From the sequence record OM386667.1: a DNA stretch of 64,000 nucleotides, one strand, 5' to 3'. This stretch comes from Escherichia phage vB_EcoM_REC. Both the position numbers and the translations under genes were made by a program. Shown in pieces: positions 1 through 64,000 of this stretch. Position 1 is the stretch's first letter. Every line of letters begins with the position of its first letter. The notes beneath the pieces were generated by a model that did no database searches, was not told the origin of the DNA, and saw nothing but the letters and a program-made list of their open reading frames with translations.

Positions 1-27
1 ACATTACCGACAGAATAAGGGATCACT

Positions 28-363
28 ATGGAATTTCAAGAAGCATGGGGACTTGCAAAGGATGCAATAATCCCTTTAATCGGAGTCATCTGGTTCTTTT
101 TCAAACAAAAAATGGATAAATTCGGCTCTGATCTTGAGGAAATGGAGGAGAAAAGTCGAGAGCTAGAGAAGAAGTTGGTCTTTGTTGAATCAACTTATGC
201 AACTAAAGCCGAACTTACCCAGATGCTAAATCAAATTAACTCTACATTAATGGCAAATAATAACACTCTTGAGCAAAAAATTGAAAAGATTATGGACCTC
301 AAGAATGCGACTATCCAAATGATGCTAGATGACATAGTTAAACGTACACAGAATAAGGGGTAA
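28..363 (+). CDS. hypothetical protein, N-terminal hydrophobic segment plus coiled-coil
   Basis: 111 aa ORF ending 4 bp before the tail-fibre gene; hydrophobic N-terminus (IIPLIGVIWFFF) then charged heptad-like region. Confidence 0.4.
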   Translation: MEFQEAWGLAKDAIIPLIGVIWFFFKQKMDKFGSDLEEMEEKSRELEKKLVFVESTYATKAELTQMLNQINSTLMANNNTLEQKIEKIMDLKNATIQMMLDDIVKRTQNKG

Positions 364-366
364 TTA

Positions 367-3300
367 ATGGCAACATTCCCAACATATCCAGCAACGTCTC
401 TCGAACAGGGCGTAGACCTGGTTATTTTCTCATCTAACCAACTCCATGATGTTATTAATGGAAGTGCTACAGAGAGTATTGAAACAGAATCAGGGTTGAT
501 ACCAACCCTGAGAAAATCCCTTGTTGACAACTTTTTCTTTAAAAGCCCATTGGATTGGGCGCAAGGCACAAACGAAACAGTTTTTAACCAACTACGTTAT
601 TTTCAGAATGGGGTATTGAGCGGTTATTATTATGCTCCTAATGCTACATTGGTAAACCCAATTCCTATGCAAGGGACTCCAGTAGGAGATAACAACTGGG
701 TATTGTGGGGACTGAAGACAGAACAACTAGCAACAGAAGTCACCCCTTGGGTATATTCTGGTGCAACTGGTTATGAAACAGTAATCAGTCCTCCCTACAT
801 CTTTGATAGTGCTATTGTTACAATCAATGGTGTTATTCAGGTTCTGGGAGAAGCTTTCCGCATAGAAGATAGTAAAATCATTTTATCTGAACCTTTGGGA
901 CATGATCCTGCAACAGGACTGCCAAACAAGCTTTTTGCCTATATTGGTAAAATCGTAGCTTCCGCAGATACAGATCCTAACTTAGAAAACCGTCTTGTCA
1001 GTTTAGAAACAAAAACTGAAGAACTGACAGAAAACATGGATAAAGTACCTTTACAAACTATTGCTCGTAAATACGGTTTGTTGGATGACGAAGTAGCTTA
1101 CGCAACAGCGGGTCAATCATTAACAGGGATTAAAGCTCTGTATGATCCGGTAGCACAATCTTCCTACACATTGCCTCCTAACATCACAGGGACTTTAACA
1201 TCTTTGTCTGTTTCTGGAGTAATGACTTATTCTGGCGGATCTGTAGATCTTTCTGCATTAGCTGTTGAACGTGGACAGTTTGTTCATTTGCCTACAAGCT
1301 TTGGTAATAATGTAACTCTGACAGCTAAAAATCAGACGATTGGGCGTGGCGCTGGTCGCTATCGTTGGGCGGGAAGTTTACCAAAAAGTATTTTAGCTTC
1401 TGATACATTGGAAACAAGTGGTGGATTAGGTCCAAATGCATGGGTTCTAACTAATACAGAAGGACTGTTAACCCCTCGTGGTGGAACATACAACGATTTA
1501 TTCGATGTTGTCCGCTTATCAGAATTTGCTAACAATACAACTACCTATACCACACCAGAAGCAGCTTTCCAGGCGGCACTGTTAGCAGCAAAAGCTTCGA
1601 AAAGTAAGATTCTCGACGCTTACGGTTGTGATATGACTTTCACGACAAGCTCTTTTGATATTCAAGATATCACTTTGCGTGGGGGTGTGTTCCGTGGTCA
1701 ACGCGATTATCGTGTGCAAAATGCTACAGTAGAAGGCACAACTTTCCGTAACTCTCGTGTTATGTATTGGGGTGGTGCTGTGCGCATGTTCGATTGTTTG
1801 TGGGACGGTGCTCCTCGCGCAGGTCAAGTTGGTAGCTTGGTATTCCAAGGAAACCCAATATCAGGTACTTTTGAAATTGATAATTGTACTTTTAAAAACG
1901 GGTTATATGGCATCCTTCAACAAGGAACAGGGGAACCAGTAACACGCGGTGTCTTCCGTAACCTTACCTTCATGGACATGCAAGGTGATGCAATAGAACT
2001 GAACGTCATCAATAAACATTATGATGATGGTTGTGTGATTGAGAATATTTACCTGTCTAATATTGATGGGACTAACGCTCCTATTCCTCTGTCCAACTGG
2101 GGTATCGGTATTGGTGTGGCTGGTAAAGGACCATATGGTTACGGAATTCCTGATGATCAATATTGCAAGAATATTACAATTCGTAACGTTTTTGCAAAAC
2201 GTTGTCGTCAGATTGTCCACGTAGAAGTTGGTCGTAATATTTCTATCGAAAACATTCATGGCGATCCAGATCAAACTGTATCTGTTGGGACAGGTTTGGC
2301 AACTGGCGCAGTTGTAATGTATGGAAGTAAAGATTTTACGATTGATGGTGTTTACGGAGAGCCTAAAACAGACGGTAGCACACTTGCAAGTAATATCCGT
2401 ATGATTTATTTGGAGTGGGGAACTAACGCAGTTCTGGATGAAGAGGGCAATCCGGTAGTTCCGGCACAGGGCAGACCTTCAAACCCATGCTTTAACTATT
2501 CTGTTCGTAACATTCACACCAAAACTGGGCGTGTTTTTGCAGGAGTTTCCGCTGGGCCAGGTTATGAAAACAGAGTCAGCTTTGAGAATATCCATTGTGC
2601 TGCGTTGCAGTTGTTCGGTGTAGCTTCTTGGCTTTCAATGTCTAACATCACCTGTAATATCTTTGATTGTGTTGGTCAACCTGAATCTGGTCCAGGGACA
2701 TTTTATGATGGATTCTTCCGTAGAGAAAAATCTGTTCTTGAGATGGTTAACGTAAACTGTTACCCAGATGGCAAGACTATGGTTACTGGTCGCCCACAGT
2801 GGAGCCGTTGCCGTTACTCTGATATTCATCGTGTCAACTGTAATGTTGAAGCTAATATGTATACCAATATCGCAGGTGGTATTGGAGCTATTGTAGGGAC
2901 AACTGGCAAAGTTTATTACTTAGAGCCTAACCCTAGCCGAAACATTGATGGGATGCATTTCCCAACAGGGAAGGAGTTTGACAAAGGGGATATGATAGTC
3001 AAAGCGGATAATACGTTCTTCCTTGTAACAACAAGTGGGGCATACATTCCAGATATCCCAGCTTTCGGTATTCGAGCTACACAAGCAGGAGATACCTTCC
3101 TGACACAGAACTTGACTCCTAATGGGACAGCAACAAACGCTTCTTGGTTGTATCACTATCCTCTGTCAGCAGGAACACGTATCCGTATTCCTGGTGCTGG
3201 TGTAGGTGGAGCAGATTTGGACACAGTTATTACTCGTGCACCTTATCAAGATAATGATACGTGGACTAACCCAGTTAAAATAGACATTGCAGATCCAATT

Positions 3301-3420
3301 GTAACGCCTACGAGTGCTGGAGTTAGAATCAAAACCATACCTAACGATTCTAGTAATGTTTCTGTAGGTAATACTGCGGTTATTCGCCCAACACCAGTGG
3401 TAGATGTGCCAACAACCTAA
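367..3420 (+). CDS. tail fibre / tailspike-like protein with predicted parallel beta-helix domain
   Basis: 1017 aa ORF; central region rich in short N-x-T/S/I turns (NITIRNVF, NISIENIHG, NCTFKNG) typical of right-handed beta-helix depolymerase-type tailspikes; heads a fibre gene cluster. Confidence 0.5.
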   Translation: MATFPTYPATSLEQGVDLVIFSSNQLHDVINGSATESIETESGLIPTLRKSLVDNFFFKSPLDWAQGTNETVFNQLRYFQNGVLSGYYYAPNATLVNPIPMQGTPVGDNNWVLWGLKTEQLATEVTPWVYSGATGYETVISPPYIFDSAIVTINGVIQVLGEAFRIEDSKIILSEPLGHDPATGLPNKLFAYIGKIVASADTDPNLENRLVSLETKTEELTENMDKVPLQTIARKYGLLDDEVAYATAGQSLTGIKALYDPVAQSSYTLPPNITGTLTSLSVSGVMTYSGGSVDLSALAVERGQFVHLPTSFGNNVTLTAKNQTIGRGAGRYRWAGSLPKSILASDTLETSGGLGPNAWVLTNTEGLLTPRGGTYNDLFDVVRLSEFANNTTTYTTPEAAFQAALLAAKASKSKILDAYGCDMTFTTSSFDIQDITLRGGVFRGQRDYRVQNATVEGTTFRNSRVMYWGGAVRMFDCLWDGAPRAGQVGSLVFQGNPISGTFEIDNCTFKNGLYGILQQGTGEPVTRGVFRNLTFMDMQGDAIELNVINKHYDDGCVIENIYLSNIDGTNAPIPLSNWGIGIGVAGKGPYGYGIPDDQYCKNITIRNVFAKRCRQIVHVEVGRNISIENIHGDPDQTVSVGTGLATGAVVMYGSKDFTIDGVYGEPKTDGSTLASNIRMIYLEWGTNAVLDEEGNPVVPAQGRPSNPCFNYSVRNIHTKTGRVFAGVSAGPGYENRVSFENIHCAALQLFGVASWLSMSNITCNIFDCVGQPESGPGTFYDGFFRREKSVLEMVNVNCYPDGKTMVTGRPQWSRCRYSDIHRVNCNVEANMYTNIAGGIGAIVGTTGKVYYLEPNPSRNIDGMHFPTGKEFDKGDMIVKADNTFFLVTTSGAYIPDIPAFGIRATQAGDTFLTQNLTPNGTATNASWLYHYPLSAGTRIRIPGAGVGGADLDTVITRAPYQDNDTWTNPVKIDIADPIVTPTSAGVRIKTIPNDSSNVSVGNTAVIRPTPVVDVPTT

Positions 3421-3484
3421 TGGAAATAGAGAGGGGGATTCCCCCTCTTCTTCCAATAGAATGGTCTAATAATAGGAGAGATAA

Positions 3485-5509
3485 ATGAATTTAACAAGAC
3501 CTAATAGTGCGATAGCCGATCTAGTAGAAGCTACTTATCGAAAACGTCGCAGTTTTGAGGCAGGTTTTACATTACGTAATTCCCGTGAAGTTTTGCTGTT
3601 AGCGGCAGAAGGGAATTATTACCAATGGAAAGGAACTTTTCCTAAAGTAGTTCCAGCAAACTCTACGCCAGCCACCACAGGTGGTATTTCTTCCCTTGCA
3701 TGGCAAAGTGTTGGGACCGCTGATGATATAGCAATTATCAATGCCAAGTTTACGGCAATGCAGCAACAGATTGATGATCTGTCGGAAACAATACCTGAAG
3801 CTGGTAAATCGGCTTATCAGATCGCACTTGATAATGGTTTTGTTGGAACAGAAGCACAATGGCTTGCTTCTTTGAAAGGGGATACTGGTGCTCAACTTAA
3901 TATTAAAGGATCATTAGCAAGCACTAGTGAACTACCATCTACAGGTAACGTAGCAGGTGATGGTTATATTGTAGGAGATGTAATCTACGCTTGGGATGGG
4001 GCTGTTTGGAAACTTATCTCTTCTCTTGGGCCAGAAGGGAAATCAGCTTACGAGGTATGGTTAGCAGATGGTAATACAGGATCTGTTTATGACTTTCTTG
4101 CCTCTATAAAAGGTGATAAAGGAGACGTTGGTCCTACAGGTCCACAGGGTGCACCTGGTGTCAACGCTAATGGTTTTGATTACCGTGGAGATTTGCCTTC
4201 TACAAGTAACTTACCACAACCTAACTCTGAAAACGTAAGCCAAGCTTATTCTATTAATGGTAATCTTTATGTCTCTAATGGGACAGCTTGGGTCAACATG
4301 GGTAATATTGTTGGTCCTCAAGGTCCACAAGGTGAGGCAGGTAAAGACGGTCTAGATGGAACAGATGGAGACGAAGGGAAATCTGCATATCAAAGTTGGC
4401 TGGATGCTGGTAATGAAGGGACAGAAGTAGATTTTATTGCCTCACTTAAAGGTCCAAAAGGAGACAAGGGTGATCAAGGAGAGCGAGGTCCACAAGGTGA
4501 ACTAGGTCCACAAGGATCAGTGGGTGCAACAGGATCAGGTTTAGAGATTATCGGGGTTCTGAACAGCGAAGCTGAACTTCCTCCTACTGGAGAAGTAGGT
4601 GATGCATATAAAATTAATAATGATTTGTATGTTTGGGTTCAAGATGCTACAGAATGGATGAATGTAGGCAGTCTTGGAGGAACATCAATTACAGCTAAAG
4701 GTCATGTTCCGAACAGTGAAGCTCTCCCTGTTTATAATAACTACGGTGATGCCTATTTAACTGAAGACACTAGTAATCTTTACATCTATACCTACGATCA
4801 AGACACCAATTCCGCATCTTTTGTTGACATGGGAAGTATTAAAGGCGACAAAGGTGAAAAAGGGGATAAAGGAGATAAGGGTGATCCTGGAACAAACGGA
4901 ACCAACGGTACTGATGGGACCAACGGTAAGGACGGCGCACAGTGGTTTGTAGCAACAACTAATCCAGTCACAGGAGACGGTGTTATCAATGATTACGCCT
5001 TCAATACTACCACTGGAGCAGTATTTAAGAAAACAGATTCTTCTACGTGGACACTTATAGGAACTCTTCCTAGTATACCAGAAGCCCCTCAAGACGGCTT
5101 GACGTATGGTCGTTCTGATGGAAACTGGATCGAAATATCAGGATCAGATCCTACGGAAGCTATAACACCAACTAGAGTTACAGCAGGTTTCATGGAACTT
5201 GAAACAACTACTGCCAACTCTGGAGCATCTTGGACTCCTTCTGGAACTTCCAATATGTATGTTGTTACAGTAACTGACGCTCTGACAGTTGGAGCATGGC
5301 CTGGTGTCACTGGCTCTACAAAACCTAAAGCGTTTTCAGCAATGATTTATTTGATTCAAGATACAACGGGACACACGGTTACACTAGATGCGTCTTATGG
5401 AGCACTAAATGATACAGAAATAGCAACTACTGCTAACGCAGTAACAATTTTGCAATTAACGTATCCTGGTGTGGGTGATATCGTGGACATGGTTGTTGTA
5501 ACACGATAA
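3485..5509 (+). CDS. collagen-like tail fibre protein with phage-fibre repeats
   Basis: 674 aa; several G-X-Y runs (GPTGPQGAPG, GPQGPQGEAGKDGLDGTDGDEG, GDKGEKGDKGDKGDPGTNGTNGTDG); three copies of EGKSAYxxWLxxGNxGxxxDFxASxKG motif; terminator follows. Confidence 0.65.
   Translation: MNLTRPNSAIADLVEATYRKRRSFEAGFTLRNSREVLLLAAEGNYYQWKGTFPKVVPANSTPATTGGISSLAWQSVGTADDIAIINAKFTAMQQQIDDLSETIPEAGKSAYQIALDNGFVGTEAQWLASLKGDTGAQLNIKGSLASTSELPSTGNVAGDGYIVGDVIYAWDGAVWKLISSLGPEGKSAYEVWLADGNTGSVYDFLASIKGDKGDVGPTGPQGAPGVNANGFDYRGDLPSTSNLPQPNSENVSQAYSINGNLYVSNGTAWVNMGNIVGPQGPQGEAGKDGLDGTDGDEGKSAYQSWLDAGNEGTEVDFIASLKGPKGDKGDQGERGPQGELGPQGSVGATGSGLEIIGVLNSEAELPPTGEVGDAYKINNDLYVWVQDATEWMNVGSLGGTSITAKGHVPNSEALPVYNNYGDAYLTEDTSNLYIYTYDQDTNSASFVDMGSIKGDKGEKGDKGDKGDPGTNGTNGTDGTNGKDGAQWFVATTNPVTGDGVINDYAFNTTTGAVFKKTDSSTWTLIGTLPSIPEAPQDGLTYGRSDGNWIEISGSDPTEAITPTRVTAGFMELETTTANSGASWTPSGTSNMYVVTVTDALTVGAWPGVTGSTKPKAFSAMIYLIQDTTGHTVTLDASYGALNDTEIATTANAVTILQLTYPGVGDIVDMVVVTR
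3780..4480 (+). repeat. three in-frame protein repeats (GKSAY..WL..GN.G....F.AS.KG) inside the fibre gene
   Basis: AGKSAYQIALDNGFVGTEAQWLASLKGDTG / EGKSAYEVWLADGNTGSVYDFLASIKGDKGD / EGKSAYQSWLDAGNEGTEVDFIASLKGPKGDKGD read in the translation; coordinates approximate. Confidence 0.6.
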
Positions 5510-5512
5510 CAG

Positions 5513-5537
5513 AAGCCCCGAAAGGGGCTTTCTTTTT
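5513..5537 (+). terminator. rho-independent terminator
   Basis: AAGCCCC-gaaa-GGGGCTT hairpin followed by TCTTTTT, directly after the stop at 5509. Confidence 0.7.
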
Positions 5538-5550
5538 ATGGAGGGTTTAA

Positions 5551-8223
5551 ATGTTTCCAATTCCAATATTTACTATTATGACCAGCACTGGTGTCGTTCC
5601 TCTGCCAGCAGGTATTGTTAAAAAAGTAATCACTCTAGATTACCCAGATAATGCTGGCAATTCTAATAGCAGTTTAGCAATTTTGCTTAATGATGGTAGA
5701 TTGTTTACTCAAGGCGCAAACCTTTTTGGTGAGATTGCAGATGGAACTCGTAGTGCACGATTCAATAATTTCCACTTAGCTTCTACTGTAGTAGCGGATG
5801 TGTTTACCGCAGATCGTTGTTTTGTTATTAAAACTAACAGTGGGGGATGGCAATATTCAGGATTGACAGCAGGGTTGGTAGGATCTATAGCAGCAGGTGG
5901 TACGGATGCATGTGTAACTACTTGGACCAGCTTTCCATCTGTAATAACAGGGACTATCTCTTTAGCCAATCTTAAAGAGGTTAAGGGAGGATATAACAAC
6001 ACTCTCTGGTTGATGAATAGTGGTGTTCTTTATGGATCAGGTCAAAACACAGTAGGCAGTTTAGGTGCAAGTACTACTAACGAAGTTTCTACTCCTCGTC
6101 AGATAACAAGTGCAGCAGTTGCTTTTGATGCAGGTTACAACCAATGCTCTTATGTCAACAATGTGGGAACCTTGCGTGTTTGTGGGGCTAGTAAAGGTTT
6201 AGCAGGTAATAATAACACAACAACAGCTTTTGTCAATGCCAAGATATCCGCTACTGAAACAGTGTATGTCAAAGATTACATCAATACAGTTTCCCAGACA
6301 ATAGTTGTAGGAGATACCTCCGGTGGCACGGGTACAGTAAACTACTTATATGTTAGATCTAATACAGAAACAACCTACACTAAACTGGACACCTTTGCAG
6401 CAGGTTTCTCAACATGGAAATTTCCACCAAGCCGCCACTCTTTTTTCGTTGGGATCAATAATTCCTTGTGGGCTATTGGTAAGAACTACACTGCAAACTT
6501 AGGTTTGGGGTATGATTCTGCGAGCGGAGATCCACTCCAAGTGGGAAAACCAGTTAAACCTGAAGGAGTGGGTTCCTGGGATATAAACAAGCTCACAAGC
6601 GTTCATACACTGAATATGGATGTTACTAACCAATTAGGTTATCAAGGAACCTTTTTCGTTTATAATGGAGATATGTATTATTCAGGTATTTGGAAAGATG
6701 GGAAAGCCTCGTATCTGTTCAATAGTGGTCTAAACTATAATAAATTCACACCAATAGCAAGCTCCGTGATTACAGGGGATGTTCTGGCAACTGGCTTAAC
6801 TACAGATTCTTTAGGAATTTGTATTGTAGGTGGAACTAAACAGTTGACACATTCTGTTAGCCCAGAAGGAGGTAAACTTTTCAATATTAAATACACTTCT
6901 TCTGCCCCTGCAAACATGACAATATCATCTACTGGTTTAATGACTTTCCATGCAGAAGGTGGTTTTGATGCAGGTATGACAGCCTTAAACGCTGAAGGAA
7001 CAATTTTATCAGATACCTCTGGAGGATATGCTTCAACATTGAGTGTTTACACCCCTAGCTTATCTGCGATGGATGTAGGAACAACACAAACAATGGTAGC
7101 AGAAATAACACCAACAGGAGCAGCAAGCTTACCTGATATGGTTGTTGAGTATACAACTACAGATCCTAATGTTGCTACAGTAGATCCTACAACTGGTGTA
7201 ATAACTGGTGTTGGTGATGGTGGTTGTAGGATTGGTTGCACAGCTACGTATCAAGGTGTTGTTACCGCTTCTGATAGTTCTTATTTAACGGTGAATGCTG
7301 TTGCGGGAAAGGAGTTAGCTCCATCTCCGAGTAGTAGTTTAACGGTTCTAAACGGATATTTCAACCACTCGGCAGATGGGGCAATTACGTTCCCAACTTT
7401 ATCGGGTACTGTTACACCAGCTAACTTTGTAGTTAAGGTGGATGACGTTGTAGTTCCTTCAAGTAAAGTAATATTTAGAAACAAAGCTTTCTCTACAGTG
7501 GATAGTTATCCAGCAGGAGAATATAGACTGGCTATTGAATTTGCAAGTGCTTCAGTAGTTAATAGTGTGGAAGTGTCTATGGAAGCAAACCCAAGTCTTT
7601 TAGAACTTTGGGGCGGTAATAGAATCAGTTATTCTACAAGCCCAGCCTCACAATTCTTAAAAGGTTGTGCTAACTTAAGACGAATAACTTCTGATTGTTT
7701 TAGTAACACATCTTACACCGGAACATCTATAAGCGGTATCTTCTCTGGCTGCACAAGTTTGACAGCTATCCCTGAAGGATTATTCAGTGATGCTTTATTT
7801 CCTTCAATGACAACAATGTCAAGCACGTTTGAAGGTTGTACATCTTTAACATCTATTCCTTCAGATTTATTTAAGAATCTGTCAAAAGTTACAAGATATT
7901 CTTACACCTTTAAAGATTGCACCTCTCTTGCAGAAGTTCCAGCAGGAATGTTTGATAATATTCCAACGAAAGTGACCTCTTTAACAGCTACATTCCAAGG
8001 TTGTTTAGGACTTACAGATTTTAATAAGATCTTTAATGACAACCCAGGGTTAACTGTTTGTGGTAAACGTGGAGCATTATCTTCTTTCTTTAGTGGATGC
8101 ACAAATCTTACAGGAACAGGAACAACATTAACAAATACATTAGGCGGAGTAGCTAATAGTTACCTATTCAGGTATTGCACAAAACTTTCTGATTATAACA
8201 ACATTCCTTCCGGTTATAAATAA
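5551..8223 (+). CDS. tail fibre / adhesin-like protein with Ig-like (Big_2-type) segment and C-terminal BspA-type leucine-rich repeats
   Basis: 890 aa; segment DVGTTQTMVAEITPTGAASLPDMVVEYTTTDPNVATVDPTTGVITGVGDGG resembles bacterial Ig-like domains; C-terminus has repeated F.GCTSLT.IP..LF units. Confidence 0.5.
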   Translation: MFPIPIFTIMTSTGVVPLPAGIVKKVITLDYPDNAGNSNSSLAILLNDGRLFTQGANLFGEIADGTRSARFNNFHLASTVVADVFTADRCFVIKTNSGGWQYSGLTAGLVGSIAAGGTDACVTTWTSFPSVITGTISLANLKEVKGGYNNTLWLMNSGVLYGSGQNTVGSLGASTTNEVSTPRQITSAAVAFDAGYNQCSYVNNVGTLRVCGASKGLAGNNNTTTAFVNAKISATETVYVKDYINTVSQTIVVGDTSGGTGTVNYLYVRSNTETTYTKLDTFAAGFSTWKFPPSRHSFFVGINNSLWAIGKNYTANLGLGYDSASGDPLQVGKPVKPEGVGSWDINKLTSVHTLNMDVTNQLGYQGTFFVYNGDMYYSGIWKDGKASYLFNSGLNYNKFTPIASSVITGDVLATGLTTDSLGICIVGGTKQLTHSVSPEGGKLFNIKYTSSAPANMTISSTGLMTFHAEGGFDAGMTALNAEGTILSDTSGGYASTLSVYTPSLSAMDVGTTQTMVAEITPTGAASLPDMVVEYTTTDPNVATVDPTTGVITGVGDGGCRIGCTATYQGVVTASDSSYLTVNAVAGKELAPSPSSSLTVLNGYFNHSADGAITFPTLSGTVTPANFVVKVDDVVVPSSKVIFRNKAFSTVDSYPAGEYRLAIEFASASVVNSVEVSMEANPSLLELWGGNRISYSTSPASQFLKGCANLRRITSDCFSNTSYTGTSISGIFSGCTSLTAIPEGLFSDALFPSMTTMSSTFEGCTSLTSIPSDLFKNLSKVTRYSYTFKDCTSLAEVPAGMFDNIPTKVTSLTATFQGCLGLTDFNKIFNDNPGLTVCGKRGALSSFFSGCTNLTGTGTTLTNTLGGVANSYLFRYCTKLSDYNNIPSGYK

Positions 8224-8225
8224 GA

Positions 8226-8252
8226 AAAGGAGCCATTTGGCTCCTTTCTTTT
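8226..8252. terminator. bidirectional rho-independent terminator between convergent gene blocks
   Basis: AAAAGGAGCC-attt-GGCTCCTTTT, 9-bp stem flanked by A-run upstream and T-run downstream; lies between plus-strand stop (8223) and minus-strand stop (8280). Confidence 0.7.
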
Positions 8253-8279
8253 ATAAAAACTCTTTATAAATCAATAAGA

Positions 8280-9167
8280 TCAGAACGGAATATCATCATC
8301 GAAGTCCATCGGAGGTTCTTCTTGATTACTTGGAGTTGGTTCTGGTTGTGGTTCAGGCTTTTTAACTTCTTTCTTCTCTTCTTTCTTAGGTTGTTCTGCG
8401 GAACCACGAATGGCAGCAGCAACTTTATCAGACAGAGCCAGAACTTTACGAGCAGAATCAATCAGATCTTCTACAGATACAGTCTTAATGGTATGGTCTT
8501 TACAAGCATTAAGGATAGCGTGACCAACAGATGCCCCAAGATCATAATCATTAATATCAACGCCACGAGATTCAGCAATTTCAGATTTCAGCGTGACAGT
8601 TGCAGATTGAACAACCCCAGCGATATCGAAAGCATCGCCTTTAACACCATTACGAATCAGTTCCAGTGCACCATTTACTGCGTGACCAGTTTCCAGACCT
8701 ACAGTATCACGTTTTTTATAGGACTGTTTAGGAGCAGCATCGTTGGAACCTTTATTGCCAGAAGATTTGTTAGACTTCTGAACACCATCGGTAGACAATA
8801 CTGTAATACGAGATTTTTTAGTATTGTAGTAAGTTTTACCGCCTTTATTATCAACGCGATCAATATCAATACTTACTTCTACACCTTTTTCAATAGTGAT
8901 CCAGTTATCACCTTCTTTGACTTGCAGGTTTTCATAACCTTCTTTCAGTTCAATGTCACCAAGAGAAATCCAAACACCTTTCTCCTCTGGTTTAGCACCT
9001 TTCTCTTTCAGAACAAGAGAAGCTCGGTGAGTTGAAACAATCGTTTTTCCTTCCCAATGAAAAGTTTTAGGTTCAGCGAATTTATCCAGTTTAACGTAGT
9101 CTACGATACCAGTTGCATAAGTTACGGTTTTGCCTTTACGATCAGTTTCAGTATTAATTACGGACAT
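8280..9167 (-). CDS. single-stranded DNA-binding protein-like, with proline-rich linker and acidic C-terminal tip
   Basis: 295 aa; C-terminus ...KPEPQPEPTPSNQEEPPMDFDDDIPF is identical in its last residues to the E. coli SSB tip motif; N-terminal part is not a canonical E. coli-type OB sequence. Confidence 0.55.
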   Translation of the reverse strand: MSVINTETDRKGKTVTYATGIVDYVKLDKFAEPKTFHWEGKTIVSTHRASLVLKEKGAKPEEKGVWISLGDIELKEGYENLQVKEGDNWITIEKGVEVSIDIDRVDNKGGKTYYNTKKSRITVLSTDGVQKSNKSSGNKGSNDAAPKQSYKKRDTVGLETGHAVNGALELIRNGVKGDAFDIAGVVQSATVTLKSEIAESRGVDINDYDLGASVGHAILNACKDHTIKTVSVEDLIDSARKVLALSDKVAAAIRGSAEQPKKEEKKEVKKPEPQPEPTPSNQEEPPMDFDDDIPF

Positions 9168-9183
9168 TATTATCTCCTCTATA

Positions 9184-9576
9184 TTACATTAATTTTGCAC
9201 AGAAAGAGCGGAGTCTTTCCATATCATCTTGCTCTAACAGGTATTTACCTTTACCTATTCCAACTCCAATTTCACCGTTAGGGAAATGAACTATTTGCAC
9301 TGGAAAACCTCCGAGTTTAATTGTGGCAGCTTTGCCTTCTTCGTCTATAACGTTTCGGATTGTATCTTGCAGTGAAATGAATTCTTTGTTTGTAACAGTG
9401 GCTTCAATTATTTCAGAGGTTTCAACACGAGCCGTTAGCTTCTTGTCTCCACCTTGAATAATCAAAATTTGAAAATAAAAAGAGTTGTCAAGACCTACAA
9501 CATTTTTCTCAACTAGTGTCAAACTGGTATAATTTCCATAAACAGTTTCAACAGCTATTTTAGAACGTTCAGTCAT
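9184..9576 (-). CDS. hypothetical protein
   Basis: 130 aa ORF in the co-directional replication block, tight spacing to neighbours. Confidence 0.4.
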   Translation of the reverse strand: MTERSKIAVETVYGNYTSLTLVEKNVVGLDNSFYFQILIIQGGDKKLTARVETSEIIEATVTNKEFISLQDTIRNVIDEEGKAATIKLGGFPVQIVHFPNGEIGVGIGKGKYLLEQDDMERLRSFCAKLM

Positions 9577-9621
9577 TGAATGCTATCCTATCATAAAATG
9601 TTTAATATTGTCAAGCTTTAA

Positions 9622-10215
9622 TTACCAAGGAATATCTTCTTCTTCCAATTTGGTATCTACTTGAGGTGGACGTGGAACCTTAACCTCTTTAACAAAACGA
9701 AGATATGGAAAACGTGTAGCGATTTTAATAACATGTTTGGCATCTTCTCTAACATCTTTGTGCAAGAAGCAGATCCCTGTTTCCAAAGTTGTTTCAAAAT
9801 CTTTAGAGTAATAACAATCCTTTCCATCAAATGCAGCCTGGCAGATGGACAGATCAAACTCATTCAGAAAGGTTGTCATTACATTTGGGTCCATAATCAT
9901 AAGGTTGCAAAGCTGACCGTCACGTTCAAATTCAAAAACGTGTTTAAGACCAGTAACACCCTCGTAGTTATCAGAAGCCTCTTTGTTTCCTAGCTTACGA
10001 ACATTAGTTCCCATTAAAGCAGATGCAATTAGTTCTTGTATTTGCTCTTCTGATCGATGTGCAGGAAGTGACGTATAGAAATCCAGATCACGTCCAGCAA
10101 TATCAAGAATACGCCAATCACGAACAGCACCGCCAGCCAAGACAGAATTAGGATCAGCGATCTTTAAGACAGTAAGAATTTCTTTGGCAATGTTGATTTG
10201 TTTTGATTTAGTCAT
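9622..10215 (-). CDS. minimal nucleotidyltransferase (Pol-beta superfamily) with SSB-tip-like C-terminus
   Basis: 197 aa; GGAVRDWRILDIAGRDLDF resembles the GGxVRD...DxD head motif of CCA-adding/poly(A) polymerase-type nucleotidyltransferases; ends LEEEDIPW. Confidence 0.45.
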   Translation of the reverse strand: MTKSKQINIAKEILTVLKIADPNSVLAGGAVRDWRILDIAGRDLDFYTSLPAHRSEEQIQELIASALMGTNVRKLGNKEASDNYEGVTGLKHVFEFERDGQLCNLMIMDPNVMTTFLNEFDLSICQAAFDGKDCYYSKDFETTLETGICFLHKDVREDAKHVIKIATRFPYLRFVKEVKVPRPPQVDTKLEEEDIPW

Positions 10216-10426
10216 TGATACGCTCCACAGTTACTTTAACAATATCGTCCATATTAATCTCATCTCCCAAGACTTCAATAACACCTTCCTCATAAAGTCG
10301 AGCACATTCTTCCCATACTTCTGCTTCCGTCATTCCACCTTCAATCTTATTTGCAAGACCTTTAATAACATCTTCATTTTGTTCATCAATAAGAATTGAA
10401 ACATTAAAGCTCACTAGTTTACGCAT
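10208..10426 (-). CDS. hypothetical acidic protein
   Basis: 72 aa ORF overlapping the upstream stop by 8 bp. Confidence 0.35.
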   Translation of the reverse strand: MRKLVSFNVSILIDEQNEDVIKGLANKIEGGMTEAEVWEECARLYEEGVIEVLGDEINMDDIVKVTVERIND

Positions 10427-10603
10427 TGTTTTCTCCTTATACCTCTAAACGGAAAGTTTCTTTAGATACAAAATCGTATCCACCTTTTTCAAGCCAGTCA
10501 TTGTAAACCTCATCAGCTTGAGACTCTATCATAAAATACCGAGTGGTAATTTCGTCTCCGACAATACGCACAATTTTATAGCAAATCATGATACCATTTC
10601 CCA

Positions 10604-10795
10604 TTAATCTTCCTCCAGATCAATTTCATTATAGCAATGTATGCAGTAGCCATCGTTGTGCATATGTTGTTCATAAGACATATCTTTACCACAAGACCAA
10701 CAACGAATATCGCCATCGTCCCATTCACGTTCTTCTTCGCCTTCAAATGCATCTGGTAGGTAAGGCATACCAAGACAATCTAAATCGTAATGCAT
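10604..10795 (-). CDS. small Cys-rich (zinc-ribbon-like) protein
   Basis: start moved to the internal ATG at 10795 preceded by AGGAGGA; CWSCG...CIHC pairs; the longer track ORF would overlap the polymerase. Confidence 0.35.
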   Translation of the reverse strand: MHYDLDCLGMPYLPDAFEGEEEREWDDGDIRCWSCGKDMSYEQHMHNDGYCIHCYNEIDLEED

Positions 10796-10844
10796 ATCTC
10801 CTCCTATAAAGGGGCAGAAGCCCCTTATAAAACAATATGTTAGA

Positions 10845-13800
10845 TCAATGACAGGATGCCCAGGAATTACCCACGTCATATCCGGCAGTAAGCTGAACGT
10901 TAAGATTGTAAAATTCTCCAGCCTTAGTAACAGCTAAAGCAGCAAGTTCACCTGCCCGACTATAAGCTGTAAACCATCCACCTTTGGGAGATTCATGAAT
11001 GTTAGCCCAAATTTGCCCTGTCTCTTTTTCCTTATTATGCTTCCATTCTTCAACTTTAGCAAGGCATTCTTTATCAATTTTCTTTTGTTCTTCAGGATCG
11101 TCTACTTTCTTCCAACCTAATGATTCAGGTGAAAACCATTTGAATTCTACAAGGTTACGAGAAACTTCAAGCTGGGCTTCATCGTGGTATGCAATCATTT
11201 GTTGCACGAAGTCTTTATTCTTCCAGTCATCTTTAAAGAAGTCAACACTTAGTCCTTCTTCTTCGATCATATCGTCATAAATAACCATTGCACGTTTAGC
11301 ACAGATAACCCCACCACTTTGGAACAGAGAGTTAAGAATCGCGTGAGCAGAACGAGTAGGAACCTTACGACCGTCAATACCCAAAACATACTGTTTACCA
11401 GTCTTAACCCAGAAATCGTTTAAACGTTCTTTAAGACGCGCCAGTGGGAATGCAGCTTCCCAGAAAGCATCGAACACCAGTTGCCCTGTAAACTTATCGC
11501 TACCAATTGTTTTAGCAACCTTGTCGGCTTGTGCACCATAGGTAATACCATACTTAACAGATTTAGCAGGACTACGTTCAAATTTACGTCCAATAGTTTC
11601 AGTGATACGTTTTGCCATCATGGTATGAACATCGTTAGGCTTCTCTAACAAGAGAGCGTTACAGTATTCATGAGGCTCCGGTTCGTAGCGCCAACAGTTT
11701 CCTGTGATGGTAATGCAGTCTTTCTGACGCATGACCCACGTACCAAGTTCTGTTTGTGGACACCAAACATCCTCTACACCCCACTCTTCAATAGTCAAAC
11801 TTTGAACAGGAATGTGAGAGCGGTTAGCCAATGTTACCACTTTTACTTTCTGCTCTTTTGTATTGAAAGCTACAGAGATATTGCCTCCATGCACCAGGTA
11901 CGAGGCAGTTAAAGCTGCTTCAAAAAGTTCACCTGGGTTCTGCGCCCAACGCCAAACAGGTTTTTGTTTATGTTCATGCCAGTAACCATCTGCAATCAAG
12001 AAACCTTCCAAGAAAGCTACACGCTCGGCATGAGACATATTAACTACACGCTCTACCCACGGAACATCCCATTTACCTTGTTGAACAGAAGTTAAACTAT
12101 TTACCTGATCTTGTTCCATGTTAAATGGAGCATTACAAATAATATTATCTCCTGTGCAAAGCTCGGCAGTTGTTCTGACTTTAGGCACATAAGTATTCCC
12201 TTTACTACGGGTATTAACATACCAACGGTGATCTGCTGTTGCACGGTAAGTGTGTGATTTCCCTTTAATCTCAAACGTCTTACTATTTTTATAGAAGACC
12301 TTACCTTTTACTTTAGTCCATTCTTTCAGACCTGTTTCAGCATTGTACCCTAAAATCTCATCCCCTTCCTTCAGGTCGTGATATCCTACCCAACCTTTAC
12401 GAGTCAAAGCTTGAGCATCCATCGGCACACAGTAATGTGATTCAATTTTTGCTTCCAAAGAGTCGAAGTCGTAGCCGATCTGGAAGTATTTAGGAACCTC
12501 TACACCAAACAAGTTACGCATCTCCCATCCAAACAAAGATGTGACACGAGGAATATTAGCTACAGATCTATGTTTCATACGAGAGGTTGCAGCATCACAT
12601 GTAGCGGCTGGTGTAGGAATACGCCCATCCGCCCTTACTGCGGCTAAGAAACCTTTATCGTATTCTTGATCTTCTTCATCTTCTTCCCAATCAGCACCGC
12701 CACCTAAAATAGAGTTCCTACGATGCTTATACGTTAAGTATTCTACAATCTGTGTAGCATAAGGAAATTTCTCACCCAAAGCTTGCAGGTTAGGACAAAT
12801 TTCTTTTTCCTGACCTTTGGTAAAACATGGGTTAGTCAATACTTTAAGACCGCGACCTTTACCTTTTGCTATACGCTCTTGAATCTTCCTTTCCAAAGTT
12901 TCCGGTGTGCACTCCAGATGATCACAACGATCCTGACAAAAATTAGAAGATAGAGTTTGCTCAACGTAAGCTCTAATACCTTTCTGAAGTTCTTCCTCGC
13001 TCTTTTTAATTTTGGTGCCAGATTTAAGCGTCAAGTCTTTATCTTTATATTCAGACGGTACCCAACCTAATCCTACGAGCCAGTTTTTAATATGGGTTGT
13101 ATCGTTCAATGTTGCAGGGATGTTAGGATCACATAGAGGCTCATCTGCTGCAACTGGCAGTTTCCACTCTTTCCCCCACATAACTAACCACCAATCGCCA
13201 TCCCTCTCTTCCAAATGACCATCATGTTTCTTAGCAAAATTGATCATATGGTTAGTTGGCTCTAAGTTCTTTTTAATTTGCAACTTAGGTGGAATAAAAG
13301 CCTTAAGATAACCTTTTGTTGCTGGTTTAGGTGGCAAAATAGGCTCAACGAGTAAACGAAGACGCTCCATTTCTGCATCCAAAAAAGCAAGGTTCTCTTC
13401 TGCTTGCTTCATGTTAAAAGCAAACCCACGGTGTTCCTGGCGTGTAATAATGTCTGCTACACGTTGTTCAAGTTCAAATGGACCTTCCCATTTATCATAA
13501 TCGCCCCATTCTTCCATAAGGTAATTATATACGCTCGTATTGGCTTTGTTGTCATAGATACAGTAATAAAGCATATCCGCAGCAAAAGTCTTAAATCGAT
13601 CTTCTTCTGGAATCTCTTTACGGAAATCTATTTTTACATCACCACCTGCTTTTCGAGAAAGTGCTGCCAAGCTATGTCCTGATTTGCCCTCAATCTTTCG
13701 ATCTGGGTTTAACACTTTACTCAAAATCAAGGAGTCAATAAGTTTTACCTTATTTTTGCCCCACGTATTATATTTAACACTGTAATCTAATCCATAAAAC

Positions 13801-14177
13801 AGTTTTGTAGCCAACCAGTCGTAGTTGATACCGTTGTGAGCCACAGCCATTTCAACCAGATATTCAGGCTTGTCTTTAAAATAACCTTCATGATTAATAA
13901 AATCTGGGAAATCTTTTAGTTGAAAATGTGTGTAATCTTGCGCCACATACTCTTTAAGAACATATGTGTATTTACCATCTGACTCTTCATAAGGACGCCC
14001 ATCAAAGATGTATTTAGGGCCATCGTGGAAAGCTACTATTTCTCCTGTTTCATGGTTCTCTAAGACAATACAGTGCATTTGAAATGTGTCTTTGAGACGA
14101 TAAGGACTAGCTAAATAATCAATAGTGTCATTATTCAACAATCCGTTTGCTTCAATATCCCATGTAAACTTACTCAC
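10845..14177 (-). CDS. family A DNA polymerase (T7 gp5-like) with 3-prime to 5-prime exonuclease domain, interrupted by an intein
   Basis: 1110 aa; N-terminal FTWDIEANGLL (exo I, cf. T7 MIVSDIEANALL), DFDSLEAKI (motif A), KYGITYGAQADKVAK (motif B), C-terminal GNSWASCH (cf. T7 GPNWAICH). Confidence 0.9.
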   Translation of the reverse strand: MSKFTWDIEANGLLNNDTIDYLASPYRLKDTFQMHCIVLENHETGEIVAFHDGPKYIFDGRPYEESDGKYTYVLKEYVAQDYTHFQLKDFPDFINHEGYFKDKPEYLVEMAVAHNGINYDWLATKLFYGLDYSVKYNTWGKNKVKLIDSLILSKVLNPDRKIEGKSGHSLAALSRKAGGDVKIDFRKEIPEEDRFKTFAADMLYYCIYDNKANTSVYNYLMEEWGDYDKWEGPFELEQRVADIITRQEHRGFAFNMKQAEENLAFLDAEMERLRLLVEPILPPKPATKGYLKAFIPPKLQIKKNLEPTNHMINFAKKHDGHLEERDGDWWLVMWGKEWKLPVAADEPLCDPNIPATLNDTTHIKNWLVGLGWVPSEYKDKDLTLKSGTKIKKSEEELQKGIRAYVEQTLSSNFCQDRCDHLECTPETLERKIQERIAKGKGRGLKVLTNPCFTKGQEKEICPNLQALGEKFPYATQIVEYLTYKHRRNSILGGGADWEEDEEDQEYDKGFLAAVRADGRIPTPAATCDAATSRMKHRSVANIPRVTSLFGWEMRNLFGVEVPKYFQIGYDFDSLEAKIESHYCVPMDAQALTRKGWVGYHDLKEGDEILGYNAETGLKEWTKVKGKVFYKNSKTFEIKGKSHTYRATADHRWYVNTRSKGNTYVPKVRTTAELCTGDNIICNAPFNMEQDQVNSLTSVQQGKWDVPWVERVVNMSHAERVAFLEGFLIADGYWHEHKQKPVWRWAQNPGELFEAALTASYLVHGGNISVAFNTKEQKVKVVTLANRSHIPVQSLTIEEWGVEDVWCPQTELGTWVMRQKDCITITGNCWRYEPEPHEYCNALLLEKPNDVHTMMAKRITETIGRKFERSPAKSVKYGITYGAQADKVAKTIGSDKFTGQLVFDAFWEAAFPLARLKERLNDFWVKTGKQYVLGIDGRKVPTRSAHAILNSLFQSGGVICAKRAMVIYDDMIEEEGLSVDFFKDDWKNKDFVQQMIAYHDEAQLEVSRNLVEFKWFSPESLGWKKVDDPEEQKKIDKECLAKVEEWKHNKEKETGQIWANIHESPKGGWFTAYSRAGELAALAVTKAGEFYNLNVQLTAGYDVGNSWASCH
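11697..12431 (-). mobile_element. intein with LAGLIDADG homing-endonuclease domain inserted between polymerase motifs A and B
   Basis: residues 583-827: begins CVPMDAQAL, contains TADHRWYV (block B T..H), FLEGFLIADGYW (LAGLIDADG), ends ...CITITGN followed by Cys +1; flanking extein sequence aligns with T7 polymerase. Confidence 0.6.
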
Positions 14178-14971
14178 TATTCCTCCTTTCTAATGTTCTC
14201 CAGAACCCACTGAAGTTCTTTTAAACTTAAACTTCTTACTCCCGCAGTTTTACTAGCTTCAGCTTTAAGTAACGGGTAAGCCTCAATGATACGCGTTTTA
14301 AGATCAGAAGTCAAGGCTTTTAAAAAATAGGTAGATGCTTCAGATAAAGAATCTTCTTCTGATAACACTCTACCTGCACTTGCTCCCGCTCTCCTAACAG
14401 CTATATCGTAGTCTTTACTGTTACCTAATACGAATAGTCGATTCTCTCCTAAAACAACGGGAGAACGCTTCTCGTTGCGTTTAATCCATACCTGGAATAC
14501 ACAAGGAACATCCCAAGGTTCTCCATGAAGAATAAAAGATCCTTTTGGACATTCTTCTTCGTAAAGAAGATGCATATGGGGATTTAGTTTGTGTGCAAAA
14601 AAGATTTTTTGAAATGTGCGAGGCAAGATAAAACAAATACCACCTTCGTTATCCAGCATTTCAGCACAATGGTTAAAGAATTTAATGGCAAGACTAGCAT
14701 TTTTTCCAAATGGAGGATTACCGACAAAAGCAGTTACACTACCAACAGACTCAACAGATTGAGCTAAAAAATCTGCCTCAATACAATCTTCAAACTTAGG
14801 GTCAATATCAAAAGAAGTTATGTTTTTAAAACAAGAAGAGAAAGCTCCTTCTCCCGCAGATGGTTCTACGTAGTTAGCTTCCTCTCCAAAAATTTCTTTG
14901 ATCTTATCACATAAGAACCCCGCATAAGCGGGGTTAGTGTAATATTGATCAAGTGTGTTCAACTTGCTCAA
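14177..14971 (-). CDS. DNA methyltransferase, N6-adenine (or N4-cytosine) amino-methyltransferase type
   Basis: 264 aa; EPSAGEGAF (SAM-binding motif I-like) and GNPPFG (catalytic motif IV, NPPF variant); start overlaps polymerase stop (ATGA). Confidence 0.6.
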   Translation of the reverse strand: MSKLNTLDQYYTNPAYAGFLCDKIKEIFGEEANYVEPSAGEGAFSSCFKNITSFDIDPKFEDCIEADFLAQSVESVGSVTAFVGNPPFGKNASLAIKFFNHCAEMLDNEGGICFILPRTFQKIFFAHKLNPHMHLLYEEECPKGSFILHGEPWDVPCVFQVWIKRNEKRSPVVLGENRLFVLGNSKDYDIAVRRAGASAGRVLSEEDSLSEASTYFLKALTSDLKTRIIEAYPLLKAEASKTAGVRSLSLKELQWVLENIRKEE

Positions 14972-14980
14972 TAGTCCTCC

Positions 14981-15412
14981 TTAGTTGTTAGCGAACTCAA
15001 TAGTGAGGTCAACTTTACCATCATCAGAAATAACCATGTTTTTAGTATTTTTAAAGATGATATCTACTTTACCTTCACTTACACGACAGAATGCAACACC
15101 ATCTGCAACTTTATCGATATAATATTTGTAAGAAAGAATACCCACTTTACTACGACCAGCACCTTTTGTGAAAGAAGGGCTTACATCGAAACGGAAACCT
15201 TTAGAAGAAACAACACGGTAAGAACGTCCAGTTGGGATATGTTCAATAACAGAAACATTGTTCTCAACAACTTTTACAGCAAACTCTTCAGGATGATCCT
15301 CAACAATCATATGTGGGATGGCAAATGCCAACGCTTGTTTGTGTTTAATAACACCAGCACCCAGAGCACCAGCAGCTTTAACTTTTGCATTCAGATCGAT
15401 TGTCATACGCAT
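14981..15412 (-). CDS. hypothetical protein
   Basis: 143 aa ORF with its own near-consensus promoter upstream. Confidence 0.45.
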   Translation of the reverse strand: MRMTIDLNAKVKAAGALGAGVIKHKQALAFAIPHMIVEDHPEEFAVKVVENNVSVIEHIPTGRSYRVVSSKGFRFDVSPSFTKGAGRSKVGILSYKYYIDKVADGVAFCRVSEGKVDIIFKNTKNMVISDDGKVDLTIEFANN

Positions 15413-15446
15413 TTTTTACTTCTCCTCTTGTTTGGTTGATGAGACA

Positions 15447-15475
15447 AGTATAAGCCTCTGCCGTAAAGTTGTCAA
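15447..15475 (-). promoter_or_regulatory. sigma70-like promoter (TTGACA-17-TATACT) for the 14981-15412 gene
   Basis: minus-strand TTGACA at 15475-15470, 17-nt spacer, TATACT at 15452-15447, then AGAGGAG RBS and ATG. Confidence 0.55.
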
Positions 15476-15477
15476 CA

Positions 15478-15507
15478 GGTATTTTTAATAAAAGGGCCGA
15501 AGCCCTT
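15478..15507 (-). terminator. putative terminator after primase-helicase
   Basis: AAGGGC-cgaa-GCCCTT hairpin overlapping the stop codon, followed on the minus strand by UUAUUAAAAAU. Confidence 0.45.
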
Positions 15508-17284
15508 AATAGTTGCTATCCGTAGGCAAATTAGCAGGATTGTTGAAATACTGCTCTTTGTCATGCAGAGTTGCAGTTCTAATGTCATAGTAAAACTGCC
15601 CTGCCGGACCAGTTTCCGAGAACTCACGGTTTTTTAGGATAAAGCAATGAGTCGTATTGCGTTCTACAGGGTCTTCAGCGGCTTTATCTCGTTCCAAAGC
15701 CAAGGTAATACCAGCACCTTTAGCCAAGAAACTACTACCCATTGCATCGTCCTCTGTTAAGTGTTCATTGCCACCATTAGCCGATTTCTTAACGTGTGAG
15801 ATGACGATAATAGTTATAGCATACTCTTTCATAATGCGCTTCAACCATGTTGCTAACTCTTCTTGGGCTTGAACATCCATACCAGAAAGCAAATCAGAAT
15901 AAGGGTCGATAACAAGAATTGTTACTCCAAAATAGATGATCATCTCCAAAACTTTTTCTTTGATAGACTCCACATCTGCTCCACGATCATCACATACATA
16001 AAAACGTGGTGATCCATCTTCTCTTTCGTAAAAATCTAGGATTTTTTCTTTATTCTCTTCCAAGATTTGAAATTTCTCTTCCGGTGTTTTCCTGTGTAGA
16101 GGAATATGCAGGAACGAGGACAACAGGTTACGAGAATATTTCTTATAAGTTGCTTCCAAGGACAGGATACCTAGGGTATGTTCTGGGTGCGCAACAATAA
16201 TATGTTTGGTGATCTCGTTCACCATCAAAGTTTTACCGATACTGGTCTTTGCCAGGATGACTGTAATCTCTTCCTCTACTAAACCACCACCCAGCATGTT
16301 TGCAGCTACACGCATAAAAGGAGGCAAGGTAATCATCTTGGATTCCAAGCATTCTAATGCAGCTTCATACAAGACATTAGAAGCATAAACACCTGCTGGG
16401 GTGTATAGACGAGCACTCCAAAAAGCTTTTACGAAATCTTTTGCACGACCTTCTTCCAGATACTGATTGGCATCCTTAAGATCCATCTGCATACGGTAGA
16501 CTTTGTTACGAGGCAGCACCTTAACAATATTTTCAAATGCCTCATTACCTGCTTTATCATTATCCATGCAAACAATAATCTTCTTAAATTTTTCAAAGAA
16601 AGGATATTGTGCCTGAACTTGTTTATACATACTGGTTTCACCAGTTGTGCCACTAACTACTGCTGGAAGTTCATACTTGTTGTCCAAGTTTTCAGATAGC
16701 ATTTGATAAGCTGCCAGAGCATCGTGTTCACCACCTGTAATTACCACAGTATGAGAACGGTCTGCAAAACGAATTTGTCCAAAAAGATCTACATCTTTAC
16801 CTACTTGACCAATAGGTTTACTGAAATCTTTAGGATGAATACGACGCTTAAAACCAACCAATTCTTTACCGATAGTAGTCGGATATAAACAACTTTCTAC
16901 TACCATCTGATCCCCTTCCTGACGGTATTCATAACGAACACCATAGAAAGATGAAACTTTTTCTTTAATGCCTCGATAACCACGTGGGTTGGTTGATGTT
17001 TCTTGAACAATTTTACGATGAATCTGTTTATTAAATTCCGAACCCACAATCTCCTCCTCTTCTTCTAAAACTTCACCATTTTCTCGTAACCATTCTACGC
17101 TAGGAATAGTGTATTCACACGCAAAGCACTTAGCACCTTTATGCTCTCCATTAGAATCTAATCCATAAACCATCAGGTTATTACGAGAGCGATCCTTGCC
17201 ATTTTTCATGCAGCGCGGACAACCTGTATGCCCTTCCTTGCTAAGATCAACATCAAATCCATATTTAGTTATAATGTGCGACAC
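15506..17284 (-). CDS. bifunctional primase-helicase (T7 gp4-like)
   Basis: 592 aa; N-terminal Cys4 zinc ribbon (CPRC...CFAC), central TOPRIM-like region (VVITGGEHDALAAY), C-terminal P-loop helicase region (ILAKTSIGKTLMVNE). Confidence 0.8.
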   Translation of the reverse strand: MSHIITKYGFDVDLSKEGHTGCPRCMKNGKDRSRNNLMVYGLDSNGEHKGAKCFACEYTIPSVEWLRENGEVLEEEEEIVGSEFNKQIHRKIVQETSTNPRGYRGIKEKVSSFYGVRYEYRQEGDQMVVESCLYPTTIGKELVGFKRRIHPKDFSKPIGQVGKDVDLFGQIRFADRSHTVVITGGEHDALAAYQMLSENLDNKYELPAVVSGTTGETSMYKQVQAQYPFFEKFKKIIVCMDNDKAGNEAFENIVKVLPRNKVYRMQMDLKDANQYLEEGRAKDFVKAFWSARLYTPAGVYASNVLYEAALECLESKMITLPPFMRVAANMLGGGLVEEEITVILAKTSIGKTLMVNEITKHIIVAHPEHTLGILSLEATYKKYSRNLLSSFLHIPLHRKTPEEKFQILEENKEKILDFYEREDGSPRFYVCDDRGADVESIKEKVLEMIIYFGVTILVIDPYSDLLSGMDVQAQEELATWLKRIMKEYAITIIVISHVKKSANGGNEHLTEDDAMGSSFLAKGAGITLALERDKAAEDPVERNTTHCFILKNREFSETGPAGQFYYDIRTATLHDKEQYFNNPANLPTDSNY

Positions 17285-17296
17285 TTTGTTCTCCTG

Positions 17297-17575
17297 TTAA
17301 AATGGTTCGTTAGTCTCCATCATATATTCTGCTTCTAGTTCTTCCATATGCTTTCTAAATTGGAAAGCAATTTCTGCTACAGTTACATTTAAATCTTTTT
17401 CAAAAACTTCTGTAGAGCCTTCATAAAAACGAATACCGTCAATTAAAAGCCCTCCGTGGTAATCCCAATCACTTTCACGAGAAAGCGGGTTAGGCTCTTC
17501 ATAATAGTAATCCACCTCCACAACTAAGGCTTTCCCGTTACGAGTGATGTATTCAAAATCAAAAGTGTTAATCAT
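17297..17575 (-). CDS. hypothetical protein
   Basis: 92 aa ORF. Confidence 0.4.
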   Translation of the reverse strand: MINTFDFEYITRNGKALVVEVDYYYEEPNPLSRESDWDYHGGLLIDGIRFYEGSTEVFEKDLNVTVAEIAFQFRKHMEELEAEYMMETNEPF

Positions 17576-18519
17576 TATAGCTCCTCAAATAAAAGTCTAC
17601 GACGCTCATTCAACACATCAATGTGATAATGAGTCCTGACATACTTAGCTAATGCTAATCCTTTCTCCATGCAAACATCGGGAGCACTTAATAAGTATTC
17701 CGTAATATCTTTCCACTCGGAAGGTGTTTCAGCAAAGAATAACAAATCTTTAAACTCTTGTGTATGATAATTCTCACGAGGAGAACAGATCAAAGGTAAA
17801 CCCTTAGCACCTGCCTCAAGAATTTTAAGATTGCTTTTTGCATTATTAAACACGTTATCAATCAATGGCGCAAGACTGATTTGATGACCATCGTAAGATT
17901 CCATGTAGTTGGCATATGGTCTTACACCTTCATAAACACAAGTTGGTGCTACATTTTCTCTGATTACAGACCATTCACGACTACTTAAAACTTCAGAATC
18001 CCTACGAAAACCACATATTGTAAGATCTTTACCAAAATCGGGCAAGATAGCCAAATCTTGTTTATGTGTTTCACTTCCAGCCCAGACTAATGGAGTTTTG
18101 GAGTAGCGATCACGGGTCAACACAAATTGACCTTCATCATAAGGAAGTCCATTAGGGATTATGTGCACATTATCATTGTATTGTGAAAGTTCAACTTGCA
18201 AGGCAGGTGTCGTAGTTGTAACAAGATCACTGTGCTCTAAAAACCATTTTAAATGTTCACGAATACCTGATTCAAAAATACCTTCTAACATGTGTCCTTT
18301 TGGAATAACTAAAGAGTCATCCAAATCCATAACCATTTTAAAGCCTAGGTTTTTAAGGGCTAAAAAGCCCTCTTTACCTTTTGTTGGCACTCCGTTAAAA
18401 ACGAAAACGTTGTATTTAGGTTGTGAAGAGAACTGCCTTGAGTAAGGCAGCACTACCCTATGGAAATCGCAGACACTATAATTGATTCCGTTACGATTGT
18501 CAAGAATTATTTGTCCCAT
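17575..18519 (-). CDS. putative glycosyltransferase (GT-B-like), paralog 1
   Basis: 314 aa; KSNLKILEAGAKGLPLICS resembles the E..EA.A.G.P.I.S donor-binding motif of GT-B glycosyltransferases; paralogous to the next gene (DFHRVVLPY / DYHRIVMPF, VMDLDD / VVDLDD). Confidence 0.45.
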   Translation of the reverse strand: MGQIILDNRNGINYSVCDFHRVVLPYSRQFSSQPKYNVFVFNGVPTKGKEGFLALKNLGFKMVMDLDDSLVIPKGHMLEGIFESGIREHLKWFLEHSDLVTTTTPALQVELSQYNDNVHIIPNGLPYDEGQFVLTRDRYSKTPLVWAGSETHKQDLAILPDFGKDLTICGFRRDSEVLSSREWSVIRENVAPTCVYEGVRPYANYMESYDGHQISLAPLIDNVFNNAKSNLKILEAGAKGLPLICSPRENYHTQEFKDLLFFAETPSEWKDITEYLLSAPDVCMEKGLALAKYVRTHYHIDVLNERRRLLFEEL

Positions 18520-18526
18520 ACTTCAC

Positions 18527-19474
18527 CTACAAACTTTCAATAACCTGGCGTCGCAACTCGTTTGCATCTGCCAGATTATAATGTGTTCGAACATGTTCAG
18601 CCAAGAACAAGCCACGATCTTCCCGATAGTTTGGATTGCGAAGAAGCTTAACAATTTCGTAATGCCATTCTGCTTTATTCTCTGCGTAAGCAACAGCGCG
18701 AGCATCTACAGGGTTAAAATAAGGTAATACCTTAGAACAAACAATCGGAATACCTTTTGCTCCAGCTTCCAGGATTTTGAGATTACTTTTACAATTATTA
18801 AAATCATTGTCTACCAAAGGAGCTATAGCAATAGCATGACTTTCGTAAACACTCATGTAATTATCTAAATCTTTTACAGCAGCTTTATATTTGGCATTTG
18901 GTAAATTTCTGCGAATCTTAATCCACTCTTGTCCCGTGATGCTTTGTGATGCTTCATATCCCGCAATAGTAAGAAGTTCATCATCGAAAGTATTAGAGAC
19001 TAGTCGTAAATCTGGTTCGTGACTAGCACCGCCAGCCCATACAACAGGGGTACCGGATGAACGATCATTTGACAAAGTGAATTGTCCGCTATCAAAAGGA
19101 AGTGCATTTCGGATCACAACGACATTTCTATTTAAGTGACGGATCTTATATGCCAAATATTCTGTAGTCACAATAACCACATCAGCAAGCTTAACCATAG
19201 CTACAATAGCATGAGTGTTTGACTCGTATAGACTTGCTAAATAATGCTCTGGATTAAGTTGGTAAAAATCATCTAAATCTACAACAACCTTAACACCTTG
19301 ACGTTTCAAAGATAAAACGTATTCTGCACCTTTAGAGTGGATACGGTTAAACACAACAATATCTTTCTTAGGTTGAAAATTATTGTTGTTAAATGGCATA
19401 ACAATACGATGATAGTCACAACCGCTATGAGGTTTTGCATCAATTTTTAGTTTAGACCATTTTTTATTTGACAT
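18527..19474 (-). CDS. putative glycosyltransferase (GT-B-like), paralog 2
   Basis: shares KSNLKILEAGAKGIPIVCS and other blocks with paralog 1; start moved to the internal ATG (19474) that aligns with paralog 1 and avoids a 50-bp overlap; longest ORF would start at 19513. Confidence 0.45.
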   Translation of the reverse strand: MSNKKWSKLKIDAKPHSGCDYHRIVMPFNNNNFQPKKDIVVFNRIHSKGAEYVLSLKRQGVKVVVDLDDFYQLNPEHYLASLYESNTHAIVAMVKLADVVIVTTEYLAYKIRHLNRNVVVIRNALPFDSGQFTLSNDRSSGTPVVWAGGASHEPDLRLVSNTFDDELLTIAGYEASQSITGQEWIKIRRNLPNAKYKAAVKDLDNYMSVYESHAIAIAPLVDNDFNNCKSNLKILEAGAKGIPIVCSKVLPYFNPVDARAVAYAENKAEWHYEIVKLLRNPNYREDRGLFLAEHVRTHYNLADANELRRQVIESL

Positions 19475-20147
19475 GTGCCAGTGCCTCCTCATAGGAAATT
19501 CGGATTTTCCCATTTTTAATATCCTCTAAAGATGCTTTATATTCTTCCCAGTTAATCCCGATAGCAGCTTCTTTCTCTTCTTTTGTCAGATTAGCAAAAG
19601 GCATAGGGTTGTTTCCAAAAACATCGTCTGGGTGGATATAAGCCATGATACGAAGTGGACAAGGTGTTGCCTGAATACCATGATTCAAACCAGCAGCTTG
19701 CAAACGGTGTCCCCATTCAGCATCTTCAAAACCATAGCCGTGAGTGTAAGGACGGAAATAACCCATCTTCTCAACAACGGCACGAGAATACATTGCAAAT
19801 TGACACATTGCAAGTTCCCAGAGAATAACTTCTCCTTTGCTTCCAACAACTTTATCTTTGAAATACTCCGGCATACCAAAGAAATCCCATCCTCCAGAGA
19901 CAGCTTGATCTACAAAGTATGTTTCCCATCCCTCCATGACTGGGTAGCAATCGTCGTCAAAAATAAACCAATAATCATAACCTTCTTCATAAAACTGGTG
20001 CATAAGTTCATTCCTGGCATAAGCTACACCTTTACGATCTGGATCGTTGAATACTCGAAAATCTGCACGTGGATCTGTTACAAGGTAGTCTTTAAGTGGA
20101 CGGACACCTACAGTGATAACACCCACTCCAATTTTAATATTTTCCAT
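19464..20147 (-). CDS. putative glycosyltransferase, GT-A fold (family 2-like)
   Basis: 227 aa; N-terminal GVGVITVGVRP, KGVAYARNELM, and FIFDDDCYP (DxD-type metal/nucleotide-sugar motif). Confidence 0.45.
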   Translation of the reverse strand: MENIKIGVGVITVGVRPLKDYLVTDPRADFRVFNDPDRKGVAYARNELMHQFYEEGYDYWFIFDDDCYPVMEGWETYFVDQAVSGGWDFFGMPEYFKDKVVGSKGEVILWELAMCQFAMYSRAVVEKMGYFRPYTHGYGFEDAEWGHRLQAAGLNHGIQATPCPLRIMAYIHPDDVFGNNPMPFANLTKEEKEAAIGINWEEYKASLEDIKNGKIRISYEEALAHVK

Positions 20148-20155
20148 TTTCTCTC

Positions 20156-20719
20156 CTAAATAGTTTTACTGTGATCATGACAGTGTAATAAATGATGTAT
20201 AGACCGTTGAGGATTTGTTTGACCTAATCTGTAAATGTGAAACAGATACATTCCCCGCATCAATCCTAACCTCTTTCCTTTTTCATGTAAAGTGCGAGAG
20301 AAAATTAAGTCGAATTGGATAGATTTTTCTTCGAAAGGAATTTCATTCCACAATGATTTTCTAAAAAGCAAGAAGAAACCTGCCAGAGGTGTTCCGAAAG
20401 GAACTTCTTCAACACTCACTTTATGATATTCTCTTGCAATCTTAGCATATTCTATATGGTTTAGAATATCTGGATCATCGTTAATTTGGTTAGAGAAAAG
20501 CTGATAACCACTGCCTAACCTGTTACAAGTTGCACCTATTACATCAAAAGGCGGGTTTGACATAACAAGCTCTTCAAGCATAGATGGTTGATCAGGTAGG
20601 AGGAACATTGTATCGGTATCTCTTAAACACACCCAACTATCATCTGGAAGAACGGCAATGGCTTTATTGATAGCCTTGCCGATATTTCCTGTCAGATAGG
20701 GAGTAATATAATAAATCAT
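20156..20719 (-). CDS. putative nucleotide-sugar transferase-like protein (GT-A-like, weak)
   Basis: 187 aa; IYYITPY...LPDDSWVCLRDTDTMF with acidic DTD motif. Confidence 0.3.
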   Translation of the reverse strand: MIYYITPYLTGNIGKAINKAIAVLPDDSWVCLRDTDTMFLLPDQPSMLEELVMSNPPFDVIGATCNRLGSGYQLFSNQINDDPDILNHIEYAKIAREYHKVSVEEVPFGTPLAGFFLLFRKSLWNEIPFEEKSIQFDLIFSRTLHEKGKRLGLMRGMYLFHIYRLGQTNPQRSIHHLLHCHDHSKTI

Positions 20720-20735
20720 TCTCCCCTCCGTTATA

Positions 20736-20927
20736 TTAACTGTCAGCTACAATCCCACGTTTAATCATTTCTTGTTGAATCTGGATCACACGATCTCGTG
20801 CTTCCATATATTCTTTAAAAGATTCTTGGAGATGGTCACGAGCTACATCCCGTAGTTTAATCAGCTTGTCGTTTGTCACTTCTTGAAGAGAGATTTCGCC
20901 AGTTTCATTGGTCCCAAGCGTTTTCAT
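20736..20927 (-). CDS. hypothetical protein
   Basis: 63 aa ORF. Confidence 0.3.
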   Translation of the reverse strand: MKTLGTNETGEISLQEVTNDKLIKLRDVARDHLQESFKEYMEARDRVIQIQQEMIKRGIVADS

Positions 20928-21183
20928 TTACAACCTCCTTAATAGCTACTGCACAGTTCTTACAAATACATTGACCTTTGTTCTTAGAAATTTCAATGTA
21001 AGGTTCATTTTCGTTTTCTCCGCGTCGTGAGTCGTATATTACTGTATTGAAGCAGACAACGCAAATGTTTTTAATAACGACATATTTTTGCACTTTCTGT
21101 TTAGTGCGAAAATTGACTTCAATGACTTCTCCCATCAATGAATCTCCCCTAAAATGTTGTTTTGAGACATTACTGCGGAGCAT
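20905..21183 (-). CDS. small zinc-ribbon-like protein
   Basis: 92 aa; CVVCFN...CICKNC Cys pairs. Confidence 0.3.
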   Translation of the reverse strand: MLRSNVSKQHFRGDSLMGEVIEVNFRTKQKVQKYVVIKNICVVCFNTVIYDSRRGENENEPYIEISKNKGQCICKNCAVAIKEVVNENAWDQ

Positions 21184-21419
21184 TCTACAGCATCATGAGT
21201 CCTTGCAAAACGCTCCCACAACACAGCATCTACTTTAAGAACCATACAAGGATAAATACTGTCGTTGATCATATCAATGCTATATTTATCTACATCCTTT
21301 TCATCTTCCATAAACAAAGTAGCGTATGCTTCCAAATGCTTACGGGTGTAGTATACGTCCTCTTCGGTAAGACCGACAACCAGGTAACTTGCTACAACAA
21401 CAGTATTATCTTCTTGCAT
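21135..21419 (-). CDS. hypothetical protein
   Basis: start moved to the internal ATG at 21419 (RBS AAGGGGAG) abutting the downstream gene. Confidence 0.3.
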   Translation of the reverse strand: MQEDNTVVVASYLVVGLTEEDVYYTRKHLEAYATLFMEDEKDVDKYSIDMINDSIYPCMVLKVDAVLWERFARTHDAVECSAVMSQNNILGEIH

Positions 21420-21420
21420 T

Positions 21421-21942
21421 TTAACTCCCCTTTGGTAGATAGAAACCATGCACTTTATCTCGATAAACAAGACGCATATCACGTTCCCAGTGTGTCCTTA
21501 TATTCCGTTTCTTGAAGTATAGAGCACCTTTAGTAACATCTAAAACAGACCGCAATTCAGGAAAATGTTTCTCTAAATAAAGTAAACGCTCCGCTATTGC
21601 TTTTGCTTCCTGCCACTTATCTTTCTCTGTTACGTTAAAAGTTTTCGCATATGAGAATTGTCCTTTCTGGAACAAGACTCCTCTGACTGTGTTAGGGAAG
21701 TAGGTATCATTTCTTCTGTTGATTACCACATTCCCAACGGCATTCATTCCTTTTTTACCCAGACCGCGACCTTCTGCGTAAATTGCACAAGCTAATAGAA
21801 TTTTATCATTATATTGCTTTGTACATTTGTGAACTACTTTAGCGGTTTTTACGTTTGCAGCTTCGGCTTTCGCCACAACAGGTGTAAATGTAAAAGCAGT
21901 TAAGGATAGTAACGCAACTGTTACAAAGTTTTTTATCAGCAA
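21421..21942 (-). CDS. secreted cell-wall hydrolase, SleB-like
   Basis: 173 aa; N-terminal signal peptide (LLSLTAFTFTPVVAKA); core LLACAIYAEGRGLGKKGMNAVGNVVINRRNDTYFPNTVRGVLFQKGQFS resembles the SleB-type hydrolase signature. Confidence 0.55.
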   Translation of the reverse strand: MLIKNFVTVALLSLTAFTFTPVVAKAEAANVKTAKVVHKCTKQYNDKILLACAIYAEGRGLGKKGMNAVGNVVINRRNDTYFPNTVRGVLFQKGQFSYAKTFNVTEKDKWQEAKAIAERLLYLEKHFPELRSVLDVTKGALYFKKRNIRTHWERDMRLVYRDKVHGFYLPKGS

Positions 21943-22041
21943 ATTTTGCCTCCTTTTTAAGTTAACGAATTTCTAGTATAACACGATAGAGGCTTTATTG
22001 CAAGAGGGGGATTTCTCCCCCTCAAAATCATTTGTTAATTA

Positions 22042-22644
22042 TTATGGACATTCATACCATTCTTTTTTACCACCGAAGGCCATCACCACATCACAAATAT
22101 CCAGACCAGCTTTACCTACACCATATGCTTTCAGCTTCCATTCCCCATCTTCACGAACCAAGGAAGCCACGTGGCAGATTGTGTTGCCAGCTACTTCAGG
22201 AGCCAGGAAGTCAAAATCCAGAATTTCCACATTGCGCTCGGAGTCGAAGATTTTAAGCATACCTTCAGAAGCATGACCAAAACGTTTCAGACCTGTATCA
22301 TCATCAATGGTCAGAACAAAGGCAATCTCTTGTGCATCAGGAGAGATTTTAGCCAAAGTAATATCAATCTGCTCCATGCTGCCAGTTCCATCACGAACAT
22401 CGTCACCAGCGAAGGTAGAACGTTCAGGATCAAACTTGTTAGCATAGCAAACCAGATGACGTGCAGACAGCATTTCAGGATTACCAGCGGCATTGTGACG
22501 ACAAACCAGTGCACTTACATCCAGATCCAGTTTAGAATCAGATTTCCAAGAGAATTCCAGGCGCAGTTCTTTCAGAGCCGGAGCAACTTTCTTCAGGGAA
22601 ATTTTTTCGCTAGAGCCTTTTTTCAGGGAAATTTTATCAGTCAT
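22042..22644 (-). CDS. terD: TerD-family protein (tellurite-resistance TerD domain)
   Basis: 200 aa; N-terminal doubled ISLKKG/ISLKKV strand, DLDVSAL, GDDVRDGTGSMEQI, IAFVLTIDD, GEWKLKAYGVGKAG follow the bacterial TerD pattern closely. Confidence 0.85.
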   Translation of the reverse strand: MTDKISLKKGSSEKISLKKVAPALKELRLEFSWKSDSKLDLDVSALVCRHNAAGNPEMLSARHLVCYANKFDPERSTFAGDDVRDGTGSMEQIDITLAKISPDAQEIAFVLTIDDDTGLKRFGHASEGMLKIFDSERNVEILDFDFLAPEVAGNTICHVASLVREDGEWKLKAYGVGKAGLDICDVVMAFGGKKEWYECP

Positions 22645-22659
22645 CTTTTGTCTCCTCTA

Positions 22660-22929
22660 TTATTTAAGTGTAATACCAGTTACAGTCAATTCTACTTCCA
22701 AAAGCTTAGATGTGTTTTGGATTGATACTAATTGTGCATGATGGTTTAGTTCTACAGCAGAATAATCATTTTCCCCATCATCTACTTTTAAATAAACAAT
22801 GATTTCACTAAGGTCTAAACCATTTTCGTCAAATGCATTTTCATAGACGAAAGTATCTCCTACATCCAAATCTTTAATGGTAAGGCATCGTTTATTTACT
22901 TTTTGCTCATCAATTTCGAAGTTTAACAC
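22660..22929 (-). CDS. small protein, paralog of 23951-24229
   Basis: 89 aa; shares DLDVG.TF.Y..A..E.GLD ... E.TVT.ITLK with the ORF upstream of the vWA gene. Confidence 0.4.
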   Translation of the reverse strand: MLNFEIDEQKVNKRCLTIKDLDVGDTFVYENAFDENGLDLSEIIVYLKVDDGENDYSAVELNHHAQLVSIQNTSKLLEVELTVTGITLK

Positions 22930-23158
22930 TTCTTCCTCCTAATGTTATCTCCGGTTTGTATATACGAAGAATTATAGCATTTTCATTTTCTTTGTCAACC
23001 CATTCTTCATAATCGGGCCATACATGAATCTCCACTCTACTTACAATATCTTCCATTCGCACAGTCCCAATGAAATACTCTTTGAGACTGCGCATAATGA
23101 AAGCTTCTCTCTCGCGCCAATAATTTTCTATGACTTGAGAGGCAAGCTCGTCGATCAT
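22910..23158 (-). CDS. hypothetical protein
   Basis: 82 aa ORF. Confidence 0.35.
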   Translation of the reverse strand: MIDELASQVIENYWREREAFIMRSLKEYFIGTVRMEDIVSRVEIHVWPDYEEWVDKENENAIILRIYKPEITLGGRSVKLRN

Positions 23159-23949
23159 TTTTTAGCACCTACTTTAACAACCCACTCTCCGAACTCTTCA
23201 GATAAGAGTTTGTCATAAAGCTCTGAATCTGTCAAGTCTAAATCTTTAATGCCAATAAAACCAACATTATCATAAGCATTTGCCAGTTCTTTCAGGAACC
23301 CAAACTTCTCATTACCAACGCCAACCATGAACCAATAAATAGGTTTATTCTTATTCTCTTCAATAAGACGACGAACAGCACTAGGATCACCATTCTCACC
23401 ATCCGTCTGGAAGAATACAACACCAGGGGTAACGTCAGCACCTGGTTCAGATACAGCTACAACTTTTTCACGCTCTACAGACACTGTTTCAGTTTTACCA
23501 AGCAGACGATTAAAGAAGCCTTTCTTTGGAGCCTCCTCTTGTACCACTTGTTTAGTGGTAATATATTTGGTAACAGTGCCAAAATACTCACCGTAGATAT
23601 CTGCCATTACAGGGGCGTAATTTGTTCCACCTCCGATACGAACATTACGCATACATTTACCAACATAGTCATCGTAAACGTCTGCTGTTGCTGGAGTAAG
23701 CTCTTGGGAACTCGTATTGAAGGCCCACATATCAATTTGTTGATTATCGTCGAACAGCATACCAAAAGGAAGCAGTTTACCTACAAAATCACTCACTACC
23801 CCACTAGAATATAGACCATGCATACTACCAGAAATATCTAGAGCACATGCTACACGAAGAACAATCTTACCTTCATTCAGGTTCTTATTCTTTTTCAGAG
23901 AGAAAGCAAGGTTTTCTTGACGTTTTTTCAGGCTGATTTTCTCGGACAT
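23155..23949 (-). CDS. von Willebrand factor A (vWA) domain protein with TerD-like N-terminal strand
   Basis: 264 aa; MIDAS motif DISGSM, later FFQTDGENGD; N-terminus MSEKISLKK...AFSLKK echoes the TerD N-terminal motif. Confidence 0.65.
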   Translation of the reverse strand: MSEKISLKKRQENLAFSLKKNKNLNEGKIVLRVACALDISGSMHGLYSSGVVSDFVGKLLPFGMLFDDNQQIDMWAFNTSSQELTPATADVYDDYVGKCMRNVRIGGGTNYAPVMADIYGEYFGTVTKYITTKQVVQEEAPKKGFFNRLLGKTETVSVEREKVVAVSEPGADVTPGVVFFQTDGENGDPSAVRRLIEENKNKPIYWFMVGVGNEKFGFLKELANAYDNVGFIGIKDLDLTDSELYDKLLSEEFGEWVVKVGAKK

Positions 23950-23950
23950 A

Positions 23951-24229
23951 TTATTTCTCCTTCTTAAGTGTAATATTGGTAACTTCTAAATCTACTTCCA
24001 CCATATTTGTATCTGGTGGGATGCAATGAGTATAGCCTCGTTGTGCTAGTGATCCATTAATACAAATCGCACTGTTTGTGGAATTTTTAATGAACACCAA
24101 GTTACGGTAGGTATCCAACCCTGCGTCTTCATAGGCATCATAATACATGAATGTTGCCCCTACGTCAAGATCTTCGAAAGCAATAGGTAAATCTTGACTT
24201 TTTTCTTCTTGAATATTGAATCTAAACAC
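23951..24229 (-). CDS. small protein, paralog of 22660-22929
   Basis: start placed at the GTG (24229) preceded by AGGAGG at 6-nt spacing, which removes a 74-bp overlap of the longest ORF. Confidence 0.4.
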   Translation of the reverse strand: MFRFNIQEEKSQDLPIAFEDLDVGATFMYYDAYEDAGLDTYRNLVFIKNSTNSAICINGSLAQRGYTHCIPPDTNMVEVDLEVTNITLKKEK

Positions 24230-24785
24230 GCATACCTCCTCTACCAATTTTGAAGCCCAAATCGTAAGCTTCCTTAGTGATCTTTTGTAACTCACTTATA
24301 GGAAGTGTTACAAGAGGATCATCTTCTTCAATTTCCATCTTGTCATCTTCTGTTTCAATGAGAGTATTATGCACTTTGTGATAAGGGTTGTCAACACGTT
24401 TAAACTTATTCTTTTCTGTGCTGAAAAAACAATCTGGATCTTCTTCACCATCACCCCAACCTTGGTTAGGATCTCCGTCAGATTGTTCTGTAGGGATTTC
24501 ACCTGTAAAGTACTCTTCCAGCACCATAGCGATACCGTCCCTTGGATTTGAGGAATGCATCAAATCACAAACCTTACTCCAATCCATAGCCCATTCAAAT
24601 CGTTCACGAACACCATTTTCATCCTCCTTTCCAGAGAAAACACAACCATAACTATCATAGTTCCCATACATCTCTTCAATAACAACACCGTCCTTCAAAA
24701 GAAAGAGGTAGCAAGGTGATCCGTCGAAAGAAGTAGAAAGGGCAGCTTTGCCCGATTCTTTGCACAAAAAGCTAAAACAACCCAT
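24222..24785 (-). CDS. hypothetical acidic protein
   Basis: 187 aa ORF. Confidence 0.4.
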   Translation of the reverse strand: MGCFSFLCKESGKAALSTSFDGSPCYLFLLKDGVVIEEMYGNYDSYGCVFSGKEDENGVRERFEWAMDWSKVCDLMHSSNPRDGIAMVLEEYFTGEIPTEQSDGDPNQGWGDGEEDPDCFFSTEKNKFKRVDNPYHKVHNTLIETEDDKMEIEEDDPLVTLPISELQKITKEAYDLGFKIGRGGMRV

Positions 24786-25183
24786 TACAAACCCTCCTTC
24801 AGATTATCAAGAGCTACAGTGGTTTCACAAAATTCTCCATAAGCTTTATGATGTTCCAGAAAAGCTTCGGGTCCACCCCAGTCATTATCTTGTGTATTCC
24901 AGCCATCAATAAAAGCATCTTCAATGATTGTGATCAGTTCCTGTCGAGTCAGCGTAATGGTATCAGGTTTCTGCGTAGTTTCCACACGGAACCCTGGTTC
25001 TTCATAAAAACCTTTAGTTACAATGGACTCTAACTCTTCTGCATCACAGAGGAAGTAGCCACAAAGATAACACCAACCGTCACCATCTTTCATTACTTCA
25101 TAAACTTCACCACTTGCTAACTTAGTGAAAAGAGTAGGGTCTGTTACTGTAAGTTTTAAAAGAATACCTGTTGGATTATACAT
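24785..25183 (-). CDS. hypothetical protein
   Basis: 132 aa ORF. Confidence 0.4.
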   Translation of the reverse strand: MYNPTGILLKLTVTDPTLFTKLASGEVYEVMKDGDGWCYLCGYFLCDAEELESIVTKGFYEEPGFRVETTQKPDTITLTRQELITIIEDAFIDGWNTQDNDWGGPEAFLEHHKAYGEFCETTVALDNLKEGL

Positions 25184-25349
25184 CTTCTTCCTCCTCTAAA
25201 ATATGGAACCCGTAATTACAATAATCCTGAAAGGTTTCGTGTGCAAGATCTTCTATATCCTCTTGAGACATATCATCTTCAATTTCGATATCCACAACCT
25301 CATTGCATCCACACCAAGCAGTTTCAATATTCACTCGTAATATTTTCAT
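25176..25349 (-). CDS. small acidic Cys-containing protein (57 aa), not in ORF track
   Basis: ATG overlaps upstream stop (TAATG); fills an otherwise empty 165-bp gap. Confidence 0.25.
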   Translation of the reverse strand: MKILRVNIETAWCGCNEVVDIEIEDDMSQEDIEDLAHETFQDYCNYGFHILEEEEDV

Positions 25350-25549
25350 TACTCCTCCTCCTCCTCATTGAAGTCAATATCTGCAAGGAGTTCGAATTTA
25401 CGGAAGTTACGACAACCTTCATAAATATAACAATCACGACAAACTGCTAGAACACTTGGGGGATATATGCCTCCCATCGGTGCGAATCGTTTTTCGTCAT
25501 CATAACGGACACCAATGTCTTCATCAATTATATAGATACGGATTCTCAT
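25349..25549 (-). CDS. hypothetical small protein with acidic tail
   Basis: 66 aa ORF ending EEEEE. Confidence 0.3.
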   Translation of the reverse strand: MRIRIYIIDEDIGVRYDDEKRFAPMGGIYPPSVLAVCRDCYIYEGCRNFRKFELLADIDFNEEEEE

Positions 25550-26658
25550 TTACCAAGCCCTCGTTTCACAGCAGCTACCATCCCGTCTTCCAGAGATTGA
25601 ACTTCATTAATATAATCAACACGAGCAGCACGGGCTTCCGTATTGATGCGGTTAGTTTCTTCCAACATCTTAACCAAGTTTTCCTGATCGTGACGCAGAG
25701 TTTCAATATCCAACACTTGACGGTTAGCCAGTGCTGCTGCTTCGATCTGATTCTGTGTGGCAAGATCGCTACCCAGTTTAATTGCCAGGTTAAATTCATC
25801 AAGAACGTTATTCTGCGTCTCTGCTGCTTTCATTTGACGTAAGCTCTCGATATACATTGAGAAGTTAGCAGAGTAAGCAGGAATAACATTATTTACTATG
25901 TTACGCGCAGATCGCATTAAGCTTGCAGAAACTTTTTGCATACCTTGTACACGCGGTCCCATTTGGACACACAGTAGGCGCAATGCTTTTAAATCTGCAA
26001 TACGAATCTCCAGAAGATCCAAAGTATCTCGGATCACTTGTCGCTGTTCTACTGCATCTTCTGGAAGAGCAGCCAAAGCTTGTTCTTCTTTTTCATAGGT
26101 TGCTGTTAGAAGCTGCATATCTCGGTTCAAACTTGCAGCATATTGTCCAATAGCTTGATGTAGCTTTTCAAGATATACCAAGGAATCTTCTTCTTTGCGA
26201 ATATCCATTTGAAGGTTCTTTACCAACTCTTCAATACGGTTATTAACATTATCAAACTCCCCGAACAGGTCTTCTTTCATACCCATAACTTTTTTAATGA
26301 GTTTAGTAATACCCTTACTTTGTTTAATAGAGTTTGGATCAAGTTGTTTTGCCTGTTTAATCAAAGCTGTGAGTCGTTCACTCATCTGATCGCCTTGATT
26401 ACTACGTTGATGTTTTAACACCTCGGCATTCAAGGAACGCAAGGTTGTTCCTGCCTCTGCCCCAATCTCTTCAATCTCTTGTCGGGTCATAGAAGGCAAA
26501 ACTGGAACTTCTTGCGGTGCCGCTGGTGCATAAACAGGACTGGCATCTAACACGCTTGGAGCGAATACAGATTTACTTGCATCTGTTGTTGCAGCAAATA
26601 CGCTCATTTCAGGCTTCTTCTGACCACCAGTAGCTGCTTTTAAAAATGGACTTGTCAT
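25546..26658 (-). CDS. TelA/KlaA-like coiled-coil protein (toxic-anion-resistance family), tentative
   Basis: 370 aa, predominantly helical/coiled-coil; size and composition fit TelA; the call rests largely on the Ter-gene neighbourhood. Confidence 0.35.
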   Translation of the reverse strand: MTSPFLKAATGGQKKPEMSVFAATTDASKSVFAPSVLDASPVYAPAAPQEVPVLPSMTRQEIEEIGAEAGTTLRSLNAEVLKHQRSNQGDQMSERLTALIKQAKQLDPNSIKQSKGITKLIKKVMGMKEDLFGEFDNVNNRIEELVKNLQMDIRKEEDSLVYLEKLHQAIGQYAASLNRDMQLLTATYEKEEQALAALPEDAVEQRQVIRDTLDLLEIRIADLKALRLLCVQMGPRVQGMQKVSASLMRSARNIVNNVIPAYSANFSMYIESLRQMKAAETQNNVLDEFNLAIKLGSDLATQNQIEAAALANRQVLDIETLRHDQENLVKMLEETNRINTEARAARVDYINEVQSLEDGMVAAVKRGLGK

Positions 26659-27245
26659 TCTTCATTCTCCTCTTCTGCATCTCTTATATATGGTGAAACA
26701 CCGTACTCTTTAGCTACTTTAACCCAATCGTCCCATTTATACAACCATAATTTTCCTTCGGTCCCTTCTTTATCTGATTTCAACCACATATTAGGTTGCT
26801 TACCTGGGTACATGCGATTAGGTTTACGATTATAACCTCTAACACATCTTGTCGCAAACCTATCTACCAGAACAAGAACATATTTATATTCGTGGTTCAA
26901 CGGCTCTTTGGAAGTGGCTTTAGGATTAGCCCCTAATTCTGCTGCCAGTTTTTGCCAATGAGCACCGTGCCTACTAAACTTACCCATACAACCATCAATA
27001 GCATGAGCAATTTCGTGCTTCATTGTATCCACGATCATATCTCTTGTGGAGTTCTTATGCAAGTGCCAATTTACAACAACAATTTTATCTCGGTAGTTGC
27101 ACCAACCGAAAGAGTTATTCACTTTGTTTCTAACACAAGCTTTATATCCTGCTTCACGTAACATGTTGTAGTAAACAGGAAAATCTTCTTTTATTTCCTG
27201 CATCACTTCCCACCACAAGAGTTGCAAGTCTCTCTCGGTATGCAT
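26655..27245 (-). CDS. SprT-like zinc metalloprotease domain protein
   Basis: 196 aa; HEIAHAIDGCMGKFSRHGAHW contains HExxH followed by GHxxxW as in SprT-like domains. Confidence 0.5.
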   Translation of the reverse strand: MHTERDLQLLWWEVMQEIKEDFPVYYNMLREAGYKACVRNKVNNSFGWCNYRDKIVVVNWHLHKNSTRDMIVDTMKHEIAHAIDGCMGKFSRHGAHWQKLAAELGANPKATSKEPLNHEYKYVLVLVDRFATRCVRGYNRKPNRMYPGKQPNMWLKSDKEGTEGKLWLYKWDDWVKVAKEYGVSPYIRDAEEENEE

Positions 27246-27248
27246 AAC

Positions 27249-27842
27249 TTACACCTTAAAAGCGAAATGCGTGGTCGTGGCTTCAAAATCAGGGCCAGAT
27301 AAACTTGCACTGAAATCTGAAATATTTGTAATTAAAAAGCTTTTATGCATACCTAACACAGCCACGCTTTCAATATCTTCTACTAACATTTCAATCATGT
27401 TAGAAACATGGCTGAACGTATAGTTTTGTTTTTTGATGGTGTAGAAAGAAAGACTCCCACCTGCTGTATAAGATACCTCTTCAAAATCTTTAATCGTATA
27501 TTGTGTGCCATCAGTAAAGAAAATGGTAGCTTTATTAGTAGCACGTTTCTTGTTTTTTGGTCCTTTTTTACGTTTACTGCGAGTAGGCAAACCGTTTGGG
27601 AACACCATAGCTACAAATTCTTCAGGAGAAACCTCCTTACCGAAATCATAACCGTAAGAAACAGCGTCTATAAACTCGTCGTCTTCATTTTTAAAATAAT
27701 GAAAATAGGGCCAATTTGAGAGATTATCGAGCATCTTATGCTCATCCACAGCAGAGAACGTATCCCTCAAAGCACGTGTGATTTGCAAAGCATTAGGCAA
27801 ACTTTTAACACCTGTAATGGAAGTACGAATAGAAATTGTCAT
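27249..27842 (-). CDS. hypothetical protein
   Basis: 197 aa ORF. Confidence 0.4.
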   Translation of the reverse strand: MTISIRTSITGVKSLPNALQITRALRDTFSAVDEHKMLDNLSNWPYFHYFKNEDDEFIDAVSYGYDFGKEVSPEEFVAMVFPNGLPTRSKRKKGPKNKKRATNKATIFFTDGTQYTIKDFEEVSYTAGGSLSFYTIKKQNYTFSHVSNMIEMLVEDIESVAVLGMHKSFLITNISDFSASLSGPDFEATTTHFAFKV

Positions 27843-27856
27843 TGTTTTTCTCCTTA

Positions 27857-28294
27857 TTAACGTCGCTTGCTACGAGATGAACTCTTTTTACTTAAAGGGC
27901 TATTGTAAGATTTACGAGTTGTATAGCTACTATTTGTTTTAAAAGTTTGTCTCGGCTTTTCATAAGTTTTTATCTCTTGTTTAGGCTTACCATAAAAATT
28001 AGTTTTCGGTTTAGGTGTATTATAATGCTTATTAATAATCGTTCTGTTATCGTTATAATCCCCACTGCTACGATTACTACCGCCACTCATCATATGCCCT
28101 AACAACATACCTGTAGCAAACTCACCAACACCGCTACTACTAGAACCGCCACCATTGTTGATAATAGTTGTATCTCCGTCAGATCCTTGTTGAGCGTATT
28201 GTTGAGGAGGTTGTTGGTATTGTGCAGGATTTGTTTCATCCTCGCAAGCTGTTAAAAAGATACAACCAATTAAAATCAGGGCTAGTTTTTTCAT
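27857..28294 (-). CDS. lipoprotein, Gly/Ser-rich with basic C-terminus
   Basis: start placed at MKKLALILIGCIFLTAC (lipobox LTAC) preceded by GAGGAAA RBS; C-terminus SKKSSSRSKRR. Confidence 0.5.
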   Translation of the reverse strand: MKKLALILIGCIFLTACEDETNPAQYQQPPQQYAQQGSDGDTTIINNGGGSSSSGVGEFATGMLLGHMMSGGSNRSSGDYNDNRTIINKHYNTPKPKTNFYGKPKQEIKTYEKPRQTFKTNSSYTTRKSYNSPLSKKSSSRSKRR

Positions 28295-28481
28295 ATTTGC
28301 TTTCCTCGTTTTGGCTATTAATACATCTGTGTTTGAAATCTCCAGAGAAGCAATAAAGTTGCTCTCCATCTCGGTATAAACTCACTTTACTGCCGTTGAT
28401 TACGCTTGTCAATACAAAAATTACAACAAACAACCCTATTGCAAAACAGATATTTTCAAACACAACCAACAAGTATTTCAT
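28236..28481 (-). CDS. small membrane protein (uncertain)
   Basis: 81 aa with hydrophobic N-terminus; overlaps the lipoprotein start region, so one of the two calls may be wrong. Confidence 0.25.
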   Translation of the reverse strand: MKYLLVVFENICFAIGLFVVIFVLTSVINGSKVSLYRDGEQLYCFSGDFKHRCINSQNEESKYEKTSPDFNWLYLFNSLRG

Positions 28482-28828
28482 TTTAAAAACACCTCATCAT
28501 CAGTCTCATTATCCCAGAAGAACAAATCCCAACCATTTGGATCATTCCATTTGGCTGCTGGAGAAGTCCATATTTGCTCAATATCAATATTCAAAACTTC
28601 ACCGTTTCGTTTTGAAACAGCTTTAGTTAATTCCCAACGAGATACAGGCTCTACTTCTCCTGAACCACTTCCACAACAAGCTACAACATTAGGAGGCAAA
28701 TTAATTGGATCTTTGGTCACAATCATAACGCTTACCCCAGGGTAAACTTTTGAAAGATAATCTGAAATGTAATCCACATCACCAGATAAATCCCAAACAA
28801 GTTCTTGAATTTCATCAAAATTACTCAT
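28478..28828 (-). CDS. hypothetical protein
   Basis: 116 aa ORF with AGGAGAG RBS. Confidence 0.4.
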   Translation of the reverse strand: MSNFDEIQELVWDLSGDVDYISDYLSKVYPGVSVMIVTKDPINLPPNVVACCGSGSGEVEPVSRWELTKAVSKRNGEVLNIDIEQIWTSPAAKWNDPNGWDLFFWDNETDDEVFLK

Positions 28829-28870
28829 AAGTCTCTCCTATAAAATAGCCTCCCGAAGGAGGCTCATTTA

Positions 28871-29845
28871 TTAAACAGTAGCTTCTTCTTTTTCAGGGAA
28901 GATAAAGCTTGCAATAACACCAAGAGCTAATGTGCCCAGGACAATATACATACTAATAGTTGGATCAATGTGCGCTGGCAGGAAGCTCATTTTTTCATGT
29001 AACGTTTCTGCAAACGGGTGATACATTAGTTTAACACCTACAAACACCAGAACCACAATAACTGCTTTCTCCAAGTGAACCAGATACTTCAGTGCAACAC
29101 TAAGAACAAAGAACAGAGCACGTAGACCTAAGATTGCACATAACATCGAAGAGAATACAAGCAGAGGTTCTTGTGTTACTGCGATCACTGCCGGAACAGA
29201 ATCTACTGCAAAGATTACATCAACCATTTCCATCACGAATACGCAAACCAAAGCTGGAGTTGCTACACGAACACCATTTTCGATTGTGAAGAACTTCTCC
29301 CCATCCATTTTATTAGATACAGGGAACAGTTTACGAACAATACGGGTAGCCCAGTGTTTAGAGTAATCAACTTCTGCGTCATTATTTCCAGCAAATACCA
29401 TTTTAGCTGCACAGAAAAGGATGACCGCACCGAAGAAGATATTAACATACCAGCCCAAACTTAACAAGTAAGTGCCTACTGCTACAAACACACCTCGGAA
29501 GACAATCGCACCTGCAATACCCCAAAGTAGAATCTTGTGCTGCAAGTGTGTGCTTTTAATACCAAAACTTGCGAATACTGCTACAAATACTACCAAGTTA
29601 TCTACCGACAAAGATTTTTCCAACACATATCCACTTAAAAACAAGTTAGCAAAATCGGCACCATGTTGGAAGTATACAAAACCATAATAAGCTAATGATA
29701 CACCAATCCAAAAGATCGACCAACCAACTGCGGATTTGAATGAAATTTCTTTATTTTCTTTGTGACCAAAGAAATCAATACCAATAGACAATGCTAAAAT
29801 ACCAACTAAAACAACTACATCAATAATTGGGAAACCAAGTTGCAT
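28871..29845 (-). CDS. terC: TerC-family integral membrane protein
   Basis: 324 aa, multiple TM helices; FGHKENKEISFKSAVGWSIFWIGVSLAY and LEKSLSVDNLVVFVAVF match the TerC/Alx signature. Confidence 0.85.
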   Translation of the reverse strand: MQLGFPIIDVVVLVGILALSIGIDFFGHKENKEISFKSAVGWSIFWIGVSLAYYGFVYFQHGADFANLFLSGYVLEKSLSVDNLVVFVAVFASFGIKSTHLQHKILLWGIAGAIVFRGVFVAVGTYLLSLGWYVNIFFGAVILFCAAKMVFAGNNDAEVDYSKHWATRIVRKLFPVSNKMDGEKFFTIENGVRVATPALVCVFVMEMVDVIFAVDSVPAVIAVTQEPLLVFSSMLCAILGLRALFFVLSVALKYLVHLEKAVIVVLVFVGVKLMYHPFAETLHEKMSFLPAHIDPTISMYIVLGTLALGVIASFIFPEKEEATV

Positions 29846-29924
29846 TCTTTTCTCCTCTCTTTGCGGGGAACTATTCCCCGCTTCATGTGATATATCTTAC
29901 TCTTTTTAAGAACTATGTCAACAC

Positions 29925-30146
29925 TTATTTTGTTGAATGAGAGGAAAAGATTCCTCGTAATACAGCCAGAATAAACGAAACACAAACCACGGTCCAGAAG
30001 GTTACTGGGACAGTGATATCTGCATGACCCATAACTTCAGCAACATAGTTGTAAGCCAGCAACAGTAACCAAGCTGGAATCAAACTAAGCATAAAAGCAA
30101 TAACAAAAAAGCTTACCACTGCAACAATACCTGCAAAAACACCCAT
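29925..30146 (-). CDS. small membrane protein (two predicted TM helices)
   Basis: 73 aa hydrophobic ORF. Confidence 0.4.
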   Translation of the reverse strand: MGVFAGIVAVVSFFVIAFMLSLIPAWLLLLAYNYVAEVMGHADITVPVTFWTVVCVSFILAVLRGIFSSHSTK

Positions 30147-30158
30147 ACTAATCTCCTC

Positions 30159-30632
30159 TTAAAGTTTATAAATAGTCACATCGTGACCTGTTTTTACTAA
30201 AGTTTCTTCAATCATCACTTGGATGATAGCCCAATTACCTCCAGCATATCCAGCGCCAATCATAGGTAAGCCGATCTTACATTTTTGGTCACGGAGAAGC
30301 AAATCGTTAGCCATAGCTATTAGTGCATCGTAAAGTGCATCATAGTCCAACTGACGACCTTTAGCATTGTATCCGTAACGGTATTGCCCGTATAGATTAT
30401 ATACCAAAGGGTCTGATTGTTCGTCTGGCACCCCTAAACTAAAACAACCTAGTTTACTTTGATCACCAGCCGTTGTGTCTAAGTCTGCTGCATATGCGTA
30501 AGGAAATGCTTGTTTGATTTGTGGGGCAATACCTGCCCCCATATTACACATACAGTTGCAACAATGAGCAATAACAGTTACTTCACCTGCTTTAGCGGCA
30601 TCAATAAGATTACCTGTTTTCATTTTAAGCAT
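30159..30632 (-). CDS. macro-domain-like protein (ADP-ribose / Appr-1-p processing family), tentative
   Basis: start placed at the internal ATG (30632) with AAGGAG RBS just after the upstream stop; VTVIAHCCNCMCNMGAGIAPQIKQAF and IGLPMIGAGYAGGNW resemble macro-domain nucleotide-binding loops. Confidence 0.4.
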   Translation of the reverse strand: MLKMKTGNLIDAAKAGEVTVIAHCCNCMCNMGAGIAPQIKQAFPYAYAADLDTTAGDQSKLGCFSLGVPDEQSDPLVYNLYGQYRYGYNAKGRQLDYDALYDALIAMANDLLLRDQKCKIGLPMIGAGYAGGNWAIIQVMIEETLVKTGHDVTIYKL

Positions 30633-30645
30633 TTTTAGCTCCTTA

Positions 30646-31473
30646 TTACAGAATGTGTTGTTTTGTGTAACGATCCAAGAATTCAAAGTTTTCAGCATAC
30701 TTTGAAATTCGGTTGTAACCTTCTCCCAAGCATCCAAAGAAAAGTTGCTCTACATAGTAATGTGGCAATTGGCTAAGAATGATTTTGAAGTCTTCATGAT
30801 TTTGGCCCATAAGATACTTAATAGGACGAACAAGACACTGTGCATCACGTTCTTCACTAATCATTTTAACAAACGCTTCTGGTGTATTAATGTAGTTAAA
30901 ATTCAGTTTAGCTTCGGTATCTGCTTGATTACCTTCGTATTTTGCAAAATACAAGAAGTAAACATCATTTTTAACTTGATTTTCATCAAGGATCTCAATC
31001 AGTTTGTCTTCATGCGTTCCAGTGATATTTACATCATCAATGAATACAAGCTTCTTATCACCCCAGAATTCTTTGTTGCAGTAGAATGTATCACCATCAA
31101 TAAGTTTCTTACGACTAGCTTTATCCAAGAAACCATAATCGTTGATATAGCTAACTTTACGATGAATAATGTCCAGTTCTGCTGAACGACCTTGATCATA
31201 TTGTGATTGCAACATATTAAAATAATTAATAAAATGATCTGTCATCATTGTTGCAGCATTATGCACATGGTTATAAGGAGAAGGAATGATAACAAATTGT
31301 TCCCCAATATGTTTCATTGCCACTTGAGCAAAAAACTGAAGTGCCAATTCTTTACCCATACGACGCGCAGCTTGGTTACTACCAAATTTCAATTTTGAAT
31401 AATCTTGGATATCAAAAGTAGCAGTTTCCAGGTCATCAAATTTATTTGCAAAAATTTGAGTTTGATTACGCAT
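30646..31473 (-). CDS. phosphoribosyltransferase (PRTase type I)-like protein
   Basis: 275 aa; KLVFIDDVNITGTHEDKL matches the PRPP-binding loop pattern (hydrophobic run, DD, then TG-T). Confidence 0.5.
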   Translation of the reverse strand: MRNQTQIFANKFDDLETATFDIQDYSKLKFGSNQAARRMGKELALQFFAQVAMKHIGEQFVIIPSPYNHVHNAATMMTDHFINYFNMLQSQYDQGRSAELDIIHRKVSYINDYGFLDKASRKKLIDGDTFYCNKEFWGDKKLVFIDDVNITGTHEDKLIEILDENQVKNDVYFLYFAKYEGNQADTEAKLNFNYINTPEAFVKMISEERDAQCLVRPIKYLMGQNHEDFKIILSQLPHYYVEQLFFGCLGEGYNRISKYAENFEFLDRYTKQHIL

Positions 31474-32122
31474 TTACAATTTCTCCTCTTTTAAGTTTCT
31501 CTAGTAAGTCGTTAGGGTTCTTAATATGACAGAAGTTAAATCCTAAGTCAACACATTTTCCATCATATTCTTCACTATCGCCTACGTGCAACACTTCGTG
31601 CCCTAACAGAGGGATCGGAGAATACGTGAGCGTGCGAGCAAAGAATCGCGGATCTGGTTTACAAAGTAAAGCTTCATCCGAGAAATGGGTGAACTCAAAA
31701 CAATTCCAACTATCAAACTTACAAGCACGACGCAGGATATCCCCTGATATGAAGTTGGTATTGCTCTTAATACTCAAATCATAACGCCCCGAAAGATACA
31801 GCAAGTACATCGGCAGATCCACGGCTACGTGTGGTGGAAACTTAAGGAACCACTGTTCACACTCGAAACGAAGCTTTGCAGACTTCCAAGGCGTTATCCC
31901 AAGTTCAGAACCAAGTCTTTCCCAGGCGTATGCTGCACACTCGGCTTTGCCTTGAAGTGCTGCATTATCCAGTTCCTTTTTGATCTTCTTATAAGCTGCT
32001 CTTGCTTCCACTTCCGTAATATCTCCATATTTTGCGATAGTCCAGGCTCGCATGTCTGCGTAATTGGAGTTTGCTGTGATCAGTGTGTTCCATACATCAA
32101 AAGAGATATGTTTAATAGTCAT
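31466..32122 (-). CDS. HAD-superfamily hydrolase (phosphatase)
   Basis: 218 aa; motif I ISFDVWNTL (D-x-W-x-T variant), motif III LCKPDP, motif IV HVGDSEEYD. Confidence 0.6.
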   Translation of the reverse strand: MTIKHISFDVWNTLITANSNYADMRAWTIAKYGDITEVEARAAYKKIKKELDNAALQGKAECAAYAWERLGSELGITPWKSAKLRFECEQWFLKFPPHVAVDLPMYLLYLSGRYDLSIKSNTNFISGDILRRACKFDSWNCFEFTHFSDEALLCKPDPRFFARTLTYSPIPLLGHEVLHVGDSEEYDGKCVDLGFNFCHIKNPNDLLEKLKRGEIVNA

Positions 32123-32123
32123 A

Positions 32124-32729
32124 TTAAGCCCACCATGCGTCTAAGTTAAGATTACTGTCTACCACAACTTGTTCTATGTGGTAGCCTTTTATCTGTATCC
32201 CACTGTTCAAGAGCATATCATACGCTTCATTGAAACGCAACTTATCTTCTGCGGAATATAAGCGAGCATTATAAAATCGGTAATCAATTTCTTCAGCATT
32301 AGAAGAAATACGGAAGAAGTTTGTTTCTACTTCGGGATCACTTGCTGAAGTCTTAATGTGAACTTCTCCATAATTTTCTTTACTTAGATCCATGAAAAGA
32401 ACACAGGCAACATGTTTAAACATTCGTTCCAGTTTGTAACGAACAACATTGAAACCTGCATTCTCAAGTTTTTCTACACACTGCAACATTAAAGTAGTGT
32501 CGAGATCGCTTTGATACTTTGTTAACATACGATCACGTTGAGACTTTGTATCCCGATGTAAATCAATTGTTGTGCATTTGGCACCAATAATCTTAGCTGC
32601 TTTCATCAACTCTTCAGAACTAACGTTAGATAAAGTAAGATGAAAATGGGCTTTCCACACTTTTTTAGCAGGGACACCAAAAGATTTATCCCCACTATTC
32701 GGCATGTTGACTACTACACTATGTTGCAT
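32124..32729 (-). CDS. hypothetical protein (one H-x-T-x motif; possible 2H-phosphoesterase relative, unproven)
   Basis: 201 aa; KAHFHLTLSN contains a single H-x-T-x tetrapeptide; a second clear motif was not found. Confidence 0.35.
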   Translation of the reverse strand: MQHSVVVNMPNSGDKSFGVPAKKVWKAHFHLTLSNVSSEELMKAAKIIGAKCTTIDLHRDTKSQRDRMLTKYQSDLDTTLMLQCVEKLENAGFNVVRYKLERMFKHVACVLFMDLSKENYGEVHIKTSASDPEVETNFFRISSNAEEIDYRFYNARLYSAEDKLRFNEAYDMLLNSGIQIKGYHIEQVVVDSNLNLDAWWA

Positions 32730-32744
32730 TACTTATCTCCTCAC

Positions 32745-32936
32745 TTAAAATGGAAGTCTTTGAAGTTCATCTCCTCCGATATCAAGTAATTTAGCAACAT
32801 CTCGATCAGAAAGCAACTCTTTTCTTTGTAAAATATCCACAAGGGTTGCAAGAATGTCCTTAACGTCCCGATCACTGTTCTTCAAAAGTTCTCCTGCCGT
32901 CCCTACTCTATCTCCTACAGCAAAATATGTAACCAT
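32745..32936 (-). CDS. hypothetical small protein
   Basis: start moved to the internal ATG at 32936 with AGGAGG RBS overlapping the end of nrdG. Confidence 0.35.
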   Translation of the reverse strand: MVTYFAVGDRVGTAGELLKNSDRDVKDILATLVDILQRKELLSDRDVAKLLDIGGDELQRLPF

Positions 32937-32949
32937 GAAACCTCCTAAG

Positions 32950-33420
32950 TTAATCTGATTGCCAACCACTTGCCGTTTTGGTCCATAATCTTTGATTATC
33001 TGACCCTCTGAAAGGTTTTGTAGTTGGATTGTTTATTTCATACTTTCCGTCTACAATAATGTCAACAAGATTTTTAATATACAAAGGCACTTCCTCAAAA
33101 GTATATCCTGTATACACCATTATATCTTTGCTTGACCCATAAACGTCTCTAACCTTTTCTATAAGGTTTTTAACATTGTAAATATTCTGCGGATCTAATG
33201 GCTCTCCTCCTAAAATTGTTAAACCTTTTACAAACGGTCTTGACAAATCTTTTAAAACTTGCTCTACATTTTCGTGAGTAAACGGTTTCCCATAAGAATA
33301 AGACCAGGCTTTTTGGTTAAAACAGCCACGACAACCGTGGCTACAACCACTAACCCAGAGGGAGCACCTAACTCCCTCACCATTAATAAGATCTACAGGT
33401 TCATATCCTGCAAAATTCAA
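32950..33420 (-). CDS. nrdG: anaerobic ribonucleotide reductase activating protein (radical SAM)
   Basis: 156 aa; CSHGCRGC cluster near the N-terminus; directly downstream of and overlapping nrdD. Confidence 0.85.
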   Translation of the reverse strand: MNFAGYEPVDLINGEGVRCSLWVSGCSHGCRGCFNQKAWSYSYGKPFTHENVEQVLKDLSRPFVKGLTILGGEPLDPQNIYNVKNLIEKVRDVYGSSKDIMVYTGYTFEEVPLYIKNLVDIIVDGKYEINNPTTKPFRGSDNQRLWTKTASGWQSD

Positions 33421-35282
33421 AGATGTTTCTCCCTTTGCAAAACTTCCTGCATTTTACCTTTGTTGTAAGGCCGTGAATTAGGGGCAGAAAGATACCCTGA
33501 TACACGTCTAACTACAGAAATAGTTTCTTCTTCATGGTTGCCACAATCAGGACACTCAAACCCTTTAGCCGTTGCCTTAAATTCTCCATGAAAACCACAC
33601 TTAAAGCATTGATCCACGGGCTGATTAATACCAAAATAGTGAATATGTTCATAAGCGTAGTCTACTAAAGTCTCCAAAGCTTCTAAGTTATTCTTTAAGT
33701 TTGGTGTTTCGACATAACTTATGTTACCACCATTACTAATCTGTGCAAAACCTGCTTCATAATCCCATTTTTCAAAAGGATTTGTTACCAACCATACAGG
33801 TTGATGAAAAGAGTTAGTAAGATAGTCTCTTTCTACCAAACTTGGGTATTTTTCATTTAAAGCTGTTGCAAACTTATAGCACAAAGATTCTGCTGGAGTT
33901 CCATAGAGACTAAACGCCAGCTTAGATCGTTCTTTAAACACAGCACACACATCTTTCATATGTTGCAGAATGCTTTTACCAAGTTCCTTTTTATCTTTTT
34001 CTTCTGGATAAAGGATTTCCAAAGCTTCGGCAAGACCTACATAACCAATACTAATAGAAGCATAACCACCTTCAAACAAAACACCAATTTCATCATTGGC
34101 ATTTAAACGCGCTAAAGCCCCTTCCATGAAAAGAATAGGGTTTTCAGATGCTTTGGTATGTCTGATACGGTTTACACGTAGCATGTGAGCATCGTAGGCT
34201 ATCTCCATATGTTTATTAAGAAGATCGGTGAAAGATTCTCCTTTACTTCTCGCTTCCGCAGCGATCAGAGGTAAGTTGATAGAAACTACTCCAAGGTTGA
34301 ATCGTCCATCGTATTTTTCTCCTTGTTCGGTGGCATAGTACGACAAAAAGGAACGACAACCCATACTCGTAACAGTACCATCTGCTGATCCCGTAACTTC
34401 TTTGTTCAAAGGAACAGAAATAAAATCTGGATAAATACGATCAGCACAACATGCCAAAGCTTGTTGCTTAAGGTCATAGTTAGGATCACTAGGTTTCATG
34501 TTAACACCTTCTTGTAAAAAGAAAATAACTTTAGGGAATACAGGCGTTACATGATCTTTGCCTAGACCGTTACTATGCACTTTAAGATAGTTAGCTGTAA
34601 TCATTCTGCCAAAAACAGAGGTATCCAGACCCATACTGATTGTAATAAAAGGAGATTGTCCATTAACACTCATTAAAGTATTAACCTGATACAAGAGAGT
34701 TTGCATAGCATCGTATACATCTTGTTCGGTCATTTCTAGGGCTTCTTTCCTTGCATAACAACCGTAGCGACGTTTGGTTATCTCCATGTTTTTAAGGAAA
34801 CTAGCTTCAACATAAGGACTAAGACCTTTATCAATGTGCGCACACGTGAAACTAGCTTCAACATAAGGACTAAGACCTTTATCAATGTGCGCACACGTCT
34901 GACCTCCATACTGACTGGAGGCAACAGCTTGGATAATTTGAGTTAGCACTGTGGTAGCTACCCCAATAGATTTTGGTTTTTCTATCTGTGCGGCTCCGAT
35001 CTTAAAACCATTCTCTAACATATCTTGATAATTAACAAGACAACAGTTTGTAAGAGGAGAGAGTAGATAATCCAAGTCGTGAATATGTCCAAAACCTTCT
35101 GTATGCCACTCTGACAAGTTTTTTGGCAGTATCTGTGTCATTGCCATATGTTTGCTTAAAATCCCCGCCAAGAGATCCCTATGCGTGTTAACGAGGTGGG
35201 AAGGTTTGTTTGCATTCTCTCTAGTGTATGTTTCTGAAGTGCGATCTAAAAAAGAAAAAACATCTTGGTACAAATCTTTCAT
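33417..35282 (-). CDS. nrdD: anaerobic ribonucleoside-triphosphate reductase
   Basis: 621 aa; C-terminal zinc ribbon CFKCG...CPDCG followed by glycyl-radical motif RVSGYL; carries a 17-aa in-frame tandem duplication. Confidence 0.9.
   Translation of the reverse strand: MKDLYQDVFSFLDRTSETYTRENANKPSHLVNTHRDLLAGILSKHMAMTQILPKNLSEWHTEGFGHIHDLDYLLSPLTNCCLVNYQDMLENGFKIGAAQIEKPKSIGVATTVLTQIIQAVASSQYGGQTCAHIDKGLSPYVEASFTCAHIDKGLSPYVEASFLKNMEITKRRYGCYARKEALEMTEQDVYDAMQTLLYQVNTLMSVNGQSPFITISMGLDTSVFGRMITANYLKVHSNGLGKDHVTPVFPKVIFFLQEGVNMKPSDPNYDLKQQALACCADRIYPDFISVPLNKEVTGSADGTVTSMGCRSFLSYYATEQGEKYDGRFNLGVVSINLPLIAAEARSKGESFTDLLNKHMEIAYDAHMLRVNRIRHTKASENPILFMEGALARLNANDEIGVLFEGGYASISIGYVGLAEALEILYPEEKDKKELGKSILQHMKDVCAVFKERSKLAFSLYGTPAESLCYKFATALNEKYPSLVERDYLTNSFHQPVWLVTNPFEKWDYEAGFAQISNGGNISYVETPNLKNNLEALETLVDYAYEHIHYFGINQPVDQCFKCGFHGEFKATAKGFECPDCGNHEEETISVVRRVSGYLSAPNSRPYNKGKMQEVLQREKHL
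34797..34898. repeat. perfect 51-bp tandem duplication (2 copies) inside nrdD
   Basis: GAAACTAGCTTCAACATAAGGACTAAGACCTTTATCAATGTGCGCACACGT at 34797-34847 and again at 34848-34898; encodes TCAHIDKGLSPYVEASF twice. Confidence 0.9.
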
Positions 35283-35349
35283 TATTAATCCTTATTTTGT
35301 GAGTAGAACTATTATTCTACCTCTTCCAACCGAAAAAAGCTTTGAGGAA

Positions 35350-35378
35350 AATCAAAAAAAGGCGCAAAGTGCGCCTTT
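35350..35378 (-). terminator. rho-independent terminator downstream of the 448-aa gene
   Basis: GGCGC-aaagt-GCGCC hairpin with flanking A7 on plus strand (U-run on minus transcript). Confidence 0.6.
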
Positions 35379-35383
35379 AAGTT

Positions 35384-36730
35384 TTATCGTTTGGAGAGGA
35401 ATTGTCTTCCCATGATCTTACCGTTCTTTACAGCGGTCCCATCGTGTCCATTATAATCCCAAGTTCCATCAATATTACGCAAGAAGCTATCACGAACAGT
35501 GTAGGCTTTACCGTTCTCTACTTTACTTTCTTCCACAATGATTGCCATAACAAGCTTATTTTCAATTTCGGTAGTAACCGATTCTTTGATACCCTCTGTA
35601 ACTTCACGGTCATATTGGATATAAACTCGCTCCTCGGTTACTTGCACGTCTACCACATTTTTAAATGTGTAGGTCTGTTGTGTAGTGTAGAGGACACGAA
35701 CGACACTCTTCTTACCTACTGGCGGCTTCTGACGACGTTTGCGGTAACGTGGAGATGGGTTAAGTTTAATATAACCTACAATATCTGATCCATCTCCAGA
35801 GTGGCTCCAATAAAATGTCTCTGCCAAACCTTTTCCTTGGTCCCCATTTCGAAAAAGAACATTAACAGGACCATCACAAGGGCGTCTACCTCCGATGTGT
35901 GCTTGGTATTTTGCTGTTCTTGGGAGAACAAAATATTCTTCAATCTGCCATTCACTATCGTATTTCTCCCATTCGAAGTGGTTGGCTTTACATACTTCTA
36001 AAACACCATTTTTGTAACGGACTTGAACAAAGTCTTCACAAGGTTGAATACCTGTATTAGGAATATAGGTAGGCTCTGTGTCTTCTGGTTCAAAAGTCTC
36101 TTTTTGTTGTTCCACATCTTCCACTTTTCTTACATGCTTAGTATAAAACATATCTTTAAACTCCTGCGCTTCAACCTCAACTGCAAATTCATGTTCTCTG
36201 ACAGCCGGAGGCACAAGGCTTCCACACTCAAGATGCAGCGCATCCAGACCTGCCATTTTATCGTAAAAGATAACTTTTCGATACTTCTTACCGTCTTCTG
36301 GAATAGCAGGGTCTACTCGTTTAAGACGGGAAGCATCGCTTTTAGTCCAAAAACTCTTCCCTGTTGTATTATTGAAAGTAGTAATCATTTCTTCAATTTC
36401 TTCTTCAGAAAGGTTACTAGTGTCTGTGTAAACATCTTCAATTTTTAGCATTTTAGTTTTCTTAAGAATTAAATCTAGCATTGCATCTCCTGTAAAACGT
36501 AGCTCATTATCTCCTACTGTCGGCTCTCCAGAAAATTCATTGGTCCCGACTGTATGACAGATGTATGGAAAATTTGTGCAACCGTGTAAAAGAGCATATT
36601 GTCCTGTAAGTTTAGGATCTGTCTCTTTAGTCCAACCATATGCAATTTCAATAGCTTTGCAAAGCCTATCGAACAAGCCCCGATTGTTTGCCGCTGTTAC
36701 CAAATCTTGCTTATGTGTATATACATTCAT
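35384..36730 (-). CDS. hypothetical protein (448 aa)
   Basis: long ORF with RBS; no motif recognised by eye. Confidence 0.5.
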   Translation of the reverse strand: MNVYTHKQDLVTAANNRGLFDRLCKAIEIAYGWTKETDPKLTGQYALLHGCTNFPYICHTVGTNEFSGEPTVGDNELRFTGDAMLDLILKKTKMLKIEDVYTDTSNLSEEEIEEMITTFNNTTGKSFWTKSDASRLKRVDPAIPEDGKKYRKVIFYDKMAGLDALHLECGSLVPPAVREHEFAVEVEAQEFKDMFYTKHVRKVEDVEQQKETFEPEDTEPTYIPNTGIQPCEDFVQVRYKNGVLEVCKANHFEWEKYDSEWQIEEYFVLPRTAKYQAHIGGRRPCDGPVNVLFRNGDQGKGLAETFYWSHSGDGSDIVGYIKLNPSPRYRKRRQKPPVGKKSVVRVLYTTQQTYTFKNVVDVQVTEERVYIQYDREVTEGIKESVTTEIENKLVMAIIVEESKVENGKAYTVRDSFLRNIDGTWDYNGHDGTAVKNGKIMGRQFLSKR

Positions 36731-37281
36731 AATAACCCTCCTCGTTTTATTGCAATAGATGCCCTAGGCTCTGCGATACCAGTGGCGTATAAATACGGAT
36801 GACCTTGTGGAGAAGTTCTCATCCCAAACGAACCTAATTCTAACCCATACATATCTTCCACGTCAAGACCAATATCTGTCTCTATGATTTGAGTTTGAAC
36901 TTTGTAATACGTCCAAAAGAAATAGCGCATAGTTTCGGCATATTCTTTGATGGATGCTCCTGGATAAAACTCAATAATTTCCAACTTCAAGAAAATGTTA
37001 AAATGAACATCATCTAACTCTTCTTCTGTTCGGTAGCAAGGTGTTAGAGCCATATAAGGATGATCTGTTGAAAATTCAAACCCGTCTTTCTCCATCTGGA
37101 GGAAAGACTGCTCTGCACTGGCTACGTAGAACTTACCATTAGGATGCCCCAAGGGGCAATCCTCTTTACCTTCTGGTAATGTATATGCAAGGATATCCGC
37201 ATCTACAAGATAAGGGACTTCCAACATCTCCGCAAATCGCCCATAGTAATCAATAGCTTGAGCAATAACAGCTACGTTCAT
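36727..37281 (-). CDS. hypothetical protein
   Basis: 184 aa ORF. Confidence 0.45.
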   Translation of the reverse strand: MNVAVIAQAIDYYGRFAEMLEVPYLVDADILAYTLPEGKEDCPLGHPNGKFYVASAEQSFLQMEKDGFEFSTDHPYMALTPCYRTEEELDDVHFNIFLKLEIIEFYPGASIKEYAETMRYFFWTYYKVQTQIIETDIGLDVEDMYGLELGSFGMRTSPQGHPYLYATGIAEPRASIAIKRGGLL

Positions 37282-37529
37282 GATCTTCCTCCTGTGCGGA
37301 AAGCACGTTTAGTAATGTTGGACATAACGATTAAATCTTGTAAAGTCATGTCTGGGAACTGTTGTTCTAAAACTCCCTCAACAGCACCTATAATATCTGA
37401 CAATTCAACAAGTTGCATTATTTTGCAATCCTGCTCAACAGCATCAAAAAGTTCTTCTACTTCCTCTTTAATCTTTTCTATGCTGCCATAAGGTTGTTTC
37501 TTAATGTCTGTTATGTGATACCCTGCCAT
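37278..37529 (-). CDS. MazG/HisE-like all-alpha nucleotide pyrophosphohydrolase, tentative
   Basis: 83 aa; KIKEEVEELFDAV (EExxE) and ELSDIIGAVEGVLEQ (ExxD) resemble the metal-binding helices of small MazG-like NTP pyrophosphatases. Confidence 0.35.
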   Translation of the reverse strand: MAGYHITDIKKQPYGSIEKIKEEVEELFDAVEQDCKIMQLVELSDIIGAVEGVLEQQFPDMTLQDLIVMSNITKRAFRTGGRS

Positions 37530-39122
37530 TTAACGATCCTCTCTGATTTGATTAATCTTACGAGCAAGGGCAGCTATAAGCTTATCTTCTTCAGATACAG
37601 GAGCCGTGCTCTTACCTAAACGATGCATGTCTAGAATCTCTTGAACAGTCCGGTTCCATTGTAGACATTTAATACAACGTGTATGTGCAACATACAGAAG
37701 ATTTCGTTCTGATTCTTCAAGACCTACCCACTCACCCTTCTTATCATAATTAGAAGGAAAGTCATTTGCAACAATAACCTGATCCCATTCCAAACCTTTT
37801 GATTTGTGGGCTGTAGTTAAAGTAACTTTAGCCGTTGGAGAGTTACGGTGCATACGTAAAGTGTATGCAATATTATTAGCTTTACCAGAAACAACGATGT
37901 TTAAAAGTCGTTTTGCATCAGGATCTGATTCTGCACACTCTACAAATTCTTCCCAAGAAGTGTAAGGTAGGACTGTCTCATGCTTAACTTTGTCCAAATC
38001 ACCTCTACGTAAAGCATTAACACTATCCACCATAGAAATGAAATCTTTGGTATCTACGTTAATAATAATCTCTTCTCCGTTAGCGATTCGGTCCATAGCT
38101 TCGAGCAACAGAGTCAAATTCTTACGGAAAATAATGGTGTAAGGTTTACTATAATCTACCACATCAGAATGAAAACTTCCAGTGACAGTATCATAACCTT
38201 TGCCTACCAGCGGATGCTTCAGAGGTGAGCGATCAGAAAGGATCGCATTAGCAATGTCCGCAACTTTAGGACCAAAGCGAAAACAAGCTGTCAGAGGCAA
38301 CTCAACCCCATATGTAGCCGTTTGCTTCATCATGTTCTGGCTTCCACGGAACTGATAAATACTCTGAAATTCATCACCCACAACAACAATACGTTTAGCC
38401 GATTTAGCATTGCGAAGGATAGACAGGAATGCAGGGTTAACATCCTGGAATTCATCTCCAAAAATAATATCATATCCTAAGTCTTCTTTGCTCAATTCAA
38501 AGAGTTTCACATAGGTGTCATGAGTCATAATGGTTTCTGATTTAGGATCAATACGCTCACGCCAAAGTTGCTTCGCATATTTAACAACTTCGTTAATAAG
38601 TTTTTGTTCGTTGATGTTCTTACGTTTAAGATCTGACATATGCACTTTAGGAAAATGTTTATGTCCAATATGTTCATCGTCAGAAAACTCATATTTAGCT
38701 AAAGTTTGTTTTACCATTAACCCGATCATTGCACGAGTCAGTAGCACTTTACCATTCTTATCAATCAAATTCTGAATCTTGAATTTTTTGGCAATCTCAC
38801 TACCAGTTCCAGCTACGTTAACATATTGACCTTCTGGACGAGACAATTTGTGTCGAAGGTTTTGTGGAAGACGCTGGTAACAGATTGAATGTAGCGTTCG
38901 GCACATAACGTTAGGCGGCATTTTACGTCGAGCTTCCTCTGCCATACTTTTGTTAAACGCCAAATATAGAATACTATCATTTGTGCCATTAGCCAACATA
39001 TACAGTGTTGACGTTTTACCTGATCCAGATTTAGCTTGAATTGTAACGAAACGATTTTCTTGATACCCACTTTCAATAGCGTATTGTTCGTCGGTAGGTG
39101 TAAAACTCAATTGTGTAGACAC
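37530..39122 (-). CDS. superfamily 1 DNA helicase (UvrD/Rep-like)
   Basis: 530 aa; AKSGSGKTST (Walker A), RTLHSICYQ, IIFGDEFQDVN (motif II), VVVGDEFQSIYQFRG (motif III), LTTAHKSKGLEWDQV, LLYVAHTRCIKCL. Confidence 0.8.
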   Translation of the reverse strand: MSTQLSFTPTDEQYAIESGYQENRFVTIQAKSGSGKTSTLYMLANGTNDSILYLAFNKSMAEEARRKMPPNVMCRTLHSICYQRLPQNLRHKLSRPEGQYVNVAGTGSEIAKKFKIQNLIDKNGKVLLTRAMIGLMVKQTLAKYEFSDDEHIGHKHFPKVHMSDLKRKNINEQKLINEVVKYAKQLWRERIDPKSETIMTHDTYVKLFELSKEDLGYDIIFGDEFQDVNPAFLSILRNAKSAKRIVVVGDEFQSIYQFRGSQNMMKQTATYGVELPLTACFRFGPKVADIANAILSDRSPLKHPLVGKGYDTVTGSFHSDVVDYSKPYTIIFRKNLTLLLEAMDRIANGEEIIINVDTKDFISMVDSVNALRRGDLDKVKHETVLPYTSWEEFVECAESDPDAKRLLNIVVSGKANNIAYTLRMHRNSPTAKVTLTTAHKSKGLEWDQVIVANDFPSNYDKKGEWVGLEESERNLLYVAHTRCIKCLQWNRTVQEILDMHRLGKSTAPVSEEDKLIAALARKINQIREDR

Positions 39123-39136
39123 GTATTTCTCCTCTC

Positions 39137-39652
39137 TTAATAAAAACTCTTGACAATCCTCATCATTTCCTTAGCTCTGCTGGCATAAGGTTCTTTTAGA
39201 TTAGGTGGCAAATGTGCATTAATGTATCCCATTTGTTTTTCCCATGTCCACTTATCTTTAAATCTTGGCATGGTATCTCCTGCTAAACTGTTTTCTTTTC
39301 GTGTTTGAATAATCCAATTACATGGAAAATGCACACCACCTTTACGGAAGGGAATATAATGTCCCAATGTGAATGCCTTATTGTTCTTTAAACGTCCAGC
39401 TAAATTAAGATTAACAATAAGACTACGAAACACATAGTATTGATAAAGATTGTCAACAGTATATACAGAGTAGTATGCTCTAAGTGCATTATCTCTACTA
39501 AGATTACCAACATCCAAACTGCACCAGTTTAAATTACTTGGATCATAGTTGTGATTATCAATCCATTCTTCTCTTTCCTCAAATTCTGCATTAACAGCAG
39601 ATTGCCCTGCTGTAGATACAAAAAGAGAATTTGCATCAAAGAACATACACAC
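39137..39652 (-). CDS. hypothetical protein
   Basis: 171 aa ORF. Confidence 0.4.
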   Translation of the reverse strand: MCMFFDANSLFVSTAGQSAVNAEFEEREEWIDNHNYDPSNLNWCSLDVGNLSRDNALRAYYSVYTVDNLYQYYVFRSLIVNLNLAGRLKNNKAFTLGHYIPFRKGGVHFPCNWIIQTRKENSLAGDTMPRFKDKWTWEKQMGYINAHLPPNLKEPYASRAKEMMRIVKSFY

Positions 39653-39660
39653 TCCCTCCT

Positions 39661-40014
39661 TTAGTTTACATCGTTTAGAGCATTACCAATCTTTAAGATA
39701 ATAACATCGTTAAGGGCTTCTTCTCCATTAAGGCCAGAGAAAGCAGGAGTAACGAAAGTTACCATATAATAATGGTCTTCTTGTAGGATTGCGATAACGC
39801 CGTCTAGTTTAACATCTCCTGTGAAACGAAAAACTTTCAACTTTTGTTCTAAAGGAAGATCTCCTTCAACATTTAAAACCATATCTCCAACACCAAACTT
39901 TTCTGCCCCGATGTAGATGTAAGCTTGGTCCTCTTTTTTATGATAATACAGTGTTGCTTGTTTGTCTTGTAGTGTTGTGATACCAAACACATCTACATCA
40001 ATAATATTTTTCAA
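39661..40014 (-). CDS. hypothetical protein
   Basis: start placed at a TTG 5-6 nt after GGAGGAG to avoid a 61-bp overlap; start uncertain. Confidence 0.3.
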   Translation of the reverse strand: MKNIIDVDVFGITTLQDKQATLYYHKKEDQAYIYIGAEKFGVGDMVLNVEGDLPLEQKLKVFRFTGDVKLDGVIAILQEDHYYMVTFVTPAFSGLNGEEALNDVIILKIGNALNDVN

Positions 40015-40379
40015 AAATTCTCCTCCCAAATCCAATAATTGTCTACATAAGTAGGATGCCTTTTGTCCCACTCTTTTCTAGCCCAAGCCACGGCTGCTAT
40101 CAATACATCTCCATGACAAGGTTGAGGGGAGCAGAAGCAAACTAAATCTTTCCCTTCTAGCTCTAATAAATCTTCAAGAGTGATCTTACCACAACGAATT
40201 TGCTCCCACAACCACTCTTTATACCTTTGTATAGTTGATCCTCGTGGTTCATCATCTTTTAACTTAAAAGGGTTTGCAAACTTGGAGGCTTTTAGTCCCA
40301 TGTGTGGCATTGCTCTACCAATATAAACAGCACCTTCTGGGATTGTTTTGCCTAAATGGTAAAAGTTTAATACCTTCAT
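40011..40379 (-). CDS. DUF4326-like phage protein
   Basis: 122 aa; GRAMPHMGLKASKFANPF...YKEWL...GKDLVCFCSPQPCHGDVL follows the conserved pattern of this phage/plasmid family. Confidence 0.5.
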   Translation of the reverse strand: MKVLNFYHLGKTIPEGAVYIGRAMPHMGLKASKFANPFKLKDDEPRGSTIQRYKEWLWEQIRCGKITLEDLLELEGKDLVCFCSPQPCHGDVLIAAVAWARKEWDKRHPTYVDNYWIWEENF

Positions 40380-40380
40380 A

Positions 40381-40743
40381 TTAACCTAAACACATACGTG
40401 CGATCAGACCTTGAATTAGTTTATCTGCTTCTTCTCGATCATAGTCGGTATCTTCTATACCACCATCTTCGTCACGATAAACTTTACCTTCCAAGTACCC
40501 AGCATCGATCAAACCAATAATCAAATCGAACTGCCAACAAGAATTACCGAAAGGACGTTTTCCACTGAAACTGTCTTCTTCTTCCCAAAGTGTAGAGAGC
40601 AGTCGTCTGAAATATTCACGCACAGTAACAGTGCCAAGATCATCGTCTTCAAAAACAACATCTAAAGCATCTGGTTCAGCTTTATCTACAACAGGCACAT
40701 AACGTTGACCATTAATAACAACATCTACAATCGTTTCTCTCAT
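40381..40743 (-). CDS. hypothetical protein
   Basis: 120 aa ORF. Confidence 0.4.
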   Translation of the reverse strand: MRETIVDVVINGQRYVPVVDKAEPDALDVVFEDDDLGTVTVREYFRRLLSTLWEEEDSFSGKRPFGNSCWQFDLIIGLIDAGYLEGKVYRDEDGGIEDTDYDREEADKLIQGLIARMCLG

Positions 40744-41102
40744 TTTTCCTCCTTCTTGTATTCTAAGAACATGTCAACTTCATAAGCTGCCCGTTCATTA
40801 AATTTACTAGGATCTACTAAAATAAAAAGTTGTTTATTTATATCTTGAAACTCTTTTACTACAATGTAAAGGTGTTTCTTACAAGAGAAGCCTGTTGCTT
40901 GATAAGCATCGCCCCAATCATCCACACCTTTTAATGTTTCTACATACTTACATTTTATTTTATCTTTACCGTCTTGGTAAAGTGCTTCACCTCCGAACCA
41001 TGTGAAGAATTTAGTGCGATCTGCCCCAACCTTAAAGCCGTCACGAGCAAAAACACCAGTAGAGGCTAATAACAGCAAGGCAAACAGCACTTTTCTCATC
41101 AC
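40740..41102 (-). CDS. secreted hypothetical protein
   Basis: 120 aa; N-terminal signal peptide MMRKVLFALLLLASTGVFA. Confidence 0.4.
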   Translation of the reverse strand: MMRKVLFALLLLASTGVFARDGFKVGADRTKFFTWFGGEALYQDGKDKIKCKYVETLKGVDDWGDAYQATGFSCKKHLYIVVKEFQDINKQLFILVDPSKFNERAAYEVDMFLEYKKEEK

Positions 41103-41407
41103 ATCTCCTCGTCGGACTTCAAGGCTTTAGAGAATACTACATTAAACATTTCACCGCAACCATTATTAACATAATACATGATGTAATTATCATCTTCGTC
41201 TACAGGCGCACGATACTCCAATTCATAACTATACAGATTAGAATTACTTGTGCAACCTTGTGGATACCAAAAGTAAAGTTCACCACAAGATTCTACCCAT
41301 TTAAGACCAGTCCGATCTTCAAACACCAATGTAGAAGGGTTTTCTGAATCTTTCACAGCTTCTTCATACTGTTGATGTACCATAACTGCTAATGATAATG
41401 TACTCAT
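41099..41407 (-). CDS. hypothetical protein
   Basis: ORF with ATG at 41407 (track start 41410 is the in-frame GTG). Confidence 0.4.
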   Translation of the reverse strand: MSTLSLAVMVHQQYEEAVKDSENPSTLVFEDRTGLKWVESCGELYFWYPQGCTSNSNLYSYELEYRAPVDEDDNYIMYYVNNGCGEMFNVVFSKALKSDEEM

Positions 41408-41580
41408 CACGCCTCCAAATAGTGTTTACAAATGACAAAACGCCATGTTTGTTTATAATAGTCTCTTTTTTCAAGAGCCTCTTTGTAAGAGGGTATACGT
41501 TGCGACAGAAGCATCCATTCACAATCTGCACCCATTCTTCCATAAAGCGCGTAACGGATGTTACTTTGTTTATCTCCCAT
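41407..41580 (-). CDS. small hypothetical protein (about 58 aa), not in ORF track
   Basis: ATG at 41580 preceded by AAGGAGGCA; stop overlaps next start (TGATG). Confidence 0.3.
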   Translation of the reverse strand: MGDKQSNIRYALYGRMGADCEWMLLSQRIPSYKEALEKRDYYKQTWRFVICKHYLEA

Positions 41581-41623
41581 AAATGCCTCCTTAATCTTGT
41601 TTACAAGTATACCCTCTAATTAG

Positions 41624-41821
41624 TTACACTTTTTCCCAAGTACCAAAAGCACAGGAAGGGTAGATTCCAACTTGAGGGTTTCCGTTATCATCTTTGAAAG
41701 TAAAACTGTTGTTGTCTTTATCAAGAACTGTAGAATAAATCTTACCAACAGTAACGCAGTTGGAAGCTTGACCCAGTTCAGTAAGAGTAAGACATTTCAT
41801 TTTCTGTTTCTTTGTAGCCAT
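41624..41821 (-). CDS. hypothetical protein
   Basis: 65 aa ORF. Confidence 0.3.
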   Translation of the reverse strand: MATKKQKMKCLTLTELGQASNCVTVGKIYSTVLDKDNNSFTFKDDNGNPQVGIYPSCAFGTWEKV

Positions 41822-41903
41822 TTATAAAGTCTCCTTAGTAAGTGAATCTTTATTCTACACAAAGAGCTTTGCACATGTCAAGTAACTCTTTGTGAGATTA
41901 ATC

Positions 41904-42173
41904 TTAATGATTGATGATGTTGATGACGATCTTAGTTTCAACCTTAGCCCAACAGGAATCTGCTTCATTAAAACGACTATTTGCAATGTATTCTCCTGCA
42001 CGAGAACCTGTTAAGCAAACTGCACCTGTATCTGTAGCTAAGTAGTAGTCCCGTTCTTGTTCATTTACTTCTGAGTTGTAGTAATAGAAAACAGACATAG
42101 GTTCAATTTCAGATAAACGGTATAACTTTGGAACAGGGGATTTCTCGATAAACTCAACAGAAGTTTTACTCAT
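41904..42173 (-). CDS. hypothetical protein
   Basis: 89 aa ORF. Confidence 0.35.
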   Translation of the reverse strand: MSKTSVEFIEKSPVPKLYRLSEIEPMSVFYYYNSEVNEQERDYYLATDTGAVCLTGSRAGEYIANSRFNEADSCWAKVETKIVINIINH

Positions 42174-42406
42174 TTGTTTTCTCCTAGATCTAAACTAATT
42201 AAGAAGTCACGAAGGATGATCATTTGTTCTGTAGACAATGATAATACACCTTCTCCATAAATATCACCAGACCATTCAGCAGTTAGATCTAGTGTACCAG
42301 TACCAGGAAACCAATCAATAGTGATCTGATTACCATTAGAGTCAGGTAGTATTTCACTGACTAACATAACACACTCTCCTATTATTGTTCTTGATCTTAC
42401 GATCAT
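42170..42406 (-). CDS. hypothetical protein
   Basis: 78 aa ORF. Confidence 0.35.
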   Translation of the reverse strand: MIVRSRTIIGECVMLVSEILPDSNGNQITIDWFPGTGTLDLTAEWSGDIYGEGVLSLSTEQMIILRDFLISLDLGENK

Positions 42407-42536
42407 CTACCGATAAGAACAAGTACTTAAATCTCTGTTCTTCGAACATCTAACGATAGAGATTAATCTATTACATAATCTATACTCGCTATCGCTCGAC
42501 CCTTCGGGGTTAGGGTAGCATATTTTTTGAAAAAAG

Positions 42537-42893
42537 TCAACACTTATTTTTGGTAAGTAGATAAATCAATTGTTCACCTGCTTCTGGTGCATATAGTGCT
42601 TTAGTATCGAAGTCAAAGAAGTGAGTGACTCCTGTTACTTTGGATGCCTGAATAGATAATCGTGCAAGCTTAAGCAGATTATCCATTTCTGCAATCTTTG
42701 CACGAAACACTGCACGTGTAGCGTCAAAAGCTGCATGTGGCATGTATTTACGATTTAGACTACTACGTTTAAATTTACGATAATCTGCAATGATCTTGTT
42801 ACGTTCTTTGTTCAAGTGCTTTACCAGTGCAGTGTATACATGTGGTTCTTTGTTAGCCATTGTTAATCTCCTCTTCATATGTTGGTAGTGCAT
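42537..42893 (-). CDS. hypothetical protein
   Basis: 118 aa ORF. Confidence 0.4.
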   Translation of the reverse strand: MHYQHMKRRLTMANKEPHVYTALVKHLNKERNKIIADYRKFKRSSLNRKYMPHAAFDATRAVFRAKIAEMDNLLKLARLSIQASKVTGVTHFFDFDTKALYAPEAGEQLIYLLTKNKC

Positions 42894-43065
42894 GGTATGC
42901 GATCACAGGTGCCAAGTCAAAATAAAAATGACCATTGATAACAGCTATCGTGCCATTGCGTGTTTTGTTAACTTCACAGAATCCCTTCTTGCCGTTTGCC
43001 ATGATTACAAGCCACTCTCCGATAGGAACATCCTCGGTACCAGATACTTTAATCCATCCACTCAC
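42853..43065 (-). CDS. hypothetical protein
   Basis: 70 aa ORF, GTG start, overlaps upstream gene by 41 bp; start uncertain. Confidence 0.3.
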   Translation of the reverse strand: MSGWIKVSGTEDVPIGEWLVIMANGKKGFCEVNKTRNGTIAVINGHFYFDLAPVIAYHALPTYEEEINNG

Positions 43066-43319
43066 TTTACTTCCCCTTTGTAATCGGACACTATACCAGG
43101 TCTTACTTTTGCCTTAAGATGTTTCAACTCTACCATAGGAGTTGCCACTTGTATAGGGCTAACTTCAACCTTGTAGATAGTATATTCATAAGTCGCATAT
43201 TTACCGATGGAATGCAAATACTTAATTGCGTGTTCAGGGGAATCTGCTTCAACATACCCTAAATCTTTCGTAGTACGACCTTCGGTATCGCCTTCAGTGG
43301 TTACGTGATAAAGTGTCAT
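43062..43319 (-). CDS. hypothetical protein
   Basis: 85 aa ORF. Confidence 0.35.
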   Translation of the reverse strand: MTLYHVTTEGDTEGRTTKDLGYVEADSPEHAIKYLHSIGKYATYEYTIYKVEVSPIQVATPMVELKHLKAKVRPGIVSDYKGEVK

Positions 43320-43639
43320 AAAACCTCCTTCTGGTTGGCTGCTTCAATCATAACGTTAAGAGTCTCCATACCGCTTTCAACTGCTTGAGCAATCTCTTGG
43401 AACACTGTTTTCTTAAAGATGTATAAAGATCCTGCCTGTAAGCGTTGCACACAGCATAAGAGGGTTTGGTGATCCATAACAAAGTCTCCATAAGCACAAT
43501 CAATTTTCCCTGTGATTGGGTTGTCTCGTGAGCGAGGATCGTATTCTAATGTGATATGCGTTACACCAGGTAAAGTAACAAACTGACAACGGATGTTGAC
43601 ACGTGGTGCAATTGACACGCTAAACAAACTGTTTGACAT
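43316..43639 (-). CDS. hypothetical protein
   Basis: 107 aa ORF. Confidence 0.35.
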   Translation of the reverse strand: MSNSLFSVSIAPRVNIRCQFVTLPGVTHITLEYDPRSRDNPITGKIDCAYGDFVMDHQTLLCCVQRLQAGSLYIFKKTVFQEIAQAVESGMETLNVMIEAANQKEVL

Positions 43640-43782
43640 TTAAACCTCCTCGTAGTAAGGCAAAGCTTTGATCAGCTGTTCTGAAGTGCCATTCTCTGTC
43701 CATGTAACCCCGTTGTCAAGAGAAACATACCCTTTCTTATCGATAAATTTACGGAGACAACCAGTGAACTTGTTTTTGTAGA

Positions 43783-44217
43783 TCATTTCTTCTTTCCTTT
43801 CTTTAATTTGTTGTGACCTTTACCCTTATAAAGCTTGTGATTACGAGCAGATGGGTTATTTTGGTTCTCCAGTCGGCTAACAGGTGTATTCCAAAGATTT
43901 CCTGCTACAAAAGATGCTGCCACAAGTTCTTCCAGGTATACAAAATCCAAAGCAGGTATCTTTGTTTCCCTCATCTTGCGTTCTACATTAGACAACACGC
44001 CTTCTTCCTTACTGTCTTCTTTTTCAATTACAGACCAACCCTCTTCCTGCCAAGCTTCCCCTCTGAACCAAGTTTCCATGTTATAACCTTGTTCGTCGAG
44101 AATAACACCATCTCGCATCTCAAACCATTCACCACCGCAAAAATAACTGTGCTCAACACGTCTACCTTCCTTCATTGCTTCTTTAGCTTCGGTCCAAGTC
44201 AGTTTGATGTTTTGCAT
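43783..44217 (-). CDS. hypothetical protein with basic C-terminus, first gene of the leftward transcription unit
   Basis: 144 aa; RBS AAGAGGAGAAAA; promoter immediately upstream. Confidence 0.4.
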   Translation of the reverse strand: MQNIKLTWTEAKEAMKEGRRVEHSYFCGGEWFEMRDGVILDEQGYNMETWFRGEAWQEEGWSVIEKEDSKEEGVLSNVERKMRETKIPALDFVYLEELVAASFVAGNLWNTPVSRLENQNNPSARNHKLYKGKGHNKLKKGKKK

Positions 44218-44247
44218 TTGTTTTCTCCTCTTGTTTTGTATGAGTTG

Positions 44248-44275
44248 ATCTTAACAGGACTAAAAAGCATGTCAA
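44248..44275 (-). promoter_or_regulatory. sigma70-like promoter (TTGACA-16-TAAGAT), leftward
   Basis: minus-strand TTGACA 44275-44270 and TAAGAT 44253-44248; same -10 variant as the early-region promoters. Confidence 0.5.
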
Positions 44276-44278
44276 TAC

Positions 44279-44306
44279 TTGATCTGAAATTATTTTCAGG
44301 TATCAT
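44279..44306 (+). promoter_or_regulatory. sigma70-like promoter (TTGATC-16-TATCAT), rightward
   Basis: TTGATC 44279-44284 and TATCAT 44301-44306, then AAGAGAGG RBS and ATG at 44332. Confidence 0.4.
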
Positions 44307-44331
44307 ATATGAACATTAACAAGAGAGGTAG

Positions 44332-44625
44332 ATGATGAACATTACTTTAGCAACTAAGAATATTTCTGAGACAATTAACGGTTTTGGTGTCATTGTAGCC
44401 TTACACGGTAACAACGAGAAATGGTTGGCTTCTTTTGAAGAGGATCGTCAGCACAACATTATTTTAGATGCTCCTATAAAAGTTATGCATATCGTTGGTG
44501 AAAGCAAAGTGCTCACTTCCTCCCGTTCAAAAGAACAAATTACAAATGAATTAGTAAAACTGCTTGACAATGTTCTTAACATGTTTGATAATGCACCCAT
44601 CGATACAAAACGTGTCTTAATGTGA
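44332..44625 (+). CDS. hypothetical protein
   Basis: 97 aa ORF with RBS. Confidence 0.4.
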   Translation: MMNITLATKNISETINGFGVIVALHGNNEKWLASFEEDRQHNIILDAPIKVMHIVGESKVLTSSRSKEQITNELVKLLDNVLNMFDNAPIDTKRVLM

Positions 44626-44637
44626 GAGGAGAACCAA

Positions 44638-44925
44638 ATGTATTATTCACAAAATGAAGTAGCAAACATTAAACTGGCAGTTGGCGATCTTATTGTGTCA
44701 CCTAACTACCATTGGGATAACACAGACTTGGTTGAAGTAGTAACTCATGTTGGGTTTGAGGGTGTTGTGCTCTACACCCTGGGTGGAGGTGTTGTTGGGG
44801 AAATGGAACGTTATACAACGACCAAGAAACTGGTAAGTTCTTATCGTATGTTCTTGCATCAAGGCTCAGAAGAGTATGCAACCTTCTTGTTGAAATTGGA
44901 CGCAGATCGGGAGAAGGCACGATGA
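44638..44925 (+). CDS. hypothetical protein
   Basis: 95 aa ORF, RBS GAGAGGAG. Confidence 0.4.
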   Translation: MYYSQNEVANIKLAVGDLIVSPNYHWDNTDLVEVVTHVGFEGVVLYTLGGGVVGEMERYTTTKKLVSSYRMFLHQGSEEYATFLLKLDADREKAR

Positions 44926-45278
44926 AAATTGTACACGATGAAATTCAAATAGAAGAAAGTGACCTGATGGATTTGGATGCAGCTCTGGGGAAGGTAATCT
45001 ATGCAGGAATTAAAGCCTTCCGTGAGAAGGCAAACAATAGCACGTTTGTCATGATCCCCACTAAACTGATGCGTGTTTTGTATCCAAATAGAAGTGCGCC
45101 GTATACAGATGAAGAAGAGGAGACAGGTAGAAGAGAGTGGTTAAATATTTTAGAAAAGATGGAGAATGCTTTTATTGATAGTGGTAATCCAGAAATCGTG
45201 TATGCTGAAGATCAAAGGAAGGCACGGTTAGAGGGCCGTCTTTTATTCGCTAGTTATTTTGATAATCTTTGGAGCTAA
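44922..45278 (+). CDS. hypothetical protein
   Basis: 118 aa ORF. Confidence 0.4.
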   Translation: MKIVHDEIQIEESDLMDLDAALGKVIYAGIKAFREKANNSTFVMIPTKLMRVLYPNRSAPYTDEEEETGRREWLNILEKMENAFIDSGNPEIVYAEDQRKARLEGRLLFASYFDNLWS

Positions 45279-45457
45279 ATATGTCTGAATTCTTCACAAT
45301 GGCTTTCTTAGGGATCTATCTGATTATTAGTGCTGTTGGCTTAATCATGTCTCTAATAGAGGAAATGGGAATTAAGTGGAATTGTGCATTCGGTATAGCT
45401 CTTATGCTCACTCCGGTTTGGATCTACATCTGCAAAGCAGTTGAACTCATTGGTTAA
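45269..45457 (+). CDS. small membrane protein
   Basis: 62 aa, hydrophobic. Confidence 0.35.
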   Translation: MELNMSEFFTMAFLGIYLIISAVGLIMSLIEEMGIKWNCAFGIALMLTPVWIYICKAVELIG

Positions 45458-45467
45458 TGGAGGTAAT

Positions 45468-45806
45468 ATGTTTAGTAAAGAAATGAGAGAGGTGATCGCT
45501 ACTCTGGTAGTAGATCATGGTGTTGAAGTTGAGCGTCACGTTTGGAAAGATGAGCCTCCTTTCTTTGATTTGGCATCACGGGCTAAAAGTCACATGTATC
45601 TCCTTGAAGATGATAAGGATTTTATTCTGCGTATGCGTTATGATCGAGAGTTTAGAATTCCTCTTGACACAGATCCTGATGATGTAGTATTGTGGTTGGC
45701 AGAGCATTTCGCATTTAACGCTCTACATGGAAGAAGTTTTGGTAATGAACGTTGGGATACCATTTGTCGTAAACATAATATTGAACCAGAATACGGGAGT
45801 ATGTAA
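45468..45806 (+). CDS. hypothetical protein
   Basis: ATG at 45468 preceded by GGAGGTAAT; track ORF begins upstream at a TTG. Confidence 0.4.
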   Translation: MFSKEMREVIATLVVDHGVEVERHVWKDEPPFFDLASRAKSHMYLLEDDKDFILRMRYDREFRIPLDTDPDDVVLWLAEHFAFNALHGRSFGNERWDTICRKHNIEPEYGSM

Positions 45807-46057
45807 TGTTAAGTATCAAACCTAAAATGATTACTGAAGATCAAAAAGATTACATTTATAAATGTGGTCGGGTGTGGAAAGAATACACTAAAGGTAATGA
45901 AGTTATTGTAGTTACGGAACATGCTATTTCTTTATCAGATCTTTTTGGTGATTATTTGCAAGTCATTAAAATTGGTATTGACAGAGGTTTGGTGCAGGTG
46001 TTAACATTATCCCAAGTTGAAGCAGAACACTTAGACAAAATCATTGTCGAGTTCTAA
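45806..46057 (+). CDS. hypothetical protein
   Basis: 83 aa ORF. Confidence 0.4.
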   Translation: MLSIKPKMITEDQKDYIYKCGRVWKEYTKGNEVIVVTEHAISLSDLFGDYLQVIKIGIDRGLVQVLTLSQVEAEHLDKIIVEF

Positions 46058-46070
46058 GAGGAGAAAGAAT

Positions 46071-46235
46071 ATGATCTCTTTAGAATCAATAGCTTTTAAG
46101 AAGGGGTATACCGCAGGGTTCAAGTTTGGTATGTTTAATAAAGTAAATCCATATTGTCCAATGACACACAAAAAGGAATTCGAAGAATGGGAAGATGGAT
46201 TTTCTAAAGGCTATCAGGCAAAAGGTTGGTTGTAA
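46071..46235 (+). CDS. hypothetical small protein
   Basis: ATG at 46071 preceded by AAGAGGAGAAAG. Confidence 0.35.
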   Translation: MISLESIAFKKGYTAGFKFGMFNKVNPYCPMTHKKEFEEWEDGFSKGYQAKGWL

Positions 46236-46244
46236 GGAGAGAAT

Positions 46245-46409
46245 ATGATTTTAAACTTCATCATCAACTTGTGTTTGACATTGGGGTTACTCTGTGCAAT
46301 AGTATCCCCTTTGGTTGGTGAATATTGTTCTGAACTGGCGATGTTTATAGTTCTTGGTGCGGCTATTGCTAATATGTTTGTCGCTGCGATTTGTATGTTG
46401 TGGGAATAG
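46245..46409 (+). CDS. small membrane protein (54 aa), not in ORF track
   Basis: ATG after AAGGAGAGA RBS; hydrophobic. Confidence 0.3.
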   Translation: MILNFIINLCLTLGLLCAIVSPLVGEYCSELAMFIVLGAAIANMFVAAICMLWE

Positions 46410-46420
46410 GAGGGAAGTTT

Positions 46421-46777
46421 ATGAAAAAACTAATCTTAGCCACATTGCTGGCTACCGTAAGCTTCACCACTTACGCTCAAAAATTTGTAGCAGTTAAAAC
46501 AGATATTGGTAAAGATGTTGTGATCACAGGCAACAAGTTTTACTATACACCTGGGAATGGTGTTCTAGAAGAGTGTAAAGATGTTGAGGCATATACGGGA
46601 AAAGAAGATAACACGGAACGTCCTTTTTATTCGATTATAGCTACTTGCAAAAATGAAATAGTAGCTATTAAACAATACAAAGATGCCCCTGGAGGAGAAT
46701 ACTTATTAGTCAAGAATATTAAGAGTGAAAAAACTGCAAAGTTTACAGTAATTATTTTAAAAGGAGAAACGTTCTAA
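46421..46777 (+). CDS. secreted hypothetical protein
   Basis: start at MKKLILATLLATVSFTTYA (signal peptide) preceded by GGAGGGAAG. Confidence 0.45.
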   Translation: MKKLILATLLATVSFTTYAQKFVAVKTDIGKDVVITGNKFYYTPGNGVLEECKDVEAYTGKEDNTERPFYSIIATCKNEIVAIKQYKDAPGGEYLLVKNIKSEKTAKFTVIILKGETF

Positions 46778-47916
46778 TGAAATACACTATTTTTGGAGAT
46801 GTAGCTGTTGTAAATAAGGAATATGGCGTTGAAGCTAATAAACTTCCTGCTGGAGTTTGGGTTGTCAACTGCGATCCGCACGGTAACTACTCTTTAGTGC
46901 GTGGTGAAAGTTTCTCTCTTCCGAACACTCTTTATGGGGAAACTAAAGATCGCGCCGCACATGTTATTAAAACATTTGCTCGTCGTAGTAAAGAAGGTAA
47001 AAATACTGGGGTGTTACTGACAGGGACAAAAGGCAGTGGTAAGACGATGTTAGCTAAACTAATTAGCATGTCTCTAATGTCCACAGAAGGTTTAGGTATT
47101 CCAACCATTTTGGTTACACAGCCTTACACAGATGCTGGCTTCTTAGAATTTATGAGTAAAATTACAGATCGTGCTGTTGTTTTATTTGACGAATTTGATA
47201 AAGTGTACGCTAAGAAAGAAGATCAGGAAGCACTGTTGACCTTGTTGGATGGAACAGGAAGTGGGAATAAACTTTACATCCTCACTAAAAATAGTGGTTA
47301 TATCTCGGAATATTTTGTAAACCGTCCTAGTCGTATCTACTACAGTTTCAATTACGATAAACTGTCTAGTGAAACTATGTTAGATTACTTGGATAAGAAC
47401 TTGGTAAATAAAAAGCACGTAGATAACTTCCAACGTTTATGGGATGTTAGCACAGAGTTGTCTTTCGATGTTATTCAAGGCATTGTAGAAGAATTGAATT
47501 TCTATCCAAAAATGACTTTTAAAGAATGTCTTGAAATGATGGGTATTTCTTTAGGGAACGATGCTAAATGGAATGTGGCTTCTATCGTAGCTAATGGCAA
47601 AACCTTGAAGGTGAATTGGATCAATAACTGGCACGACTTCACCCCTACTAAGTTTTTGTCGGGTGCTTGTTCCCTGAACATCTATCTACAAAGTTTGAAA
47701 GATGATGAAGTGGAAGCAATGGAAACCAACAGTTATGTTATCCTGGATGAAGATGGTGATCCACATATTGATCTATGTGCAACGGCTGATGGTCTAACTT
47801 GTGATCTGATTGAAGGTGGTAAGATTCTGGTTATGAGCACTACACCAGGAAACACTTTGCGAGTGGTGCTGGAGCCTGTAACACAACGTTCCACTACACT
47901 TGGTAGCGTGTTCTAA
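46777..47916 (+). CDS. P-loop ATPase (AAA-like)
   Basis: 379 aa; GVLLTGTKGSGKTMLAK (Walker A) and AVVLFDEFDKV (Walker B). Confidence 0.55.
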   Translation: MKYTIFGDVAVVNKEYGVEANKLPAGVWVVNCDPHGNYSLVRGESFSLPNTLYGETKDRAAHVIKTFARRSKEGKNTGVLLTGTKGSGKTMLAKLISMSLMSTEGLGIPTILVTQPYTDAGFLEFMSKITDRAVVLFDEFDKVYAKKEDQEALLTLLDGTGSGNKLYILTKNSGYISEYFVNRPSRIYYSFNYDKLSSETMLDYLDKNLVNKKHVDNFQRLWDVSTELSFDVIQGIVEELNFYPKMTFKECLEMMGISLGNDAKWNVASIVANGKTLKVNWINNWHDFTPTKFLSGACSLNIYLQSLKDDEVEAMETNSYVILDEDGDPHIDLCATADGLTCDLIEGGKILVMSTTPGNTLRVVLEPVTQRSTTLGSVF

Positions 47917-47921
47917 TAAAG

Positions 47922-47944
47922 ATGCCCCGCAAGGGGCATTTGTT
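47922..47944 (+). terminator. rho-independent terminator
   Basis: ATGCCCC-gcaa-GGGGCAT then TTGTT, right after the stop at 47916. Confidence 0.65.
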
Positions 47945-48004
47945 ATGGAGGGATTTTAGTTATTCTTTTGTTGTAGGCTCGCACTAATAGCTAAAGGGGG
48001 AGGT

Positions 48005-49465
48005 GTGCCAAAAATAGTCACTTGGGAACAATATAAAACAGATATAAAACAAGCTTATCAAGGTAAGTCTTGGACTGTTGTAGATTATATTGAGCCGTGG
48101 AACGGCAATAAAACTAAACTTAGATGCATCTGTGCTCTGCATGGAGAATGGAAAACAACAAGCATAAATACCGCTAAACTAGGGAGGGGTTGTCCAGAAT
48201 GCGGTAGGGAGATTATAAGTAAAGCAGTATCTATAAACAAATCAAAAACCTGGGAGCAATATAAAGAAGAAGTGCAAACCACTTACAATCAGGCAGGTAA
48301 GTTTTGGACTGTTACAGGATGGCACGGAGAATGGAAAGGATGGAATACTAAACTGGTTTGTTGTTGTGCTTTACATGGGGAGTGGAGGTCTACTTCTATA
48401 TCTTCTGCGAAAAACGGGAGTGGATGCAGGAAGTGTATGGGAGAAGCAAACAGAGAAAGAACATCGATTGCATGGGAGAAACATAAAGAAGAAGTAGAAG
48501 AAGCTTATAAAGAAAAACCCTGGATTGTTAGAGGCTATGTGGAACCGTGGAACGGTTCCCGCACTAAGTTGATTTGTGAGTGTAAGGTTCATGGTCAATG
48601 GTGCACTACCACTGTAAACAGTGCTAAACAAGGGACTGGATGCTACAGTTGTCAAAGAGAAATGACGAAACAAAGGAATACAATGGAGGATAAACAACAT
48701 GTTGAAGATTTTATAAAAGCTTGTCCTGATAATGTAGAGCGTAAATATTATCGTAGCGATAGAGTAGATAGATTAGGTCGTCAGGTTTACTGGATTGTAG
48801 AATGTCCTATATGTGCAGAGGATGATTATTGTAAAGAAGGCTTATGCGATAATAAATTTGAGATGAAGATGAGTCATTTGAAAAGGGGTGGCCTTCCTTG
48901 CCGTTGTTCTAAATATTATCATTACACTCCTGAACAATGGGCCTACCGTATGACCAAAGCTTGCCAGGAACGAGGGGATCAATTTATAGGATTCATTGAT
49001 AAGGTAAGCAATAACAGCAAGTTTAAATATCTATGTAGGGAGCATGGAGAGCAAACGATCACACCTACCGATTATCTCAATGGGAAAGGTTGTCCAGGCT
49101 GTAAGAACAGAAATATGCAAGAATTTTACATCAATATTATTCTTGATGAGTACGGAGAAGACACGGGAGCTTACAAGTTGGGGATTGCAAAGGACAGTGA
49201 TATCAGGATCAAAGGGCAGAATGCAAACAACAATTACTCTATGCGCCGTATAGCATTGTTCGATCTGCCGTCCTACCAAGCTTGCAGGGCGTTAGAGAGT
49301 AAGCTAAAGTCTAAGACTGATCAGATTCTACCGTCTATTGGCTGTGTAGAACGCTTGCACATGAAAGATGGTCATAGTGAAACCTTCCTGCGCGAGGATT
49401 TGGCTATCGTCTTAAGTGCTATCAACCAAGCAGGTGGAATAATGAGAGAGGAGGAAACATGTTAG
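48005..49465 (+). CDS. zinc-ribbon-repeat protein with C-terminal T5orf172 (GIY-YIG-like) domain, possible homing-endonuclease-type element
   Basis: 486 aa, GTG start; three tandem units of W.G..TKL.C.C..HG.W..T.I..AK.G.GC..C plus a fourth Cys-rich unit; C-terminus FYINIILDEYGEDTGAYKLGIAKDSDIR...FDLPSYQACRALESKLK resembles T5orf172. Confidence 0.45.
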   Translation: MPKIVTWEQYKTDIKQAYQGKSWTVVDYIEPWNGNKTKLRCICALHGEWKTTSINTAKLGRGCPECGREIISKAVSINKSKTWEQYKEEVQTTYNQAGKFWTVTGWHGEWKGWNTKLVCCCALHGEWRSTSISSAKNGSGCRKCMGEANRERTSIAWEKHKEEVEEAYKEKPWIVRGYVEPWNGSRTKLICECKVHGQWCTTTVNSAKQGTGCYSCQREMTKQRNTMEDKQHVEDFIKACPDNVERKYYRSDRVDRLGRQVYWIVECPICAEDDYCKEGLCDNKFEMKMSHLKRGGLPCRCSKYYHYTPEQWAYRMTKACQERGDQFIGFIDKVSNNSKFKYLCREHGEQTITPTDYLNGKGCPGCKNRNMQEFYINIILDEYGEDTGAYKLGIAKDSDIRIKGQNANNNYSMRRIALFDLPSYQACRALESKLKSKTDQILPSIGCVERLHMKDGHSETFLREDLAIVLSAINQAGGIMREEETC

Positions 49466-49824
49466 TTGACGTTCAAATTATGCGCAACGAAAGAATGGAC
49501 TTCTTTGAAGCAGTAGAGAAACATCTGATCAGATGGGACTATGAATTTGTTCCTGCTGGATGTGGACCAGTAGAGCATTTAGCGGAAGACGACGATGTAT
49601 ACATGATCATTCGTCAAGTGTACCAGACAGACCAGTGTGAAGAAACTCCCGAACTGATTTTGTTTGAGTGTAAAGATCTTGCAAAATATTTTGACTATGG
49701 CGGAAAAGAGGGTCATAATCTCTCCAGATACAATAAACGTCTACTTATCTTAGACTACATGCGGAACAACAAACACAAACTCATCGACGCAGACGCAGTT
49801 TATGGCTACTGGTGGATGGACTAA
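49459..49824 (+). CDS. hypothetical protein
   Basis: 121 aa ORF, RBS GAGAGGAGG. Confidence 0.4.
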   Translation: MLVDVQIMRNERMDFFEAVEKHLIRWDYEFVPAGCGPVEHLAEDDDVYMIIRQVYQTDQCEETPELILFECKDLAKYFDYGGKEGHNLSRYNKRLLILDYMRNNKHKLIDADAVYGYWWMD

Positions 49825-49837
49825 CAAAGGAGAAACT

Positions 49838-50017
49838 ATGGCACGTTTAGCAGATCATGAAATCTTTAAACCTATTCTGAACCACTATGATGAACTTAAA
49901 GCAGTGTTGGATTGTTATAGAGAGGATGAAGAACGTTTGGAAGTCAATCTTAAGATAGTTCTGATGAAAGCTTTTCAAGACGGGCAAGCTAAAGTTTTAG
50001 AAGGCATGAAAAAATGA
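49838..50017 (+). CDS. hypothetical small protein
   Basis: ATG at 49838 preceded by AAAGGAGAAACT. Confidence 0.35.
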   Translation: MARLADHEIFKPILNHYDELKAVLDCYREDEERLEVNLKIVLMKAFQDGQAKVLEGMKK

Positions 50018-50556
50018 GAATAACTGATGAATATGTATTCTTCTTTTCACATAAAGATGTGTTTAGTAATTGGTATATTGCACCCTTTACAGAAACTGAA
50101 CCAGGTTACAATGAGACTTTCTGTTGTGTTGAGCAATATATGATGTGGCGTAAGGCTTTGCTGTTCAAGGATCATGCGATTGCAGCAGCTATCCTTGATC
50201 ACTCAACTATACGTGACAACGAGAGGAAACAAGCATACTACAAACGTATGGGTCGAGCGGTATCTGGTTTTAATAATGATATGTGGGAAGAGAACCGTGA
50301 GCGTATTGTTATGCGAGGCTTATGCTTGAAATATGTACAGAATCCAGATTTGTATGCAGACTTACACCTTTACCAATACAAAACGTTTGTTGAAGCAAGT
50401 CCTTACGATAAGGTTTACGGTATTGGAATGGGAATGTATGAACCAGGGGTGCTAAACCCTGCTACCTGGAAAGGGCAGAATCTTTTAGGCAAATATCATA
50501 ATAAACTGATCGAAATACTTTTCCCAGACAAAATACCGCAAAGACGATATTTGTGA
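50014..50556 (+). CDS. NADAR-domain protein (YbiA/DUF1768 family)
   Basis: 180 aa; FSNWYIAPFT, CVEQYMMWRKALLF, KYVQNPDLYADL, YDKVYGIGMG and GQNLLGKYHNKL follow the conserved NADAR blocks. Confidence 0.7.
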   Translation: MRITDEYVFFFSHKDVFSNWYIAPFTETEPGYNETFCCVEQYMMWRKALLFKDHAIAAAILDHSTIRDNERKQAYYKRMGRAVSGFNNDMWEENRERIVMRGLCLKYVQNPDLYADLHLYQYKTFVEASPYDKVYGIGMGMYEPGVLNPATWKGQNLLGKYHNKLIEILFPDKIPQRRYL

Positions 50557-50611
50557 TATTTTAACTTTTTTCATTTTTAGAACAAAGGCGTCACTTTGTA
50601 GCACAGAAATA

Positions 50612-50650
50612 AGGCTCCTACAGCACCGTAGAGAGCCTGTTATTTTGTCC
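50612..50650 (+). terminator. rho-independent terminator ending the 44.3-50.6 kb unit
   Basis: AGGCTCCTAC-agcacc-GTAGAGAGCCT (one bulge) followed by GTTATTTTG. Confidence 0.6.
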
Positions 50651-50798
50651 TATACAAACCCTTGTCTTTTTCAGTTTGCATCACTAGGATTCGATCTGAG
50701 TGGGTTCCTGAAGGTTTACCAATAAGATTAAAGGTTATATCAAATTCCCACTATCTTTTATCTCAAAAATCCCTCAAATTATTTAAACTTTTTAAGAA

Positions 50799-50984
50799 TT
50801 TACAAAAGTGAAAGTTGAAAACCAAAATTTAAAGTTTAGGAAAATTATCTTAAAATGTTAGATACAAAACAAAACTCAAAAGTCAAGGAAAATTTTAAAA
50901 ATTTTGCGCGCCCACAGTATTTAAAGTTTTTTTGCTTTTACAAAAATGAAAGTACAAAAGCAAAATTTAAAGTTTACAAAAATT
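50799..50984. repeat. AT-rich region with two 48-bp imperfect direct repeats and AAAGTT-type submotifs
   Basis: 50799-50846 TTTACAAAAGTGAAAGTTGAAAACCAAAATTTAAAGTTTAGGAAAATT versus 50937-50984 TTTACAAAAATGAAAGTACAAAAGCAAAATTTAAAGTTTACAAAAATT. Confidence 0.7.
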
Positions 50985-51000
50985 TTTATGCAGGTGAAAA

Positions 51001-51114
51001 TGAGAAGAGTTCTCATATGGAAATGCAAATGATAATGATTCGCATTTAAGTTTATAAATGAGATTGATTCTTATTTAATAAGGTAAATGACAATCATTCT
51101 CATTTAGAGAATGA
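51001..51114. promoter_or_regulatory. two palindromes (candidate protein-binding sites)
   Basis: TGAGAA-gag-TTCTCA at 51001-51015 and TCATTCTC-attta-GAGAATGA at 51094-51114. Confidence 0.4.
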
Positions 51115-51364
51115 CGCGCAGGGGTGGTGTTTGTCTCGCGCTCCCGTGTCCCCTCGCCATGTAATAAGAATAACAGATCCAACCAGGAAAGCAAGCGATT
51201 ATTTTATCTTTACATTTCTTTACAAATATATAGCACCCAGCCTACCGGCGATCAACCTTCCAACCAGTGCCCCCTGGTATGTTAGCCCCGCCTTTACGCC
51301 GTGGGGTGGCGCTTCCTCTTCTGTATGTAAAACAGTATAAGCCCGATCCCTGGGCTTGTCAAGA

Positions 51365-51631
51365 TTATTTTTTGTTTTCTTGCCAGGATAGGACACCTAA
51401 CCAAAAATACATATCGCCCCGCGCCCCTGGTGGTATCTTGCTTTCCCCGCCGCCACTGCAAGCCCATAGATAACCATTTGCGAACGTATCAAAATGATCT
51501 ATCTCTTCCACCTTATGATCGCCCAGGTTGAGAACGGTTTCAACCTTTAAGCCTGTTGCGCTTGCTACCTGGTGGACCGTGCCGCCTTGCCAGCCCAATG
51601 AGTGCATAAGGTGTAATGTAGTATTTGTCAT
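51365..51631 (-). CDS. hypothetical protein encoded in a GC-rich island, opposite orientation to the early genes
   Basis: 88 aa ORF with ATG at 51631 preceded by AAAGGG; local GC content clearly higher than flanks; weak support. Confidence 0.25.
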   Translation of the reverse strand: MTNTTLHLMHSLGWQGGTVHQVASATGLKVETVLNLGDHKVEEIDHFDTFANGYLWACSGGGESKIPPGARGDMYFWLGVLSWQENKK

Positions 51632-51739
51632 GATATCGCCCTTTCTTTGTTGTGCGCCCTGGTTGGCGCGGTAGAAAGATAATAGCCCTTTTCTTTATAT
51701 ATAGCAAGCAAAAAGAAAATAAAAAAGATTGAAAAATGG

Positions 51740-51796
51740 TTGACGTTAACCAGGCGGCGGCGTAGTATTCATCTTGTAGGGCGGCAATGGTGCCGC
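51740..51796 (+). promoter_or_regulatory. early promoter-leader module (TTGACG-17-TAGTAT plus hairpin GCGGCA-atgg-TGCCGC)
   Basis: -35 51740-51745, -10 51763-51768, hairpin 51781-51796, ATG at 51818. Confidence 0.6.
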
Positions 51797-51817
51797 TCAC
51801 TATTTGGAGTTAAGATC

Positions 51818-52015
51818 ATGGCAACATTGCACATTGTGGCGAAAGCTGGACAAATCAACGTAGTGGTAAACGGTTTTACTGAGTTCAGTCACCCCCAGGA
51901 TGATCATGAAACGGTTTTATCTTTCATTGATTCCCTGTTAGAAATGGGAGTCATTACAGAAGACCAGCACGCTACAAAATGCAAGCGCGTTAATCAAATC
52001 GCAGGAATAGAATAA
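51818..52015 (+). CDS. early small protein
   Basis: 66 aa from ATG 51818 after RBS GGAG; the track ORF starts at a TTG that is the -35 box. Confidence 0.5.
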   Translation: MATLHIVAKAGQINVVVNGFTEFSHPQDDHETVLSFIDSLLEMGVITEDQHATKCKRVNQIAGIE

Positions 52016-52021
52016 AAACTA

Positions 52022-52080
52022 TTGACAACAAACAACAACCTGATAAGATGTATCACATAGGGCGGGAAGTGGTTTCCCGC
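52022..52080 (+). promoter_or_regulatory. early promoter-leader module (TTGACA-16-TAAGAT plus hairpin GCGGGAA...TTCCCGC)
   Basis: -35 52022-52027, -10 52044-52049, hairpin 52062-52080. Confidence 0.6.
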
Positions 52081-52105
52081 TCGTAACAGAAGAGAGATTA
52101 TCATC

Positions 52106-52378
52106 ATGGCATCATATAGCGCAACAATGATCGTAGCTGGCACAACTGGTAAACCTATGAGCGGTGGCGGATCTTTCGCTAATATCAATATTGACGGGCG
52201 TTTATCCCTGGACGCAGCGATCGCTATTGCACGGGAAACATTTAAGAAAGAATGTAATTTCAACAAGCAAGATTATCTCGGTTTCGCTATTGAAAAAACC
52301 GCGCGCTTTGTTGATTATAAAAGCCCGAAAATGGTTGATACTACACTAAAAGCGCAAGATGTAGCGTTTTTGCTTTAA
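52106..52378 (+). CDS. early small protein
   Basis: 90 aa; RBS AGAGAGA. Confidence 0.5.
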   Translation: MASYSATMIVAGTTGKPMSGGGSFANINIDGRLSLDAAIAIARETFKKECNFNKQDYLGFAIEKTARFVDYKSPKMVDTTLKAQDVAFLL

Positions 52379-52381
52379 GGC

Positions 52382-52436
52382 TTGACATTAACGAATAATT
52401 TGTTAATATGTTACATAAAGCGGGAATAGTTCCCGC
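52382..52436 (+). promoter_or_regulatory. early promoter-leader module (TTGACA-16-TAATAT plus hairpin GCGGGAA-tag-TTCCCGC)
   Basis: -35 52382-52387, -10 52404-52409, hairpin 52420-52436. Confidence 0.6.
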
Positions 52437-52454
52437 TATTTGTAAGGTGGTAGA

Positions 52455-52712
52455 ATGTTTTACATCAAATTAAAAGGTCACGTGATCGCGTTCAAAGATA
52501 ACGCTTTTTACAGATTAGCAAAATATGCGTTAATACATCCCCACTATGTTTATATAAGGGGGCGTGATGAAATAAATATCTTTGATCAAACAACATGCGA
52601 GAACATCGAGATCCGCAAGGTTGGCGTACGTGATTATCGTACATCTTTCTACCCTTGCAAGGATTCAGCAAGTCTTTTTAAAGTATGCCAATTGTTGAAA
52701 AAAGGTGGTTAA
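52455..52712 (+). CDS. early small protein
   Basis: 85 aa; RBS AAGGTGG. Confidence 0.5.
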   Translation: MFYIKLKGHVIAFKDNAFYRLAKYALIHPHYVYIRGRDEINIFDQTTCENIEIRKVGVRDYRTSFYPCKDSASLFKVCQLLKKGG

Positions 52713-52713
52713 T

Positions 52714-53271
52714 ATGGGCCGCGAATATGTGATCCAGTCTTGGGTAAAACATGAAGCAGATGATCCGCGCATCATTCCCGATCATCTTATCGATGAATCC
52801 ACGGGATATAGCGGTGAGCAAATAGGTAACAGATTAGCACGTAGTAACGGCAACGTAAAAGCGCGTTATGTGCGCCCTGGCTGGCTGGCAAATGGTAACG
52901 CTGATTTATCCAGTGCGGAAGATGCGAGCGACGGCGCGAAAGATAATCCTTTGTACAAAGTTGATCCGGCTTTTCGTGTCCTGGATGAATACCCCAGCAA
53001 GATAGCGGCGCTCGATCAGGCCCTGGAAAGTAAGCGCATCACCTGGACCGCTTACAACATGGCAAAAAACGTACTTGATGGTAAATTGATTCAAGCTGAA
53101 AGAAAATTAGCCAAAATTGCAGCCATAGCCCAGGAGGAAGACGAGGAGACAACGGAAGAGGAAGAGTACGAAGAGATCCCGCCGTTGTTGTGTGTTGATG
53201 CTTTTCCTGATTATCAGCCGACAGAGGAAGAAAAAAGGATCGCACTAGAAAACTTTGAAAATAGTCTTTGA
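52714..53271 (+). CDS. early protein with acidic C-terminal region
   Basis: ATG 52714 after AAAGGTGG; acidic stretch EEDEETTEEEEYEE. Confidence 0.5.
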   Translation: MGREYVIQSWVKHEADDPRIIPDHLIDESTGYSGEQIGNRLARSNGNVKARYVRPGWLANGNADLSSAEDASDGAKDNPLYKVDPAFRVLDEYPSKIAALDQALESKRITWTAYNMAKNVLDGKLIQAERKLAKIAAIAQEEDEETTEEEEYEEIPPLLCVDAFPDYQPTEEEKRIALENFENSL

Positions 53272-53324
53272 CATATCGCCGCCACTGGCATAATATTTAC
53301 CACGTAGGGCGGCAATGGTGCCGC
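53268..53324 (+). promoter_or_regulatory. early promoter-leader module (TTGACA-17-TAATAT plus hairpin GCGGCA-atgg-TGCCGC)
   Basis: -35 53268-53273 overlapping the upstream stop, -10 53291-53296, hairpin 53309-53324. Confidence 0.6.
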
Positions 53325-53353
53325 TCATAGTGAAATTATGCAAGAGGCTTACA

Positions 53354-53449
53354 ATGATTAATAAAGAAAATAGCTTGACGGTTGGAACGATTAACGCTAT
53401 CATTCTAGCCGTTCCATTTTGGATTGTAGTAGCGGCTATTATTTTCTAA
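53354..53449 (+). CDS. 31-aa hydrophobic peptide (putative)
   Basis: ATG 53354 after CAAGAGGCT; sits between two promoter modules. Confidence 0.25.
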   Translation: MINKENSLTVGTINAIILAVPFWIVVAAIIF

Positions 53450-53457
53450 AAATATTC

Positions 53458-53517
53458 TTGACAACGTTTTTTAATCTGATAAGATGTATCACATAGGGCG
53501 GCGGAATACTTCCCCGC
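53458..53517 (+). promoter_or_regulatory. early promoter-leader module (TTGACA-16-TAAGAT plus bulged hairpin GCGGCGGAA-tac-TTCCCCGC)
   Basis: -35 53458-53463, -10 53480-53485, hairpin 53498-53517. Confidence 0.55.
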
Positions 53518-53539
53518 CAAAACAAAAAAGGGTAACACA

Positions 53540-53902
53540 ATGAGCAAGCAAATCAATACTATCATGTTAAACCTGGTATCCTTCCGTGATGATATGAAAA
53601 ATTTACCACGTGAAACGGTTGATATTCATGTTTCAGCTTATCGCGCCCTTATTGACATGTTACCGCTAAAACGTGATCAACATGCCGCTAACATGATGCT
53701 TAATGCTATGCTTAAAAAGATGATTCAAACGGATCTCATCCTGGCGTATGAGTATCAAGGGCGCTTATATGCTACTTACAACAAGGCGGTACCTGGTCTG
53801 GGAAGTACCGAAGAGTTGCACGGCTTAAACCTGGATCAGAACACTTGGGATAGTATGCGCCGCGTTATGGTATGGGCCGAAAGCGGTAAAATTTACGAAT
53901 AA
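53540..53902 (+). CDS. early small protein
   Basis: 120 aa. Confidence 0.5.
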   Translation: MSKQINTIMLNLVSFRDDMKNLPRETVDIHVSAYRALIDMLPLKRDQHAANMMLNAMLKKMIQTDLILAYEYQGRLYATYNKAVPGLGSTEELHGLNLDQNTWDSMRRVMVWAESGKIYE

Positions 53903-53907
53903 AACGG

Positions 53908-53963
53908 TTGACACTGTTTAAAATTCTGGTATAGTTTATCACGTAGGGCGGCAATGGTGCCGC
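53908..53963 (+). promoter_or_regulatory. early promoter-leader module (TTGACA-16-TATAGT plus hairpin GCGGCA-atgg-TGCCGC)
   Basis: -35 53908-53913, -10 53930-53935, hairpin 53948-53963. Confidence 0.6.
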
Positions 53964-53984
53964 CAACAATAAAAGGTTAACATC

Positions 53985-54164
53985 ATGACTATCATTGCAA
54001 AAACTGAGATTATAGGTTTAGATTCGATCCTCCTGGTTTATGAGGAAACTTTAAAAATGTATGTAGTGACCTATGGTGATTATGTGCGTGAATACGAATA
54101 CATTGATCTTGCTTTCGAATGTTACATTCGCCAGGTCAATAAAGCTTATAACGATTATCGTTAA
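53985..54164 (+). CDS. early small protein (59 aa), not in ORF track
   Basis: ATG 53985 after AAAAGGTTAA; follows a promoter module. Confidence 0.4.
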   Translation: MTIIAKTEIIGLDSILLVYEETLKMYVVTYGDYVREYEYIDLAFECYIRQVNKAYNDYR

Positions 54165-54183
54165 AAGTTTTAGTCTTATACTA

Positions 54184-54235
54184 TTGACAATGAGTGATAG
54201 TATAAGCATAATAACTTTTATCGGGAATACTTCCC
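54184..54235 (+). promoter_or_regulatory. early promoter-leader module, diverged (TTGACA, hairpin GGGAA-tac-TTCCC)
   Basis: -35 54184-54189, hairpin 54223-54235; -10 less clear. Confidence 0.45.
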
Positions 54236-54261
54236 ACTAACCAAAAAAAGAGAGTAATATC

Positions 54262-54627
54262 ATGGCTATTAATATCAATGTTTCCTCTTATGCTACCCTG
54301 GCTGACACGGCTAAAATTGAATTATCCAGCATTGAGGCGGTGCATATTAGCGCCCGTCGTTGGTTTCAACAGTCCTACGGTAACACATATTTTTCTTTAA
54401 TGGTTGACGTTGAGATCGGCGGTAAACTGATCGAGGTGGTTAACGTTCCGTTTCAATATGGTTATGGTGATCATTTTGATACCGTCGCCCTGGAAGAATT
54501 TAGCAAGGTTATTAATATGGAAGGTAAAGAGTTTTCACGCGGCGCGTATCTTTCCCGTTTTTGCCGTGACAATGGGATCACTGTATACAGTCATGCAAGC
54601 GATGTTAAACGTAAAAAAGATTTATAA
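54262..54627 (+). CDS. early small protein
   Basis: 121 aa; RBS AAGAGAG. Confidence 0.5.
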   Translation: MAININVSSYATLADTAKIELSSIEAVHISARRWFQQSYGNTYFSLMVDVEIGGKLIEVVNVPFQYGYGDHFDTVALEEFSKVINMEGKEFSRGAYLSRFCRDNGITVYSHASDVKRKKDL

Positions 54628-54633
54628 AAAGCA

Positions 54634-54692
54634 TTGACAGCACGAATAAAAAGAGTAAACTGTATTACATAGAGAGCGGGAACACTTCCCGC
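54634..54692 (+). promoter_or_regulatory. early promoter-leader module (TTGACA-16-TAAACT plus hairpin GCGGGAA-cac-TTCCCGC)
   Basis: -35 54634-54639, -10 54656-54661, hairpin 54676-54692. Confidence 0.6.
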
Positions 54693-54716
54693 CTCACTGA
54701 AAAAGAGATTAACATC

Positions 54717-54956
54717 ATGGCTAAATCAAAAATGTTCTTAGGTCACAAAAATAAAACTCATTGGAATGTAAGCCTTTGGATTAATAACGACGAATCATTA
54801 TATCGGTTGGCGAAAGAATTTATCGCCGCTAATACTAATCGTAATGATGCTGCCCGTGATATGATGTTATTCCTGGAACAAACTGGACAAGATAAAACTC
54901 CAGACGGTTTCAAGTATAGTAAAACTGCAATCCGTGCCGCGATGGTTGGAATGTAA
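54717..54956 (+). CDS. early small protein
   Basis: 79 aa. Confidence 0.5.
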   Translation: MAKSKMFLGHKNKTHWNVSLWINNDESLYRLAKEFIAANTNRNDAARDMMLFLEQTGQDKTPDGFKYSKTAIRAAMVGM

Positions 54957-54965
54957 TAAAAACAG

Positions 54966-55024
54966 TTGACAACGTTTAAAATTAGTGTAAGATGTATCAC
55001 ATAGGGCGGGAAATGGTTTCCCGC
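54966..55024 (+). promoter_or_regulatory. early promoter-leader module (TTGACA-16-TAAGAT plus hairpin GCGGGAA...TTCCCGC)
   Basis: -35 54966-54971, -10 54988-54993, hairpin 55006-55024. Confidence 0.6.
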
Positions 55025-55047
55025 TCACAACAGAGAGATTAAAGATT

Positions 55048-55275
55048 ATGGCTATCAATATTGTTCGCGTATCCGGCACCGTTGGCTATTCCCAGGTTGT
55101 AGCAGTTGTAACAAACAAAAAGATTAATGATGTATGTGAGATCTTGAATAAGTGGGCTATTGCTAATTTTGGAGAATATGCAAGCGTCGAGTACATCGAA
55201 TCCTACCAGGTGCCGACCATCAGCCTAACCGATCTCAACGTTGATCGCCTGTTATGCCTGGATGAATTAAACTAA
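55048..55275 (+). CDS. early small protein
   Basis: 75 aa. Confidence 0.5.
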   Translation: MAINIVRVSGTVGYSQVVAVVTNKKINDVCEILNKWAIANFGEYASVEYIESYQVPTISLTDLNVDRLLCLDELN

Positions 55276-55283
55276 AAATAATA

Positions 55284-55339
55284 TTGACAAGATAACTAAA
55301 ATCAGTAAAATGTAATGCATAGGGCGGCAATAGTGCCGC
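55284..55339 (+). promoter_or_regulatory. early promoter-leader module (TTGACA-16-TAAAAT plus hairpin GCGGCA-atag-TGCCGC)
   Basis: -35 55284-55289, -10 55306-55311, hairpin 55324-55339. Confidence 0.6.
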
Positions 55340-55362
55340 TCATAGTAAGAGGGATTATCAAA

Positions 55363-55578
55363 ATGGCTAATATCCGCACACTGTTAAAAAATGCAAGTCA
55401 AGTTTTATTTTCAGATGACGAGTATTTCAATAAAGACATTACAGGCGTGAAAAATTTAAAAGACGTTAAGGATGTAATAGGTATTCGAGGATCTTTACGT
55501 AAAGGTGACTACTACGGCAATAAAGTACAATATAAATTAAATCAGTCTTATGATTTTACTTTGACAATTATTTCATAA
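55363..55578 (+). CDS. early small protein
   Basis: 71 aa from ATG 55363 after AGAGGGA; track ORF starts upstream inside the hairpin. Confidence 0.5.
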   Translation: MANIRTLLKNASQVLFSDDEYFNKDITGVKNLKDVKDVIGIRGSLRKGDYYGNKVQYKLNQSYDFTLTIIS

Positions 55579-55584
55579 AACCGC

Positions 55585-55646
55585 TTGCAATCTTAATAAA
55601 ATAAAGTAAACTGTATTACATCAAGGCGGCGGAATGGTCCACCGCC
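55585..55646 (+). promoter_or_regulatory. early promoter-leader module (TTGCAA-16-TAAACT plus hairpin GGCGGCGGA-atgg-TCCACCGCC)
   Basis: -35 55585-55590, -10 55607-55612, hairpin 55625-55646. Confidence 0.55.
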
Positions 55647-55670
55647 TAACAAAGAGAAGAGGAAAACATC

Positions 55671-55838
55671 ATGATCACTTTCGCTACCCGTGAAGCCGCT
55701 CGCAACGTTGCCCGTAAAGTTAACGCCGCCAACCTGGGCGCTACGCTTAAAGCCCCTGTAAAAGATGAATCAGGAAAATGGATCTTCCCTGGTCTGCGTC
55801 ATGCTGACAAGTTAGGTACTTTAAGCCTTAAAAAATAA
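55671..55838 (+). CDS. early small protein (55 aa), not in ORF track
   Basis: ATG 55671 after AGAGGAAAAC; N-terminus MITFA shared with the next gene. Confidence 0.4.
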   Translation: MITFATREAARNVARKVNAANLGATLKAPVKDESGKWIFPGLRHADKLGTLSLKK

Positions 55839-55841
55839 TCG

Positions 55842-55879
55842 TTGACTTTTCGTTATAGCGCCTTATAATGGGCGCTATA
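55842..55879 (+). promoter_or_regulatory. early promoter (TTGACT-16-TATAAT) with the -10 box inside the loop of hairpin TATAGCGCC...GGCGCTATA
   Basis: -35 55842-55847, -10 55864-55869, inverted repeat 55854-55879. Confidence 0.55.
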
Positions 55880-55912
55880 GAGAAGAGAAACCACTACTAA
55901 CAAGGAAACATC

Positions 55913-56134
55913 ATGATCACTTTCGCTATTGTCGCCGTTGTCGCTGGTCAGGTTTACATAAACGATACATTCACCACAGAAGACAAGGCCGCAGGAGACA
56001 TAACCGCCGTTTACAATGAGTGCAAGGCAGTAGAAAGGATGTTAGCGCCTTGTATGCTAATGAGTGAACGCCAGGACGGGATAACAGTATTTACTAACAT
56101 TGAAACAGGGTACCAAATGGTAGTAACAAAATAA
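55913..56134 (+). CDS. early small protein
   Basis: 73 aa; N-terminus MITFAIVAVVAG. Confidence 0.5.
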   Translation: MITFAIVAVVAGQVYINDTFTTEDKAAGDITAVYNECKAVERMLAPCMLMSERQDGITVFTNIETGYQMVVTK

Positions 56135-56137
56135 AGC

Positions 56138-56194
56138 TTGACACGGATTTAATTTTTAGTAAACTGTTACACGTAGGGCGGGAATAGTTCCCGC
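56138..56194 (+). promoter_or_regulatory. early promoter-leader module (TTGACA-16-TAAACT plus hairpin GCGGGAA-tag-TTCCCGC)
   Basis: -35 56138-56143, -10 56160-56165, hairpin 56178-56194. Confidence 0.6.
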
Positions 56195-56213
56195 TCAAAA
56201 AGAGAGAAAGACC

Positions 56214-56567
56214 ATGAAAGCACAAAATGCAATTAAAGAGTACATCCTTGCCGCTATCGATTTTAATGATTACGGTATTACAACCGAAAAAGAGAAGATC
56301 GCGGAATTGATGCGCCGTTTTAATTCCGAGTACTGGTACCCTGATAACCAATCACGTTTTAATTATAGTATTGTTAAAGCACTTGCATCATGGTTACAAG
56401 GCTTGCCATCAGATATCAATATCGCTTTCGAATATTGGGAAATTGATCGCCTGTTAACATCCTGGGGATACATTAAAGAGAATAGCAGCGATGATAAAAT
56501 CCAACGAGAAAGGGAAAATTATTGGCTTTATATTGCAGGCGTGATCCTTGCTTGCTCTTATGAATGA
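56214..56567 (+). CDS. early small protein
   Basis: 117 aa. Confidence 0.5.
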   Translation: MKAQNAIKEYILAAIDFNDYGITTEKEKIAELMRRFNSEYWYPDNQSRFNYSIVKALASWLQGLPSDINIAFEYWEIDRLLTSWGYIKENSSDDKIQRERENYWLYIAGVILACSYE

Positions 56568-56573
56568 TAAACC

Positions 56574-56626
56574 TTGACAATTTTACAAAACAGTTTAAAT
56601 TAACAATATAGCGGCAATGGTGCCGC
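56574..56626 (+). promoter_or_regulatory. early promoter-leader module (TTGACA, hairpin GCGGCA-atgg-TGCCGC)
   Basis: -35 56574-56579, hairpin 56611-56626; -10 probably TTAAAT around 56595. Confidence 0.5.
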
Positions 56627-56646
56627 TCATATGAAGAGGAAACAAA

Positions 56647-56793
56647 ATGAATACATCTAATCGCGCAGAAAAAATTCAATCTTCCAAGATCCGCAAGGCC
56701 TGGAACGAGGAAGTGATCCGCAAAGGCGACAAGCGCAATAAAACAAAGCGCGGGAAGAGTGACAAATATAATTGGATGGATTTAGAGGATTAA
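56647..56793 (+). CDS. early small basic protein (48 aa), not in ORF track
   Basis: ATG 56647 after GAAGAGGAAAC; Lys/Arg-rich. Confidence 0.4.
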   Translation: MNTSNRAEKIQSSKIRKAWNEEVIRKGDKRNKTKRGKSDKYNWMDLED

Positions 56794-56799
56794 CATAAC

Positions 56800-56829
56800 A
56801 AGGGGCGCACCAAGCGCCCTTTCTTTTTA
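56800..56829 (+). terminator. rho-independent terminator
   Basis: GGGCGC-accaa-GCGCCC followed by TTTCTTTTT. Confidence 0.7.
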
Positions 56830-56849
56830 CATGTAGAGGATAAACAAAG

Positions 56850-57035
56850 ATGACTTTAAGCGAGCTTAAAACAGCCTACAACGCAACGTTAAAAATAGCC
56901 GTGCGTTACCGTGACGAATACGGTTTTATTGCGCAGGGCGTGATCCTGGGCTTTTCTGACGATGGTTTGATCTATGTTGATGCACATCACAATAAGGTTA
57001 AACCTGAAAACGTCATTAGCATAAAATATCTTTAA
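56850..57035 (+). CDS. early small protein
   Basis: 61 aa; no promoter module of its own, lies just after a terminator. Confidence 0.45.
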   Translation: MTLSELKTAYNATLKIAVRYRDEYGFIAQGVILGFSDDGLIYVDAHHNKVKPENVISIKYL

Positions 57036-57041
57036 AAGTGG

Positions 57042-57097
57042 TTGACACCATAACCGGACCTGTTAAACTGTATTACATCAGGCGGGGAATAGTTCCC
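57042..57097 (+). promoter_or_regulatory. early promoter-leader module (TTGACA-16-TAAACT plus hairpin GGGAA-tag-TTCCC)
   Basis: -35 57042-57047, -10 57064-57069, hairpin 57085-57097. Confidence 0.55.
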
Positions 57098-57119
57098 ACC
57101 ATACAAAAAGGTAAATATT

Positions 57120-57326
57120 ATGATCACCGCAAAACAAGAAAAAATCATTATCGACGTTGCAGCCGTTGCCGCTATTGCTATTATTGGATCTTATTATGAC
57201 ACCGCGCGTCCTTCCTCCTTGCATGAGGTCGCCGCCGTTGCATCAGTTGGCGTACTGTTTTACGTTGGTAAACGCTATTTATCACCAATGATTAACAAGC
57301 TGACACCGTGGAAAAATAAAGGTTGA
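57120..57326 (+). CDS. early small membrane protein
   Basis: 68 aa; hydrophobic AAVAAIAIIGS. Confidence 0.5.
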   Translation: MITAKQEKIIIDVAAVAAIAIIGSYYDTARPSSLHEVAAVASVGVLFYVGKRYLSPMINKLTPWKNKG

Positions 57327-57377
57327 TCCTGTTTTATATTGTGTTATAGTTATCGTGTAGGGCGGCAATGGTGCCGC
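57323..57377 (+). promoter_or_regulatory. early promoter-leader module (TTGATC-16-TATAGT plus hairpin GCGGCA-atgg-TGCCGC)
   Basis: -35 57323-57328 overlapping the upstream stop, -10 57345-57350, hairpin 57362-57377. Confidence 0.55.
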
Positions 57378-57397
57378 GCCCTTTTGAGGATGCAATC

Positions 57398-57682
57398 ATG
57401 AGTAAAGCTAACACCGTGCTAATGTTTTCCCTGATTAATGATTCCGCTTACTTGTCCAACATGACGCAGGAGGGTAACACATTAACGGCAACATTCACCA
57501 ATAAGCTTGACCGGGTGATCATCGTCTCACTGAAAACAGTTAGTAAAGGCTTTTACTCGTTAGCTTATCATTGGATCACCGATACCGATGAGACAAGCCA
57601 GGACTATAGCACCCCTTTCCCTGAATCAATGGCACGGGAGGTCATCGCCGCCGTTGTAAATGATGGTTTGTTTACTGCATAA
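57398..57682 (+). CDS. early small protein
   Basis: 94 aa from ATG 57398; track ORF starts at the ATG inside the hairpin loop. Confidence 0.5.
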   Translation: MSKANTVLMFSLINDSAYLSNMTQEGNTLTATFTNKLDRVIIVSLKTVSKGFYSLAYHWITDTDETSQDYSTPFPESMAREVIAAVVNDGLFTA

Positions 57683-57700
57683 AATAATTTAGAAAAAGGC

Positions 57701-57757
57701 TTGCAATCATTTTGAGATAGTGTATATTTAATTCATAGGGCGGCGGGAATAGTTCCC
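57701..57757 (+). promoter_or_regulatory. early promoter-leader module (TTGCAA-16-TATATT plus hairpin GGGAA-tag-TTCCC)
   Basis: -35 57701-57706, -10 57723-57728, hairpin 57745-57757. Confidence 0.5.
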
Positions 57758-57780
57758 AAAGCAAACGAGAGGATTACACG

Positions 57781-57900
57781 ATGAGCAAGTACACAGTAGA
57801 ATACACGGTAGAGAATCCGGCAGTATCCGAAGGTAAAAAGATGACATTTGCCATCAGTATAATCGCTTTCGTTGTCACTATCTTATCAATCATCTTATAA
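57781..57900 (+). CDS. early small membrane peptide (39 aa), not in ORF track
   Basis: ATG 57781 after ACGAGAGGA; hydrophobic C-terminal half. Confidence 0.35.
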   Translation: MSKYTVEYTVENPAVSEGKKMTFAISIIAFVVTILSIIL

Positions 57901-57910
57901 GGTGCACACC

Positions 57911-58072
57911 ATGAAAACAACAGATATTATCAAAGAGATCGCCCTTGCCGCTGACGTTGAGATCGAGGAAGTGATCGCGCTCAATCTTACAGAAAACGAT
58001 CTGCGCAACTATGAAGCGGAAAGCGTGAAAGCAAGTGGCGCGGTCCTGGCATATAATCCGGCTAACAAATAG
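57911..58072 (+). CDS. early small protein
   Basis: 53 aa from ATG 57911; longer track ORF overlaps the previous peptide. Confidence 0.4.
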   Translation: MKTTDIIKEIALAADVEIEEVIALNLTENDLRNYEAESVKASGAVLAYNPANK

Positions 58073-58073
58073 T

Positions 58074-58128
58074 TTGACAAGCTGAATCAACCTGATAAGA
58101 TGTATCACATAGGGGCGACAAGCGCCCC
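58074..58128 (+). promoter_or_regulatory. early promoter-leader module (TTGACA-16-TAAGAT plus hairpin GGGGCG-acaag-CGCCCC)
   Basis: -35 58074-58079, -10 58096-58101, hairpin 58112-58128. Confidence 0.6.
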
Positions 58129-58152
58129 GCCTAACAGAAGAGAGAAAAAATC

Positions 58153-58431
58153 ATGACCATCGTTAAATTAACAACCGAAGAAATGAAAACAATGTTAACC
58201 ACTAATTTACAAAATTGGAAAATTGGTGTTGACGTTGAAACAGTGTGCAAATTGAACGACAAACTAACACCGGACGACATTGAAACGATCATCCGTGCAG
58301 ATTTCTATGATGCTTTATACGATGATTCCACAGTCCTTGAAACGATGTTGGATAACGCTTGGATCAATCCCGATTTGGCGGCTTATGGTCATCTTGCCTT
58401 TGAAGCCATCCATAATGTTTATAATCGTTAA
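58153..58431 (+). CDS. early small protein
   Basis: 92 aa. Confidence 0.5.
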   Translation: MTIVKLTTEEMKTMLTTNLQNWKIGVDVETVCKLNDKLTPDDIETIIRADFYDALYDDSTVLETMLDNAWINPDLAAYGHLAFEAIHNVYNR

Positions 58432-58441
58432 GGGGGATAAC

Positions 58442-58558
58442 ATGAATCCGAAAGATATGCAAGCATGGAAAGGGTACGACGATCTAAGCGCCTTGCGCAA
58501 TAAGTCAAGCCGTAACCTTAGACGGTTGGAAGCAAAGAAAAAGAAAAAAATAGTTTGA
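58442..58558 (+). CDS. early small basic peptide (38 aa)
   Basis: ATG 58442 after AAGGGGGATAAC. Confidence 0.35.
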   Translation: MNPKDMQAWKGYDDLSALRNKSSRNLRRLEAKKKKKIV

Positions 58559-58610
58559 CAAGTCCGCCTAGTCTGATAATATGTATCTTGTAGGGCGGCA
58601 ATGGTGCCGC
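58555..58610 (+). promoter_or_regulatory. early promoter-leader module (TTGACA-16-TAATAT plus hairpin GCGGCA-atgg-TGCCGC)
   Basis: -35 58555-58560 overlapping the upstream stop, -10 58577-58582, hairpin 58595-58610. Confidence 0.6.
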
Positions 58611-58631
58611 TCACAAGAAGAGAGAAAAATC

Positions 58632-58916
58632 ATGAAAATCACAAAAAGCCTGACTAATTATGCAGCACGTCGCGGATTATGTTTAACCGTTGAAAACTTA
58701 GGGAAAGAAGACTTTTTGTGTTTTTGGGAGCTTGAAAATGATTGCGAGTGGATGTTTTCTTATTCTATCTGCGAAGATCAAAACGGTTGTTTGTTAACCT
58801 GGCGCGGTAATATCTATTTACCGGAAGAAATTAAAGAAGAGTTACCAGGTACGATCATGACAGAGAGACAGCTTAAGGAAGTGATCAATTTTGTAGGGCA
58901 AAACATTAAAAAATAA
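58632..58916 (+). CDS. early small Cys-containing protein
   Basis: 94 aa from ATG 58632; track ORF starts inside the promoter. Confidence 0.5.
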   Translation: MKITKSLTNYAARRGLCLTVENLGKEDFLCFWELENDCEWMFSYSICEDQNGCLLTWRGNIYLPEEIKEELPGTIMTERQLKEVINFVGQNIKK

Positions 58917-58917
58917 T

Positions 58918-58978
58918 TTGACAGTAGGCAAACAACGTAGTAAAGTTTATTACATAGGGCGGCGGAATGGTCCACCGC
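58918..58978 (+). promoter_or_regulatory. early promoter-leader module (TTGACA-17-TAAAGT plus hairpin GCGGCGGA-atgg-TCCACCGC)
   Basis: -35 58918-58923, -10 58941-58946, hairpin 58959-58978. Confidence 0.55.
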
Positions 58979-59001
58979 TCACAACAGAAGAGAAACAAAT
59001 C

Positions 59002-59172
59002 ATGATCCCGACTATGTTTTATGTATCGCGCAAAGGTCACAATATTTTTTGGTCTGAAGATTTAAATGAAGCCATGACGTTTGCCCGTGATCGTGTCGCT
59101 ATCGGTGGCGTTAACATCACCGTAACCGATGAAAACGGCATTGAATACTATAACGGCAACGATGAAGAGTAA
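59002..59172 (+). CDS. early small protein
   Basis: 56 aa from ATG 59002; track ORF starts at the TTG of the -35 box. Confidence 0.45.
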   Translation: MIPTMFYVSRKGHNIFWSEDLNEAMTFARDRVAIGGVNITVTDENGIEYYNGNDEE

Positions 59173-59178
59173 TCAACA

Positions 59179-59198
59179 AGGCGGGATTAATCCCGCCT
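59179..59198 (+). other. intergenic stem-loop without U-tract (candidate RNA processing or stability element)
   Basis: AGGCGGGA-ttaa-TCCCGCCT, 8-bp perfect stem, not followed by a T-run; similar U-less GC hairpins at about 60541-60558 and 60823-60842. Confidence 0.4.
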
Positions 59199-59216
59199 GT
59201 ATTAAAGGGTAATATA

Positions 59217-59363
59217 ATGAAAACTTTCAACGCAACAGCCTCGACAATTGGTTATATTATTACAGTGCAAGCCGTGGATCTGGTAGCAGCAACAAACAAG
59301 ATTAAAAGAATGATCCCGATAGGCAGTGAATTTTCCGTTTGGGAAGTAAAAAATAAATCTTGA
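59217..59363 (+). CDS. early small protein (48 aa)
   Basis: ATG 59217 after AAAGGGTAAT; stop overlaps the next -35 box. Confidence 0.35.
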   Translation: MKTFNATASTIGYIITVQAVDLVAATNKIKRMIPIGSEFSVWEVKNKS

Positions 59364-59421
59364 CGATAATTTGTTATCTGATAGAATGTATTTCGTAGGG
59401 CGGGGCAATAAGGCAACGCCC
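59360..59421 (+). promoter_or_regulatory. early promoter-leader module (TTGACG-16-TAGAAT plus imperfect hairpin GGGCG...CGCCC)
   Basis: -35 59360-59365, -10 59382-59387, hairpin about 59398-59421. Confidence 0.5.
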
Positions 59422-59439
59422 ATTAATGAGGGTAGAATC

Positions 59440-59544
59440 ATGTTAGAGAAAATTTTCACGGTTGTAGTAGTTGGCCTGGCGTTATCGGTTGGAGTGGTTG
59501 CAACTATGGCTAACATGATCCTATCTTCCCACGGTATCGGTTAA
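59440..59544 (+). CDS. early small membrane peptide (34 aa)
   Basis: ATG 59440 after GAGGGTAGAATC; hydrophobic. Confidence 0.3.
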   Translation: MLEKIFTVVVVGLALSVGVVATMANMILSSHGIG

Positions 59545-59554
59545 GGTGAAACAA

Positions 59555-59770
59555 ATGATCACGAACAAAACAGGCAAAACGGAATTTTTACGCGGCTTAC
59601 AAGTTGGTAAGCCTGAGATCTGGCATTGCACGAAGTCCGCGCATAATGAAATGAAAGATTTCACCGCTACTTTACAACGTGTTAAAATATCTATCACACA
59701 GAAAAAAGCCTTGTTGGTAGTAGAAAACGAGATCCCGCAAACTATTATTATTGTCGAGCGTACAGCATGA
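59555..59770 (+). CDS. early small protein
   Basis: 71 aa from ATG 59555 after AAGGTGA. Confidence 0.45.
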   Translation: MITNKTGKTEFLRGLQVGKPEIWHCTKSAHNEMKDFTATLQRVKISITQKKALLVVENEIPQTIIIVERTA

Positions 59771-60153
59771 AAACAGAAATCATTATTGAAATCATCAACG
59801 GCTATAAAGAAGCCTTTATTTTTGCTGAATCAGCAAGGGATCATGAAGGTAATTTTATTGATAACTTAGACGATTATGATTTTTCTCCTAGCGCGGACGA
59901 ACGGATCGCCCAGGATGTAACAGCCTTTATTAATGCTAATCTTGCCGCTATCTCTGAGGCAATGAGCGACGGCGCAACAGCCAACCAGATCGGGAATGAT
60001 TTACATTTTACCCGTAACAGTCACGGCGTAGGCTTTTGGGATCGCCCTGAAATATACACCACTAACACGGCGAACCGCCTAACCAATGCAGCTAAGTTTA
60101 TGCCGAACGTGTCGGCTTACATTGGTGAAGATAATTTGATTTATATTGAATAA
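59767..60153 (+). CDS. early protein
   Basis: 128 aa, start overlaps the upstream stop. Confidence 0.5.
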   Translation: MKTEIIIEIINGYKEAFIFAESARDHEGNFIDNLDDYDFSPSADERIAQDVTAFINANLAAISEAMSDGATANQIGNDLHFTRNSHGVGFWDRPEIYTTNTANRLTNAAKFMPNVSAYIGEDNLIYIE

Positions 60154-60159
60154 AAAGTA

Positions 60160-60215
60160 TTGACACAGATCGCCAGTGTGCTAATATTTACCACGTAGGG
60201 CGGCAATGGTGCCGC
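60160..60215 (+). promoter_or_regulatory. early promoter-leader module (TTGACA-16-TAATAT plus hairpin GCGGCA-atgg-TGCCGC)
   Basis: -35 60160-60165, -10 60182-60187, hairpin 60200-60215. Confidence 0.6.
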
Positions 60216-60234
60216 CGATAATGAGGAAAGTAAA

Positions 60235-60534
60235 ATGGAAACTATCGCTATTGTTACCGTAGAAAAACTGGTTGTTGGTGATGTATTCGCGTTAATGGTG
60301 CCTAACAGCAGCAAACTGGGTGCTTATGAAGTAATGGATCATAAAAATGAATCATTTGGCGACGGTTGCACAATGGCGGTAAAATCTTTAAAGGATGGAA
60401 TCATCCGCCAGGCTAACTGGCACAAAGGGAATCAAGTCGGTTTAATATCAGCTAATTTCTTGCCAGAAGAGCAAACGTTAGACCAACTATCAGGCGGTAA
60501 GACGTTAGCCGAACTACTGGAAACAGCGATCTAA
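60235..60534 (+). CDS. early small protein
   Basis: 99 aa. Confidence 0.5.
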   Translation: METIAIVTVEKLVVGDVFALMVPNSSKLGAYEVMDHKNESFGDGCTMAVKSLKDGIIRQANWHKGNQVGLISANFLPEEQTLDQLSGGKTLAELLETAI

Positions 60535-60578
60535 TCAACAAAGGGGCGGCAACGCCCCACATCAGAAAGGAAAAGATT

Positions 60579-60815
60579 ATGAGTATTGCAACAGTATTAA
60601 ACGCCGTTAAAACCGCTGAATCATCCGGCTTGCATGTTGAGCTTATAGATCAACCAGGTGGCGATCTCCTTGTCCAGGTTTACCCGCCGAAAGTAGGGGA
60701 TGATTATTATTGGGCTTATTCTGATACGTTCGAACAAGTAGACACGAAAGCGATCACGGCTTTTATTTTAAAAGCTATTGAAGAAAATAACTTTCATCAT
60801 AACATCAATCAATAA
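60579..60815 (+). CDS. early small protein
   Basis: 78 aa; preceded by a U-less GC hairpin. Confidence 0.5.
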   Translation: MSIATVLNAVKTAESSGLHVELIDQPGGDLLVQVYPPKVGDDYYWAYSDTFEQVDTKAITAFILKAIEENNFHHNINQ

Positions 60816-60869
60816 ACCATAAGCGGGGCGGTAACGCCCCATTAAACGCAATAGGAAGAGGATAGACGC

Positions 60870-61154
60870 ATGAAAAAGATGATCGCAGTAGTTGCCCTGG
60901 TTGTTGGTATTAACGCGCCTGTAATGGCGAAAGAGTTGCCAGAATCCATCACGTTAACCGATATTAACGCAGTGAACCGGATCGGCGTTAATTATCGCCT
61001 ATGCCTTGCCGCTAAAACTTTCCAGGACGGCACAACAGAGTACTACGGATTCGAGGGTGTCCGGTGCGGTGAGCTTGCACGCGACCTTAAGGAAGATCCA
61101 GACCTTGAGGCCATACCGATGACCGTAAACGGTAAAGCCCAGGTAAACCGCTAA
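60870..61154 (+). CDS. early secreted small protein
   Basis: 94 aa; signal peptide MKKMIAVVALVVGINAPVMA. Confidence 0.5.
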   Translation: MKKMIAVVALVVGINAPVMAKELPESITLTDINAVNRIGVNYRLCLAAKTFQDGTTEYYGFEGVRCGELARDLKEDPDLEAIPMTVNGKAQVNR

Positions 61155-61156
61155 CC

Positions 61157-61291
61157 ATGAGAAAGGTAATCATCACAATGGGGATCGTAGTAGCAACGCT
61201 GGCGCTTATCCCCTTCATGGTTGAATATGTGCTGATTAATGTTGTCCTGGTAGTCAGTGACCTATTGGAAACGGTTGGCACCTGGTTTTAA
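61157..61291 (+). CDS. early small membrane peptide (44 aa)
   Basis: ATG 61157 immediately after the upstream stop; hydrophobic. Confidence 0.3.
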   Translation: MRKVIITMGIVVATLALIPFMVEYVLINVVLVVSDLLETVGTWF

Positions 61292-61303
61292 GGAGTAATA
61301 AAA

Positions 61304-61423
61304 ATGAATGCAGAACAAGTTAGAAAGGTATTAGCAGCGTTGCGGTATCACAACCATAGCAAGGTAAAAAATGATCCTGATTATGTGGATCAAGCCTGGA
61401 AGAAGACACATTGCAAGCTATAA
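61304..61423 (+). CDS. early small peptide (39 aa)
   Basis: ATG 61304 after AAGGAGTAATAA. Confidence 0.3.
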   Translation: MNAEQVRKVLAALRYHNHSKVKNDPDYVDQAWKKTHCKL

Positions 61424-61504
61424 GCCATATGCAAGAATTGTTTAAGCGTATGACAGAGAAAAACAGATCTGATTATATAGGTGACGAGATCTAATCTTTA
61501 CAAA

Positions 61505-61535
61505 AACAGGGCTTGCTTTTGTCCTGTTTTTTGTT
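61505..61535 (+). terminator. possible terminator
   Basis: AAACAGG-gcttgcttttgt-CCTGTTTTTTG; long loop, low confidence. Confidence 0.3.
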
Positions 61536-61671
61536 ATGCTTATTGAACGGGCGGCACTTGGGAGCAGGGGAAGATAATCACCGGAAGACCCCGCTATATA
61601 TTGATAGCTAATACCTATCAAACAACAAAACATCAAAGAGATAAACTATCAAATCTTTACAATCCCACCTA

Positions 61672-61729
61672 TTGACACCGGATCACGCTTACATTATTAT
61701 TTATCACGTAGGGCGGGAATGTTTCCCAC
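61672..61729 (+). promoter_or_regulatory. early promoter-leader module (TTGACA-17-TATTAT plus hairpin GCGGGAA-tgt-TTCCCAC)
   Basis: -35 61672-61677, -10 61695-61700, hairpin 61713-61729. Confidence 0.55.
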
Positions 61730-61748
61730 CTGATTTAGGAGTCATATC

Positions 61749-61982
61749 ATGATCGAACAAATTAAAAGCACTACACCAAATGTTAACGGTAATGTTTCTC
61801 ACTTTATCGGGGATAATGAAAGAGGTACACCGTACGCCGCCGTAACCGTTCAACCTAACGGGGATTATTGGTTTACCGTGTACGGATCTTACTCTTTTGG
61901 ACGTTCGGCACATGATAAGATCTTGCAAGTGGTTAAGCCTACTGGGAAGAATATCACAGCAGAAAAATTTTATAAAAAATAA
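61749..61982 (+). CDS. early small protein
   Basis: 77 aa; RBS TTAGGAG. Confidence 0.5.
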   Translation: MIEQIKSTTPNVNGNVSHFIGDNERGTPYAAVTVQPNGDYWFTVYGSYSFGRSAHDKILQVVKPTGKNITAEKFYKK

Positions 61983-61983
61983 C

Positions 61984-62012
61984 TTGCTTTATAGCTCCTG
62001 TTAACTTATAGT
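61984..62012 (+). promoter_or_regulatory. weak promoter candidate (TTGCTT-17-TATAGT)
   Basis: -35 61984-61989, -10 62007-62012; followed by a different GC element rather than the canonical hairpin. Confidence 0.35.
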
Positions 62013-62060
62013 TATTGCGTAGGGCGAGCAATACAGCAAGCCCACAAAGAGGAAAATAAA

Positions 62061-62429
62061 ATGAGCAAATCAGCAATTAAAGCACTTGAAAAAGCACAAG
62101 AAGTGATCGCAACGTCAACCACTGGCGCAAAGGTTAATCTCGTTGGTTATCTGACAGATGAAACTATCCGTAAAAATTGGCGTAATGCTGATTTACTCGC
62201 TTGCTTATTGATTAATAGTGTCGCTAATGCTTTCCAGTGTGAAACAGCCGAGAGCCTGGAGGAAAACTTGTTTGATAATATGGATCAAGCCATTGAAACC
62301 TATATACAATCAAACCTGGATAGCTGGAACAGTAAAACATGGCCCGACAATTTACGCGATACAACTGATCAACTGATCCGCCTTGCCCTGATGGTTGAAC
62401 GCGATAACGTTCACAACCGCACAAAGTAA
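62061..62429 (+). CDS. early protein
   Basis: 122 aa; RBS AAGAGGAAAA. Confidence 0.5.
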   Translation: MSKSAIKALEKAQEVIATSTTGAKVNLVGYLTDETIRKNWRNADLLACLLINSVANAFQCETAESLEENLFDNMDQAIETYIQSNLDSWNSKTWPDNLRDTTDQLIRLALMVERDNVHNRTK

Positions 62430-62439
62430 GATTATACAA

Positions 62440-62460
62440 GGGGCGCACTAAGCGCCCTTT
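62440..62460 (+). terminator. weak terminator or stem-loop
   Basis: GGGCGC-actaa-GCGCCC followed by TTT only. Confidence 0.4.
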
Positions 62461-62495
62461 AACGTAAAGAAATGTAAATAATGCGCTATCCCCTA

Positions 62496-62524
62496 TTGAC
62501 AGGGGATCGGCGTTATATTATATT
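62496..62524 (+). promoter_or_regulatory. promoter (TTGACA-17-TATATT), no leader hairpin
   Basis: -35 62496-62501 embedded in palindrome CCCCT-attgac-AGGGG, -10 62519-62524. Confidence 0.45.
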
Positions 62525-62564
62525 TAACTCACTGGCAGCAAACAACGAAACAAAGGACAACACC

Positions 62565-62984
62565 ATGAACATTAAATCAAATAATCCAGCTTACTCCTTC
62601 GATAACGCTTTTTGTCACGGTAGCGCCGCCAAAGGCTTCGAAATCGATGGTAAATTGGTTATCGTGAACGTTGACGGGGAAGAGGTTGCAGTATATCCGG
62701 TAAACGATGTTAAAAGCCGTTTACAATGCCGCATGGATGTTACCGCATATCAGCTTGATCCGATCCGTGTAGTTGCCCTGGTATTAGAGGAAGAGATCAA
62801 AGCAATGCATCACAGTAATAAGTTTATTGGTGACGCGCAGGATAATATGAACGTTTGCCGCCATAAAGTTAATGAAGCACTGAAAGAATGCGGTTTTAAG
62901 GATCTGATGATCAAACGTGATGAAAAATTCCGCTTTCGTAATGACCTGGCAAACCGGATCTACTCAATCTATGAAGCGTTATAA
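62565..62984 (+). CDS. early protein
   Basis: 139 aa from ATG 62565; track ORF starts at an ATG upstream of the promoter. Confidence 0.5.
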   Translation: MNIKSNNPAYSFDNAFCHGSAAKGFEIDGKLVIVNVDGEEVAVYPVNDVKSRLQCRMDVTAYQLDPIRVVALVLEEEIKAMHHSNKFIGDAQDNMNVCRHKVNEALKECGFKDLMIKRDEKFRFRNDLANRIYSIYEAL

Positions 62985-62999
62985 TTGACAACAAAACAA

Positions 63000-63026
63000 G
63001 GGGCGCACCAAGCGCCCTTTCTTTTT
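63000..63026 (+). terminator. rho-independent terminator closing the early array
   Basis: GGGCGC-accaa-GCGCCC followed by TTTCTTTTTG. Confidence 0.7.
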
Positions 63027-63119
63027 GCCCGAACAATGTTGATAGCTTTCGCCTATGAAAAACCGACACAGAACAAAATTGAATAAATCGCGGTATCGAG
63101 CTAATCAACCATTAAACGA

Positions 63120-63560
63120 ATAACCATACCTCCCAGGGTAACAGGCTGTTAGAGAGCCATTTATAACGGTTAAAATCGATCAACAACCAACAACAAACCA
63201 TCAAAAACACCCTTTTACCTCCTTTCTAGTGCAATGATAACCATTATCATCTATACATGATTATATATGCAATATAAGCGCATAACTATAATGTTGATAA
63301 CAGTTCGCAACAACTAACTAACCAACAACCTAAAACAATAAGCAAACTAATCATAATCAAAGGAATAATAGCAAGATGATTGATAACGACAAACAATCAA
63401 ACCATGATGAATACTAAGCAAGATAACGATAACACGACAAAACAACCAACTAACGAACAATAACAAACGAAACCATTAAAATAATAACTATTGCCATAAT
63501 AGTGACTGAATGAAATCATTACAAAACGAATCATTCCCAGGATCATCATTAGCACGCTAT
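63120..63560. other. non-coding A/C-rich, G-depleted tract (CAA/AAC-rich on the plus strand)
   Basis: runs such as AACAACCAACAACAAACCATCAAAAACACC and AAACAACCAACTAACGAACAATAACAAACGAAACC; no ORF of 60 aa or more on the plus strand from 62985 to the window end. Confidence 0.6.
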
Positions 63561-64000
63561 GCCGGACACATAGCGAGCTAATAATAAGCCAACTACACCC
63601 CAACAATCATAACCATCGGTGATGGTTATTTCTTGTTACTGCGTAGCTTGCAATAATTGCAAGCGTAATGACGCTTACACTTATTGCGCTGGCTTATTAT
63701 TAGCATTATATGTAATTACCAAGATCATAACATTAGCGCAATAACAATAATCATTGTAATAATTACAATATGAAATCATTAGCAAGATGAATAATTGCAC
63801 GTAGCAACATGAGCGAATAGCGACAGGTTGCATAGTGTGCACATAGATGTACACGTAGTGTATAAACATACAAGAAAATAAAGGCTAATCTTTTGGGGGC
63901 GAATACTATCGCGTAGCGATATGTTGAGCACCTTCTCTTAAACGTAAATAAAATCAGAAAATTCTTGATTTATTTTAGTTTTTATGTTAATAAACGTTTA

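Follow-up and report, generated by a model that had tools for sequence, protein, structure and literature searches.

The block at one end of the genome of Escherichia phage vB_EcoM_REC (OM386667.1) is ~11 kb of near-identical small-gene expression cassettes. We read these cassettes as immediate-early units transcribed by host sigma70 RNA polymerase, with the hairpin as a 5'-terminal stabiliser and the cassettes themselves as recombination joints; taken as a whole, this reading seems to us about evenly balanced between right and wrong.

Organization of the cassette array

In the window, which is the whole 64,000-nt stretch analysed, we counted 23 modules combining a sigma70-like promoter with a leader hairpin on the + strand from 51740 to 62063 (Table 1). 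Each cassette runs from an A-rich upstream tract through TTGACA, a 16-17-nt spacer and a TAA- or TAT-type -10 to a conserved C-R-T-A, a GC-rich hairpin of 17-26 nt, and a linker with the SD that leads to the ATG of one small gene. The linker between hairpin and ATG is ~20 nt long, unstructured and A- or A/C-rich, and its SD is purine-rich. Hairpins are robust in 21 of the 23 modules (-7.8 to -15 kcal/mol) and weak in the remaining two (54184, -4.0; 57701, -6.4). The window matches the record of Escherichia phage vB_EcoM_ESCO37 (Phapecoctavirus).

The first-pass annotation had described about 25 modules serving about 36 small genes, each with its own near-consensus sigma70-type promoter. Such promoters are indeed present in nearly every intergenic gap; the figure of 25 is reached by adding two further promoters, at 55842 (-10 inside a hairpin) and 62496 (without hairpin), to the 23 true modules, and the ESCO37 record annotates 34 CDS for the block. 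The stems GCGGCA/TGCCGC, GCGGGAA/TTCCCGC and GGGGCG/CGCCCC were all located. A fourth pair, TATAGCGCC/GGCGCTATA (55854-55879), had also been taken as a leader hairpin; the repeat is real but surrounds the -10 TATAAT, so that the transcript from this promoter cannot carry it as a 5'-terminal hairpin.

The pattern is real and far above chance. A promoter scan gave 60 promoter-like sites versus 35.8±5.4 in shuffles, with essentially all sites scoring >=10/12 on the + strand, and a stricter scan gave 20 promoters and 16 modules versus 1.3 and 0.015 in dinucleotide shuffles (n=200). Across the 149-kb genome, covariance-model matches are confined to this block, apart from a lone minus-strand module at 29921; the coding strand holds 87 of 92 matches from eight sources.

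The encoded proteins had been proposed as a host-takeover and anti-defence repertoire. This proposal gained no direct support, as all 30 proteins tested either fell into PHROGs of unknown function or matched nothing, and no Pfam threshold was reached by any of the 10 largest.

Additionally, promoterless hairpins lie close to stop codons at 60543-60558, 60824-60841 and 62433-62455, besides the one listed in Table 1; they are a class separate from the leader hairpins.

Table 1. Modules and other elements of the window. Each + strand module starts at its -35; energies are in kcal/mol.
Feature	Coordinates	Strand	Promoter	Hairpin or stem	ATG	Remarks
Module 1	51740..51820	+	TTGACG-17-TAGTAT	51779-51798 GGGCGGCAATGGTGCCGCTC	51818	-12.9, offset 10; CM 43.5 bits
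Module 2	52022..52108	+	TTGACA-16-TAAGAT	52060-52082 GGGCGGGAAGTGGTTTCCCGCTC	52106	z -2.9
Module 3	52382..52457	+	TTGACA-16-TAATAT	52419-52437 AGCGGGAATAGTTCCCGCT	52455	-11.4, offset 9
Module 4	53268..53356	+	TTGACA-17-TAATAT	53307-53326	53354	31-aa ORF; CM 45.4 bits
Module 5	53458..53542	+	TTGACA-16-TAAGAT	53497-53518 GGCGGCGGAATACTTCCCCGCC	53540	z -2.8
Module 6	53908..53987	+	TTGACA-16-TATAGT	53947-53964 GGCGGCAATGGTGCCGCC	53985	CM 45.2 bits
Module 7	54184..54264	+	TTGACA-17-CATAAT	54223-54235 GGGAATACTTCCC	54262	weak (-4.0)
Module 8	54634..54719	+	TTGACA-16-TAAACT	54672-54695 GAGAGCGGGAACACTTCCCGCCTC	54717	z -4.5
Module 9	54966..55050	+	TTGACA-16-TAAGAT	55004-55026 GGGCGGGAAATGGTTTCCCGCTC	55048	
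Module 10	55284..55365	+	TTGACA-16-TAAAAT	55322-55341 GGGCGGCAATAGTGCCGCTC	55363	CM 40.4 bits
Module 11	55585..55673	+	TTGCAA-16-TAAACT	55624-55647 AGGCGGCGGAATGGTCCACCGCCT	55671	z -3.9
Atypical module	55842..55915	+	TTGACT-16-TATAAT	55854-55879 TATAGCGCC/GGCGCTATA	55913	inverted repeat around -10
Module 12	56138..56216	+	TTGACA-16-TAAACT	56176-56196 GGGCGGGAATAGTTCCCGCTC	56214	z -4.2
Module 13	56574..56649	+	TTGACA-16-TAAATT	56610-56627 AGCGGCAATGGTGCCGCT	56647	
Intrinsic terminator	56800..56832	+		AAGGGGCGCACCAAGCGCCCTTT + CTTTTT		identical copy at 62998
Module 14	57042..57122	+	TTGACA-16-TAAACT	57081-57100 GGCGGGGAATAGTTCCCACC	57120	-7.8
Module 15	57323..57400	+	TTGATC-16-TATAGT	57362-57377, core GCGGCAATGGTGCCGC	57398	CM 37.2 bits
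Module 16	57701..57783	+	TTGCAA-16-TATATT	57740-57762	57781	weak (-6.4); z -0.6
Module 17	58074..58155	+	TTGACA-16-TAAGAT	58112-58128 GGGGCGACAAGCGCCCC	58153	z -3.0
Module 18	58555..58634	+	TTGACA-16-TAATAT	58589-58615, core GGGCGGCAATGGTGCCGCTC	58632	extra flanking pairs
Module 19	58918..59004	+	TTGACA-17-TAAAGT	58957-58980 GGGCGGCGGAATGGTCCACCGCTC	59002	z -3.9
Promoterless GC hairpin	59179..59198	+		GGCGGGATTAATCCCGCC		directly past stop codon; no U-run
Module 20	59360..59442	+	TTGACG-16-TAGAAT	59398-59421 GGGCGGGGCAATAAGGCAACGCCC	59440	z -4.1
Module 21	60160..60237	+	TTGACA-16-TAATAT	60199-60216 GGCGGCAATGGTGCCGCC	60235	
Intrinsic terminator	61502..61541	+		11-bp stem + T-run		in non-coding gap 61430-61670
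Module 22	61672..61751	+	TTGACA-17-TATTAT	61711-61731 GGGCGGGAATGTTTCCCACCT	61749	
Module 23	61984..62063	+	TTGCTT-17-TATAGT	62022-62043 GGGCGAGCAATACAGCAAGCCC	62061	z -4.4
Promoter without hairpin	62496..62568	+	TTGACA-17-TATATT		62566	block's last gene; leader MFE -0.5
Intrinsic terminator	62998..63030	+		same as 56800 copy		ends block
Lone module outside block	29843..29921	-	TTGACA-16-TAAGAT	29881-29863 GCGGGGAATAGTTCCCCGC	29845	-35 at 29921; membrane protein gene

Position and pairing of the leader hairpin

The hairpin starts 8-11 nt 3' of the -10 hexamer, with 10-11 nt as the general layout, in agreement with the earlier estimate of about 12 nt or less from the promoter. The distance from -10 to stem has an s.d. 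of 0.73 nt, versus 2.78 nt from stem to ATG (Levene p = 1e-6), showing that hairpin position is fixed relative to the promoter and not to the start codon. The four nucleotides preceding the stem are mostly C-A/G-T-A, and transcription is predicted to start at the conserved purine 7-8 nt past the -10, which would leave ~3 nt unpaired before the stem. From this promoter geometry, the hairpin is predicted to span roughly +4 to +24, within the first ~25 nt of the transcript; its 5'-terminal position stays a prediction because the searched literature contained no transcription start, half-life or 3'-end data for this phage group.

In the hairpin alignment, 93.5% of cells are paired; shuffles give 87.5±0.8 and slid registers 33-59%. 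The covariation test found 27 cells changed on both sides versus 9.8±2.4, a signal owed in part to duplication-related paralogues and to the fitting of the alignment to the model, and G:U cells outnumber A:C cells 25:5. Folding energies of the leaders are -10 to -16 kcal/mol, the SD stays unpaired, and z lies at -2.8 to -4.5 for 9 of 12; where the promoter has no hairpin, the leaders give z of -2.0 to +1.5 and MFE of 0 to -7. Among close relatives, substitutions affect 1.6% of stem positions, versus 5.2% in loops, 5.0% in promoter spacers and 5.1% at third codon positions, a 3-fold lower rate in stems than in loops (Fisher p = 0.002) or third codon positions (p = 4e-6). Furthermore, whole hairpins are replaced at an orthologous site: in the module upstream of one gene, four phages have three unrelated hairpins, although the promoters on one side are identical and the SD and start-codon regions on the other nearly so; the orthologues of module 2 bear two hairpin types that differ from its own. 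Stem and loop lengths also vary between modules. Collectively, these substitution and folding patterns show that the structure of the hairpin is preserved, and on the transcribed strand. Selection on RNA structure had been proposed earlier over a DNA operator, and the operator reading fits poorly because of the covariation, the G:U over A:C asymmetry, the slow stems, the variable lengths and the replacement of whole hairpins. In contrast, the GCG/CGC core is nearly invariant and the RTA flank likewise conserved, which is more than a purely structural role needs and counts against it.

Proposed role at the 5' end

Three roles had been put forward for the hairpin, among which 5'-end protection fits best, because the hairpin keeps its place relative to the promoter and not to the RBS, and the rest of the leader is open. 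Host sigma70 RNA polymerase would read each cassette as a self-contained immediate-early unit, and the 5'-terminal stem-loop would deny a single-stranded 5' end both to RppH and to the RNase E sensor of 5'-monophosphates, so that the short early mRNAs may live longer. RppH and RNase E require single-stranded 5' termini, which explains stabilisation by 5' secondary structure (PMC3997798), and a 5' stem-loop of T7 gene 10 raises mRNA abundance and expression (PMC6146998). The leader stem-loops of ompA, papA and T7 gene 10 are our model for how the hairpin might act. The other two roles are unlikely. Cis-acting antitermination RNA of the nut/put type is at odds with single stems of 17-26 nt, unconserved loops and the lack of a consistent boxA in the leader hairpin modules, and a phage RNA-binding regulator that reads the loop is at odds with loops drifting at the neutral rate. 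A role as terminators also fits poorly.

Several points weigh against stabilisation. Initiation at the A two bases upstream would leave 5 nt unpaired and give weak protection; even with ~3 unpaired nt, some RppH action may occur. RNase E also has a direct mode of entry that does not depend on the 5' end. Moreover, read-through transcripts would place the hairpin internally, where RNase E, as it scans, easily bypasses stem-loops (PMC9943677). The hairpin nevertheless probably stabilises early messages, this being the best-supported role.

Cassette exchange among related phages

Phages phi92, FV3 and SSBI34 share the cassette geometry but use different stems (38 distinct hairpins, at least 17 loop sequences), and a search with module 9 as the query brought up similar modules from 141 phage records. 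Against four relatives, about 26 of 35 breakpoints fall inside modules; part of this clustering at intergenic modules is what viable recombinants of any kind would show. One junction, found in Ro121c4YLVW and SKA64, is a clean hybrid of the module 22 promoter and the module 23 hairpin. SKA64 has an extra gene cassette between two hairpin copies at the module 21 site, and Ro121c4YLVW is without module 17 and its gene. Relatives also carry a ~310-nt cassette inserted at the atypical module 55842 and a ~281-nt insertion adjoining the terminator 61502..61541, and the deposited ESCO37 record contains a 56-nt tandem duplication within module 2. As read from these genome comparisons, the cassettes are shown to be homologous recombination and gene-conversion joints for gene gain, loss and swap between relatives, a role that follows from the likeness of the ~80-nt cassettes to one another. 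Relatives differ there by deletion, insertion or exchange of whole genes or of the hairpin alone. This role was absent from the first-pass annotation.

PeSL elements of T4-type phages are likewise cassettes for gene gain, loss and replacement, which is their published defining behaviour, but their stem-loop lies on the opposite side of the promoter from that of the cassettes described here. The PeSLs of RB49 have the same geometry as the atypical module 55842, with the repeat around the -10.

Cassette architecture and genome setting

Between 51700 and 58700, the window is 100% identical to the annotated comparison record OM386659.1 (Escherichia phage vB_EcoM_ESCO37, hereafter ESCO37; 149 kb, Stephanstirmvirinae, Phapecoctavirus), and more than 200 related phage records match the same segment. 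The window differs from OM386659.1 at module 52022 (52022-52108; modules are named by the start of their -35 hexamer), so the two are not byte-identical. The gene layout, taken from the ESCO37 annotation, is listed in the table together with the mapped elements.

Coordinates of annotated regions and mapped elements in the window
Feature	Position	Strand	Remarks
Tail-fibre genes	1-9000	+	ESCO37 annotation
Replication and nucleotide-metabolism cluster, long	9066-44217	-	ESCO37 annotation
A few genes between the minus-strand cluster and the block		+	ESCO37 annotation
Block of 34 small genes	~51.8 kb to 63.0 kb	+	ESCO37 annotation
Non-coding tail, ~1 kb	63030-64000		Stops 234 nt short of the record end; ESCO37 annotation
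Lone module	29843-29921 (-35 at 29921)	-	Lies in the replication cluster and precedes an integral membrane protein gene
Intrinsic terminator pair, identical sequence AAGGGGCGCACCAAGCGCCCTTTCTTTTT	56800-56832 and 62998-63030	+	
Intrinsic terminator	61502-61541	+	Unrelated to the other pair
Promoterless GC hairpins	59179-59198, 60543-60558, 60824-60841, 62433-62455		8-12 nt past stop codons

The block of small early genes had been described in the first-pass annotation as an array of promoters, each followed by a 5' hairpin. Sequence reading and mechanical scans both confirm this array, at counts far above those in shuffles. Twenty-three plus-strand modules share one common order of parts. An A-rich tract after the upstream stop codon is followed by TTGACA or a near variant, 16-17 nt, a -10 of the TAAGAT/TAATAT/TAAACT/TATAGT type, 8-11 nt, and a GC hairpin of 17-26 nt; an A/C-rich linker of 16-27 nt with a purine-rich Shine-Dalgarno (SD) sequence then leads to the ATG. 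The pattern TTGACA-16/17-TAnnnT reaches at least 10 of 12 matches in 20 of the 23 modules. Furthermore, 21 of the 23 hairpins are stable (-7.8 to -15 kcal/mol), the weak ones being those of modules 54184 and 57701. The loops of these inverted repeats measure 3-8 nt, and arm length and half-site sequence vary among modules. Under a strict module definition, the block contains 20 promoters and 16 modules, compared with 1.3 and 0.015, respectively, in 200 dinucleotide-preserving shuffles.

The earlier count of about 25 promoters also stands, since two more strong promoters, 55842 and 62496, accompany the 23 modules. Promoter 62496 has no hairpin. Module 55842 (55842-55915) can no longer be listed as a leader hairpin because its 9-bp inverted repeat TATAGCGCC/GGCGCTATA encloses the -10, with TATAAT located in the loop. 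In the minus-strand cluster, several strong promoters lack a hairpin and serve as internal controls. The annotated CDS start of the membrane protein gene behind the lone minus-strand module, at ~29896, overlaps the promoter of this module, and translation probably begins instead at the ATG at 29845.

All 30 small proteins tested matched a PHROG of unknown function or had no match, the exception being one generic membrane protein, and none of the 10 largest reached the Pfam gathering threshold. PHROGs and Pfam thus assign no function to what the first-pass annotation had called a likely host-takeover and anti-defence repertoire; the label remains an assumption, plausible solely on grounds of gene position and size. 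The 71-aa product of 55363-55578 is named phosphoribosylpyrophosphate synthetase in ESCO37 and its relatives and matches only an unknown-function PHROG; this label is probably an over-annotation. Additionally, a stretch of ~240 nt at 61430-61670 contains no ORF but includes a terminator and a GC-rich segment (GGCGGCACTTGGGAGCAGGGGAAG...CCCCGC); relatives show a 201-nt deletion or a ~281-nt insertion here, the ends of which do not lie at modules. The tail at the genome end is A/C-rich and strand-asymmetric, and a repeat screen of 62950-64000 returned weak repeats only. The annotation of phi92 places a direct terminal repeat ~1.1 kb past the last gene of the equivalent block.

Anchoring of the hairpin and selection on its structure

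To describe the position of the hairpin, we compared spacings in 46 distinct modules drawn from five early blocks. Spacing between the -10 and the stem is tight, with a standard deviation of 0.73 nt (range 8-11), whereas spacing between the stem and the start codon has a standard deviation of 2.78 nt (range 11-28; Levene p 1e-6). The four bases ahead of the stem are C-A-T-A or C-G-T-A in most modules. In E. coli, the modal start lies 7-8 nt after the -10, with a pyrimidine at -1 and a purine at +1. Based on these rules, the conserved purine 7-8 nt after the -10 is likely the +1, which would place ~3 unpaired nucleotides ahead of the stem.

These distances bear on a possible role of the hairpin as an insulator of translation context, in which a local fold upstream of the SD would block pairing with variable upstream RNA. 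Such a fold would act in read-through as well as primary transcripts, and each swapped-in gene would be translated predictably. A median of 21 nt separates the hairpin from the ATG, folding predictions leave the linker and SD open in every case, and stem-loops upstream of the RBS increase reporter expression (PMC6146998). Moreover, three promoterless GC hairpins (59179, 60543, and 60824) also lie ~20-30 nt ahead of the next ATG. However, the leader hairpin is tied to the -10 and held four times more loosely to the ATG, and the promoterless hairpins are fixed to the preceding stop codon and resemble 3'-end elements. An insulating role is thus quite improbable. The promoterless hairpins have no U-run, and 'tcaacaa' often stands just before them; they form a second hairpin class, possibly of 3'-end stabilisers or weak attenuators.

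A covariance model built from 12 well-aligned copies was run against 240 kb of sequence from this phage and its relatives. All 92 matches lay within the early blocks, with 87 on the coding strand, and the rest of the complete ESCO37 genome had none. Because MAFFT alone lost the register of the 3' arms, we used the model to guide an alignment of 63 distinct sequences and scored covariation on it. On this alignment, which leans towards structure and in which many copies are paralogues, standard pairs occupy 93.5% of cells compared with 87.5+-0.8 after shuffling and 33-59% in slid registers, and both-side changes occupy 27 cells compared with 9.8+-2.4. Both-side changes are seen at four of the eight pairs, while the three central pairs, G-C, C-G, and G-C (GCG/CGC), are unchanged in 59-62 of the 63 sequences. 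G:U-type cells exceed A:C-type cells by 25 to 5, most of them from one inherited position, and pairing is therefore better on the transcribed strand. Folding and covariation of the aligned leaders, suggested in the first-pass annotation, accordingly show that pairing is kept and that both-side changes exceed those in shuffles.

Given the alignment bias and the paralogy, we added alignment-free and orthologue-based tests. The predicted leaders fold into a single hairpin at the extreme 5' end with an open SD, with z values of -2.8 to -4.5 in 9 of 12, whereas the leaders of hairpin-less promoters have z values of -2.0 to +1.5 and an MFE of 0 to -7 kcal/mol. Among orthologous modules of three close relatives (92-97% identical), substitutions affect 1.6% of stem positions, 5.2% of loop positions, 5.0% of promoter spacer positions, and 5.1% of third codon positions (Fisher p 0.002 for stem vs loop and 4e-6 for stem vs third positions); the hexamers changed at 0.6% (-35) and 1.5% (-10). 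Half of the apparently 'breaking' stem changes come from module 52022, where the whole hairpin is replaced. Across four phages, this module carries GGGCGGGAAGTGGTTTCCCGCTC, GGGCGGCGGAATGGTCCA(G)CCGCTC or GGGGCGACAAGCGCCCC between near-identical promoters and SD/start-codon regions, and the replacement hairpin at this orthologous site can have a different base, GGGGCG in place of GGGCGG. The stem constraint and the hairpin replacement therefore indicate that selection keeps the presence of a hairpin and not its sequence, and is indifferent to the loop. Collectively, these comparative results support selection on the RNA structure of the leader hairpin.

One SKA64 hairpin (L005 9656-9675), GGGCGGCACTATTGCCGCCC, equals the common GGGCGGCAATAGTGCCGCTC with the apical loop inverted from ATAG to CTAT, and the covariance model matches it on both strands.

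The same data weigh on readings that place the function of the inverted repeat in the DNA: a dimeric repressor of early promoters might bind it as an operator, or it might modulate promoter activity by forming a cruciform or a single-strand hairpin. The repeat does overlap the predicted +4 to +25, and a protein bound there would obstruct RNA polymerase; module 55842 has its -10 in the loop of such a repeat. Nevertheless, the repeats differ in half-site sequence, arm length, and spacing (17-26 nt overall, with loops of 3-8 nt), and the compensatory changes and G:T wobbles are confined to one strand, which makes a DNA element extremely improbable.

Candidate functions of the leader hairpin

The best-supported reading of the leader hairpin is that of a 5'-terminal mRNA stabiliser, a function to which we assign an even chance of being correct. 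RppH and the 5' sensor of RNase E require a single-stranded 5' end, which is the accepted basis of stabilisation by 5' structures (PMC3997798), and the 5' stem-loop of T7 gene 10, used as a stabiliser, increases mRNA abundance (PMC6146998). A hairpin near the predicted 5' end would deny both enzymes such an end. This reading fits because the hairpin is promoter-anchored and indifferent to loop and stem sequence and because the downstream leader is open. Scanning RNase E is not blocked by internal stem-loops (PMC9943677), and read-through transcripts would therefore not be protected in the same way; direct entry of RNase E is also described as possible in the part of the literature covered. As a speculation, short separate messages may need protection more than the long operons of hairpin-less promoters. 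Among the roles put forward in the first-pass annotation, 5'-end protection thus fits best, a site for an RNA-binding regulator keeps a lower probability, and antitermination fits poorly.

A connection between RNase E and a phage Srd protein was also considered, as gp11 of rV5 is annotated as Srd-like. This candidate was dropped: tblastn found no homologue in the window or in the ESCO37 segments searched, and the annotation of record positions 45001-84960 has no Srd-like entry.

The invariant core hints at more than stability. The hairpin might be a tag for an RNA-binding factor of the phage or the host that reads the 5' R-U-A and the GCG/CGC stem base, and such a factor could shut early transcripts off at the early-to-middle switch or exempt them from phage-induced decay. 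The core pairs, invariant in 59-62 of 63 sequences, and the C-R-T-A-GGG flank, kept even in the distant phage SSBI34, represent more sequence constraint than stability requires; moreover, the element marks exactly one temporal or positional class of genes. However, the loops drift at a neutral rate with at least 17 loop sequences, hairpin length ranges from 17 to 26 nt, and an orthologous site exchanges its whole hairpin for one with a different base (GGGGCG vs GGGCGG). PHROGs and Pfam identified no RNA-binding protein among the small proteins of the block that were tested, and common descent and gene conversion could explain the conserved core. We consider a tag of this kind fairly unlikely. 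In a broader form, which seems quite unlikely, a dedicated factor would recognise the hairpin as a family-wide 'self' mark that rV5/phi92-like phages place on their immediate-early transcripts. If this were true, the factor could spare phage messages amid the destruction of host mRNA or silence the early class at the onset of middle expression, and the array would be a post-transcriptional regulon set by an RNA 5' tag, beyond passive stabilisers.

Alternatively, the hairpin could act on elongation, either as a terminator or attenuator of upstream read-through or in nut/put-like antitermination. For about 25 promoters, ~23 of them in modules, only three canonical plus-strand terminators were found in the block, and read-through must therefore be handled somehow. 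In addition, one stem-loop of the promoter-early stem-loop (PeSL) cassettes of T4-type phages cut downstream lacZ expression as strongly as rrnB T1. In contrast, none of the leader hairpins is among the plus-strand terminator-like sites; no U-tract follows any of them, A/C-rich sequence lying downstream, and termination at the predicted +4 to +25 would cut short the transcripts of the cassette's own promoter. The position is fixed 3' of the -10, whereas PeSL stem-loops lie upstream of or within the promoter. For antitermination, the loops are unconserved, the element is a single short stem, and a boxA-like GCUC occurs in about one-third of the distinct copies, where it is base-paired. Rfam gave no match at the gathering score in the whole window, and a permissive scan of the block gave one chance-level match (E = 0.65). 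The boxA resemblance itself (CGCUCACAACA vs CGCUCUUA) was rejected, as the U is present in only about one-third of the distinct copies and the string is base-paired. An effect on elongation is very unlikely.

Cassette exchange, distribution, and comparison with known systems

A role of the cassettes in recombination, missed in the first-pass annotation, is added here. Compared with four relatives, ~26 of 35 indel or replacement breakpoints fall inside modules, which make up ~28% of the block; intergenic breakpoints are partly expected of any viable recombinant. Ro121c4YLVW and SKA64 lack the gene at 61749-61982 and have one hybrid module in its place, with the promoter of 61672 and the hairpin/RBS of 61984 and the crossover in the shared CGTAGGGCG. 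SKA64 carries an additional gene between two hairpin copies at module 60160, and in Mt1B1_P17 and Ro121c4YLVW an extra gene cassette of ~310 nt is inserted exactly at module 55842. Furthermore, the deposited ESCO37 record (L002 7015-7102) contains a 56-nt tandem duplication of the -10 and hairpin that the window lacks; modules can therefore duplicate internally. At module 52022, the swapped hairpins resemble products of short-patch gene conversion, with modules 58918 and 58074 as the apparent donors. Hybrid junctions in shared module sequence are, on these alignments, the signature of homologous exchange between modules. Integron-like, structure-specific recombination at the hairpins is unneeded, as the observed crossovers fall in the shared flanks CGTAGGGCG and AGAAGAGAGA, as in ordinary homologous exchange.

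It could then be argued that the hairpin has no RNA function and that the cassettes persist as PeSL-style recombination repeats, conserved through gene conversion or DNA needs. Hybrid modules, cassette indels, hairpin swaps, and intramodule duplication are all present, and PeSL mini-circles have been demonstrated in RB49 and phi1. Homologous recombination favours identity, yet 38 distinct hairpins stay paired, with constrained stems and drifting loops. Moreover, the asymmetry of G:U over A:C tracks the direction of transcription, including in the lone minus-strand copy, and the crossovers lie in the flanks, as expected of homology-driven exchange. Recombination as the sole role is decidedly improbable.

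Modules of similar sequence were recovered from 141 phage records. In phi92 (Justusliebigvirus; 11 modules in the region examined), FV3 (Vequintavirus), and SSBI34 (Vequintavirinae), the geometry is kept but the stems differ. Stems of SSBI34 include GGGCGAC/GTCGCCC, and FV3 also has GGGGCAA/TTGCCCC and GGGGAG/CTCCCC behind weaker promoters (9/12). Across seven early blocks, 88 of 106 strong promoters have a hairpin; these hairpins comprise 38 distinct sequences with at least 17 different loops. Nine 'Campylobacter phage' records (e.g., B15, A145, and A110a) carry near-identical coliphage-type modules, and their host labels look doubtful.

Coliphages of the Phapecoctavirus, phi92-like, and rV5-like groups are common and are used in therapy cocktails and in model collections, and their early programme is essentially unannotated. 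The architecture described here offers one strong host promoter and a predicted 5' hairpin for each small gene, immediate-early, from which early genes, true start codons, and promoters can be annotated from sequence. The ~40 natural, compact promoter/5'-hairpin/RBS variants are usable as engineering parts. If the hairpins are stabilisers, no larger natural series of 5'-end protectors would be known from a single genome. Established principles are not contradicted; rather, the array is an unusually clean, family-wide case linking mRNA-leader design to accessory-gene turnover.

Several known systems resemble parts of this array. Like lambda nut, HK022 put, and the N4 hairpin promoters, it ties small RNA or DNA hairpins to phage early promoters. 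Lambda boxB requires a conserved purine-rich loop and boxA, HK022 put is a two-stem element of roughly 70 nt, and the N4 hairpins, recognised by a virion RNA polymerase, are located upstream of +1. In contrast, the present loops are unconserved, and one short stem lies downstream of the predicted +1 behind a host sigma70-type promoter. The ompA, papA, and T7 gene 10 leaders are closer, as they also have a stable hairpin a few nucleotides from the predicted 5' end followed by an open RBS; dependence on structure rather than sequence is expected of 5' stabilisers and matches the covariation and hairpin swaps. However, those are single, experimentally proven elements, whereas here the design is repeated on ~23 consecutive genes and conserved in two phage subfamilies, with predicted start sites and a putative effect on half-life.

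Promoter arrays have been reported within the same super-group. rV5 has 33 sigma70-like promoters (PMC3606486), and in the Certrevirus phages CB7/CR3/CR8/CR9, the motif AAAA-N3-TGTTGAC-N19-TATAAT is concentrated among short ORFs (PMC7344957). Like ours, these arrays lie among many short hypothetical ORFs, and their promoters have the same consensus preceded by an A-rich tract. Unlike here, the leader hairpin, covariation, and cassette shuffling are not described there: the words 'stem' and 'hairpin' are absent from the CB7 paper (PMC7344957), and 'stem-loop' is used in the rV5 paper solely for terminator symbols (PMC3606486). In the openly accessible literature on phAPEC8, phi92, rV5, PVP-SE1, Phapecoctavirus, and Vequintavirus, we found promoters described but no leader hairpins.

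The closest parallel is with PeSL cassettes, known from the T4-type phages RB49/phi1, PST/T4, and nt-1/KVP40 (Arbiol 2010 PMC2839356; Comeau 2014 PMC4122927), where they mediate modular shuffling and mini-circle formation in hyperplastic regions (PMC2839356; PMC4122927). Both are repeated intergenic cassettes of ~80-100 nt with an AT-rich upstream tract, a near-consensus sigma70 early promoter, a GC stem-loop, and an SD and ATG at the 3' end. Both cluster among small ORFans in a plastic region and are sites of insertions, deletions, and replacements between close relatives, with hybrid cassettes marking the crossovers. However, the position of the PeSL stem-loop is variable (it may fall between the -35 and -10, cover the -10, or immediately precede the promoter), and it has been read as a terminator of upstream transcription, as shown in one case. 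Here, the hairpin is fixed 8-11 nt 3' of the -10 in 23 of 24 hairpin-bearing block cassettes, in its own predicted transcript and without a U-tract, and only module 55842 has the PeSL geometry seen in RB49. The lineages also differ, being Stephanstirmvirinae and Vequintavirinae rather than Tevenvirinae. From these sequence features, the array appears to consist of mobile regulatory cassettes of a PeSL-like kind, in which the stem-loop resembles a 5' mRNA stabiliser both in where it lies and in how it has evolved. Such cassettes are thereby extended beyond T4-type phages with a different internal layout, which suggests that PeSLs and the present cassettes are convergent solutions for plug-and-play accessory-gene turnover.

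Follow-up and report, generated by a model that had tools for sequence, protein, structure and literature searches.

The G-poor tract close to the end of the analysed DNA is part of an approximately 900-bp conserved non-coding region that forms the inner flank of the right-hand direct terminal repeat (DTR) of the phage genome. In the reading that we favour, to which we would assign a probability of about 45%, this flank is a genome-end module that acts in cis in maturation, packaging, and the replication of the ends. The window (the whole 64,000-nt stretch of DNA that was analysed) comes from Escherichia phage vB_EcoM_ESCO37, a phAPEC8-like myovirus belonging to Phapecoctavirus, and shows 100% identity to OM386659. 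The region studied (63030-64000) is located in the last stretch of unique sequence in the genome and runs across the left edge of the DTR at 63927 (ATGTTG^AGCAC), and the G-poor tract sits 390-760 bp inside the right genome end.

The edges of the DTR were fixed by an exact repeat in the close relative Schickermooser, which carries the same 329 bp at both genome ends, and by the annotation of phi92, whose right terminal repeat (DTR-R) begins at the homologous GTTG^AGC site, equivalent to window position 63927. Three further records terminate exactly at 63926. Published lengths of the repeat are 328 bp for Schickermooser (PMC6563267) and 342 bp, determined by PhageTerm, for BME3 (PMC12210895), and the short, T7-type DTR with an exact direct repeat at both ends is thus established on the relatives Schickermooser, phi92, and BME3. 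The record of ESCO37 itself holds a single copy of the DTR and was opened inside it. The GTTG^AGC sequence is present at the left DTR edge in all 17 sequences examined, and CGCGTTA^AGCA is found at the right edge, which lies 329 bp beyond the left one and outside the window, in all 15 sequences reaching that edge; GTTR^AGCAC is common to both edges. A suggestion of the first-pass annotation, that the tract might belong to a genome terminus or packaging region, is therefore supported by the Schickermooser DTR, the phi92 DTR-R, and the three records ending at 63926. DTRs of Stephanstirmvirinae have already been reported, and the window contains the left edge of that same repeat. The earlier reports (phi92, Schickermooser, and BME3) give the repeat length only; in the literature searched, we came across no account of how the non-coding flank is built, nor of the cut-site motif, the covarying element, or the G-poor tract. 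The features of the flank are as follows, in window coordinates.

62998-63020, plus strand: intrinsic terminator of the last plus-strand gene (AAGGGGCGCACCAAGCGCCCTTT and then CTTTTTG), the left border of the non-coding region
63021-63170, no strand assigned: conserved block 1, which includes GCGGTATCGAGCTAAT
63170-63540, plus strand: G-poor, A+C-rich tract, C-poor and GTT-rich on the minus strand, with no stable structure predicted
63230-63251, no strand assigned: Fur-box-like palindrome 1, TGCAATGATAACCATTATC, 15/19 against the GATAATGATAATCATTATC consensus
63266-63305, no strand assigned: TATGCA-N-GCATAA palindrome, followed by a degenerate second box, TATAATGTTGATAACAGTT
63511-63556, plus strand: direct repeats of AATCATT(A) that lead up to the first ATTAGC iteron
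63548, 63699, 63732, and 63778 (span 63548-63783), plus strand: ATTAGC(A) iterons
63100, 63577, and 63884: inverted iteron copies, GCTAAT
63555-63575, minus strand: hairpin A, in which CGCTATG / CATAGCG enclose a 7-nt loop; covariation at three of the seven pairs
63577-63704, minus strand: multi-branch domain with the 15-bp stem B (63577-63591 with 63690-63704) as its closing helix; it encloses the helix CTACAC/GCGTAG, hairpin C (63609-63629), and hairpin D (63646-63664)
63705-63890, no strand assigned: variable mosaic region of hairpins and iterons, with many relatives aligning only up to 63784
63831-63862: tandem duplication found in ESCO37 only, which creates TACAC-gta-GTGTA
63891-63926, plus strand: terminus-proximal cut-site unit, consisting of TTTTGGGGGCGAA, the hairpin ATCGC-gta-GCGAT (63908-63920), and then ATGTTG; the last unique DNA before the DTR
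63927-64000, no strand assigned: first 74 nt of the 329-bp DTR, starting with AGCACCTTCTCTTAAACG
63940-63981: AT-rich hairpin within the start of the DTR
63998 onward: start of Fur-like box 3, within the DTR

The segment from 63021 to 63926 is non-coding, its longest open reading frames being of low complexity, 27-69 amino acids long, and without Pfam or PHROG matches, which agrees with the initial view that the tract holds no credible ORF. The strong intrinsic terminator at 62998-63020, after which the tract had been said to begin, has a homologue in all lineages examined, whereas a predicted terminator activity of its hairpin (63001-63017) on the minus strand is restricted to Phapecoctavirus. 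Conserved block 1 is the only part that could be aligned out to the rV5-like Vequintavirinae (BLAST matches over positions 1-85 of the query). Comparison with related phages, a check that the first-pass annotation had proposed, revealed that related genera keep both the G-poor tract and the layout: the terminator is followed by the conserved block, two Fur-box-like palindromes, the G-poor tract, iterons around a 160-nt element, a hairpin, and the GTTG^AGC cut site. This order was observed in Phapecoctavirus, Justusliebigvirus, unclassified Klebsiella and Citrobacter phages, and four new metagenomic lineages, in which aatcattagcaag repeats are the homologues of the AATCATT(A) repeats, and GC skew flips its sign at the core and the DTR in every lineage compared. 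The cut-site unit is kept in most lineages (in some as 67-nt tandem copies), and the stem of its hairpin varies between lineages yet always pairs. No second copy of the core was found within the window, and a search of bacterial genomes returned a single match, in a Melioribacter MAG, which is most likely due to chance, with no satellite or host copy evident. Scans of both strands for sigma70 promoters in 14 lineages yielded no site at a conserved position, with counts as expected by chance, and a terminator scan of the gap found the terminator of the upstream gene alone to be conserved; neither type of scan covers phage-specific promoters. Rfam 15, searched with the whole gap on both strands at E-values up to 10, gave noise only and nothing with E <1. 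The PHIRE "promoters" annotated in phAPEC8 proved to be a 5′-UTR hairpin downstream of sigma70 promoters and are missing from the non-coding gap.

The closest known analogue is the T7 concatemer junction. In T7 and T3, the terminal repeat is flanked by the SRL and SRR arrays, and the junction also comprises pacB/pacC, phiOR, and a fold-back inverted repeat. Both systems have a short exact DTR (160 bp in T7 and 329 bp here) directly adjoined by non-coding DNA and by inverted repeats, as well as an early sigma70 promoter just inside the left end (A1-A3 in T7; here a promoter of the TTGACA-N17-TAGACT type inside the DTR, read from the compared sequences). The SRL of T7 (161-345) contains 8-11% G and 67-71% A+C, near the values of the tract. 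It has been reported that the T7 packaging signal, comprising pacB and pacC, lies within the concatemer junction (PMC9860248). The differences are also considerable: there is zero sequence similarity between the two regions, T7 uses its own RNA polymerase at the junction, and neither the 160-nt covarying multi-branch element nor the Fur-like boxes have an equivalent there. Moreover, the strongly G-poor array of T7 is on the other side of the repeat and consists of clear CCTAAAG heptamers (13-nt lag, z = 8.6), whereas composition alone is conserved in the phages studied here; a T7-like heptamer array in the tract was ruled out, with just weak enrichment of TAAC and CTAA. The position and heptamer make-up of the T7 array count against a genome-end module, as does the distance of 390-760 bp between the tract and the cut site, since the pacB sites of T7 and T3 probably lie nearer to theirs. 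The favoured reading is consistent with the conserved order of elements, the G depletion, the skew flip, the ATTAGC enrichment, the cut-site unit, the covarying fold, and the T7 precedent for both composition and packaging signal, and alternatives find no ORF-family or Rfam match.

With regard to the tract itself, G accounts for 10.4% and C for 22.8% of positions 63170-63620, against a window mean of 18.9% G (sd 3.6%, 450-nt windows). The first-pass annotation had called the plus strand almost free of G, which was right in that G is low but too strong, as similarly low values (a tie) occur elsewhere in the window, such as at 10188 and 28405. The G-poor part stops near 63540, and 63620-63930 has a normal G content of 19.9%. 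The dominance of A and C noted at the same time holds: A+C reaches 0.74 (200-nt window at 63297), which is the maximum of the 64-kb window (mean 0.512, sd 0.046), and the CAA/AAC-type character is likewise borne out by AAC, TAA, and CAA being the commonest triplets. The tract has a GC content of 30-35%, with 32 copies of GTT on its minus strand and 2 on its plus strand. Its predicted RNA folds with -11.7 kcal/mol per 240 nt, the same as shuffled sequences (z = 0.08), so that composition alone accounts for the low folding energy. G depletion is kept across genera (3-12% G) while the sequence of the tract is unalignable between them, and over 300-400 nt, C exceeds G approximately 2.2-fold in ESCO37 and 3- to 5-fold in other lineages. 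As a rule, the sense strand of this genome is rich in G; the tract exhibits minus-sense polarity in an exaggerated form.

Such a composition would also suit a Rho-loading (rut-like) zone, in which plus-sense read-through RNA would recruit Rho and transcription would be stopped before the cut site and the DTR, a role compatible with that of a genome-end module. The tract resembles rut regions in that it has more C than G over 450 nt, far above 80 nt, and is predicted to be nearly unstructured, untranslated, and devoid of a sequence consensus; rut sites are conserved in composition but not in sequence, as is the tract. Plus-strand genes with a strong promoter (at 62496, 11/12 matches) and the terminator are located just upstream, and beyond the DTR, on its far side, the plus strand is poor in C, which may make that side rut-like for incoming minus-sense transcripts. 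Nevertheless, a strong intrinsic terminator already precedes the tract, which is a difference from rut regions, the folding energy is driven by composition, and both the neighbouring fold and the polarity of the skew favour the opposite strand; we consider Rho loading unlikely.

A different role for a plus-sense transcript was raised as a speculation in the first-pass annotation, namely that of an A-rich (AAN)n RNA without structure, which would bind Hfq or CsrA or act as a sponge for them. The predominance of AAC and CAA, the unstructured predicted plus-strand RNA, and the enrichment of AAYAAYAA-type words (AATAATAA, 13 observed versus 0.29 expected, a count that comes partly from stem B) are in line with this idea, as is a modest (AAC)n periodicity at lag 3 in Phapecoctavirus (z 3.3-3.8). 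The periodicity is confined to that genus, with z-values of 0.1 in phi92, at most 0.3 in the metagenomic lineages, and a weak and inconsistent 1.1-2.4 in the Klebsiella- and Citrobacter-phage lineages, although all of them keep the G depletion; runs of A-R-N triplets are therefore not what is conserved. In addition, no plus-strand promoter was found, a G-poor RNA offers no GGA motifs for CsrA, and structure and skew favour the opposite strand, the adjacent element folding better there. Taken together, this makes an RNA of this kind highly improbable.

Between the tract and the variable region lies a 160-nt folded element (63555-63704) that was previously undescribed. It is conserved across the matching Stephanstirmvirinae records in the phage collection, and all 25 distinct sequences, including hairpin A in each, are fully paired on the minus strand. 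When the same 45 pairs were scored on either strand, standard pairs filled all 1125 cells (100%) on the minus strand and 93.6% of them on the plus strand, minus-strand G.U wobbles coinciding with plus-strand A.C mismatches; controls in which the pairs were slid gave 26-52% pairing, and the structure used for the count was predicted from the same alignment, which favours it. Thirteen pairs show changes on both sides, and the observed values were reached in 0 of 500 shuffles; compensatory changes of the kind expected for a structured non-coding RNA are thus present. The single-sequence fold has a z-score of -7.3 for plus-strand RNA, -9.3 for minus-strand RNA, and -8.7 for plus-strand DNA, and RNAalifold gives -59.2 kcal/mol for the minus strand versus -45.9 for the plus strand. 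The domain closed by stem B also holds alternative pairings of GCAATAAT, CGTAAT, and ATTGCG. For stem E (CGTAAT/ATTGCG), the MAFFT alignment is offset by one column in the phi92 group, which precludes a score; a competing alternative helix (GCAAYAAT/ATTRTTGC) covaries likewise, and the two could represent a switch or a three-copy iteron. The possibility that hairpin C is a terminator was ruled out, as the T-run after it is not conserved.

These properties could be explained by a leftward, minus-sense structured non-coding RNA, the 5′ part of which would run from 63704 down to 63555 and be followed by the tract as a C-poor, G/U-rich, Rho-resistant downstream part. Such an RNA might prime replication close to the end or form R-loops for it, or it might have a regulatory or packaging function. 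In ColE1 RNA II, a structured 5′ domain is followed by a G-rich stretch that forms an R-loop. The pairing and energy preference for the minus strand, the one-sided AU/GU and UG/CG changes typical of RNA helices, and the exaggerated minus-sense polarity of the tract argue for an RNA, and a -10-like hexamer, read by eye, is present on the minus strand directly upstream of stem B in several lineages, though not universally. Perfect base-pair covariation is not needed in a double-stranded DNA recognition site, and one-sided G.U-type changes on one strand are more typical of RNA than of DNA, both of which weigh against the genome-end module. Against an RNA, the minus strand carries no conserved sigma70 promoter (promoter-like matches are at chance, 8 versus 6.1 ± 2.7 expected), no conserved terminator, and no Rfam family, the structure scored was favoured by its own alignment, and the invariant outer part of stem B doubles as an iteron that is repeated in a double-stranded DNA context. 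We regard a minus-sense RNA of this type as a serious rival, though less probable than the genome-end module.

Repeats of the iteron type are abundant around the element. ATTAGC is approximately 16-fold enriched in the gap of five lineages (23 observed versus 1.5 expected) and TTATTAGC approximately 80-fold, and these clustered repeats (ATTAGC and TATTATTAGC, 16- to 80-fold) adjoin an AT-rich tract. Short perfect hairpins (stem of at least 5, loop of 3-4) are also enriched, with 12 found against 2.5 ± 1.6 in shuffled sequences and none of 300 shuffles reaching 12. Of the hairpin cluster described in the first-pass annotation, the enrichment and the conserved, covarying ATCGC-gta-GCGAT stand, whereas TACAC-gta-GTGTA (63850-63862) is a duplication in ESCO37 only: it lies in a specific 12-nt insertion, is part of an 11-nt tandem repeat, and is missing from phAPEC8, Schickermooser, ESCO5, EF1-1, and phiWec186. 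The TGTGCACA palindrome (63836-63843) that had been singled out is not conserved, and 8-nt palindromes are at chance level (3 observed versus 4.5 expected). On the whole, the initial observation was partly confirmed and its interpretation partly supported.

Iterons beside stable, strand-specific hairpins and an adjoining AT-rich, asymmetric stretch recall ssi/iteron origins, and by this analogy the region might be an iteron-type replication origin at the genome end, with ATTAGC iterons bound by a phage initiator, hairpins serving as single-strand initiation signals, and unwinding at the AT-rich tract. Hairpins working on one strand are known from the oriV of RSF1010 (ssiA/ssiB) and the complementary-strand origins of G4 and M13, and in T7, replication promoters are annotated near either end (phiOL and phiOR). 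The change of GC skew sign at the core, as at bidirectional origins, would fit as well, and in the rV5-like phage TH18 a different hairpin/iteron core has an AC-rich tract on its left and a GT-rich one on its right. Yet in this genome, skew at such a scale tracks the orientation of the genes, the search for host factors found no DnaA box and one IHF-like site in the region, GATC occurs at half the window density, and no initiator gene was identified adjoining it. A second AT-rich region with its own iterons, at 50.5-51.3 kb, is at least as origin-like, and the region differs from ssi/iteron origins in showing no sequence or Rfam similarity and in being at a linear genome end. An origin at this place appears quite improbable.

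The Fur-box-like palindromes were evaluated with a scoring scheme calibrated on the ent-fep operators of MG1655, where the authentic operators score 12-13 (fepA-fes), 16 (fepD-entS), 15 (fepB), and 15 (entC) of 19. The position homologous to box 1 scores 14-16/19 in the lineages scanned, except in Tr1 and mg30, where the box is visible by eye only and falls under the threshold of 14/19. Other genera have a good Fur-like box 2 approximately 58 nt after box 1, which scores 15-16/19 in phi92-like, Klebsiella-phage, and metagenomic lineages. Overall, the phage boxes score 14-17/19 at conserved positions in most lineages and so match authentic operators in sequence, and matches of at least 14/19 number 21 in 68 kb versus 5.6 expected. 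The palindromes share with the fepB site the 7-1-7 form TGATAAT-n-ATTCTCA. They differ from E. coli operators in that the phage consensus prefers ATTCTCAT and in being located in a lytic phage, at the genome end and other non-coding sites, and not over an identified promoter; judging from the sequence, their ligand could be a phage protein instead of Fur. A bolder combination of these observations is that 63555-63704 represents a new class of phage structured RNA, or a single-stranded DNA signal, from a leftward process at the genome end, that the G-poor tract is its C-poor, Rho-resistant tail, and that the junction is wired to host iron via bona fide Fur boxes at four conserved positions around the DTR. 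This proposal we regard as doubtful.

Under the favoured reading of a genome-end module, the flank would form the left half of the concatemer junction in replicating concatemers, in which genomes would be joined head to tail via a single DTR copy. The maturation and packaging machinery may recognise the iteron- and hairpin-rich flank and introduce nicks at two related sites, ATGTTG^AGCAC (63926/63927) and CGCGTTA^AGCAC, after which strand-displacement synthesis would duplicate the DTR and packaging would begin from the right end. The scheme follows the analogy with T7, and its protein binding, nicking, and packaging direction, as well as the role of the tract, are inferred. The G-poor tract could be a composition-constrained, structure-free spacer with the terminator, conserved block, and Fur-like boxes on one side and the 160-nt element on the other. 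Considering the minus-strand preference of the fold and the rule that sense strands are G-rich, the tract most likely marks a zone in which the minus strand is exposed or sense, in a process that would move leftward from the end into the genome; strand displacement, lagging-strand priming, and a leftward transcript are candidates for such a process. This strand-exposure reading rests on the composition and the neighbouring fold.

Phages resembling phAPEC8, phi92, and rV5 are widely isolated and used in therapy cocktails, and the way in which their genomes are cut, packaged, and replicated is undescribed. The present analysis fixes the cut sites as GTTG^AGCAC and CGCGTTA^AGCAC, identifies the approximately 900 bp beside the terminal repeat as a conserved region with a probable cis-acting role, and defines parts that can be tested, namely the iterons, the strand-preferring covarying 160-nt fold, the G-poor spacer, and the Fur-like boxes. 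Genome records could be opened at their true ends, and transducing particles or synthetic genomes could be given designed packaging signals. Should the fold prove to be an RNA, it would constitute a new class of phage RNA, and Fur binding by the boxes would link iron status to lytic phage development.

The region at 63030-64000 is a conserved genome-end (concatemer-junction) module, and the first-pass annotation, which had named a genome terminus or packaging region among its readings, was right in this respect, as the region adjoins the direct terminal repeat (DTR). Window positions 62900-64000 are 100% identical to positions 147915-149015 in the record of Escherichia phage vB_EcoM_ESCO37 (OM386659, Phapecoctavirus, Stephanstirmvirinae), where the last plus-strand gene ends at window position 62984, the next gene is at record position 361, and the 1.55-kb gap between them has no annotated genes. 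The record is opened within this gap, and the homologous sequence is unbroken in phage phAPEC8. Phage Schickermooser has an exact 329-bp repeat at both record ends (328 bp as published, PMC6563267), a right terminal repeat is annotated in the phi92 record, and the DTR of BME3 was reported as 342 bp by PhageTerm (PMC12210895). The Schickermooser and phi92 repeats share a homologous start, GTTG^AGC (^ marks the DTR edge), corresponding to window 63926/63927 in ESCO37, and 63926 is the exact last base of three further records. The right edge, CGCGTTA^AGCAC, is located 329 bp beyond the left one, outside the window. The DTR therefore contributes its first 74 nt to the window (63927-64000), preceded by the final unique stretch of the genome at 63021-63926. 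The ESCO37 GenBank record is itself linearised inside the DTR (window-equivalent 64179/64180) and contains a single DTR copy, and thus its ends are not the physical ends of virion DNA. In addition, the right edge (GGCCCGAAAAWTCGCGTTA^AGCAC, ESCO37 record 1-75 and homologues) is strongly conserved and similar to the left edge GTTG^AGCAC, a likeness that suggests two related putative nicking sites.

BLAST with this region matched 138 phage records, the alignment being full-length in Phapecoctavirus and restricted in other genera to the first ~200 nt and the core, a multi-hairpin element. The gap was read by eye in phiWec186, phi92, arall, PaulScherrer, EC_OE_11, Citrobacter phage Tr1, Klebsiella phages KP13-26, phi1_175008 and KP2025, several metagenomic contigs, and the rV5-like phage TH18. 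A single order of elements was common to all Stephanstirmvirinae among these relatives:

Elements of the genome-end gap, left to right on the plus strand
1, intrinsic terminator
2, conserved block (GCGGTATCGAGCTAAT)
3, two Fur-box-like palindromes ~58 nt apart, with a TGCATAA-type palindrome between them
4, G-poor tract, 250-400 nt
5, ATCATTAGC-type repeats
6, 160-nt multi-hairpin core (window 63555-63704)
7, variable stretch with lineage-specific hairpins and TATTATTAGC iterons
8, one to three cut-site units (G-run, A-run, hairpin, GTTG^AGC)
9, DTR (from window 63927)
Tandem cut-site units with a 67-nt period: comparison locus L010 3095-3235 (KP13-26), also L009, L015 and L030

In some lineages the cut-site unit, whose hairpin covaries, is present in such tandem copies (three in KP13-26; two in Tr1, KP2025 and the metagenome locus L030), and the DTR start sequence comes after the last copy alone. 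Between genera the tract is unalignable, but its G remains at 3-12% and its C at 15-30%; in every lineage GC skew is negative left of the core and positive right of the DTR. ATTAGC is enriched ~16-fold in the gap and TTATTAGC ~80-fold. TH18 (Vequintavirinae) retains the terminator, the conserved block and two boxes, and its core is replaced by a different hairpin/iteron region (L021 3330-4220) bordered by AC-rich sequence to the left and very GT-rich sequence (A+C 0.21-0.28) to the right. This region contains different long inverted repeats (e.g., GCGACACAATAACGC...GCGTTATTGTGTCGC) and TTATTGTGTCAC iterons.

The feature originally described here, a nearly G-free tract rich in CAA/AAC with short hairpins, is real in outline. 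Plus-strand composition across 63170-63620 is 45.5% A, 22.8% C, 10.4% G and 21.3% T; G is depleted by ~2.4 sd relative to the window mean, but other places in the window tie with it. The dominance of A+C was borne out, 0.74 at 63297 being the maximum of the entire window (~5 sd above the mean), and no credible ORF was found anywhere in the gap. The hairpin cluster is also genuine (12 short perfect hairpins against 2.5 +/- 1.6 expected), and the structure of ATCGC-gta-GCGAT is conserved. TACAC-gta-GTGTA is present in ESCO37 but falls within a 12-nt insertion found only there, as part of an 11-nt tandem repeat, and the palindrome TGTGCACA is neither conserved nor more frequent than chance. The density of GATC in the gap (window 62985-64000 and the rest, both strands counted) is 5 per kb, about half the 10 per kb of the whole window. 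As a plus-sense RNA, the tract is predicted to be essentially unstructured (-11.7 kcal/mol for 240 nt), the same as its shuffles, and this absence of structure therefore stems from composition. An (AAN)n RNA bound by Hfq would agree with the A-rich plus strand; however, lag-3 periodicity is limited to Phapecoctavirus and thus fails to explain the conserved property, which makes this reading highly improbable.

The core was analyzed in an alignment of 25 distinct sequences. On the plus strand, hairpin A (63555-63575) and the 15-bp long-range stem B (63577-63591 with 63690-63704) were paired in 100% of cells with seven covarying pairs, and the four-helix structure was paired in 98% of cells with two-sided changes at 13 pairs. 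The observed values were reached in 0/500 shuffles, and slid controls were 24-48% paired. Consensus energy was -59.2 kcal/mol for the reverse complement versus -45.9 for the plus strand, and the same 45 pairs showed standard pairing in 1125/1125 cells on the minus strand versus 93.6% on the plus strand, because some positions are G.U on the former and A.C on the latter. This is seen most clearly in a 5-bp helix (CTACAC/GYRTAG, plus strand) that invariably includes one wobble pair, of which there are two states. Single-sequence folds gave -60.9 kcal/mol (z = -7.3) for plus-strand RNA, -76.8 kcal/mol (z = -9.3) for minus-strand RNA and z = -8.7 for plus-strand DNA. Taken together, the better consensus energy, pairing and single-sequence folds of the minus strand indicate that it is most likely the folded one, with the caveats that the tested structure came from this same alignment, which favours it, and that stem B doubles as an iteron in its invariant outer part. 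The core matched no Rfam family, had no second copy within the window and, in bacterial genomes, had a single match (a Melioribacter MAG), most likely by chance. At 63646-63704, the 3' segment ATTGCG is able to pair with CGTAAT (stem E) or with GCAAT within hairpin D. Both pairings covary across genera (T/C with A/G) and could represent a conformational switch or one 8-mer in three copies evolving in concert.

Sense strands of genes in this genome are G-rich, and by that rule the tract has an exaggerated minus-sense polarity, which matches the strand preference of the adjacent core fold; the minus strand has 32 GTT triplets and the plus strand two. On one reading of the composition, a leftward process from the genome end might expose the minus strand or use it as its sense strand, giving a C-poor transcript or a displaced/lagging-strand template. 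The main rival, a structured minus-strand RNA whose C-poor tail would be the tract, would fit this polarity and fold; promoter-like sites inside the gap are at chance-level count and positionally conserved on neither strand, no minus-strand terminator is conserved there, and we regard this explanation as a serious one, though less likely than the preferred reading given below. Hairpin C was rejected as a terminator, since the T-run after it is not conserved. The upstream gene has a strong promoter (62496, 11/12 matches) and a strong terminator. On the other reading of the composition, plus-sense read-through RNA of the tract, with C exceeding G, would serve as a rut-like Rho target; a Rho barrier, set against the minus-sense polarity, seems unlikely.

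Outside the window, the DTR contains a conserved sigma70 promoter read by eye (TTGACA-N17-TAGACT type, in phi92), directed rightward to the first genes and located between two Fur-like boxes. The 'PHIRE promoters' annotated in phAPEC8 (L002 394-413, 1809-1828) correspond to a conserved 5'-UTR stem-loop (GTAGGGCGGCAATGGTGCCGCC) directly downstream of ordinary sigma70 promoters (TTGACA-N17-TAATAT), and a similar hairpin is found at about 62018-62045, before the gene at 62061. Fur-box-like palindromes (AATGATAAYCATTMTCAT) occupy conserved positions, one pair on the left side of the tract and another within the DTR:

Fur-like boxes
Window 63230-63251; 63998 onward
ESCO37 record 149192-149194 joined to 1-20
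Comparison locus L007 2213, 2271, 3150 and 3345
Other non-coding region, window 50999-51105: three palindromes, AATGAGAAGAGTTCTCAT at 50999, GCAAATGATAATGATTCGCATTT at 51025 and GTAAATGACAATCATTCTCATTT at 51083

These putative sites score 14-17/19 against the E. coli Fur consensus, comparable to authentic ent-fep operators (12-16/19; fepB, entC and entS among them). Most of the Stephanstirmvirinae lineages examined keep them around the DTR, as does one rV5-like phage; in Tr1, mg30 and mg31, one or two of the four are missing at a 14/19 threshold. The literature searched yielded no description of Fur boxes in a lytic phage. A second large non-coding region (50502-51310), which is AT-rich, separates the GTP cyclohydrolase II gene from a minus-strand ORF. 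It has about three iteron-like CAAAATTTAAAGTTTA repeats followed by the three Fur-like palindromes, and could serve as a replication origin or in divergent control. As for the genome end, its iterons would suit an origin; no DnaA boxes occur in the gap (window 62985-64000 and the rest), and this reading is quite unlikely.

The closest known analogue is the T7 junction, which likewise has a short DTR with a G-poor non-coding flank, inverted repeats and early promoters, and within which the packaging signal (pacB and pacC) is located (PMC9860248). The comparison covered both T7 ends; directly after its 160-bp terminal repeat, T7 has the SRL array of CCTAAAG repeats (8-11% G, 67-71% A+C). However, T7 and ESCO37 have no sequence in common here, the ESCO37 tract lacks a clear unit repeat, the strongly G-poor array is on the other side of the terminal repeat in T7, and the 160-nt covarying element and Fur-like boxes have no T7 counterpart. 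The DTR was already known, whereas the flank architecture, cut-site motif, strand-specific fold and Fur-like boxes appear to be undescribed so far. With a probability of roughly 0.45, our preferred reading is that the region may be cis-acting DNA serving maturation, packaging and end replication; the tract would then be a composition-constrained, structure-free spacer.
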